Part shown: piece by piece, positions 1 to 64,000 of the stretch
How the letters are laid out: each line of letters opens with the position of its first letter
How positions within the stretch are numbered: the stretch's first letter is position 1
Assembly (NCBI GenBank): GCA_002633005.1
Contig: NMRA01000071.1
Coordinates: 427,511 to 491,510 of the forward strand
Length of the DNA: 64,000 bases
Direction of reading: 5' to 3'
Origin: Phoronis australis
Taxonomy: Eukaryota > Animalia > Phoronida
The notes under the pieces: generated by a model
Told to the model about the DNA's origin: nothing
Databases searched by the model: none
Seen by the model: only the letters and a program-made list of their open reading frames with translations
Position numbers and translations under genes: made by a program

Positions 1-334
1 AAAATTATGATTGTTGCATGACGTCAGGTGTATTGTTTAACAATAACTATAAGTAAATAAAACAACAAAAATGGATCACTGAAATTTTCAGATGTAATAA
101 CATCCTTCGTCAACAGAAACAGAAATAAAGTAAAATCAAACAAATATGTCAAATGTTTTACTATTTATTCTACTTTTCGACAAACAAGTGTATCCCGTTG
201 CGGATCTGGATTGCCTCTTTTATTTTCGGATTTATTTTTTACGTTAATTAACAATAACAATGTGGCTTGTGATAATATGACGTCATTGTTGCTATGCAGC
301 GTATAACTTTAAAATTTATGCAACTGGACCCTGA
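1..334. mobile_element. Probable right end of a PIF/Harbinger-type MITE
   Basis: Terminus TTTATGCAACTGGACCCTG resembles the common invertebrate GGGNCCAGTTKCAYAAA MITE TIR; other end not in window. Confidence 0.3.
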
Positions 335-679
335 TGATTAAAGTTAATGTGGTTTCCAGGTTGTTGTGTTGTAACTGAATGATGTGGATGTACAATACGT
401 GTTTTTCACAAAATAATTGATCAACAAATTGCTGCTAAATATGCATTTACTGAAATAATTGTGTTTCAGATATTTATTAAATAATGTATGTTGCTTTACT
501 ATGTAGGTTGGTTTATATGATTCTTGATTTATACAAAGTGTGATTGATTGTGTGCGTCATGCTGAGTTGAAATTATCTACAATACTAGTTCATGGACCAC
601 TAACTCTGCATATTCTATACAATCGTTTGCAAAGTCACTATTCATTAGCGACATCTGGTGTGATGCACGGTTTTACTTC

Positions 680-803
680 TGACAAGTATGTGATGCCTGA
701 CTTGTGATGCCTGACTTGTGATGTCTGACTTGTGATGTCTGACTTGTGATGTCTGACTTGTGATGCCTGACTTGTGATGTCTGACTTGTGATGTCTGACT
801 TGT
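680..803. repeat. 15-bp minisatellite (CTGACTTGTGATGYC)
   Basis: About 8 tandem units. Confidence 0.9.
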
Positions 804-936
804 GCGAGTAAGTCTGTTTTATTATTTCCTGTGCATTACCACTGTGGCCAAGATGTGACATCATTGCTAGTAATAGATTTCATACAACTTTAGAAACATT
901 CAGGGTCCTTGCTGATCTGACAGGTTGAGGTTATAT

Positions 937-1439
937 CAGGGCTTGGAATTTTCCGCGGAAACGCGGATTTCCGATTTTTTCAAATGTGCTTTCCGCTTTT
1001 TTTAGTAATATTTCCGCGTAAAAAAATCGGATTTGATATAAAATTTCCGCGGCAAATTCCTTTCTTACCGCGGCGTTGCAGACGACGTTCTCCTCGAAAA
1101 GCGGAAGTTGCTCTTTATGTTTCGGAGGAACGTAAATTGTCAACATTGCCGGGGCTTCTGGGACAGCGTGGTGGGATTTTCAATGGCGTCTGGTCGTGTT
1201 ATTGTTAAGCGCGGCGACAAATACTACTGCTCTGCAGCCAAGCCAAATATGTGGGTTGGGAGTGGACGGGCAAGCTAAAAGGACGCAGACGCATGCTACT
1301 GATAGTGGTAACGTTTTTTTTTTAGTCCTCCCGATTTTTGTCGGGGAAAGGTTCACATCGACCATTTCAAGGCTGGTTATCGGGCATGATTTGGGCCGAA
1401 AGTTTCCGCGTTTTTCGTCATTGGTCATTCCAAGCCCTG
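937..1439. mobile_element. Non-autonomous TIR element (MITE, hAT-like ends), 503 bp
   Basis: 13-bp TIR CAGGGCTTGGAAT / ATTCCAAGCCCTG; 6-bp direct repeat TTATAT on both sides; CpG-rich interior with repeated TTCCGC motifs; second copy at 5489. Confidence 0.85.
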
Positions 1440-1454
1440 TTATATGCTACACTA

Positions 1455-1860
1455 GAAAAATGTTGAGTTTGGTTTTTGAACATCATACATGTATCTAATT
1501 CTCATGAAAATGTTGAGTTTGGTTTCTGAACATCATACATGTATCTAGTTCTCATGAAAATGTTGAGTTTGGTTTCTGAACATCATACATGTATCTAGTT
1601 CTCATAAAAATGTTGAGTTTGGTTTCTGAACATCATACATGTATCTAATTCTCATGAAAATGTTGAGTTTGGTTTCTGAACATCATACATGTATCTAGTT
1701 CTCATGAAAATGTTGAGTTTGGTTTCTGAACATCATACATGTATCTAGTTCTCATGAAAATGTTGAGTTTGGTTTCTGAACATCATACATGTATCTAGTT
1801 CTCATGAAAATGTTGAGTTTGGTTTCTGAACATCTTACATATATCTAGTTCTCATGAAAA
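1455..1860. repeat. 50-bp tandem repeat, ~8 copies
   Basis: GAAAATGTTGAGTTTGGTTTCTGAACATCATACATGTATCTAGTTCTCAT repeated. Confidence 0.92.
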
Positions 1861-2433
1861 TTAGTTTTTAAAAAGCTCCGTCTTTGCATAATGTGGTATC
1901 AAAAACTTTTTGGATATTTAGGGAAAAAAAACAAAAGTTGTATGAACAAAATCAACTGATTTACAAAAATTTGAGCTGTTTTCAGATTTTATTGATGAAT
2001 ATCTATATCCAAACAATTTGGTCACTCAAGTTGTTTTGCTATGAATTTTCCCGATAAGAAATGGTAACTTAATCCAATAGATGCCAGGTCAATATGAAGT
2101 TGAGAATTAAATTCTACAGGTTTGCTACTCAACATGCCTTCTGATTAGAAAATCTTTTTTCAGCGAGATAAAAGTTCCACTATGGGGGATTTAATTTTGT
2201 CAGGGGGGAATGAAGCGGGTGTTTGGTCCCAAATTTGAGAGCTGATAGTTTAACACATTGAAGCATCATTTTGGAGCAAACTTTGCAAGAGTGAAAACAT
2301 AAAAACGATTCACTTGAAGCGAGTATTAGAAACAGTGTAAGGATGTTACGAATCAATAATTCGAAAGAGTTGAGATTTTAGGAATATTCTAACCAAGACC
2401 AATATCTAGAAAGTTGTCCGCCGTTTGTTTCAG

Positions 2434-3455
2434 GTGCGTCTCAGATGGATGGTGCAATTCTGGTTGTCGCGGCAACAGATGGGCAGATGCCTCAGACTAG
2501 AGAGCACCTGTTGTTAGCCAAACAGATTGGAGTGGAGAAGCTGGTTGTATACATAAATAAAGCTGATATTGTAGACACTGAGACATTGGAGTTGGTTGAG
2601 ATTGAAATGAGAGAACTCCTGACGGATTATGGCTTTGATGGTGACAGTACACCTGTGGTATGTGGGTCTGCTTTGTGTGCTTTAAATGGAACTCAACCAG
2701 ATATCGGCAGTGAATCTATAGTGTCTCTACTTCAAATGTTAGATGACTATGTACTTCTACCTGAGAGGGATGTCACCAGTCCCTTCTACTTGCCTATAGA
2801 GTCCTCATTCACAGTGCAGGGGCGCGGCACTGTGTGTATTGGAACATTAAAGAAAGGTGTGATCAAAAAGGGCGAGGCAGCCACCCTGCTAGGTTATGGA
2901 AATGAGGTTAAGACAGGTGTGTCAGACATTCAGGTGTTTCACAAGTCGGTTAATGAGTGTGAGGCAGGTGATAATGTAGGTGTGCTAGTGCGAGGAGTCA
3001 AACCTGAGCTGATCCAGAGGGGCATGGTGTTGTGTGCCCCAGGGTCGCTACAACAGGTCAACTCATTCCAGGCACAGATGTATGTACTGAGTAAGGGTGA
3101 AGGAGGTCGACACAAGCCAATCATGAGTAATTACATCCAGGTAATGTACTCTAACCTTTGGGACATGGCTGCTGTCTTACTCAGCCCACCAGACAAGTCT
3201 ATGTTCATGCCGGGGGACAACAGGTTAGGCACATTTGTACTACGTAAGCCTATGGTGGTGAATGTAGGACAGAGGTTTACTGTCAGGGAGAACAACATAA
3301 CCACTATCACAGGACTAGTCACAGACTTGCTACCCCCATCTAACTTGGAATTGCCAGGTTTCAACTTTGAGAGGCCACGATCTTACGTGATTGAGAGTAA
3401 TTTGTCAGTTGTTAGGAACAAGCGTGCAAAACGTAAAGCAAAGAAATCTGGTTGA
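2434..3455 (+). CDS. TUFM: Mitochondrial elongation factor Tu, EF-Tu2-like paralog; terminal exon only (upstream exons outside window)
   Basis: Acceptor tttcag at 2428-2433, then [37 protein letters not shown] (G4), GSAL (G5), GRGTV, GGRHKP, MPGD; stop TGA 3453-3455; AATAAA 3531-3536. Divergent domain-2 motifs ([29 protein letters not shown]) resemble protostome EF-Tu2 as I recall it. Confidence 0.93.
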
Positions 3456-3530
3456 CAGTTCTTACTTCACTGTTATTTAATGCCAGTGTCATTCAACCTA
3501 TCACCACATGCTGTCTTGTATGTGGGATGG

Positions 3531-3579
3531 AATAAAGTTATGAGTTCTTGACAGCGACAATGTAGTTTTACTGTTTATT
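3531..3579. terminator. Back-to-back polyadenylation signals of convergent TUFM2-like (+) and DHX34 (-)
   Basis: AATAAA at 3531-3536 (+) and TTTATT at 3574-3579 (AATAAA on -), between stops at 3455 and 3755. Confidence 0.65.
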
Positions 3580-3754
3580 TCTGAGCAACAAACGAGAGCA
3601 AACAAAACAAGAGCAGTAAACAACAAAGTACACATTATTCACATGCAGTACTCTTTGTTATTACAGCCTGCATGGCTTCTTTTAATAAACAATAGTGTCC
3701 CACTACATTCAGTAGCACTACATCCTGTATTAAACACTGCATTCAGCGTATACA

Positions 3755-6700
3755 TCACGATAACATCTGGTCGTGTTTGCATGTTTTCCTGTGTTTGAAT
3801 ATCTCTGTAGTAGTGAACCTGAAGTGTCCGTCACAGTCTCCACAGTAGTAAGGTTTGCGTAACACGCCTAACTCTGGCTTGTCACATGCATTGTCACACT
3901 GGCTCTCTGCAATAAACACTCAAATTGTAAACATTCATCTTCCCATAGTTGGGCATGCCTGGACACAACATCTCACAAGCATGTAATGACAAACATCAGA
4001 CATAAAACTGCCAAGTGCAGGAAAAGTAAGATAATGAATTACAATATTTCTCGAGGTTGGCTTGTTTGTGGTTGTGTTAGTAACTTGAAAATCCATGTGA
4101 TAGACTGACCACATGCAAATGCTGGTCATTCACAAAATTATGTTCTTTGTTTATATACTTTGTGTAAATAAACAAATCATGTCACACGACATGATCACAT
4201 GACATTACGAGTGCGTCAGTTCAATTTACCAGAAGTATTCTCAGCTGTTGTCTTCTCAGCACATTCCGCCTCGTGCTGCAGTCGCTGCGTTACCGTGACA
4301 ACCAGACTCTCGGCACACCGTGGGCAGGTCCAGTGACGTTGCATGTACATGGTGTACTCCCCATAGACAGTGGCGACACCTTCGTCGTGCAAACTGAAAC
4401 AAGTTTGTGTCAAACACTCGACTGTATTTAAGATAGTTTGTGTTGAGTTTGGAGGAAAGTGATTCACCTTGATTAGTTATCAGTTATGTGTCGCCAACAC
4501 TGTAATCAGTAACCCTAACCCTAACCCCAACACTGCAAGCTGAAGACTACAACTATTATTAGAAAAGCTTTGTATTTTGTGGAAAATTAGCAGTTCTTGG
4601 CAACTTGCCATACCTGCTTATACTTTTCCAGTAATGGTAACTGTCAAAGACCAAATAAACCCGATGGCCATGTTAACTCTGGGTGACTACACACCTCAAT
4701 CCCAGAGCTCAGGTTGTGGAAACTTACTGTTAAACTGTTAATGCATACCAGGACAGGTCTGCAGTATGAGAGATCTCACCAAGTCTATTTTGTTATGAAC
4801 AGTGAAAAGCATCCTCAGGGATTAGGGACTTCAGTACAAGGTGGAGGGTGTAGCCATCATGAGTTAAGGTGAGCTGCAGGTGTAATTGGGCTGTGACACC
4901 ACTAATCTGGTTCTTTTTATTGAATAACAGCCCATGTGAATACAAAGCACCAGTTATTGTAAATTGTGAAGTAAAAATGTTTCATAAACAGACTTGATTA
5001 GTTTTATGGTAAACTGTGGAAATAACAAATAGGACGCATAGTTTGAGAAGAACAAGGAATTCAAATCTTTTGACAATAAGAAATATTAAGCACTTTAAGC
5101 AGTTTAACAAAATTGACAAGAATCTGTGTTTGTGACAACAGAGTACCACTTATTCATAAATTAATCCGTATTCTAGAATTATGTAATGTTGTTGATCCCC
5201 TATCCCCTTACCATCCACAGGTGAGATAATCGTTAACCTGTGTGCCCCCTTTCACTGGATGCTCTGCTCCCTTACTGGCCAGCTGGATCAACCCTTTGAT
5301 CACTTCATTCTCACAAGTTGTATCTGAAAGACAAAACAAAATATTTATTAGATTAGGCAACTGCGCTATGTCCCATACCTCCCCAAAGAGGGCAGCACCA
5401 GTGTGGTGCAGGAGATGGTGTCTAATCTATGACTTGAGATACAAAATGACTTTCCCTGATAGAGAGCTGGGGAAGCAAATGTAACTCTCAGGGCTTGGAA
5501 TTTTCCGCGGAAACGCGGATTTCCGCTTTTTTCAAATGTGCTTTCTGCTTTTTTTATATTTCCGCGTAAAAAAATCGGATTTGATATAAAATTTCCGCGG
5601 CAACTTCCTTTCTTACCGCGGCGTTGCAGACGACGTTCACCTCGAAAAGCGGAAGTTGCTCTTTATGTTCGGAGGAACGTAAATTCAACATTGCCGGGGC
5701 ATCTGGGATAGCGTGGTGTGATTTTCAATGGCGTCTCGTGTTATTGTTAAGCGCGGCGACAAATACTACCGCTCTGCAGCCAAAAATGTGTGGGTTGGGA
5801 GTNAGGTGTAATTGGGCTGTGACACCACTAATCTGGTTCTTTTTATTGAATAACAGCCCATGTGAATACAAAGCACCAGTTATTGTAAATTGTGAAGTAA
5901 AAATGTTTCATAAACAGACTTGATTAGTTTTATGGTAAACTGTGGAAATAACAAATAGGACGCATAGTTTGAGAAGAACAAGGAATTTGAATCTTTTGAC
6001 AATAAGAAATATTAAGCACTTTAAGAAGTTTAAGAAATATTAAGCACTTTAAGCAGTTTAAGCACTTTAAGCAGTTTAAGCACTTTAAGCAGTTTAAGCA
6101 CTTTAAGCAGTTTAAGCACTTTAAGCAGTTTAAGCAGTTTAAGCAGTTTAACAAAATTGACAAGAATCTGTATTTGTGACAACAAAGTACCACTTATTCA
6201 TAAATTAATCCGCATTCTAGAATTATGTAATGTTGTTGATCCCCTATCTCCTTACCATCCACAGGTGAGATAATCGTTAACCTGCGTGCCCCCTTTCACT
6301 GGATGCTCTGCTCCCTTACTGGCCAGCTGGATCAACCCTTTGATCACTTCATTCTCACAAGTTGTATCTGAAAGACAAAACACAATATTTATTAGATTAG
6401 GCAACTGCGCTATGTCCCATACCTCCCCAAAGAGAGCAGCACCAGTGTGGTCCAGGAGATGGTGTCTAATCTATGACTTGAGATACAGAATGACTTTCCC
6501 TGATTGAGAGCTGGGGAAGCAAATGTAACTCTACTAGTTTACAGGTGTTAGGGTAGAGGTCTCTGCAGTTAAGGAAATATAGTGTATTGTACAGAGTGTG
6601 AGGTAAAGGTCTCTGTAGTTAAGGAAATATAGTGTATTGTACAGAGTGTGAGGTAGAGGTCTCTGCAGTTAAGTAAGGAAATATAGTGCATTGTACAGAG

Positions 6701-9700
6701 TGTGAGGTAGAGGTCTCTGCAGTTAAGTAAGGAAATATAGTGTACTGTACAGAGTGTGAGGTAGAGGTCTCTGTAGTTAAGGAAATATAGTGTATTGTAC
6801 AGAGTGTGAGGTAGAGGTCTCTACATTGATGTAATGGCCTCCCCCACTCTATACTTCACTTACCCTCACTTGGTCCCACGTACAGGTGGGTTACCTCCGC
6901 CGTAAACACCCGGCGCAGGGAATACTTGACTCTACTAGACAGGAATTCCCCCAGTTTCACAGCCAATGTCTGTTCCAATCGACGAGCTTTAGTGCTAACA
7001 ACTGGCTCACCATCTTCATTCAGGTGTTGGAAGGAATCTGTTAATATTGTATTTAATGGTTACTGCACTAGTGATCACTTCATTTTCACAACATTTACCA
7101 AAGTAATAATTCTATCAAATCTTACCCACATTTACCAATGTAATAATTCTATCAAATCTTACCCACATTTACCAATGTAAAAATTCTATCAAATCTTACC
7201 CATATTTACAAAGAAGGGTGTTACCTTCCCTCACACGCCAGTAGCTAACCTCATGTCTGACATGCAGCATACTCCATGCACTAGGTAATAACACTGATAA
7301 CAGGCAATAATAATAATAGTAGTAATAATAATGATAATAAAGCAATCAGAATTCCTCAGATGAGACCTTTAAACGACATCAGTTGATCCGTTTCCTAACC
7401 TTAGTACTAGCCTTAAAATTACAGACGACAGAAATGTGTCTGACGTAGGTACACATTCCAGTTCAGAGTATCATCAGTACTCTCACATGTCTGGTGTGAT
7501 CTCACTGCCCAACTGTAGACAAAATTACCGACCCACCTTCCAGCCTCAGTTTCAGCAATGACTGCCATGTGTTCCTCAGTTGTACCGCGCTCACCAGGAC
7601 CTCTTCGGCTTCTTCAGCATCAGCAAACTTCACCTCTAACCACTCGTCAAATACGAGTCTGAGGAGAACAGAAAATACATGGTCTTATTGATCATCAAGT
7701 TGGCAACAGGTGGTGCCAGCTGTACATGGTCATGTGATGTAAACAAACTGATATTTCCTGTATAGGCCTGTATACATGCTTGGTGAATAAATGGCAACAA
7801 CAATTTGTAAATGTTTCTCTGTTACCTTCATTGTTAAATTATATAATCATCACAGTTACTTCGTGCAATGTCTTTGTTTGTTTACACAGAAGACTTGGAC
7901 AATATGACTTACTCTCACGTTTGACAGGGCCAATGTGGATTTTGTCTTTTAAAAACATATTGAATACCCTGCAAACACATATTTAAGTGACATCTATAAT
8001 TCAAACCATCAGACATCTACCACTACATGTTGTAATAGTTAGGTGCAGAAAGTCAGTGTAAAGACAATGAATATGAACACATAATGAATGAATGAATGAA
8101 CCAATCAACATTCTTGATACTTCTAACAGTATATTGTGTTGTATTCATACCTGGTGGCTGAACTGTTAGTGTCAATATGGTGAGCGTGTAGTAGCAAAGT
8201 CTGCAGGGCTGGCACTCTCATCGTTCCAGTTAAGTATGGTTTGGTCGTCTCTAAGAGGGTACTGGAAATATAAGTTAATGATGAGTAATTAACAACCAAT
8301 TCTAGCATTTGCAATGGAAATCCAGCAGCACTAGAAGTATGGTGGCCTTTTAGGTCTTAGAATGTATGGTGGTTTACTCACGACTTGTCACTCCTAGTAT
8401 GTATGGTGACTGGCCACTAACACATAACACAACAGTTCATGTCTGTGACTAGTCACTTACACATAACACAACAGTTCATGTCTGTGACTGGTCACTAACA
8501 CATAACACAACAGTTCATGTCTGTGACTGGTCACTTACACATAACACAACAGTTCATGTCTGTGACTGTACACTTCTGTCTTGGTTGTGGTCACTTGTTT
8601 GTCTGAATCAGTGTCTTGAAGATGAAGCAGGTCAGGATGGGTGGCAAATATGGACGTAGGGTGAAGAAGGACGAAGCCCTTTGACTGAAATACATATGGC
8701 AACTCACTGTTACAAAAGAGTTCACAAATAATCTCAGTAAGTTAATATGTTTTGGAACCTAAGCTGTGAGAGCGACTGTTTCATTTGAATGATCAATATG
8801 TGATAAACACACGGTCATTATGTCTCCTTAAGGGGTGAGTATATCAATAATGACCCAACATTGGTGAAGAAAGTCACAAACTTCTAAAATTATGATTATT
8901 CAAATATCAAAACATAAAATTGTAAATATTCTATCATCATACTTGTCTATCTCCATAAATTATTGTGTGACAAATAATGCCTACCTTTGTATGGAATGCC
9001 TGCTCTGAGTCTGCCTTAAATGAGTTGCACTCGTCTGGTAAAGACACCTGTGGGTAGAGACCACTACTAAGGATGACCTTGAGTAAGTTGATCTCTCGTC
9101 GCGTGAACTGCCGACTCTGATTAGACTTTTCTTGTTCTCTCTCCATGTCATGAGTTAGACGGAACTCAAGGTCTTTGATGTCATTTGCAGCATCATCATC
9201 ACTGGACTTGTCATCCTGGGTGACGACCTATATACAGTGAGATGGGACAAGGTAATGACTATAAATCTAACGGCATGATGAGCTCAGAGAACAACAGAGG
9301 GCAGCTCAGTGGTCAATGCAGTCTACAATAAAAAGAGAAACATTCGTGAAATCCTTTCACATTTCATCAAATAGCTTCTTAACTCCATTTTTCAACCCAG
9401 AGAAGATCATTATGTATTTTCTCAATCCTTAATGACTGAACAAAAGAAAACATTTAAAACATTGTGCACTTATATCAGAGCATTGATATTGTATAAGTAA
9501 AAATTATTAGGCTTCTTACAAGCCATACGTTGGTCACGTCACATGACCTATAACAGTTAAGTGTGATCTCCGTCTCAACAAGGCCTTGAACCTTGAACTT
9601 TCTGCAAACCGTGCATTATCTCTAGTCCACTAGGCTGGCGGGACCACCGGTCGATCACAGAAATCCAATCAAACATATTTACACATGGATAAGATGCCTT

Positions 9701-12700
9701 CTATAAGTCTGAATGAATTTCTGTAATTGGCTGGTGATGCAGATAGTGCAGTGCAGTAGACAAAATTAGTTTAAAATGTTTAACCTCCTGCTGTTATGGA
9801 AAAGCAACCTAACATAAACAAAGTCACGATATTACTTAAAGTACATAAAGTGCAGCGACTAAAAACAAGTCAGAACAGAAGTTTAACCTCATTTTCCAAC
9901 TTCAGCACTTTCCGTTTGCGTGACAGGTTGTTTTGAGTTCGCTTCAGGTCACGTAACTTCTTGCGCTCACCGTGTCTCTGTCGTCGCTGCTCACTAGTTA
10001 ATAACCTCTCAGGTTCTTCAGCAGCTTGATGTAACAAGTTATGGTCCTACAGGCACAATGACATCATCACCTCATTTGAGCTTCATATAACAAGTTATGG
10101 TCCTACAGGCACAATGACATGATCACCTCATTGAGCTTCATATAACAAGTTATGGTCCTACAGGCACAATGACATCATCACCTCATTAGGACTGTGAAGG
10201 TATATAAGAGAGAGACCTTGACAAAATCAATAATGAAGTACAAATGGGTTGACTACATTTAACAGAAAAAGTTTGACTACAGGTGTCACTAATTGTGCGC
10301 TCCTATTCACACCCTGTACATGAATTGACCAAAATAATTTTATCCCAAAACTCAGTGCCACCTTCAGGAGGTCCTTGAACTGTCTCTTCAATTTGGTCAT
10401 CTCATAGAACCGTTGTTCCTCAAATCCTCGTCGCTTGCACCACTTCCTGGTCCCATGACCTTCAGCCTTGACTTGTATCCATTCATCGAATGCATTCAAC
10501 AGTGTGAAAGGGTCACCGTGGTCAGACTCAAGTGACTTTCTGGCAGACTAAAAGATGAACATAATTAACTTGAGTCTGAAGTAAGGTAGTGAAGGGAACA
10601 GACAGAACATGTATATTTAAAATTTGTATATTTAACACATGAACGTTTAACACATTCTGGAGAACAGGTTCGTCATTGGTCTCTAGAGGCATTGTAGTAT
10701 ATAAAATGGTCACTTACGTGGTTAGATGTTAACACATGTTTATTCAACACATGTATAGTTAACACTGCAGTACTTAGCCACTGGCACACTTAGCCACTGG
10801 AATACTTAGCCACTGGCATACTTAGACACTGGAATACTTAACCACTGGCACAGTCGCAAATGTGACTCAAAAAGGTGCTGTGCCAATTGTTCATTGGCTG
10901 GTCACTCTGGTGGTGAGTGGATTTTCTGAGCGATTGCGGACTTATATGATTTTTCTGTGTGGAATTCACTGCAAGAAACTGTCTCCTCCTCACTGTGGTG
11001 TTATTACTTAATACTAGGATATACGCTTGATACAAAACACGATTTTGAAGCATCATGGTGAATAACTTTGTTTCAGGTAATTTGAAAACAGTGAAGGCGT
11101 GCCTGTCGTTACCTCTGAATAAGAGTCATCACACCCTAGTAAGCGAATTCTTAACAATATCATGTTTACCAAGGCCATAGTCAGCCACAAACTTTCTGCG
11201 TCACAAGCCTATTTTTCACAAGAATTCTTGACTGTCTTTTGTCCACTCACCATATCCCTCCTCAAGTATCATCTACACTACATGTACACTCACCATGTCC
11301 CTCCTCAAGTATCATCTACACTACATGTCCACTCACCATATCCCTCCTCAAGTATCATCTACACTACATGTCCACTCACCATATCCCTCCTCAAGTATCA
11401 TCTACACTACATGTCCACTCACCATATCCCTCCTCTAGTAACATGTACACTACATTTACACTCACCATATCCCTCCCCAAGTATCATCTACACATGTACA
11501 CTCACCATAGCCTCATGGTCTGTGTGTGCTCTGCTTGTGAATGGAGACTGTACACTAAGTGCAGCAGCCACAGACAATATAGGATCTATCATGTGAAATA
11601 TTGAGCCCATGATCAGCATCTTGCCAATAGTCACATCTACAGGAAGTTGAGCCAACATCTGGCCAATAGGGGTCAGTGTCTCATCGTCAGCCAGTGCCCC
11701 CTGGTCCTTGAGGAAAGCGATGGAGTATTCTAGACTGTCTCTGGCTGGTGATTCAATGAAAGGGAACCTGCAGAAGAGTTGCAAAATGTCAATGAGTCTG
11801 GCAGACTACAGCTCCTCATGGTGGCAGATTTCACCAAGTACAGATGCAAAGATGTTCGCATTATTAGTGGCCTCTACGTGTCAAAATGGAGCATCTAATA
11901 GGTGCATTGAATGCATGACAAGTCTAAAGGTCATTAACAAACCAAAAAAAAAACTAGCATGAGAGAAATAAGTATCAAGTCTAGGTGTCCTTTGACTTCC
12001 AAATGACTTTGTGGCATCAGTGACACTGAGACACATTCAGCAACATACTTCCTGGCATCTGGCAGTCCCATAGAGGCCATCTGCAGTATGAGTGAATCAA
12101 GAGGTACTCGTAAGATCTCTGGCGTAGCATACTCTTGAAAGGCATCATAATCTGATTGGTCGTACAAACGGAAACACGTGCCTGGACCAGTACGTCCTAA
12201 ACAGAACATAAGCAATGTACAAGAGACTGAGATGTGTTAGAGTTGAGGATGACATGCAGTCTTGCAGGCAACTAAGTGAAATCAAGTCATATATTTAGAG
12301 TACAGTTTACTTCATAATTGGTCAGTTTGACGTAAATGTTCTTGAAATAGTCACTATCTCAAACTCAACTATTTTACTGAACTTATGGTCAACCTACACT
12401 GTACCTAGTTCAGTCAGAATCTGATGTTCCTGCAGAAGTCTAAAATAGATGGTAATAACAGACTACAACAAGTATCAGACTGGCTGTAATTGTGTTGTTT
12501 AACACCAATCAAGAGTTTCAATATACCTTCCAAGGCAAAACCCATTTATTAGAAATCCAGTGAATGTCCCCATCAAAGCATTTAAAGTTGAGCAAACAGA
12601 CAAAAGTACGTCCACCCATCAAAGTAGACTCATCCACATCCCTCCAAGTAGTCTGATCTGCAAATTAAAGTATTTCTGCCCCCCCCCCACCCCAAAGTAG

Positions 12701-15700
12701 ACTCATCTACGTATTACCTTAAGGCCTCATCTGTGTAAGTATCCCCCCCCCCCGTGTGAGTAGACTCATCTCAGTATACCTGCTCGACCTTTCCGTTGCT
12801 CAGCACTTGCACGACTGATCCAGAACTCTTGAAGTTTCTGCATTTTGAACTTGCTGTCGTAACTCATTTCTTTCACCTAACATGTTTCAAAACATAACGT
12901 TAAAAAGAAGACAGATTTTGTCAATGTTTGTCTACCTGAGAGTCAAAGTTTTGGCGAATGACAATCATTAATTTTGTAAAACCTTTGGCCATAGGCATTA
13001 ACAAAATAACAAATGCTATTTTTGCGTTAGATGCAATGTTTCACTCCTTGATATCAGATTTGATGCGACATTATTGAAGAAATGTTCATTGGCTTAGCAT
13101 GTTCGCCGAGAATAAGAAGTGAATGGGGGTTGATGAGAAAAAAATTGCAACTCGTAAGTTGTGTTAATGAGAAAAGTAAGTTTTTAATTACAATTTCCAT
13201 GTGTACTGCGATGAAGGAAGACTGGCAGATCTTTACTTGGCGGATATTTAAGCAGACACGAAGATGAAAGTAAGTTCTTAGGTACACATCTGAATTTCAT
13301 CATTTCATAAATGTACATCAAACAACTCTGTGCATTTTGATAAAGACGCAAAACAAATTACAACTGCCATCAGGGGGTGCCAAAGTAGTTGGATCTGTCA
13401 GAAAATCAACGTCAGTCGTACTCCTCAAAAGAACACCTGCCACATATCATCATAATTCTTCAAACAGTTTCATGGATAGTGATGTGAAGGACAACACATA
13501 CACAAATAATAAGTTGTTGTCTGCTTGACATGTTGCCAAAACTGCCACAGTCATGAATAACAAGACAAACATAAAGAAAACCAAAATTGATTCTAGAGAA
13601 CGCCACAGTTCTCGGACTCATCGTGAAGTCCATGTCAGCAGTACTGTCTGCAACACTAAGTTTTATGAAGATCAATCAAGGAATTTGATAGACAGTGAAG
13701 TACAGTGAAGTACGGTGAAGCACGGTGAAGTACAGTGAAGTACGGTGAAGTACGGTGAAGCACAGTGAAGCACAGTGAAGCACAGTGAAGTACAGGATAA
13801 ACAAGCTGTCAGGGTACCACAATATTCACACCCATCTGCATATCAATGTCAGCGAGGCTTCTCTCCATAGCAACAAATCAATGTCATCGAGGCTTCTCTC
13901 CATAGCAACAAATCAATGTCAGCAAGGCTTCTCTCCATAGCAACAAATCAATGTCAGCGAGGCTTCTCTCCATAGCAACAAATCAATGCCAGCGAGGCTT
14001 CTCTCCATAGCAACAGATCTGCAGATTTTCATAATGATCCTTCATTCTAGTTTTACAGATGGACAGACAGACGTTAAAGATGGCCACTAGGGGTCGCAGA
14101 ATTTGCTGAATCAGTGTCTAAAAATGGAAAACTGTTATCCCCTCCTTAACAAAAGTTTGTTTGTTAAATTTCATAAAAATCCATCAAGACAATCAAGGGA
14201 TGCAGAGGCAAACATACATTCTGGACAGTAATACCTGAACCTGTCCGAAAATTTGTGCGTGTCGTCTCGTCCATGATAGTAAACATCCATCCAGTTTTAG
14301 AGCACATGCAAAATGACACGTCATGAAGATGAGTGCAAGCATAATTCCTCGTGATGACAACTGAGTGCAAGCAACTCTCCATCAGACCAGCTACAATGAC
14401 TTGTCATCAGATGGCGGCTGATAATAGGTCATGACTCCTCAAGATGGGCAAACAGTATTTTGTCCAATTACTTTTGCTGTGTATCGTATATTAAGTAATG
14501 TGTGTGTATATGTATGCATGTGTGTGTGTGTGTGCGCATAGTGTATGTGTAACTATCTATATGGGTGCATAAAATGGGGACTACTAAGTTTGTACTGAGG
14601 ATTGACTCTACTCAATCCTGGGTTATGTCCAGATATAATTCCCAGTGTAACAACCTTCCATATTTTGTCATGAAACTTAAATATGGTTTGTATAAAAAAT
14701 AAGAAGAGAAATACGCAAGCAAGATTTACACCATGCTGCACATATGACTAGCAGAGCAGCAGAGACATGCATACCTTTCCAGAGTCAATAATGAAGCGCA
14801 CACCATCAATAGTGACTGATGTCTCGGCTATGTTGGTGGACACTATACACTTCCTGACGCCTTCAGGAGAGATGTCAAACACCTGGGGAAAGTAACGATA
14901 CATACAGAATGAATGAGTTCACACAGTATGAAAGAGTTCTCACAGTGAACAGTGTGAACACAGGCGACAGCCTGCACATATTACCTCTGAAATAAGTGAG
15001 CACCTTCGTAAAACTACTTAAATTGAGGTCATAAATATCTGAAAGATGTCTTTTGAACTTCACACAAAACTGTAAATCTGTTGAGACCTCATTATATCAA
15101 CTGTGACTGTCGATTGACAATCCTGACAGTCGAATGTCAATCATGACACTCTATTGTCAACTGTGACAGTCTATTGTCAACTGTGACAATTGATAATGAA
15201 CCGTGACAGTCTTGCCAACTGTGACAGTCGATTGTCAACCGTGACAGTCTTTTGTAACTGTGTCAATTCACTTTCAATTGCACCTGTTGTGATACTGTCA
15301 CTCGTTACAACCAACATCATCTGCTGTAAAAATCAACTTTGACAATCTTTTAACAGGAGTTTGTGATACTATCAAGAAGGAGTCAATCAATTGTCTGTAC
15401 CTTGTCCTGCTCCTCTACACAGAGGGCGCTGTGTAGTGGCAGTATAATCCACCTCTTGGTTGTCTGTGCATACATCTTGGCTGCCTCGACAACTGACATG
15501 ATCTCTGACATACCACTGAGAAAGATAAGCAGGTCTCCTCTCTCAGTAGCTGGGTACTGTAACGAAAATAACTTACATGATCTCAGACATACCACAGAGG
15601 AAGATAAGCAGGTCTCCTCTCTCTGTAGCTAAAGAAAATAAATCTGACATAACTTCTGACACACAACTGAGGGATATAAGCAGGTCTCCTATCTCTGTAG

Positions 15701-18700
15701 CTGGGTACTGTAAAGAAAATAACTCTGACATGACTTCAGGCATACAACTGAGGAATATAGGGAGATCTCCTCACTGCAGTTACTGTAAAGAAAATATCTG
15801 ACATGATCTCAGACATACCACTGAGGAAGACAAGCAGGTCTCCTCTCTCCGTGTGGAGGAAGGAAGCAGCAATGAGACATTGTGCATGTAAGTGGCACAC
15901 TTCCCATTCTCAACACCAGCATCCCTCTGTATTAAAGCTAAATAGTGCTCCATCAACACCAGCATCCCTCTGTATTAAAGCTAAATAGTGCTCCATCAAC
16001 ACCAGCATCCCTCTGTATTAAAGCTAAATAGTGCTCCATCAACACCAGCATCCCTCTGTATTAAAGCTAAATAGTGCTCCATCAAAACAAAGAACATTTA
16101 ACTTAAGACCACTTAATACACTATAAAACTAACCTCAACCTCTTCCTTGCGCAAGTGATTTCTTTGTTTGGAAAGATTTGTCTGAGATTTTTGTTGACTT
16201 AGACCAGACCAAGTGCCAAAAATGAGCAGCCATGACACTTCAACTTGTTGTCTTCAACCAACTGTCACTTCTTTGCAAGCCTAAATGACACTGAAATTGG
16301 CAGGAAGCCAACTTGTTGTTTGGTTTTGTCCAAGTTTACAGTGACGTTGGTCGTATCAAGTGTTTTAAAGAGAAATATTACGAAATGACTGTTTAAAATC
16401 CACAACAATTCAAAGTACCTTGTTGTCAATTCTCTGCATGATCCGTAAGTATGGTGTGGGGTCTACCTTTGACGTCTTCTCTTCTTTGTCTGCCTGACTG
16501 ATGGGGCAGTACTCCAGCTGTATGGGGTATAGACGTCCAGGTACCTATTGACACAGTGTACAGTAGACAGGTGGTTATACTGAGATCTAAAGCAGAGGTT
16601 ATCATGACTTCCGTAAGGTGAGGTAAATCAACAGTGTACCACAGAAAGGAGACACATTTATGTCCTTTTAAGAGATAGTGCACCAATTCTTTTAACATCA
16701 GACAATTATTTATAATCAGTATCATTTTCAAGATTACAGACTAGGAACAAATAGTGAGTAAATACAGTTTTGAAGATCAGCTGCACCAGTGAGTCTAATA
16801 TATAAACAGTGTTCTGGTGACCAGCTGCACCAGTGAGTCTAAGATATAAACAGTGTTCTGGTGATCAGCTGCACCAGTGAGACTAACATATAAACAGTGT
16901 TCTGATGACCAACTGCACCAGTGAGTCTAAGATATAAACAGTGTTCTGGTGATCAGCTGCACCAGTGAGACTAACATATAAACAGTGTTCAGATGACCAT
17001 CTGCACCAGTGAGTCTAAGATATAAACAGTGTTCTGGTGACCATCTGTACTAGAGAGTCCAACATATAAACAGTGCTCATTTCATTTTTGATTGTGAAAA
17101 ATATACTCACATTCGACCATATTTTTTACGGCGTTCTGCCCTACCTCAAATATTCCAAAATAACTTGAAAGGTCTAGCGAAATTCATTCAAGACGCTTTG
17201 CAGGTTAGAAGTAATTGTTTGTTTATAAACTAGTCTGAAGTGGTCATATTTGAGCTTGTGCAATTTGTTATGTAATGATTTAAATATTATTAGGTGACTG
17301 AGTAAGCCCATTGAGGCTGGGGGGTGTGGTGAATAATCTGTATTTGATTGTATTTAGTGGTACCCTTATGTCACTATAATAAATAAATAAAAAAAATAAA
17401 AAAAAAATATAAACAGTGCTCTGATGACCAGCTGCACCAGTGAGTCTAACACACAAACACCCCAAAGTCACCCAAACAGCATCAACATCACTGTCCACAG
17501 TAACAATGTTACCGTGGTTATGAAACCTTACCTTGACAACTGGAGCATTGTCAAAGAATCCACTGAACAAGCCAATGTTGATAGTGGCTGACATTAGCAC
17601 CATCTTCAGGTCTGTACGGTGTTGAGCGAGACATCGCAGGACGCCCAGTAGGCAGTCTGTGTGTAGGTGGCGCTCATGTACCTCGTCTACTATAAGAACA
17701 CTATATTGAGACAGCAGGGGGTCAGTAGTGATTTGACGCAGTAACAGACCTTCTGTTAGGAACAGAATACGTGTTGACTGAGTCTTGCTTTTCTCAAAGC
17801 GCACTTGGAACGCCACCTGTGAACCATACTCGTTCAACGTCTCAAAGGCCACTCGCTTTGACAAAGAGATACAGGCTATGCGGCGTGGCTGAGTGCAAGC
17901 AATCTTAGTGAAGCCAGCCTCTAACAGATATTGAGGAACCTGAGGAGAATAATAATTGAGATAGTGTCGTTATTATTAATATCATTATTATTATTGTTAC
18001 ATCACCATTATTAGCATGTTTTTCATGTTGTTTTTGACAGAACAGAGGTTTAAATTTCAGTAAAGGCCAAAAATAATTGGACAAAGTGATCTAATCGCCA
18101 TGTCTGAATGCAAGCAACATCCTCATCATAATGGCTGAAAGGGATCGCTGGAGGACACTGGTAATGCTCTAAGTGATCACTAGAGGGAGCTAGTAATGAT
18201 TTATAGTCAGAACAAGGTAATGCTGTCTGAACAACACATAAGATGTGTAGTTAACAAAGAAGGCACAATCTGATAGACAGTGTTCCCCTCACACCCTCGG
18301 TTCATTATTACATGGTGAGTCAGACTCAACTTACCTGTGTTGACTTCCCGCAACCTGTATCTCCAGCCACTACTACTACCTGATGGTGCTCAAGTGTGTT
18401 CAATATGGCGTCTCTGTATTGATATATGGGCAGGTTGCGCTGGTCTCGTCGGATTTTTAGCAGTTTCTGAAACTATTTAGAGGATGAAACAAAATGATTT
18501 GATGAGTTAACACAGCATTCAAGTGGCAACAGTATTCTTATGGTGTGCAGAGGAGTATACAGTGAACTTATGATTATGGAGGACCCTAGAAAATATCCAA
18601 AAAAATCCCAACACTATATTGCAGAAATGGCTTATCGTGTTCACACAAAACTTTCACATACACTATCAGAATGCTTTATTGTATTCACACAAAACTTTCA

Positions 18701-21700
18701 CAAACACTTATTGTATTCACACTATACTTTATGCACTGTTGTACAAAACACTGTTAGGAATTGTTTCATGTATAAATCAAATAAAAATGAAATGATTTAA
18801 TACTTAGAAAACTGTAACAGCATTTCTGAGATTTTATCTTTTTATGAAATGTTTGTTTTTGACACCATTGTTTTGCAACAGATGAACATGTACTTATCTT
18901 TTTTCTAATGAACATGCACTTATCTTTTTTCTAACTTTATAAAAAACAAACCGTCAAGTTCTACAGGCTTTGCAGATATTTGGCTATATATGCAGACCTG
19001 TCTAAAAGGTCCTATAATGTAATGCCCATACATGCCTATAATGTAATGCCCATACATGCCTATAATGTAATGCCCATACATGCCTATAATGTAATGCCCA
19101 TACATGCCTATAATGTAATGCCCATACATGCCTATAATGTAATGCCCATACATGCCTATAATGTAATGCCCATACATGCCTATAATGTAATGCCCATACA
19201 TGCCTATAATGTAATGCCCATACATGCCTATAATGTAATGCCCATACATGCCTATAATGTAATGCCCATACATGCCTATAATGTAATGCCCATACATGCC
19301 TATAATGTAATGCCCATACATGCCTATAATGTAATGCCCATACATGCCTATAATGTAATGCCCATACATGCCTATAATGTAATGCCCATACATGCCTATA
19401 ATGTAATGCCCATACATGCCTATAATGTAATGCCCATACATGCCTATAATGTAATGCCCATACATGCCTATAATGTAATGCCCATACATGCCTATAATGT
19501 AATGCCNNNNNNNNNNNNNNNNNNNNNNNNNNNNNNNNNNNNNNNNNNNNNNNNNNNNNNNNNNNNNNNNNNNNNNNNNNNNNNNNNNNNNNNNNNNNNN
19601 NNNNNNNNNNNNNNNNNNNNNNNNNNNNNNNNNNNNNNNNNNNNNNNNNNNNNNNNNNNNNNNNNNNNNNNNNNNNNNNNNNNNNNNNNNNNNNNNNNNN
19701 NNNNNNNNNNNNNNNNNNNNNNNNNNNNNNNNNNNNNNNNNNNNNNNNNNNNNNNNNNNNNNNNNNNNNNNNNNNNNNNNNNNNNNNNNNNNNNNNNNNN
19801 NNNNNNNNNNNNNNNNNNNNNNNNNNNNNNNNNNNNNNNNNNNNNNNNNNNNNNNNNNNNNNNNNNNNNNNNNNNNNNNNNNNNNNNNNNNNNNNNNNNN
19901 NNNNNNNNNNNNNNNNNNNNNNNNNNNNNNNNNNNNNNNNNNNNNNNNNNNNNNNNNNNNNNNNNNNNNNNNNNNNNNNNNNNNNNNNNNNNNNNNNNNN
20001 NNNNNNNNNNNNNNNNNNNNNNNNNNNNNNNNNNNNNNNNNNNNNNNNNNNNNNNNNNNNNNNNNNNNNNNNNNNNNNNNNNNNNNNNNNNNNNNNNNNN
20101 NNNNNNNNNNNNNNNNNNNNNNNNNNNNNNNNNNNNNNNNNNNNNNNNNNNNNNNNNNNNNNNNNNNNNNNNNNNNNNNNNNNNNNNNNNNNNNNNNNNN
20201 NNNNCTATAATGTAATGCCTATATATGCCTATAATGTAATGCCTATATATGCCTATAATGTAATGCCTATATATGCCTATAATGTAATGCCTATATATGC
20301 CTATAATGTAATGCCTATATATGCCTATAATGTAATGCCTATATATGTCTATAATGTAATGCCTATATATGCCTATAATGTAATGCCTATATATGCCTAT
20401 AATTTAATGCCTATATATGCCTATAATTTAATGCCTATATATGCCTATAATGTAATGCCTATATATGTCTATAATGTAATGCCTATAATGTAATGCCTAT
20501 ACATGTCTATAATGTAATGCCTATATATGTCTATAATGTAATGCCTATATATGCCTATAAGGCCCTGCAGATCCCTAAAGTGAATTTGTGAGCACATGAG
20601 CATACTGAGAATTTTTAACTTTAAAAAGTTTATTTAATATGCAGGAAAACTGTCTAATTTTAGCAAACATTTTTTTAACACAGTACCTCTGTCACAAATG
20701 GCTGATTAAATTCACATGAAACTTTAAGACATGAACCTTCCTACACTGTTCTCCACTGTATTCAAAACATTCCACACTTTGCATGAGGACTACCCAATAA
20801 TAGGACTTATGGTTTTCATGAAACTTTAACTTGCATAAAACAAAAACAAACCGAAAACTTAGAAAACTGTCACAGCGTTTTTGTGATTTTATCTTGAATA
20901 TTTTATCACATGAAATTTGATTGTTATTTATCCTGCTGTTTTGCTATGAAAGTATCTTTTGTTTTCACCAAATTTCCTAAAAACGCAATGTCACGTGACC
21001 TAATTCTTTACATCACAAACTAGCATGCCAATCCAAGTAAATTGTCAAACAAAAGACATTCAACCTTCTGTTTCTGTGTAAAGTCCAAGTAGTGAAGAAG
21101 AATGCTGCGGAACTTTGTGACATCATCTCTGGTCAACAGGTTACGGTCTGTAACAACAGGGGGCAGTGTCAATCTTGAATTGTTAACTAATAAGAAATAC
21201 GTTGGAACTTCAAACCATTGCAACATTGACTTGCTCTTCAGCTCTTCAATTGTTAATGACAACCCAAGTCGCAGGCAATGTGTACACGCACCATTTCCAA
21301 ATTTGCAATTTCAGGGATGACTAACACCAATACACTCTGACTGCTAGTTTTGATATTTCTGTTGGTAGTAGAATGCTATCACTCAGCATGAAACTGATTT
21401 TATATGAGTAATGTCTACTTCAATTTTCATTTTTGACCAGCTTAACACGGCCAAATACAGCTTTAAACAACAAGTGACAGATTTATAAATGGTTCCCACA
21501 CACATTCCATTTTCACTTTCCACAAGTTAATTTTCCACAAAAATTCCTGGATGGCTGAAGTCAACAACTATTCCTAAAATGAGCGACGGCGTCTTAATTT
21601 AAATTTTCAACATAATTCCAGCCATGGAAATACAGAGCTCTTTAGTGTTGGAAATTAATTTCACTTCCAAAGAATTACCATCATCCTAACAATGAAATAA

Positions 21701-23100
21701 CTTACTTTCCCTACGAGTCTGTCTTTGCAACACATTATCAATGTCCCTGGTTACCATGGTGATGTTGATGCGGTATCGCTTGTCATATCGCAAGGGTAGA
21801 CTCAGAAGATGAGAGTCTCCTTTACAATGAGACTTTTTACCTGAGACATTACAAAGATGGCTTTATCAGTACATGACTGTGATGACTACTATTGTGCATC
21901 TAATGAATTTATATCAACGAAATTATGAAATTTACCATGTGAATATTCAAAAAACGGTGGAGTTGTAACTTGAATATCTCACAAGCATGTAAACAATCAT
22001 GATATGATATGAATATGCCAAGAATGACTTCACGCTTTTAACAGCATTTGAGCAGAGAATAACGTATTGAGCAGAGAATAACGTATTGAGCAGAGAATAA
22101 CGTATTGAGCAGAGAATAACGTATTGAGCAGAGAATAACGTATTGAGCAGAGAATAACGTATTGAGCAGAGAATAACGTATTGAGCAGAGAATAACGTAT
22201 TGAACAGAGAATAACATATTGAACAGAGAATAACATATTGAGCAGAGAATAACGTATTGAACAATGTGATAACATTATTCATAGCCAGTGACTTTGATAC
22301 CATTTCAAGTGGTAGCTAGGAATCTGCATTGTTTGACTGTACATAGAACTGACAACACTATCTTTTGATGATGTTTCTAATTCACCTGATTGCTGCAAAG
22401 CCTTTCGTTGTTCAAACGCAACATATTTGTTGAGAAACAGCCAAAAGTCATCATATGTTGAAGAACCCTTTTTAATCAAATCATCATCCTTGAAGAACAA
22501 TCGATCCAAAGTTGACCTGTGACCTTGCCAATCAACTTGCACAAACTCCTCCTCACTATCTGAACTGGAAGTCTCCATCCTTGGGAGACCAGTAACATCA
22601 CGACTGGCAGGTGTCCCTTTCTCTGCAGGATTGTGGTCTTTCTCAACTGCTCTTGATGTTTCTACATATTCACTATTGCCAGACCTTGAGCTATAAATAA
22701 GGTGTTTATCCACTTCCTCTCTAGATCTGTGTTCAGAATGTTTTGCATGTTTATGGTGACCCCTGTCATAACGTTTACTACCACTTGCTCCATCCCATGA
22801 CTCATGCCTTACACTTTCTCTGACTTTCTTACACCAACCTTCATCACTATTATCAAATCTCACTTTTCTCTCTCTGTGTTCGTCCTCATCATGCAACTCT
22901 GCACCATCCCTATAGATGTCACTCCTGTGCCTGTGTTTGTTGGCATGAGGTAACTCTTTACTATCACTACTGATGTCACCCCTTTGCCTATGTTTGTCCG
23001 CACAAGGCAACTCTGTGTCATCACCACGGGTGTCACTCCTGTGCCTATGTTTCTTGTGTTTCTTTTTCTTATGTTTGTGACTGGAAGAACTACCTGTCAT
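3755..23100 (-). CDS. DHX34: DEAH-box RNA helicase DHX34 (NMD factor, smgl-2 ortholog), 21 coding exons, ~1314 aa
   Basis: Exons: 22386-23100, 21706-21840, 21065-21147, 18335-18472 ([10 protein letters not shown]), 17532-17939 ([18 protein letters not shown]), 16419-16544, 15401-15556, 14775-14882 ([13 protein letters not shown]), 12780-12876 (QRKGRAG), 12049-12196, 11506-11767, 10362-10547, 9888-10046, 8985-9227, 8539-8684, 8151-8261, 7537-7658, 6864-7037, 6256-6367 (or its copy 5212-5323), 4230-4393 (WTCPRC), 3755-3906 (YCGDC..HRKTC, stop). Sum 3945 nt, divisible by 3; all introns GT-AG. Confidence 0.93.
5212..5323 (-). other. DHX34: Second copy of DHX34 exon 19 inside a segmental/haplotypic duplication (4878-5488 vs 5804-6532)
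   Basis: Near-identical to 6256-6367 with intact AG/GT; the two segments are separated by a truncated MITE and a single N at 5803. Confidence 0.85.
5489..5802. mobile_element. Second copy of the 937-1439 MITE, truncated by assembly gap
   Basis: Begins CAGGGCTTGGAATTTTCCGCGG, aligns with 937-~1265, ends at N 5803; empty site visible at 6525-6538 (gtaactct|actagt). Confidence 0.85.
6013..6150. repeat. 18/9-bp repeat AAGCACTTTAAGCAGTTT
   Basis: Expanded here; a single unit in the other duplicated segment (~5088-5106). Confidence 0.85.
6552..6823. repeat. 50-54-bp tandem repeat ~40 nt downstream of DHX34 exon 18 donor
   Basis: GGTAGAGGTCTCTGYAGTTAAGGAAATATAGTGTATTGTACAGAGTGTGA, ~5.5 copies. 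Confidence 0.9.
8410..8568 (-). repeat. 39-bp repeat x4 made of DHX34 exon 15 end plus donor
   Basis: Unit CAGTCACAGACATGAACTGTTGTGTTATGT|GT(A/T)AGTGAC; GT at 8537, 8498, 8459, 8420. Confidence 0.9.
10024..10186 (-). repeat. 55/56-bp repeat x3 made of DHX34 exon 13 acceptor plus exon start
   Basis: GTCATTGTGCCTGTAG|GACCATAACTTGTTA three times (cta at 10047, 10103, 10158). Confidence 0.9.
11240..11510 (-). repeat. ~43-bp repeat x6 regenerating DHX34 exon 11 donor
   Basis: Each unit contains ATG|GTGAGTG like the native junction at 11505/11506. Confidence 0.85.
13690..14016. repeat. 10-bp (CAGTGAAGTA) and 35-bp (TCAATGTCAGCGAGGCTTCTCTCCATAGCAACAAA) tandem repeats
   Basis: Arrays at ~13690-13795 and ~13843-14016. 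Confidence 0.85.
15495..15850 (-). repeat. Degenerate ~70-77-bp repeat of DHX34 exon 7 acceptor plus exon start
   Basis: TTTTCKTTACAG|TACCCAGCTAC..GGAGACCTGCTTAT..CTCAGTGGTATGTC..GATCATG seen ~5 times. Confidence 0.85.
15910..16086. repeat. 43-bp tandem repeat x4
   Basis: CAACACCAGCATCCCTCTGTATTAAAGCTAAATAGTGCTCCAT. Confidence 0.9.
16775..17452. repeat. 44-bp minisatellite interrupted by a retroelement
   Basis: CAGCTGCACCAGTGAGTCTAAGATATAAACAGTGTTCTGGTGAC, ~7 copies to 17078, resumes at 17407. Confidence 0.88.
17079..17406 (+). mobile_element. 5'-truncated non-LTR retroelement 3' end with A-rich tail and ~15-bp TSD
   Basis: Ends in (AATA)n/poly-A at 17377-17406; flanked by ATATAAACAGTGCTC at 17064-17078 and 17407-17421; interrupts a 44-bp minisatellite. 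Confidence 0.75.
19011..20560. repeat. 24-bp minisatellite spanning an assembly gap (N 19507-20204)
   Basis: CCTATAATGTAATGCCYATAYATG on both sides of the gap. Confidence 0.95.
22048..22262. repeat. 20-bp minisatellite
   Basis: TTGAGCAGAGAATAACGTA-type unit, ~11 copies. Confidence 0.9.
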
Positions 23101-23107
23101 ATTATAC

Positions 23108-24090
23108 CTAAAAAGAACGTTACCTTATCTTAATTAGCTTTACAATCACAAAAAACACTTGCAGCATTCGTACATTTATCTTTGGCCACCAACACTACAA
23201 ATTTCACCATTGTTTGTTTCACAAGAATATTACCCTGCAGACATCCTTTAATAATTACAGAGTTACCGATTAAGTATTGGTTTTTAAATTAAATCTTTTT
23301 TATGAAAATCACGGAGATTGCTTGAGTTCATGCAAAAACAAAAGTTAACAACATTTTGTTACATACACGCTCGACTGTCCATTTTAAACCAAGATAGCAC
23401 GGGCTCATTGTGGGCAGAAGTGCTGCAGTTGATGAACCACAATAGTCAATCAGGGACGCCAGTTCAACAGCTGATTATTATTTGCATACTAATACTGCGT
23501 CCAATCCCAGAATTTTGAGTTTGAAGTCAAACTGTAAGAATGTTCAAACAATTCATGAGGTAATTTGGCATTCATTTGTACAATGTTAATTAAGCATTTG
23601 GCATTCAACAGTTCAATGTTAATGAAGGTTGGTCTATTTACTATTACGCTTGTTCTGCACTCTTGGACTATGTTTATGACAGCTGTATTGTCTAGCTAGG
23701 CTACTACTACTTAGCACTTAGGACCTTGCCCTTGGTACTTTTGTCTTGGTAGGTAAGGCTGATTGACCACTTCTTGCTTAAAGTCTGGCCGTCAGCTTGA
23801 TAGCTGAGACTGAACATGCCATATTACCCGTAAACGCGGACGTTAGAAGTCTGATGTACACCTTTGCAAACTGAAGCGCATGACGCTCACAAAACAAAGG
23901 TTTATGTATTGGTAATTTTTTTAAGGCTAAGACGCAGTTTTGTGCAACTATTAAAAATATGCAATTAAATTAAATTATAAAATTTAATAATGTGTTTCTT
24001 TGTGTTTAAAAAATGCTTTAAAACTGCATTAAACTAATTTACTACAAACTGCATTTGTGATCTTTAACAACCTCCGACTAAGTTTCCAAC
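23108..24090. promoter_or_regulatory. Divergent DHX34/TM2D3 5' region (DHX34 5'UTR intron and shared promoter)
   Basis: DHX34 ATG is 7 nt below an acceptor (cta 23108-23110), so a non-coding exon must lie upstream; candidate donor GAG|GTTGTT near 24070, ~20 nt from the TM2D3 ATG (CCAACATGG context). Confidence 0.5.
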
Positions 24091-27000
24091 ATGGTGGACA
24101 ATAACAGGAAGTTGTCAACAAAACTGTTATCAATTTTAATTACAACTTGCTTCACTTCGTTATTTCAGAATAACTATGGTAATTTATCACTTGTCTGTCA
24201 CAAATTTTCCAAGATTTAGTGCAAACCAGTGGAAATGTGTGGTAAATACACCACACACCAAAGTGTAGTCCGGTCATTGAAAAATCACCTAACTTACTAA
24301 AGCCAAGGTAAAGCCTAAGCCTAAGCCGATGTTTCAGTCCCGTACCTCTTGCTTCAATGCCTGGCGTCTTAATCAGTCGGTCAAAGAGCAATTGTCCGTA
24401 TGCGAGTGATTAAGAGAAGCTTTTATATTACACTCACTGCAGATTCACCACACTTTTCCCCATCCAATGATTAGGGGTAACGCCGCCTGGAACTCAACAT
24501 CAGATCAGGTCCCTCTACATCTAGGCAATGACCATCGCCTCTGTTGGCCCGCCAGAGGCGATGGTCATTGCGTACTCTACATCCGGCTCCTCTACAGCCA
24601 TTATGGCACTATTAAACTCAGGAGGCTGTGTGGTCCCTCTCTGCCGTCGTGGTGGGCATTAATGTAGTGAAAAATCACGTAGTCCAAGTTTCAAACCCAG
24701 TACCTTGTTCTTCATTTGCCAGTCATCCTAACAGTCAAAGAGCAATTGATTCTGTTGTAGATGTGCTTCCGGTGAATCATATGAGCCTCTGTTAGCTACT
24801 CGCTAACGGGCAATTGCCTATTAGCTGAATGGTTAGCACGCTTGCTGGTTTTATGGGGGTTGCTGGTTCGATCCCCGGGTCGGGTAATCTCGGCTATTTA
24901 ATATTACTACAATTCTATTTCTATTACCAAATCACGTCACCTAGGAAATTCGTCACCTGCTATTTTCGAATTTGTGATTTTAGGGTTGGCAACACCAATA
25001 AACTCTTAAGCCATTATTTTTAGTTGCATGGTGGTTTTGATACTTACATTGGTCATGGTAACAGATTCCTATCATTGGTAATGGACTCTATAAGACTGAC
25101 TAGCAGAGTAAAGGGAATTAATTTGTTCTTTGATTTTTATCCAGCTAATTAGGGTAAAATGCAACTTTAACAAAAAATGCTTGACTGAATTGCCTGACTT
25201 GTTCACTGCAATATTTACACATTTGTGCATTCGGCAGTGCGTTGCATAATGCTTAATTGTCGTGAGAGACCATCCGGAGTTGGTATATGGTGCAACTCGG
25301 GACGGTCTGGGGTCTACAGAAAACCACATTTCAACTGTGAGTCTACACCAATGTGATAAACGAGAGTAGTTCTACTTGCTGCATCAGCTGCTGGTATGCT
25401 TATCTCTTTTATGACACACAATGTGTGACTGGGCAAAGCGTTTTCAAAATAATGTGGATAAATCAGTGGAGTGTGAGACCACTGAGGTCCCTGTCAAGTC
25501 CTCGTGGCAATTTTACGTTACGTTTTGTAAGAAAATCGAATTTGAGCTAAAATAAGTTGTGTGGGATTTGTTATTCTACTCATCTCTTGACAAATCAGTG
25601 TTTACATGGCTTTATGCAGCTTTACAACAAAAAATGAGATCTTAGCTAAAATTGATGCTGGCAGGCTTTTTTATTCTGGTGAAAACAGGTCTCAAACTAA
25701 GTTAGGAAGGAGACTAGAAGTCTAGAACTTTAGAGTGGTTTGTTGAGCACTAAATTGAAGGTTAAGATAAAAATTCTCCACTCTAAAATCTTGGAGTCCG
25801 AATTTCAAACCCAAATAGAATTTCTTGCTTCTGAAGATTGTAACATGGGACAGTGTTTCGTTCATCGGGAACTGCGTTTTGTATCAACAGTCAGAAATAG
25901 ACTTGGCAGCTCATTCAATTGTCGAAAAATAGTCGCCATGGTAACATTGTTATGCATGCCCATAGTGTGTAACATGGAGGTGAATAACCGCATGTCATTG
26001 GTTGGAATTCTTGAATGTGGGGCCACCATTATTAACTATTTCTACAGTTTGGTACAAGGTCTGACTTTGAACAACATAACTTAATTTTCATGGGCACAAA
26101 CTGGAGAACTTTGAGCGTGTGTTTACAGGTGCTCTTTCTGCTGATTCCTGCATTGCGGGCGATGACGTGTGTATCAACACTACAGGGGGCAGTGTGGTCA
26201 ACACCAGTGTCCAATCACCACAGAACATTACTACTCATCCCGATGATGAGTTCAACTACTTATCTGTGTGCCCTAGCAATATGGATTGTAGTCAGCTTAG
26301 TGGTGACTGTATCACATGTAACATAAGTGGACAATGTGTGTACGGCTCTAATGTTAGTGACATCTGGTGTCAGCCACGACCAAGGATAGTTTGTACGGTA
26401 AGTATCACTTTTTGTTTTTGCATGCATCAAGCCTTGTTTGTGTATATCTAAAGTTAATTCCTCACATTCATTTGTTAGACATACTTGAGTAAAGTTGATG
26501 AGTTGGACTGCGCATTAAGGGAAAATTAACTTCACTGTTTAACAATTGACAGATTATTTTAGTTCAAGATTTATTCAATTTATTAAGAAGTTCAGACAAG
26601 ACCCATGAACATCAAGATTGAGACATGCACCAGAGCACAAAACCTGTCTGCACTTAGAGGTGAATCTTGGGTGCATGCTGTGAAACATTATGAAAAAAAT
26701 AAGTTATTGAAAGGACACATTTCAATCACATGTAGATACTTGGGCTTAAACATTGATTCCCACTTTGTGGTGATGTTGAAGTATGCTAATAAGTTCCCTC
26801 TGAACTGTTCATTGTGTCTCTCCACTGTTTTGCAGTTGTTGGTTCTGCCTGGTAATTTCGTTTCCTGTATTACAGTACTGCAGCTGTTTCAGTAATGTTC
26901 AATCTGTGGTCTGACGGTCTTGATCATGCTAGTGTGTCCAACAATGAACTTGTCCGTGTTACAGGGTACACCCAACTTCACCAAGACTGTCCAGTGTAAA

Positions 27001-27832
27001 TATGGCTATCAACTGTCACCATGGCAATACACTTGTGACATGAGTAAAGCTACTAAATGTAAAGTGGTCAGTGCTCCTCGTCAGAGGTACGAGGCACTCT
27101 GCACGGTGAGGGAGACAGTGCTCTGTTTAGGTGAGTGAGCTCCCAGTAGCATTTTCATGTATTTGTGTTTGTATTTCTCTCTAGTTCTGAAAACCATTGA
27201 ACAGATGTTAGCAACTGTTATATAATTTATTGATTTGCTGATTGTGTTATAGAAATAGTTATATATTTTGGTGATTCTGACAGCATTGCTTTGGAGTTAT
27301 TGGGAGTCACAAGACTCGGTGCTAAACCAACTGTGTTTTTATGAAAGTTCAAGCTTTAGGATTCCTCAAACCTGATTTTTGAAGTTTGCGAATCTTGGGT
27401 CATTTAAATTGGATTATCGTCCTCTTATCTTTCTTTGATTGTAGGTCGTCGCCGGTTTTACAAAAGATTTCCATGCAACTGGACGTCTGGCTACAGGTGG
27501 TCAACAGCTCTTCTGTTGAGGTAGGTAACCAGTAGGGTGTGCCATAGAGTTCCAGTGCGGCGATGATGGACCGGTCTACTTTCAAATGGTCTGTTTTGGC
27601 TTAAAATTTAATCGAATTTATTCAGAAATGTTTTAGAAGTTATTGCATGTTATTTTATTTCAGCATCACCTTGGGTGGTCTTGGTGTCGACAGGTTTTAC
27701 TTGGGATTATGGCAGGAAGGGCTGGGCAAGCTGTTTAGCTTCGGTGGACTTGGTGTGTGGACTATAGTGGACGTGGTGCTGATAGCAACAGGATATGTTG
27801 GGCCATCTGATGGGTCAGTGTACATCTACTAG
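24091..27832 (+). CDS. TM2D3: TM2 domain-containing protein 3 (almondex ortholog), 5 exons, ~255 aa
   Basis: Exons 24091-24178 (signal-peptide-like MVDNNRKLSTKLLSILITTCFTSLFQNNYG), 26129-26397, 26965-27130, 27445-27520 (CNWTSGYRWSTALLLS), 27664-27832 (ITLGGLGVDRFYLG..KLFSFGGLGVWTIVD..GPSDGSVYIY*). Sum 768 nt, phases consistent. Exon 1 is inferred from phase and hydrophobicity. Confidence 0.9.
24815..24888 (+). pseudogene. tRNA-derived sequence (SINE head or tRNA pseudogene) in TM2D3 intron 1
   Basis: Pol III A box TAGCTGAATGG (24822-24832) and B box GGTTCGATCCC (24865-24875) at tRNA spacing; stems pair poorly. Confidence 0.5.
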
Positions 27833-28350
27833 AGACACCTAGGGAGTGATAGTGAGGTTGAGGACTGTCAGTTACGGCAGACTGTTGGATGAATCTGTGA
27901 ACATGGCCACCCTCTAAATCCGCCCCTGGACACCTAGAGAGTGGTAGTAGGGTTGATCACTGTAATGTGTGGCAAGTTATTTGATGTATTAGGATACATC
28001 AACTAGTGACAGCCAGGGAGTGATAGTGGTCTCGATGACTACCACATATGACGGACTGTTCGATGGATCAGTGAACGTCTACTAGTGACATCTAGTGATA
28101 ATGATGTTGACGACTGTCATGTGTGACAGACTGTGTCCTGAGTGAGTGTACATCTACTAGACACTTCTTGAGTGAGTGGTGCTGATGACTGCCATGTATG
28201 GCAGACTGATTGATGTATCAATGAACATCTACTAGTGACACCTAGTGAGTGATAACGGTGTTGACTGTCAGACCATTGGATCAGTGTTTTTACTAATTCT
28301 ACAACTGACACCTAGTGTGTGACAGTGGTGTTGAGTATTGCATGGTAACC
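27810..28350 (+). repeat. Degenerate ~75-85-bp repeat seeded on the TM2D3 stop codon, forming the proximal 3'UTR
   Basis: Recurrent CAGTGWACATCTACTAGWGACACCTAG..GAGTGATAGTG..GTTGA..ACTGTCA. Confidence 0.7.
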
Positions 28351-28828
28351 TAACAGTGACACCTGGTGCACGAAGTGCTGTTGCTAGTCATGCATACGTT
28401 TAATGAACAATCAAAAAAGTGCATACAACCTCCAGATGAGACTGCGCAAGTGTTCGACACCGTGACTACCTGGTCAAGAATTGGCCTATCGAAGAAATTT
28501 TGCATCAGGTTTCCCAGATGATGGACTACGTTTAGAATCATTTGTGTCACTGTGTTTGTAGAAGGTGCAATGCTGTCAAGATATGAATGTCCTGTTGTTG
28601 TACCTTCCATCTGTCAGTTCAATGCCAGTTGTTGTCTACTCCAACTCATTGTAGTGATCACACAGTGCGATTTCTCTATGCATCTCCTCTGACAGCCAAA
28701 CTTTTGACCCAAATTTTTGTACTTGAAACTTAGACCTGGCACCACTTTAAGCATCTGTTTCCAGTTATAGACAGCGGGCAAACTGATGGCTAAGGGAAGA
28801 CAATCACCCCATGGTGTTGTTTGTAATT

Positions 28829-28847
28829 AATAAAGTCTTGTTTTATT
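28829..28847. terminator. Candidate poly(A) signals for TM2D3 (+) and PSMC3 (-)
   Basis: AATAAA 28829-28834 and TTTATT 28842-28847; an alternative proximal PSMC3 signal TTTATT lies at 29147-29152. Confidence 0.45.
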
Positions 28848-29367
28848 TATTCACTACTTCAGAGTTCATGTACCCAATTATGTCATGTTAAACACAAACT
28901 GCTCAATCAAGTTGTCAATTGACATATCGCCAGGATTTTGAGTGACGGCTTACCTGACCATTTAGAACTCATCATTCTTGACACACCTTCGTTTCCAAGC
29001 CGTCATTATACCCGACAAACAACACGTTGCCGAGTAAAACTTTTTGTTTGTTAGTTGACATTACGCTAGGGGGGGCGGAGCTTGCGATAGGTCAATAACA
29101 CTGATGGTACTGATCAGAGTACAAGAATGAGATCAATAGTTACAATTTTATTTACAAAAGACTACGATGCCAAGAATTCGAATATAAACAAGACAAGTTA
29201 CATTACAGATTACTCATCAGTCTCTTGGAGCACAGTACTGTGGTCACAAACCAAAATGGCTGACACAAGCCAATATGGACGTCACATACCCAACATGGCT
29301 GACGCAAGCCAATATGGCTGACACATTACCAACATGGCCGACACAATACCAAGAAGGCACACACTAG

Positions 29368-41896
<12,529 letters not shown>

Positions 41897-42135
41897 GATG
41901 TTTTGAAGTAGTTCTTCAAGAACCTGCGCACTGTAACGTCCTTGACATTGAAATACTTTTCCTTTTTTGGAAAATAACAAGGTAAAAAACTATCCAAACT
42001 GATATAATAAACAATATGTTGTCATCCGAAATTATATTTGAGGTTTTATGTTCTAAAAACGTTTGGAATTGCTATCGTCTTTAAAAGCATTACTTTTTAG
42101 CGAGTGTACACGTATGTAAAGCGGTTTACGCCGTG
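41897..42135. promoter_or_regulatory. Bidirectional promoter PSMC3/INTS3
   Basis: Start codons are head-to-head with only 239 nt between them (41896 minus, 42136 plus). Confidence 0.75.
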
Positions 42136-45100
42136 ATGGAGTCGGTGTTACTAGAGACTACGGTTGTTGACGTGAAAGATGAATTTGAGCAGGTATAATG
42201 AGAATGATAGTTTAAAAAGTAGCTTAAGTTGTTTATGGCGTCCTTCTTTTAGCGAGTAAACCCCTTGATTACTCTTTTACACGGTTTCCATATGTGAATT
42301 TGAAGTTGACCTGTTATTTTAGAGCGCCATCTCCAGAATTTCGAGAAAACTTGGGTGCAGATGGGGAATCCCTCGGAATCCCCTGATCCCAAGTTTGGTG
42401 TAACGACTGGTTCCGGCTGAGTTGGGTTTAATAAATATCTTTAGCAAGTTACTGGAGTTTTTAATATGTATGCATTTCAGTTGAACTTAGTTTTCATTAC
42501 CTCATATGTTTTGAATTGGTGTAATTTGGGAAATTGTTGTGTGCACTGTACTCAGGGATATTCCTGGCCAGGTTTGAACAATTGGGTGCACCTGATGATA
42601 AAAAGTTTGTCTTTTTTCTGGAAAGTGTGCCCTGCAGACTTAATGTAATTAAAGTGGTAACATATGAAACAGAAACTCCAAGGTCAATCAAAATAAGAAC
42701 AGTCATATTTCAGTGGCGCATTTAAGGGGGGGGGGGGGGGGGNNNNNNNCATTTGGCTGCTGGGGGGGGGGGGTGCAAATATCTGACGTGCAAAATCCTG
42801 GCTAATACTCTGCCCTGCCCTCCCCCCAACTCAAAATCCTGGATCCGCCCCTGTATTTTACCCGACTAATTGGAATAGAATGTTGCATTTTTGGAAGACT
42901 GTTGAATTTTAAAAGATGTGCCCAAGGGGAGGCACACTGCATCAAGGTGCTTGCACCTTTTTATTTTTTATGCACTAATGGCACAAAGGTGCAGTCCAGT
43001 AATATCCGTGTTTACTGTTTCATCTTACGTTAATTAAAGAAGTTGATAGGAATTAGCAACACCCCATGCATATTACTGCTTGTCTGTATTTTTTGTTCTG
43101 ATGATATCCTAACACAAAATTCAATATTGTTTCATGTTGGAGGTGTCCATTAAGTGACCTGTACCTCGACAATATGATCTCAGATTTTGTTTCAAATGCA
43201 ACCTACAACACAAGTCAACACTGAGGCGTCGGATTTTTTTGCAAGTTGCAACCAAGTCAAAAGAAGTCACACAAACATGAATTCACTTGTAACTCACTTC
43301 AATACCTTTGGCTCCTAGTTGTTCTCTTTGTTTTGTTAAATCGATACAACTGCCACCCTTAGCGTACATCGTACTAGTAGCAATTGAACATGAAGTAAAC
43401 ATATTGGAGTCAGAATTGTACAGCACTGACCGGCAGAGTTGAAATGGTGCATGATGCACGGTGCATGATGCATGGTGCATGATGCATGATGCATGGTGCA
43501 TGGTGCATGATGCATGGTGCATGATGCATGGTGCATGGTGCATGATGCATGCACATTGTTTCCTATTTGTATGGAGGTAAGAGCTAAGTGGAACATTGGC
43601 CATCATTGTACATTGTGCACATGAGTCATCTTATTGTTCCATTGGGCCACAAGAAAGAACACACCAAGGCAGAAGCTGCATGTAGGGATTCCTTGTGTCA
43701 ATGACCTGTATTCCTGTTGTGGCATCCTGGAAAATTTCACATTTGGTGAGCTGACATGCTAAGTGTTGAGCCCTGTCTCATGGTAGTGTATTAAGCCACT
43801 TTTAGTGGGTTGGTAATAATAATCAAGTACAATCATTCTCAACTCTTTCCAGCGTCTTGAATACTGCTTCAACATATTATGTGGCCTTACTACAGGCAAG
43901 TCGGACACAGAAGTGAATGATGCACTCAACTCACATGTAAGTAACCACCTCAGTAGCGGTCTTTATTGGCCTCTGTTGGTAACAACCCAATTAGCTGTCT
44001 GTACTGACCATTGTAAGGAACAACCCCATTAGCTGTCTGTACTGACCACTGTAAGGAACAACTCTATTAGCTGTTTGTACTGACCACTGTAAGGAACAAC
44101 CCCATTAGGTGTCTGTACTGACCACTGTAAGGAACAACCCCATTAGCTGTCTGTACTCACCACTGTAAGGAACAACTCTATTAGCTGTCTGTACTGACCA
44201 CTGTAAGGAACAACCCCATTAGCTGTCTGTACTGACCACTGTAAGGAACAACCCCATTAGCTGTCTGTACTGACCACTGTAAGGAACAACCCCATTAGCT
44301 GTCTGTACTGACCACTGTAAGGAACAACCCCATTAGCTGTCTGTACTGACCACTGTAAGGAACAACCCCATTAGGTGTCTGTACTGACCACTGTAAGGAA
44401 CAACCCCATTAGCTGTCTGTACTCACCACTGTAAGGAACAACTCTATTAGCTGTCTGTACTGACCACTGTAAGGAACAACCCCATTAGCTGTCTGTACTG
44501 ACCACTGTAAGTAACAACCCCGTTATCTGTCTGTACTGACCATTGTAAGGAACAACTAATTTAGCTGTCTGTACTGACCAATGTAAGGAACAACCCCATT
44601 ATCTGTCTGTACTGACCACTGTAAGTAACAACCCCGTTATCTGTCTGTACTGACCACTGTAAGTAACAACCCCGTTATCTGTCTGTACTGACCACTGTAA
44701 GTAACAACCCCGTTATCTGTCTGTACTCACCACTGTAAGTAAAAACCCCATTGTCTGTCTGTACTCACCACTGTAAACAACAACCCCAGTAGCTGTCTTT
44801 ACTGACCATTGCTGGTGCTCTAAAAGGTACTAACTTTGAAACTGTTGGGTCAGTTTTGATGAAATAAATGCTAAATACAAAAATGCTTGTATTTTGGTAC
44901 TTTTTCCAGTCAAATGATTTGAGAGATTTTGAAAGTAAAACGAAAATGCTCTTCTTAATAACTCCTTACGGTCATGTAGGACCCTCGTATAATGGCCAAA
45001 TTTGGCAAACTTTGGAACATCGCATCTTAGAAATGGCTGGTCAGATTCTTAGGACTTCCAATTTTTACAGAAAAAACTCAAAAGTGGCATGAATCCAAAA

Positions 45101-48100
45101 CAAAATGATAGTTTATAAAAGTGTATAAGCGTTTTTGAGATTTCATTTTGTACATATCGTGGATATACCTTCTTTTTTGTTTTTTTCTGAAAATACAATG
45201 TCACATGATCCAATTCATAGCAGATTAGCATAAAGTCCAAAATCAAATTCTATGGGCTTTCTACTTTTAGAAATATATGCTTTCACTGTGTTCAGTTCTA
45301 TTATGTTTTCACTGTGTTCAGTTCTATTATGCTTTCACTGTGTTCACTTCTATTATGGTAAATTTGGCTAAATACACTGACAGGTTGTTGATCTACATAA
45401 TTTTAGTTTTAGTATACTGGTTATAATGCTCTCTGTAGTTTTCTTCTTTTTGTTCCTATTTGCATTTAATTAATTTACCAATGTCCTTATGTGCCAACCG
45501 TTTCAAAGTTAGAGGCTTTTAGTAATATCTATGCAACACTATGGCACCACGCGAGGTGCATGCTTTCAGGACTCTTTATACTAGAACCTACAATCTTTCT
45601 CTCTGTTTGTATAGTTACCGCACACATGTGCTATACCGATCTGACCTCTGACCTATTCTTACAGATCTGTAAAGGCCCTCAACAACACGAGGAGATTCAG
45701 AATGGTTTGTTCTATGCTGTCCTCTCTGACCCTAAGAATGCAGCCAAGGTATGTCACTTTTGCTGTTCATGTAACCTGCAACAGGTTGTACGCTGATTTG
45801 AATAAGTGTACAGTGTGATTATATTGTGAAATAGTTGCACATACTGTTGTCAGTGTAGACATTTGTTCTCAATAAAATTGCTAGTGAGAGACGATCAATA
45901 CGTTCTAATTGTTTGATGATATAATACCGAATTGAAAAAGAGTGTCATCAAACACCAGTCTCAGTGGCAGATTTAAGGAGAGGCCAAGGGGGCCATGGCC
46001 CCCCTAAATTCTTCCAGATTCCATTTGGCAATTAAGGGGTGCGGATGTCTGACTGGCAAAGTCCTGGCTAATGCTCCGCCCTACCCCCCAATTCAAAATC
46101 CTTGATCCGCCCCTGAGTCTATTATTTACAATGATCATTGCTTGCTCCTTGTAGCACTATCGTGACGCCACATTGACGAGTCGTGACGGGATGTCAATCA
46201 TAATACAGAGAGCCAATCAAATCATACATGAAAAGTGGCTCAAGCTTCAAGACAGAGCTCGCACCCAGGTATGGCATGTGCTGGGCTAATCATCACTCAC
46301 CCGAATCACTTGAAAACTTTAGTACATGTGTACTAGGCTAATCATTTGCAAGTCACAAGATTGTGTCTATACTCTTGCCAAGCACTTTCAAATGAAGTGA
46401 TGAAATATGCAGTTATGTATACATGTGCAAGGTTGACAGTGAAATGTTGAGCTTTGACCTTAATATGTTCACTGAACCGTGTCTGTTGTAGGTTGTTTGG
46501 TTGTGTCGTGAACTGGTAAGAAACAGTGTACAGGGAGCTGACTCTGTCATCCACACCATCTTACGTCAAATTGCAGGTAATTGTTGTCAATCACCAGCTG
46601 TCAGAAAGTATGTCATGTTTAGGCCACTCACCATCAACATGTTATTTTCTCATTACGTGGTAAATTCTTATTTCGTAGGTCCGTCCACCAAATATGTGCT
46701 TGAAGTATGTTTAGTTGTGATTGTCAACAGAAGCGAGTTGAAAGCATGTTAATAATAAAAGTAATACCGTAACTCAAATAAAAAGTAATATTAATTATAA
46801 AAGTAATAACTCAAATAAAAAGTAATATTAATTATAAAGGTAACAACTCAAATTTAAAGTAATATCTGTGCCTGGTTAGAGTACCGTACCTGCAAACCAG
46901 ACACAATGCACTTTCCGTGAATAGGCTGTCAATTCTGCTTGCACATTTTTCCACTTAATTTTGTCTGAAAATGAGGTGCCATAGCAGCTGTAATCTCTTA
47001 ATGCTATCTCCCAATATACTGCAGAATGATCCATTGTGTAGAGTAACCGACCATGTTGACATAATTCATGTTGACCTAATTCCCAATGCACAGTATACTT
47101 AGTTGCATGCTGTCAATACCTTGATTATCCTTACTGTGTATCATCATTTTTCTTAGTTGATATTGTATTCTTTCTTATTTGTCTATTTTCCCACAGGTGG
47201 TGACGTGTCTCCTAAGAATGTTTGGCTGGCTGAAAATGTGTTAGATTTACTCACAGAAAACAGGTTAGTCCTTATTATGTACTAGTGACGTCTACACACT
47301 AGCCATGTATCAATGAAATGATGGAGTTAATATTTAGTTGTTACCAGATCTGTTGACGTGATGGAGGTCGTCATGGTGACTTGTTGTTTTAAAGGGTTAG
47401 CAGCAGTTTGTGCATTTGGATAATATGTGTTGCCTGATGTTCTTGTTCTAAAACCAGGTGTTTCTATGTAAAATGTCTTCACAATCAGAAAACTTTGCAG
47501 GGTCTGGTTAGACAAAAGTCCTTTCTTGATTGGCATGACTGTGTTTACTTACCTGCGCCTCCTGGTGGATCATTGGGCACCTAACTTCAAGAATTTGAGA
47601 CAGAGAGAAGTGGACTTGTGTGTCAGTCTACTCACGGAGAAGGTAATCTCTTGTTTGTCTTTGGTTTGTTCATTTCAAAGTGGCCAAACACCACCATTTA
47701 CTTTGTTTTGACAAGACAGTACCTCTTTAGTGTCTTCAAAATGTCTTTCATGGCATTGCGTATTGAATTCATTTTCCCATTTTTTAAGTGTGTGTGCACT
47801 AACTGTTTCTCTGAAATGTCTCAAGATTACAATGAGTCTAAACAGAAACTTACTCCATAACTTAAGACTGGTCGCAAGTCTCTTTGGACTTTTTGTATAG
47901 GAGTGTACTCAAATTACAACATGGACGCACATGCTGTAAAATTCAATAGCAACACCATCGGTACAGTATCTTGTCTAATAATTTCTAAGCGACTTGAGAC
48001 TCAGTAATGTTAAATCAGTCTTGCCTGCCACAGCATGTAACATAGTGAGCAGGTTCACACCATGTGACGCCAATGGGCTCTAGAACCGTTACGATTCACT

Positions 48101-51100
48101 GGGTTGTCTGACTCAATACTCTGAAACAGTTCTTTCCAACCCTTGTCTTTGTCTTCCAGTGGGTAGACTGCATGTTGATTGGCCGAGACCTGGTGCGAAT
48201 GATGCAGCAGGTTGCTAGGATACCAGAGCTAGAGGCAGTTTGGAGAGACATTCTGCACAATCCATCAAAGTTACACTCCACCTTCACAGGTAATCAGGCT
48301 GTTGCTATGCTAACTAGGGGAAACATCTGTAACAACTCGATTGAACTGTGTCCTTGTTACTTGTCATCAGTGCTGAGTTCTGTCAGTTTGAAATTAACAT
48401 GTGGTGGTGAAGCAACAGTCCGTCTGCAAACATTCAGATAATCCATGAGAGGCTCAGCCCCTCAACTTGGGTCTCTCCTCTATATAGGACGCCTTCTCAG
48501 TGACTTCAATTAATGAATATTGCACCCCTTAGTGATACTTACCATGTTGGTTGATAAAAGATGTTCAAACCTAGACTTCAGTAACCATAGTAATCTTCTA
48601 ACTCATGTCATGTCACATGACCAGCCTTGACTCTCTTCGTGTTTGCATGGTCAATTATCTTGGATTATGATACTTGTTCTTGGTCATTTCTCCTACAAGT
48701 CTCTTACATATGTCCACATGATTTTGCTGTCTAGGTGTCTCTCAACTAATGAATCTCCGCACATCTCGTAAATTCCTGATGTCACGTCTTACCCCTGATA
48801 TGGAAAACAAACTGGTGTTCCTGACAACCAAGGTGAAGTTTGGCAATCACAAGAGATACCAGGATTGGCTTCAGAGGCAGGTGAGTGAAGGACACCTTGT
48901 GGACAGTCCTTGACTTAACATGGAGAAGACAGTGTGAGATAACTTTGACATTTACGATTATGTGGATGTTTACTGCTTGTTAATATTATAGAGTATTGAG
49001 TAATTGTATTCGGATTCTTGTTGTGATTTGACAACTTACCTAGCATTTCACACATGTGTTGCTTGCCCATTTCACACATGTGTTGCTTGCCCATTTCACA
49101 CATGTGTTGCTTGCCCATTTCACACATGTGTTGCTTGCCCATTTCACACATGTGTTGCTTGCCCATTTCACACATGTGTTGCTTGCCCATTTCACCTTGT
49201 GCAACTGACTGTAAGAAATGGATATATTCTTACATTGTGTATAACAACAGAATGGCAAAAATGTTTCTTTTAATATACTTTCCTGTCTCTGAGGAGTTAG
49301 AGTAATGTAGAGGTTACAAGTGACAGTGCAAGTGTGGCCTTATTGTGACTTTGTTATATTATGAAGTGTATTGTTCATAAGTCTAGTCAGAAGTAGGCTG
49401 CTTGTAGACTGTGATTTATGTCTATGTTTTATTTGTATATGTTGTTTTGTATTTTTGTGGTGCTTGTTGCATTTTATGGTTCTGTATTTTTCTAGTACCT
49501 GTCTACACCAGAGAGTCAGTCTCTACGCTGTGACTTCATCAGATATATCTGTGCTGTAATCCACCCACCTAATGAATTATTACAGTCTGATGTCATACCT
49601 CGCTGGGCTGTGATTGGTTGGCTCCTGACCACATGTACTGTGAGTTGATTGGTCTTGTAGCTCGTCATAACAAGTAGACAATGTAAGACTTAATCATTAT
49701 CAGTTACTTTTGCGATTTTACTTTCTGTTACATGTCGCAGTGTTGAAAGAAATGTCGCGCACCAAATTTTAATTTTTGAAAATTTTAAAAAACTGACTCC
49801 CATTAGCTCTGTACACAGTGGTGTAAGCTGCTAGTCAACTTACTGCTGTCTTTAGAGTCTGGTCTATGTGCACCAATATCACAAATTGTGGCAAGTTGTG
49901 GTCTTGTTATTACTGTCTTTTGTTGTTTTAGTCTAATGTTGCTGCTTCTAATGCAAAGTTGGCCTTGTTTTATGACTGGTTCTTCTATGATACTGAAAAG
50001 GACAACATTATGAATATTGGTAAGGACAGTCAGCAGTTAATGTTTAGTTGTCTTATCTTGAAAATAGTGCAGTAGTACAGCTTTTCATCTTTTTAAAGAA
50101 GAGGTAATCCAGTACCAATTATAGCATTTTTAGACTTCAATAACTCACACTTGAATGTAAATGTTACTTGACTACAGGTTTCTATTTAATTTTGGATTTT
50201 CCATGATTTCCAAGCACTTCCAACTTCTAATCCTAAAGAGGGCAGCACCTTTCTTCAGCTCATGTGACCTCATGAGGTCAACTCAGGGGATGTCTGGTTG
50301 ACCTGGTGGAACTAGGCTAATAAACTTAGGTGTGGTGCACATCTATTTCGGAATATATGTTTGCTTAATTTACATCATATTATCTCTATGTATCTAGACA
50401 GCATGTTATGATAATTGTGACCCTTGAACTTAGCACTATTGACCTGGTCATGTGATCCCTTCCAGAGCCTGCAATACTGGTCATCTTCCACTCCATGAGA
50501 CCCCACCCAGCCATTACAGCCACCCTTTTGGACTTCTTATGTAGAGTAAGTGTACACTGATCCCCATGTATGGGCTGTTTTGTTTAGTAAACACACCTGA
50601 GGAGGCATTTTTAATACGGCATCAGATTTTTGTTGACGTTTTATGATAGATTTTTTCTTAATTTAACTTTTTTGTATGCTATTGTGTAATTTACATATGA
50701 ATAATTGGACATCAGACGACCTCTATTGATGGTGAATTGAACTGAGACCATAGGGAACTGTAAACTAAGTCTGTACTGTAGATAGTCCGTGTAAATGGCT
50801 CAGATATAAAGAGGTCACCGTATGAACTGTTTTCTTCAGTCAGGACAGGAGTTACTCACTGTAAGTTACCCAGTTGCCGTAGGTTAGTTGTGATGACTGT
50901 CTCAACTATTTGTATGCTGTTTTCAGATGATGTCAAACTTCTATCCACCTCTGTCACCAGATGTCAAGAAGGGAATCTTCTCTGCTTTACGAGCTATAGT
51001 CGACAAGCGTGTCATGCAGTAAGTAGTGGACAAGCGTGTCATGCAGTAAGTCAAACCTTAGGGACTGCATATAAAACTGTTAGCATAGATTTTCCAGATA

Positions 51101-54100
51101 TTAGTTCAATATTAATCGAATAATTGTTATTTGATGAAGTACACCACCTTAGTGGACTAGTCAACAGCATTATGTTGTGATTTTCCTGGTCTTTTTAGTT
51201 CTAATTCATGTTTAATTCATGTTCCAGGTCCCTCTCTCCTCTCTTTGATAATCCAAAACTGGATAAGGAATTACGCTGCATGATTAGAGACGTGTTTGCA
51301 GAATTTTGCTCTCCAGAAAGTAAGTATTACTTTATTCATCTGAGTTGCTGTATCAAACTTCGCTCAAAATGATGGATATCTTGTCATTAACTTGTAAGGA
51401 ACAACTATGGCATTATCCTGCTAACCATGGCATTATTCTGATAACCATGCCATCATCCCAGTAACCATGGCATTATCCTGGCAACCATGATGTCCTGCTA
51501 ACCATTGCATTATCCTGGTAACCATATTGTTAATGTGAGACCAAAAGATGCCTGCTGCAGCCCCAATATTTCTCTGTTGTTACAGTTAAGGATGACTCTC
51601 CCATGAAGGAGGAAGAAAGCAGTGTAGACGTGGTAGAGATTGCTGAATTCAGTGAAGATGAAGATGATTCCAACAACGGTGGGTTGTTGTCCACTTACTC
51701 TAGGTAGTGGCACTGTGTGCTTACTCTAGGTAGTGGCAGTGTGTGCTTACTCTAGGTAGTGGCACTGTGTGCTTACTCTAGGTAGTGACACTGTGTGCTT
51801 ACTCTATGTAGTGACACTGTCTGCTTACTCTAGGTAGTGGCACTGTCTGCTTACTCTAGGTAGTGGCACTGTGTGCTTACTCTAGGTAGTGGCACTGTGT
51901 GCTTACTCTAGGTAGTGACACTGTCTGCTTACTCTAGGTAGTGACACTGTGTGCTTACTCTAGGTAGTGGCACTGTGTGCTTACTCTAGGTAGTGGCACT
52001 GTGTGCTTACTCTAGGTAGTGGCACTGTGTGCTTACTCTAGGTAGTGACACTGTGCTTACTCTAGGTAGTGACACTGTGTGCTTACTCTAGGTAGTGGCA
52101 CTGTGTGCTTACTCTAGGTAGTGGCACTGTGTGCTTACTCTAGGTAGTGGCACTGTGTGCTTACTCTAGGTAGTTTGCTTTTGCTTTCATATATGATAGT
52201 GAGTGAATGACAATAAATTGTTTAAAGAAGAACAGTTGGCAGTGTTTTGGGAAAGGTCAGGTTCAGATTGTGGTCCAAAGATTTAATTGGAATGAAAGCT
52301 CTACTCCGACAGTCTGGGTAAATGCTTTGTGAATTCATTGTACACCATCAGATGGCAGCAGTAGCATTGTGCAGTTACAGATCTAGTTACAATTGTTTAA
52401 CAAATGAGTGGTGCTGGCATCCTGTCGTCAGTCTGACACATGTCGAGTTATACAAGGTTTCTGAAACAGTCACATAGCATATGTTTTAGGAAAATTGACT
52501 TTGGACTTGAGACTGGTATTTGGTCTTATGCTTCACAAAACTTTATCTAAGAAATAATTAGTTCACGCTTGAGCAAAATTTCTAAGTACAGTGATGCGCT
52601 CATATACTTACTTGACTAAACGTTTAGTCAGCAGTTATGAAATGGGAGCGTGAGACTAAGTGCCCGTCTTAAGCCTTTATTATTTTCATGAAACAAACAT
52701 CTGCAGCTTCCTTGTAGTACAGTATTGGGTGGAAAGTTGGAAATTATGAAAAAATTAATTGGCCAGTTAAAAACTATATGAGTTGAGTAAACTATTTGTC
52801 GTCAGTTGAGTTTTATGTTGGTCAGTTAAAAATTGTTTGTGGTCTGTTGAATGTATGTGGTGATCTTCTCTTTCAGAGAAAGTCAGTTTCACCAATGATT
52901 TGTTGTTCCGTCCAATCAAAGAACCACCACCCATTGAGCACATAGACATCACTGACCAGCTCCCTCTGTTGGATGAAGTAGTTCGTAATTACGTGCTTCA
53001 GCTTCAAAATGAGAAGTAGGTCAATGACTACAAAGTTAATGGGAAGTCTCAGTGAAAGGAGAATTGTGTTTTAGATTTTCAGCTTATATAGTAATGAAAT
53101 TTTAAACAACTATGAGTTGAATTCCATTACAAATAGCCTAGGAAAAGAAAAGTTAAGCTGTTGGTCAAACTATATACTGAGTAAAGGAAAGTATTTTGAC
53201 TGTTCACCTGTTGTGACTTTTAATACTTGCTGTGTCACCATACATCCATCTAGGTCTAGTGAATGTCTCTCATTTCAGGGACAACGAGTCTCAGTGTGAA
53301 ACCATGGACTGCTTGGTTCAAGCTGTCTTAAATCTTGATGATTTTGATCTGGATATGGCCACGCCACTAGCTGTCTGTCTTACCCAAGTCATGGCCAGTT
53401 ACTTGCAAGGAAATCTACTACCCCTAAACCTGGATGACGAGTATGTTAATCAGAAAATCTCCACACATTATAATTGTATTCTTACTCACATTCATCCCAC
53501 ATAACTTATACCATATTTGGAAGATTTGCAGTTTAAAACTGATTTCAGCTCGCATTTCTCAATGTAACATTCTGATGGTTGGTGGCTGTCTCTGTTCTCC
53601 ATATTTACGTCTGGTCATATCATTAGATCACAGTTTTTGTTGCACAGTAGTATGCTGCACTCTTAACTGTCAGCTGCTCACTTAACTGTAGGCTGTACAC
53701 TTAACTGTCAGCTGCTAATTTAACTGTCGGCTATACTCTTAACTGTCAGCTGCACACTTAACTGTTGGCTGCACACTTAACTGTCAGCTGCACATTTAAC
53801 TGTCGGCTATACTCTTAACTGTGAGCTGCACACTTAACTGTTGGCTGCACACTTCACTGTCAGCTGCACACTAAACTGTCGGCTATACACTTAACTGTTA
53901 GCTGCACACTTAACTGTTGGCTGTACTTTTAACTGTCAGCTGTACACTTAACTGTCAGCTGCTCCCTTAACTGTTGGCTATATACTTAACTGTCGGCTGC
54001 ACACTTAACTGTTGGCTGCACTCTTAACTGTTGGCTGCACACTTAACTGTTGGCTGCACACTTAACTGACAGCTGCACACTTAACCGTCGACTGTACACT

Positions 54101-57100
54101 TAACTGTCAGATGCACGACCCTTAACTGTTGGCTGCACACTGAACTGTCAGCTGCACACTTAACCGTCGACTGTACACTTAACTGTCAGCTGCACGGCGC
54201 TTAACTGTTGGCTGCACACTTAACTGTCGGCTATACACTTAACTGTTGGCTGTGCACTTAACTGTCAGCTGCACACTTAACTGTTGGCTGCACACTTAAT
54301 TGTCAGATGCTCACTTAAATGTCCTCTGCTTACTTAATTGTCAGGCACTACCTTACTAAGTACCTTCCAAACTATTTTGAGTTTGAATCCATCTAAGTGG
54401 TCAGGAGTAATTGCTGTTTTCTTAGTTCTACATGAGGCACTGTGCAGCTTGCAAAACCAGTCTATTTATATTATTGCAGGTCAATAGAAGACTCAATGGG
54501 CACTCCGATATTTGTACTCTTTAGGTAAGTTATCTTCAGCTTTTAACACATATAGTGTAAGATATAAGGCAGGATTTATTGTGAAATATTCTATAACATA
54601 TTGCATCTCATTAACTCCAAGTCTTCCTAACATATTGCATCACATTAACTCCAAGTCTTCCTAACATAATGCATCACATTAACTCCAAGCCTTTCTTACC
54701 ATTCAAACTATGTGAATGTTGAATTACAACTGTGTAATTTTCAGAAATTTGTGTCAAGTGTCTGAGGAGGACCCCAGTCGACATCCGCTGCTGTTGTTAC
54801 TGAGTGAGATGTGTCAGAAGCAGGCACGGATAGGATATTACCTGTTGTATTACCTGAAAGTAGGGTAGGTATTGCGTAGGATACTACCTGTTGTATTACC
54901 TGAAAGTAGGGTAGGTATTGCGTAGAATGCTACCTGTTGTATTACCTGAAAGTAGGGTAGGTATTGCGTAGGATACTACCTGTTGTATTACCTGAAAGTA
55001 GGGTAGGTATTGCGTAGAGTGCTGCTTGTTGTTTTGTCTGAAGGTAGGGTAGGTACTGCGTAGGATGCTGCCTGTTGTATTACATGAAAGTAGGTTAACT
55101 ATTGTGTAGAATGCTACTTGTTGTATTGTCTGAAAGTCGGGTAGGTATTGTGTAGGATGCCATCTGTCGCATTACACCAAAGTGGGGGTAGATTTTGTTT
55201 TCTTCTAAAGTACTGTCAATAGAGGATGCCTACTTTAGAGTGTAATATGAAAGTTGGACGTGATATTTATATGTTAAAACAACTAGTGCAGGACAGAAAC
55301 AATATGTATTATCTACTTTCCAAAGTGTATCATTACTCGCATATACTGTGCGTGCATCATTCGTCTGCTGTTCTTTCTCCTAAACTTTGAGAAGTATCGT
55401 AGTGACTTTTGGCAGATGTGTTCCTATGAAGGCGGTGGTGAATTCTGAATCAAACAAACTACCTTTGTGCACCTTTATCTGTATCAGTGTATTTTCATGA
55501 AATTTTACAAAAAGATTTCCGTTGAGGTGACAGTTTGTGCTACTCTATATTAAAATTTGCTGAATTATGAAGTCATGAAGTCATGTGTAGCGTGTTGTTT
55601 GGCGGAATAACATTATTGTTGTTATCGTTGTTGCTGTTATTTCTGTTATTTGTAGTAAGGTGAATGATGAGAAGATGACGTCGTACAGAGACTTGTGTAA
55701 AAGTCTGGAGATGAAGCTGGAGACATGTATACTGACCCATCTACAGCAGAGTCTAGATGATGACATCAGGATGTTCACATTTATAATTCCTGACATCTAC
55801 ACTACGGTAGGACATACATTTTGTAACCACTCAACTGACATCTACACTACGGTAGGACATACATTTTGTAACCACTCAACTGACATCTACACTACGGTAG
55901 GACATACATTTTGTAACCACTCAACTGACATCTACACTACGGTAGGACATACATTTTGTAACCACTCAACTGACATCTACACTACGGTAGGACATACATT
56001 TTGTAACCACTCAACTGACATCTACACTACGGTAGGACATACATTTTGTAACCACTCAACTGACATCTACACTACGGTAGGACATACATTTTGTAACCAC
56101 TCAACTGACATCTACACTACGGTAGGACATACATTTTGTAACCACTCAACTGACATCTACACTACGGTAGGACATACATTTTGTAACCACTCAACTGACA
56201 TCTACACTACGGTAGGACATACATTTTGTAACCACTCAACTGACATCTACACTACGGTAGGACATACATTTTGTAACCACTCAACTGACATCTACACTAC
56301 GGTAGGACATACATTTTGTAACCACTCAACTGACATCTACACTACGGTAGGACATACATTTTGTAACCACTCAACTGACATCTACACTACGGTAGGACAT
56401 ACATTTTGTAACCACTCAACTGACATCTACACTACGGTAGGACATACATTTTGTAACCACTCAACTGACATCTACACTACGGTAGGACATACATTTTGTA
56501 ACCACTCAACTGACATCTACACTACGGTAGGACATACATTTTGTAACCACTCAACTGACATCTACACTACGGTAGGACATACATTTTGTAACCACTCAAC
56601 TGACATCTACACTACGGTAGGACATACATTTTGTAACCACTCAACTGACATCTACACTACGGTAGGACATACATTTTGTAACCACTCAACTGACATCTAC
56701 ACTACGGTAGGACATACATTTTGTAACCACTCAACTGACATCTACACTACGGTATGACATACATTTTGTAACCACTCAACTGACATCTACACTACGGTAG
56801 GACATACATTTTGTAACCACTCAACTGACATCTACACTACGGTAGGACATACATTTTGTAACCACTCAACTGCTCTTATAGTACCATGATGACAATACTT
56901 GACCAAAGTATTACGCACTCAATCACTTTCTTTACATGTAATCATGACGGATATTTTGCTTCAGTTTATAATACTGGACATGTGTACCATTAATCACTTT
57001 GTTACAATGATATCACCACGATTTCTTTCGTCAAATTGCATTGGCCTCTCCTACTATTACACTGTCTTCTCCTACTATTACACTGGCTTCTCCTACTATT

Positions 57101-60100
57101 AGACTGGCCTCTTACAATTGCAGTGGCCTCTCCTACAATTACACTGGCCTCTCCTACAAGTACACTGGCCTCTTACAATTACACTGGTCTCCTACAATTA
57201 CACTGGTCTCCTACAATAGCACTGGCCCCTCCCACTATTACACTGGCTCCTCCTACAATTATACTGGCCAGTCCTAAAATTACACTGGCCTCTCCTAATT
57301 ACACTGGCTTCTCGTACAATTACACTGGCCTCTCCTACAATTTCGCTCGCCCCTCCTATAATTACACTGGCCTCATACAATTACACTGGCCCCTCATACA
57401 ATTGCACTGCAAGTGCACTGACCTCGCCTACAATTGCAGTGACCTCTCCTACAATTACACTGGCCCCTCCTACAATTACATTGGCCCCTCCTACATTTAC
57501 ATTGGCCCTTCCTACAATTGCAGTGACCTCTCCTACAATTGCACTGACCCCTCCTACAATTACACTGGCCCCTCCTACAATTACACTGGACTTTCCTACA
57601 ATTACAGTAGCCCCTCCTACAATTACACTGGCCCCTCCTACAATTACACGGGCCCCTCCTACAATTGCACTGGCCCTTCGTACAATTGCATTGGCCCCAC
57701 CTACTTTTCCGTAATGTTACTAGTAAAATCACACTGCCTTCTGTTGCAGTTCCCTAATGTTGCCATTGGTAACGTGCAGCTCCTCTACCTCATAGTCTCA
57801 TCCATTGATGGCCGACAGTTACAGGACCTAGTGTGGCAGATCCTTGAGGGACATCTTATTATGTTTGAGAAGTCGTCATTCCTTTCAGTCTTAAGTAAGT
57901 CTCACCCTTTGTGCTCAGACATCTCACCCTTTGTTCTCAGTTGTCTTCTGTCTTGTAATATATCTATGGGGGTTGGAACCATGGTGAGTTCTGTGGACTT
58001 TTCATGAAAGAAATAGCATTCATTGTTCCATAATGTGTTGTATGGTATTGTTATAGTTACACATGTCTTACTGTATTGGTGGTCACCTATTAGCTGTCTT
58101 TGTTTGTCACACAATAATTCCGATTAATGCAGTGTAAAAATGAATTGTTTCTCTTCCTCTAAGTCACTGGCTGACCTTTGTGTGGATTGCTTTAGATGAC
58201 ATTTTTTTGTATTTGTAATTGTAATTAAAGAACCAATCTATTTTTTCTTTTTAGGAGATTGCAAAATATTGTTCAGTCAACATTGCTCCACTTTTCCTTT
58301 GAGATTAAGTCATTTATTGTTTACTGATAGCATTATCTCCCTTTACAGTAGATAAAGTTTGCATAATATGATGTCACTGTTACTAGCATTCATTAGTACT
58401 GTGTCTCAGTGGAGGTTGTCAGTGAGTTGTCTCCCTTGTAGGTGCCAGCCTGGAGTGGGAGACAGTCGAACAATACTTCCTGTGGCAGTTGATCTCAGCT
58501 CATAACATCCCTGTTGAATACATTATGCCCATCTTGCCCAAGTTGGACTACACAGGTAGTGAAACACTTGACTCACTCATAATATGTCTTCACTCTAGCC
58601 CTGGTCCATTACTGTTGCTAAGCTACAGACACACTTGTGCTTTCAAAAGCTGCCTACTTACACTTGATGTTTGTATTAACACAATGCAAAGTTTATTTAA
58701 ACTATTGATATTGAGTATTATGCACCACAAAGTGTTTAATTGGTTGTTTCAACTTGACACTGTGTTCAGATCTACAAAGTGGCAGTATTGACGTTATCTA
58801 GATTGGAATAACTTTTGAAAATTCAATATAGTTATAATTTAGTTTTATTTACAGGTTGTAATGACAGTAATCTGCATTGTCAGTCATATACATTGAATGG
58901 ATACTGATATTAGTATTTAGCATACTTACACAGAGAAGCACCTGAGTGTATAGGTATACCGAAGTCTTCACAAATCTCTAGTTATTGTTTTGTAACTCTG
59001 ATGCTTTGACTCGTTTGTGATCATTGTATGATAATTATATGATAATTATATGATAGATGTATGATTATCTGGTCATTGTATTTCTATAGCTCATGCTGAA
59101 GCCCTGACTAGTCTGTTGATATTACTGAAACAAGACTCGCCCGCGGCAGATATATTGCGACCAATCATATGCCGGCGATGTAAGCGCAACGACTTATTCA
59201 CGGTGTCTATCCTCAAGTACTGGGCAGAGGAATACGGTGACAGACTTGCAGAACTACTTCATACACAACTGACAAGACAAGCAGTGACACCCAAACGAAA
59301 ACAGTAAGTCTTGTTCTACACCATGACTCATCACAGCTGTGAGAAGTCTCTGCTGAAGTTATTCTGTTATCAGATGTCTGGATGATCATGTCTGTTACTT
59401 GATGGACATTAATATTACTGTCACTTTATAACCCAGCTTAATTCCATGAAGATTTTTTCCTGCTGTGTGGGGTCGATTGCTGAAAAATCCCAGTTTTATT
59501 GATGCTTACTTGAATTACTGTGACATTTCCTAAGTTTGAAGTGACAATTGCGTTACTGTATTTTCAAAAAAAGTTGACAATTTTTTTCAAATTTACCTAT
59601 CTTGGCTGACACTGTTTACAGCAAGTGTTGATCTGTGCAGGCACTTCAAACAGCACATGTCACTGTACTATGTAACTGATTTGTTTCACTCTTCATTACT
59701 GAACTGCGGAGTTTGCCTTGTCATTACAGACCAGTAAGATAGTAAGGTAGAGAAACGATGTGCGAAAATATTCTTTACTAAGGCCGCATTTAAAAAAGCC
59801 TAGTGTGTGTGTGAGTAATCAAACATAATGACTTACTAATTGTTGACACTGACCAACTCCACATGGATCTGAAACCTGTCATCATATTAGTTATTTGTTG
59901 GTGTACCTCTTGAGGTCTGTGGAAACTGGACAATACTATGTCTGTACAGATGTCAATACTATGTCTGTACAGATGTCAATACTATGTCAGTACTGATGAC
60001 AATACTATGTCAGTACTGTGACAATACTATGTCAGTACCAATTACAATACTATGTCAGTACCAATGACAATACTTCATCAGTACCAGTGACAATACTTTG

Positions 60101-63100
60101 TCAGTATCAATGACAATACTATGTCAGTACCAATTACAATACTATGTCAGTACCAATGACAATACTTCATCAGTACCAGTGACAATACTATGTCAGTACC
60201 AATGACAATACTTCATCAGTACCAGTGACAATACTATGTCAGTATCAATGACAATACTTCGTCAGTACTGTTGACAATGCTGTCAGTACTGAGGACAATA
60301 CTATGTCAGTTCTGATGACAGTACTATCAGTACAGATGACAGTACTATCTATGTCAGTGCCAATTACAATACTATGTCAGTGTCAATGAAAATACTTCAT
60401 CAGTACCAATGACAATACTATGTCAGTACTGGTGATAATACTGTTAGTACTAATAACTTCACCAGTTGAAACCAACAAAGAAGAGAAATCAAAATCAGCA
60501 GAGAATTGAGGGAAGCTGTTGAAAAAGTTTGAGCCAATTTTTGACAAATTCTATCAACTTTTTTTGAAAACTGCTGTGCACTGTGGTCCTTTATTGGATA
60601 CAAAAACCATTGGTTTTACTAAGTGGAGCACTTACGACATGAACTAGAAAGTACTGAATAGCTATTTTGTGTGCCACCTATGTCCAGTAATAACTGCATC
60701 TCAGTTACCTTTGAGTAAATTGGTGGTGCCACCTGTAGTCAGTAATAGCAACTATATTTCTGTGTGCAGGAAACAGCAAGTGCAGAACAAGAATCCAACA
60801 AAAGAACACCCATCAGTAGAGCAAGTACTGAGCCATCTGGACCACATGAGGCAGACTTGTAAAAATATATCTTGTGAGTCACAACAGGGGTCACTGCAGT
60901 ATTCCTGTTTTGATAAACTATTTCTCACTTATTTTTGAGAAATGCAAGCAATCTTTTGGGTTATGATCTTTAAAGTTGCTGTTCTGTTGTAGACTTTGGT
61001 AATTTTGTGTAGGCGAGGTGTGCAAACCATTTGTAGAGGTGTAGTAAATAAGGCTGGGATGATGTGTTGTGTAGTCTATAAGGCTGTCACAGTTCGCTGC
61101 TCAAGGTTTGATTCACGCTTGCCATACTTCACTTTGATTCAATTCCAAGAATTGAACTCTTCTTTTCCTTTTTTCCTGGTGAAATGATCTCATTACCTCA
61201 AAGCTAAGCTTAGTAATTATTCAATCACTTAAATCTCAGTTGTATAGCATTACTCTTCAGTTTTCAAAATGTGAACATTGAAAGTGATAGAACTTGAACA
61301 AATGTGAACTGTTCCATCACCTTCACTGATTCACAAGATTAGAACAGTCTGGTAAAAAATGACAAAGTTTGCTTAGAACTAGGAGATATTTAGTTTGTGA
61401 GCATGACGTTTCAAGTCTGTAGCTAAGACCCTTGTTCACATGACTGTTCTTCCTGCTGTTGTGAAATTGCTTGAAACTAACTAAATGTTTGCTAGTAAGT
61501 AATTTTTATGCACCCACATATTTATATGTGGTGGCATATTGCCGTCATCTCTGTCTGGGTGTGCAGGCGTCCGTCGTGAGGCGTCCGTAGCTGTATCTCC
61601 TAAACCTCCCAGAATCTTAATGAGATTTGGCAGATGTATTCCTATGAAGCTGACGACGGACGACGACAAATTTCAGAGCTCTCCGACTGCCGGTGTGCCC
61701 CCTAGTGGCAGTTTTATTTTTTACGCTTACCTCTGTATCTTCGGAGGTCCTCAACGGATTTTCATAAAATTTGACAGTTAGGCATCTATTAGTGAGATGA
61801 TGCCATCCTCCCATTTTCAGTCAGATTCAAGTTACTTTGCACCACCTAGTGGCCAGTTTTACTGTTTTCAAGTCTGTTTTTTGGCGTCCGCACTTCTGTC
61901 AACAAAACCGCTCTAGGGACGTTTTTGAAAATTGGCATATAATTAATATATATGTTCTTACTTTGAAGAGGGCGGCTGGCGATGATTTTCCAACGACTTC
62001 GAGTACTGTGGCGCCTCCTAGTGACTGTTTTGTTTGTTTTTGTGCCCATGGCTGTATCTCCTAAACCCCTCACAGGATCTTGATGAGATTTGGCATGTGT
62101 GCTCCTATGAAACTGACGATGGACGAGGACAAATTTCAGACCTCTGCGACTACTGGTGTACCCCTAGTGGCAATTTTAGTTTTTTACGCTTACCTCTGTA
62201 TCTTCGGAGGTCCTCAACGGATTTTCATAAAATTTGACAGTTAGGCATGTATTAGTGAGATGGTGCCATCCTCTCATTTTCAGACAGATTCAAGGTACTT
62301 TGCACCATCTGGTGGCCATTTTTACTGTTTTTGATTGATGATTTTCCAATGACTTTGACTGCTATGGTGCCTCCTAGTGGCAGTTTTGTTTGTTTTTGCG
62401 CCCATGGCTATATCTCCTAAGCACTACAGGATGTTTATTGAAATTTGCTGGTGTATTTATATGAAGTTGGCAACAGAGGATGACTACTTTCACATGGATC
62501 GGGTTACTGGTATGCCCCCCTAGTGGCAATTTTTGTTTTTTACGTTTACCTCTGTATCTGAAAAGGTCGTGAATGGATTTTCATAACATTTGGCTGACAG
62601 GCATCTATTAGTGAGGTGACGGTATCATTGGTTTTGGTTAAATTCGAGGCATTTTGCGCCACCTTGTGGCCATTTTTACTGTTTTCGAGTCTGTTTTTTT
62701 GGCATTTGCCCTCTGTCAACCAAACCACTCTAAGGATGATTGTGGAAATTGGCATGTATGTCCCTAATGTGAAGAGGAGGGTGCCGATGATTTTCTGATG
62801 ACCTCAATAACTGTGGCGACTCCTAGTGGCAGTTTTTTACACCCATGGCTGTTTCTCCAAAACCCTCTGCAGGATCTTTATTAAATTTAATTAGCAAGTG
62901 TATTGATATGATCTTGACAAATGACGGTGACTTTTGAATGGATCCAACTTCCAGTGTGCCCCCTAGTGGCAATTTTAGTTTTTTGATTTTATCTCCATCT
63001 TCAAAGGTCCTCAACGGATTTTCATATGGCAGATAGGTATTTATTTGTGAGTTGACGCTATTCGTTGTATTTTGCACCACCTAGTGGCCATTTTTACTGT

Positions 63101-63688
63101 TTTCGAGTCTTGTTATTTGACGTCTGCCCCTCTGTCAACCAAACCACTGTAAGGATGGTTGTGGAAATAGGCATGTCTGTTCCTAATGTGAAGCGGAAGT
63201 CTGACGATGATTTTCCGATGACTTTATCTACTGTGGCACCTCTTAGTGGCAGTTATGTTGTTTTGTGCCTATAGCCTCTTTGTGGCAAGTTCATTTTTTC
63301 GTTTTCCTCTGTTTCTCAGAAGTTCCTTGACTTATTTTTATGAAATTTGGTAAATTGCTTTGATGACACATACAAGCTTTTGGATGAATTCAACATATTT
63401 TGTGCCATCCACTGGTCATTTTTATGTTCCAAATAAACACCCCTAGAAGCACACCATTAGCGGTTCATTCGTGGACGCATTTCAACGCTCCGCGTTGCTC
63501 TTGTTCTCGTTTTTGCCATCATCACAGGAGACAATGATGAACAAATGATGAACACTTTTAAGAACAGTCTGCCAGTTGTGCAGCACTTTGTTCACAGTTC
63601 TTTTGTTATTTCCAGTTCTCACCCATGAATTAATTCAACAAGGTCTAACTCAGGCTCAACAGTCCTGCACAGATGCACAGAAAAACAG
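42136..63688 (+). CDS. INTS3: Integrator complex subunit 3 (SOSS-A), first 25 exons; 3' end beyond window
   Basis: Exons 42136-42192, 43853-43936, 45665-45748, 46155-46268, 46492-46576, 47197-47263 ([13 protein letters not shown]), 47501-47642, 48160-48289 (IGRDLVR), 48735-48880 (RTSRKFL..KRYQDW), 49496-49639 ([23 protein letters not shown]), 49932-50019 ([10 protein letters not shown]), 50466-50545, 50927-51018, 51228-51319, 51586-51678, 52877-53015, 53279-53440, 54480-54524, 54745-54864, 55656-55806, 57750-57894, 58442-58555 ([15 protein letters not shown]), 59090-59303, 60770-60873, 63616-63688; phases chain correctly. Confidence 0.93.
42711..42853. mobile_element. Short MITE with 5-bp TSD (contains internal N gap)
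   Basis: Ends CAGTGGCGCATTT / GGATCCGCCCCTG; TATTT on both flanks; homologous to 45962-46115. Confidence 0.7.
43448..43552 (+). repeat. 7-bp microsatellite (TGCATGR)15
   Basis: 14 TGCATG plus 1 TGCACG on the INTS3 sense strand. Confidence 0.9.
43930..44812 (+). repeat. 38-bp repeat, ~22 copies, derived from INTS3 exon 2 donor
   Basis: Native ACTCACAT|GTAAGTAACCACCTCAGTAGCGGTCT vs unit ACTSACCACT|GTAAGKAACAACCCCRTTAKCTGTCT. Confidence 0.85.
45962..46115. mobile_element. Short MITE with 5-bp TSD, same family as 42711-42853
   Basis: Ends CAGTGGCAGATTT / GATCCGCCCCTG; AGTCT on both flanks; shared internal tcctggctaat..caaaatcct. Confidence 0.75.
49045..49195. repeat. 24-bp repeat x6
   Basis: CATTTCACACATGTGTTGCTTGCC. 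Confidence 0.9.
50998..51051 (+). repeat. 27-bp duplication of INTS3 exon 13 end plus donor
   Basis: AGTSGACAAGCGTGTCATGCA|GTAAGT twice. Confidence 0.9.
51694..52174. repeat. 26-bp minisatellite, ~18 copies, 15 nt after INTS3 exon 15 donor
   Basis: CTTACTCTAGGTAGTGRCACTGTGTG. Confidence 0.92.
53655..54345. repeat. ~19-bp degenerate minisatellite
   Basis: GCTGCACACTTAACTGTYR variants. Confidence 0.88.
54831..55255 (+). repeat. 46-bp repeat, ~8-9 copies, of INTS3 exon 19 end plus donor
   Basis: TAGGATAYTACCTGTTGTATTACCTGAAAGTAGG|GTAGGTATTGCG; divergence increases into the intron. Confidence 0.9.
55790..56870 (+). repeat. 45-bp repeat x24 of INTS3 exon 20 end plus donor
   Basis: CTGACATCTACACTACG|GTAGGACATACATTTTGTAACCACTCAA; essentially identical copies. 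Confidence 0.95.
57035..57700. repeat. 21-bp degenerate minisatellite upstream of INTS3 exon 21
   Basis: CACTGGCCYCTCCTACAATTA variants. Confidence 0.9.
59928..60450. repeat. 23-bp degenerate minisatellite
   Basis: GACAATACTATGTCAGTACCAAT variants. Confidence 0.88.
61503..63505 (+). mobile_element. Helentron-associated / DINE-1-like non-autonomous element with internal tandem repeats
   Basis: Starts TTTTTATGCACCCACATAT..ATGTGGTGGCATAT (5' hairpin) followed by GTCCGTC-like motifs; body of diverged repeats sharing CCCCTAGTGGC; ends with small hairpin CAACGC-TCC-GCGTTG and CTTGTT. Confidence 0.7.
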
Positions 63689-63717
63689 GTAGGTGGTGAT
63701 GACAACAGTTTCTAACT

Positions 63718-64000
63718 TGCATCATCCATAATGCCTTGGTTGGACCAGTGGCGTTATCAATGGTAAGTCCAACATCCATAATGCCTTGGTTGGACCAGTG
63801 GCATTATCAATGGTAAGTCCATCATCCATAATGCCTTGGTTGGACCAGTGCCATTATCAATGGTAAGTCCATCATCCATAACGCCTTGGTTGGACCAGTG
63901 GCATTATCAATGGTAAGTCCAACATCCATAATGCCTTGGTTGGACCAGTGCCATTATCAATGGTAAGTCCAGCATCCATAATGCCTTGGTTGGACCAGTG
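63718..64000. repeat. 50-bp tandem repeat 30 nt after INTS3 exon 25 donor, running off the window
   Basis: CATCCATAATGCCTTGGTTGGACCAGTGGCATTATCAATGGTAAGTCCAW. Confidence 0.92.

Follow-up and report, generated by a model that had tools for sequence, protein, structure and literature searches.

Minisatellites whose repeat unit spans an exon–intron border have been described in amphioxus as 'mirages', in Adh3, the globin genes BflGb6 and BflGb9, troponin C and PGBD5. These reports place them at both donor and acceptor borders, describe splicing as normal and call their origin unclear (PMC3087553, PMC3902484). In human, minisatellites at donor sites occur in F7 (a 37-bp VNTR in IVS7), 6-16, CBS (IVS13), LAMIN B2 and PDGF, and the F7 study shows by experiment that the first site is used, including an argument against selection by reading frame (PMC1557585). 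A related proposal is the Rogers model of intron gain by tandem genomic duplication, as cited in PMC3087553.

The arrays described here lie in three housekeeping genes, DHX34, PSMC3 and INTS3, of Phoronis australis, a marine invertebrate, within a 64,000-nucleotide stretch of contig NMRA01000071.1 (the window), and are likely mirages like those of lancelet and human. In each gene, short segments across exon borders are repeated head-to-tail into the adjacent introns. As in the amphioxus cases, the unit spans the exon–intron border, donor and acceptor types both occur, splicing is normal at the sites with RNA reads and unit sizes overlap (10–72 bp in Adh3, 27–79 nt here). They differ in that the host is a lophotrochozoan and in that arrays were counted against a null, with an excess at donors only. 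An amphioxus origin of the DNA was rejected by a quick-search tree and by an AU test against grouping with Branchiostoma (p = 0.0026), and the host is probably no mollusc either. With F7 they share an authentic donor in the first unit followed by identical pseudo-donors, and use of the most upstream donor despite in-frame ones downstream; the F7 unit (4 exon and 33 intron bp) resembles that at DHX34 exon 11. Whereas the human cases described there are scattered single loci, 9–10 of 55 donors carry an array here, and whereas 6-16 and CBS also use the next two pseudo-sites, no such use was seen here at modest RNA depth. The Rogers model likewise involves tandem duplication of splice-signal sequence, but here existing borders were duplicated, the mRNA is unchanged and no new intron or exon is evident. 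An earlier note on this DNA knew of no named system to match arrays at this density; the amphioxus mirages and human F7-type VNTRs provide one. Our narrow search of the open-access literature, which does not imply absence from print, found no lophotrochozoan or genome-wide mirage report.

Arrays at the splice junctions of three genes

The three host genes have models with open frames, GT–AG introns and full-length alignment to homologues:

3760..23100, minus strand, DHX34 gene, modelled with 21 coding exons; RNA joints are listed for 14 introns
29368..41896, minus strand, PSMC3 gene, 12 coding exons encoding 429 aa; RNA joints are listed for 5 introns
42136..63688, plus strand, INTS3 gene, 25 exons in the window, model from homology only

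PSMC3 and INTS3 are arranged head-to-head.

Arrays were located with TRF, which found all twelve where the earlier note had placed them; its exon numbers likewise agree with the gene models. The arrays are:

8406..8575, minus strand, DHX34 exon 15 donor array, period 39, 4.4 copies, about 30–37 exon nt per unit; real donor 8539|8538
10023..10187, minus strand, DHX34 exon 13 acceptor array, period 55, 3 copies, 24 exon nt; real acceptor 10047|10046, the last copy
11240..11509, minus strand, DHX34 exon 11 donor array, period 43, 6.3 copies, only 4–7 exon nt; real donor 11506|11505
15491..15849, minus strand, DHX34 exon 7 acceptor array, period about 74–79, 4.7 decayed copies, 64 exon nt; real acceptor 15557|15556
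31083..31279, minus strand, PSMC3 exon 9 donor array, period 39, 5.1 copies, 34 exon nt; real donor 31246|31245
32538..32711, minus strand, PSMC3 exon 7 donor array, period 64–65, 2.5 copies, 29 exon nt; real donor 32683|32682
33731..34082, minus strand, PSMC3 exon 6 decayed donor array, period 31–40; donor 34048|34047 (from the gene model)
37211..37290, minus strand, PSMC3 exon 3 two-copy donor duplication, period 40, 33 exon nt; modelled donor 37258|37257
43936..44808, plus strand, INTS3 exon 2 array, beginning at donor 43936|43937, period 38, 23 copies as assembled; not counted as spanning
50997..51051, plus strand, INTS3 exon 13 two-copy donor duplication, period 27, 22 exon nt; modelled donor 51018|51019
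54831..55175, plus strand, INTS3 exon 19 donor array, period 46, 7.5 copies, 34 exon nt; modelled donor 54864|54865
55790..56872, plus strand, INTS3 exon 20 donor array, period 45, 24 copies as assembled (99%), 17 exon nt; modelled donor 55806|55807

Periods run from 27 to 79 nt, which corrects the 27–77 bp given earlier. The statement that each unit copies a genuine junction holds for 11 of the 12 arrays, whose units hold the splice site together with no fewer than 4 nt of exon and 5 nt of intron. It fails for INTS3 exon 2, which begins at the donor and repeats the GTAAG core alone; read in ungapped register, it includes a single exon nt. Each of the 11 spanning arrays has one or more distal copies with GT or AG intact, and at DHX34 exon 7 another intact acceptor lies 151 nt upstream of the real one. 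An unbiased scan of all modelled junctions against the adjoining intron recovered 11 of the 12 arrays, together with a 1044-nt segmental duplicate at DHX34 exon 19. BLAST gave no match linking one junction array to another, in keeping with the claim that they are sequence-unrelated, and a common repeat family or transposon origin was rejected on this ground.

The junction arrays are real. DNA contigs assembled separately span two of them whole: one (X2) covers 13959–15939, including the entire DHX34 exon 7 array, with 0 differences, and another (X4) covers 32344–32780, including the entire PSMC3 exon 7 array; such contigs enter others from both flanks. All listed DNA runs are from one sample, which may be the source sample of the assembly. 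Copies also differ from one another and from the exon copy. An assembly artefact is therefore highly improbable, even though exon base 8560 agrees with the intron copies and not with the DNA contig, the window has N gaps and the local 1044-nt duplicate, and the long 99% arrays are longer than the reads.

Splice-site choice in RNA

Junction reads were available at six of the twelve arrays (DHX34 exons 15, 13, 11 and 7; PSMC3 exons 9 and 7). Among the joints listed, each with at least three reads and, for DHX34, all but two of them, all 269 (114+85+29+12+12+17) fall at the exon-proximal copy, as had been claimed. At donors this is the first copy, in PSMC3 exon 9 (114 reads), PSMC3 exon 7 (85), DHX34 exon 15 (29) and DHX34 exon 11 (12); at acceptors it is the last, exon-proximal copy in DHX34 exon 13 (12) and the exon-proximal acceptor in DHX34 exon 7 (17). 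The listed joints at these sites include no aberrant splice form and no joint between array copies that would indicate a new intron. The animals that supplied the RNA were different ones and may carry shorter arrays or none, and one run (X7) has almost no DHX34 reads. Since the reads checked show the original splice site only, the arrays are likely harmless and silent for the mRNA.

PSMC3 exon 9 is the most informative case. None of its four distal donors shifts the frame or introduces a stop, and the last equals the real donor in score (9.8 vs 9.8), yet none of the 114 reads uses them and RNA depth is 0 over 31068–31190 in three runs. The 95% upper bound on distal use is 2.6%, or 5.3% if two reads went unlisted, presuming that the sampled animals carry the array. 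The earlier note had invoked NMD as the filter hiding splicing errors. At PSMC3 exon 9, NMD is not required, because the unused distal donors create no stop; at the other tested arrays it is possible, since distal splicing there would create one. The first distal donors examined at INTS3 exon 20 are also in frame and without a stop. In this lophotrochozoan, splicing at PSMC3 exon 9 appears to obey the human F7 first-donor rule with no need of NMD.

The donor excess and its possible origins

Tandem arrays are dense in the modelled introns. We counted 50 in 55 introns, 35 of which carry one, amounting to 12,951 of 45,428 nt of intron DNA (28%; the total takes in a 691-nt N gap that one array contains). 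Insertions interrupt two intronic arrays (34295/35088 and 16778/17404), which may therefore be counted twice; this would slightly raise the expected counts. Against 4.0–6.9 spanning arrays expected by chance, 11 were seen, which is borderline under the strictest nulls (P 0.05–0.06). Nine span donors, with 1.9–3.4 expected over the nulls (P 0.0001–0.005): 2.8–3.4 when each array was kept in its own intron (P 0.001–0.005) and 1.9–2.5 in the pooled null. For introns up to 600 nt the count was 6 against 1.8–2.2 (P 0.006–0.02). Acceptor-spanning arrays number two, the chance level. The donor excess is present in PSMC3 and INTS3 separately, and DHX34 alone is not significant (2 vs 1.1–1.3). It appears both for arrays of at least four copies (6 vs 1.9–2.3) and, in small numbers, for young ones of two to three copies (3 vs 0.9–1.1). 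The claim that junction arrays exceed chance is thus borne out about twofold overall, with the excess confined to donors. The counts suggest a donor excess of about threefold in one 64-kb window that was picked for the pattern, with the donor/acceptor split made after seeing the data. A further claim, that other arrays gather near junctions, did not survive: when the 39 non-spanning arrays were checked for a junction no more than 40 nt away, 3 had a donor and 4 an acceptor at that distance, with 3.9 expected for each (the array at 63723 was omitted, as its intron leaves the window).

We consider it probable that these are mirage-type minisatellites, left by a high background rate of short tandem duplications on which splicing at the first donor acts as a filter. 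Tandem duplications of 10–80 nt would arise frequently in these genes, as the array density indicates, by a mechanism we can only infer. Those entirely within coding exons would be purged unless in frame; DHX34 exon 1 holds an in-frame coding survivor of period 57. Where a donor is duplicated, the first donor, joined to the intact exon, would be used, and on the acceptor side the last copy, as the six RNA-tested sites show, so that the protein is unchanged. That arrays always extend into the intron, which the earlier note stressed, follows by logic once the mRNA is unchanged and is no evidence of targeting. Slippage or unequal exchange may then expand, homogenise and decay the copies, with arrays probably growing like any other minisatellite, while selection would hold the exon copy alone. 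Copying also affects other coding 3' edges: in the adjacent TM2-domain gene, the stop codon is spanned by a decayed repeat of 75 nt. In the weakest step, the donor excess would probably reflect arrays lasting longer when they are anchored to an exon that cannot be deleted, together with window selection; on the acceptor side, competition from an upstream AG would remove some of the copies. Uniform duplication with survivorship is not a full explanation, since the donor excess survives every null tried, and the persistence argument does not predict the similar excess in young arrays.

Chance combined with window selection, in a genome with no true donor excess, is a possible but less probable account. 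The borderline total, the post hoc split of donors from acceptors and the very many windows scanned all speak for it, but the donor-only P value is at most 0.02 in every variant run. We are doubtful that 5' splice sites in this animal specifically generate or retain tandem duplications, at some three times the background and at nearly one donor in five. The narrower version, in which duplications arise preferentially at these sites and acceptor-side events are rarer or purged, seems unlikely. U1 binding, polymerase pausing or R-loops at the donor might promote breaks or slippage, or recombination begun in a conserved exon might fail where the polymorphic intron starts. The border-focused mechanism suggested earlier (pausing, R-loops or nucleosome edges) is possible for donors only. 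Such an origin would fit the threefold excess, seen in young arrays too, together with five donor units that include only about 5–12 intron nt and two units that start within 7 nt of the donor. It would also fit exons that are themselves polymorphic, with six listed variable sites in the 146-nt DHX34 exon 15. It sits poorly with the lack of excess among arrays beside donors, with DHX34 taken alone and with microhomology at unit ends, which measures 7, 3, 2, 1 and 0 nt in the five arrays read in register and forms no common signature; the nine arrays come from a single window chosen post hoc.

Downstream U1 binding can help splicing. Extra downstream donors could be favoured as added U1 sites that define the upstream exon or guard the transcript from premature cleavage, an idea consistent with the restriction to donors and with distal copies that mostly keep GT and often score like the real donor. 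We regard it as very improbable: donor copies have been lost from decaying arrays (PSMC3 exon 6, PSMC3 exon 7, INTS3 exon 19), array-bearing real donors are not generally weak (2.9–11.2, inside the range of all 55 donors), and GT retention is expected anyway in young or homogenised arrays.

Individually, the junction arrays are ordinary mirages; what they add is the apparent first-donor rule in a lophotrochozoan and a suggested excess at donors that merits a genome-wide view. A mirage-rich genome would make testable an origin that the amphioxus paper calls unclear. If specificity for 5' splice sites were true, the arrays would be a genome-wide mutational footprint of donor recognition and would test first-donor choice naturally in thousands of cases, besides providing starting points from which introns could slide or be gained. 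Position 8560 illustrates how junction arrays can interfere with assemblies and gene models.

Splice junction arrays in DHX34, PSMC3 and INTS3

TRF recovered, at the same coordinates, all 12 of the minisatellites (10 donor and two acceptor arrays) that an earlier note had placed at splice junctions of three genes:

3760..23100 (-), DHX34
29368..41896 (-), PSMC3
42136..63688 (+), INTS3

Models of these genes, derived from homologues, have no internal stops, only GT-AG introns and full-length protein alignments to homologues, and RNA joints support 5 PSMC3 and 14 DHX34 introns. When each modelled junction was compared with its adjoining intron, blind to the earlier list, 11 of the 12 arrays emerged together with one 1044-nt segmental duplicate. 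The INTS3 exon 2 array, absent from that output, starts at the donor and repeats a GTAAG core, with 1 exon base in the ungapped register. No sequence relationship was found among the junction arrays. DNA contigs, from runs that could derive from the source sample, span two arrays end to end and enter others from both flanks; the long 99% arrays are given here as assembled. Of the arrays in these genes, a single one lies entirely within an exon, in DHX34:

22893-23056 (-), in-frame repeat in exon 1, period 57, 19 aa, 2.9 copies

The junction arrays are real and dense, and of an already known type. The suggestion that no named system matches them does not survive comparison with two sets of reports. 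Tandem repeats spanning exon-intron borders in amphioxus Adh3 were named 'mirages'; globins, troponin C and PGBD5 have them as well. They are known from both kinds of border, the genes splice normally, and how they originate is described as unclear (PMC3087553; PMC3902484). Donor-spanning minisatellites are described in human F7, 6-16, CBS, LAMIN B2 and PDGF, and mutation tests in F7 showed that the most upstream donor wins whatever the frame (PMC1557585). A narrow literature search found no genome-wide or lophotrochozoan account of such arrays, which is weak evidence of absence. DHX34 and INTS3 comparisons place the host in Lophotrochozoa, outside the sampled molluscs and nearest to Lingula by DHX34 or to Owenia by INTS3 (a set without Lingula); unlike the amphioxus mirages, these arrays sit in a host that an AU test separates from Branchiostoma (p-AU 0.0026).

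Use of repeated splice sites in RNA

Three RNA runs labelled as the same species, each used to about 18-19%, were mapped to two stretches that include 6 of the 12 arrays; the RNA is from different animals, in which the arrays could be other than those in the assembly. The first donor was used in 114/114 junction reads at PSMC3 exon 9, where depth is 0 over 31068-31190, and in 85 reads at PSMC3 exon 7, 29 at DHX34 exon 15 and 12 at DHX34 exon 11. The last acceptor was used in 12 reads at DHX34 exon 13 and 17 at DHX34 exon 7. Among the joints listed, each with at least 3 reads and excluding two in the DHX34 stretch, none involved a distal copy at these six arrays, and DHX34 read depth limits distal use only to 10-22%. 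The nearest-site rule proposed earlier therefore holds, with the exon-proximal copy used at 6/6 arrays with RNA, and the rule was already known.

Distal-site use would create a stop codon in most arrays, so that NMD could mask it there. At PSMC3 exon 9, all four distal donors would give in-frame, stop-free insertions, and the last scores equal to the real donor; none was used, with an upper bound of 2.6-5.3%. Since these donors are stop-free and still unused, site choice explains this case and decay does not, and NMD, which the earlier note had invoked to remove errors, is not a requirement.

Position 8560 lies within the repeated unit at DHX34 exon 15. The assembly carries the letter of the intronic copies, coding Arg; the alternative letter (Lys) is present in the exon-spanning DNA contig and in 9/13 and 13/21 RNA reads, and the residue is Lys in 10/13 homologues. 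Two readings would account for this: an error in the consensus together with polymorphism, or, in some alleles, gene conversion that carried sequence of the intron copies into the exon.

Donor excess and its possible origin

Arrays are very common in these genes: the 55 introns hold 50 arrays between them, distributed over 35 introns and occupying 28.5% of intron bases (one N gap included). For a null, each array was collapsed to one unit, a unit plus 8 nt, or a unit plus a partial copy and placed at random, not wholly in exon; spanning meant at least 4 exon and at least 5 intron bases over a junction. With gene-wide placement, 11/51 arrays spanned a junction versus 4.0-5.2 expected (P 0.001-0.011); within each array's own intron, 11/50 did so versus 5.5-6.9 (P 0.013-0.063). 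Under the own-intron null, 9 donor-spanning arrays compare with 2.8-3.4 expected (P 0.001-0.005) and 2 acceptor-spanning arrays with the same expectation. Donor counts were also 9 versus 1.9-2.5 with pooled introns, and 6 versus 1.8-2.2 in the 38 introns of at most 600 nt (P 0.006-0.02); taken separately, PSMC3 and INTS3 point in this direction too, and DHX34 does not reach significance. About half of the junction-array count is thus expected from density alone and the remainder is a roughly threefold donor-side excess, in a single window picked for showing the pattern and with the donor/acceptor split made post hoc. Arrays near junctions without spanning them, also counted earlier, are at chance level (3 donor and 4 acceptor within 40 nt versus 3.9 expected each, n=39).

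Such arrays most likely arise by frequent short tandem duplication, filtered by splicing tolerance. After a donor-crossing duplication the copy on the intact exon would be the first, and after an acceptor-crossing one the last; if the exon-attached copy wins, the mRNA would be unchanged and surplus copies would be intronic by definition, which would explain why arrays 'always extend into the intron'. Five arrays show end microhomology of 7, 3, 2, 1 and 0 nt, a spread that singles out no seeding mechanism. We prefer to read the donor excess as longer persistence beside an exon that cannot be deleted, together with selection of the window. Donor-focused mutation, close to the border-focused mechanism of the earlier note, is a live rival and is slightly favored by the similar excess among arrays of 2-3 copies. 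That the excess is both genome-wide and mutational seems to us rather unlikely.

Other repeats and neighboring genes

Two further repeats involve coding sequence:

27805-28334, decayed ~75-nt repeat in a TM2-domain gene, its unit covering the final codons with the stop and extending into the 3' UTR
4878-5488 versus 5804-6532, 97-98% duplicate containing DHX34 exon 19 and both splice sites, 1044 nt downstream

The neighboring TM2-domain gene (Pfam TM2) is presumably TM2D3; by analogy, its repeat can be regarded as the stop-codon counterpart of a donor mirage. A 19-20 nt array at 29243-29364 starts 4 nt past the PSMC3 stop codon, in expressed 3' UTR. The DHX34 exon 19 copies, which reflect either segmental duplication or merged haplotypes, are separated by an element with another copy at 936-1263.

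Two intronic minisatellites (34295-35321 and 16778-17459) are each interrupted by a later insertion, and DNA depth is very high over 16964-17377, as expected of a dispersed repeat. PSMC3 intron 1 contains a 336-nt imperfect inverted repeat (40953-41288), and INTS3 intron 24 a decayed array with units of ~400-460 nt (61581-63275). The PSMC3 and INTS3 start codons stand head to head ~240 nt apart, and the interval (41896-42136) is probably a bidirectional promoter. Convergent with the DHX34 3' end, a large single 3' exon at 2436-3455 belongs to an EF-Tu family gene (Pfam), probably mitochondrial.
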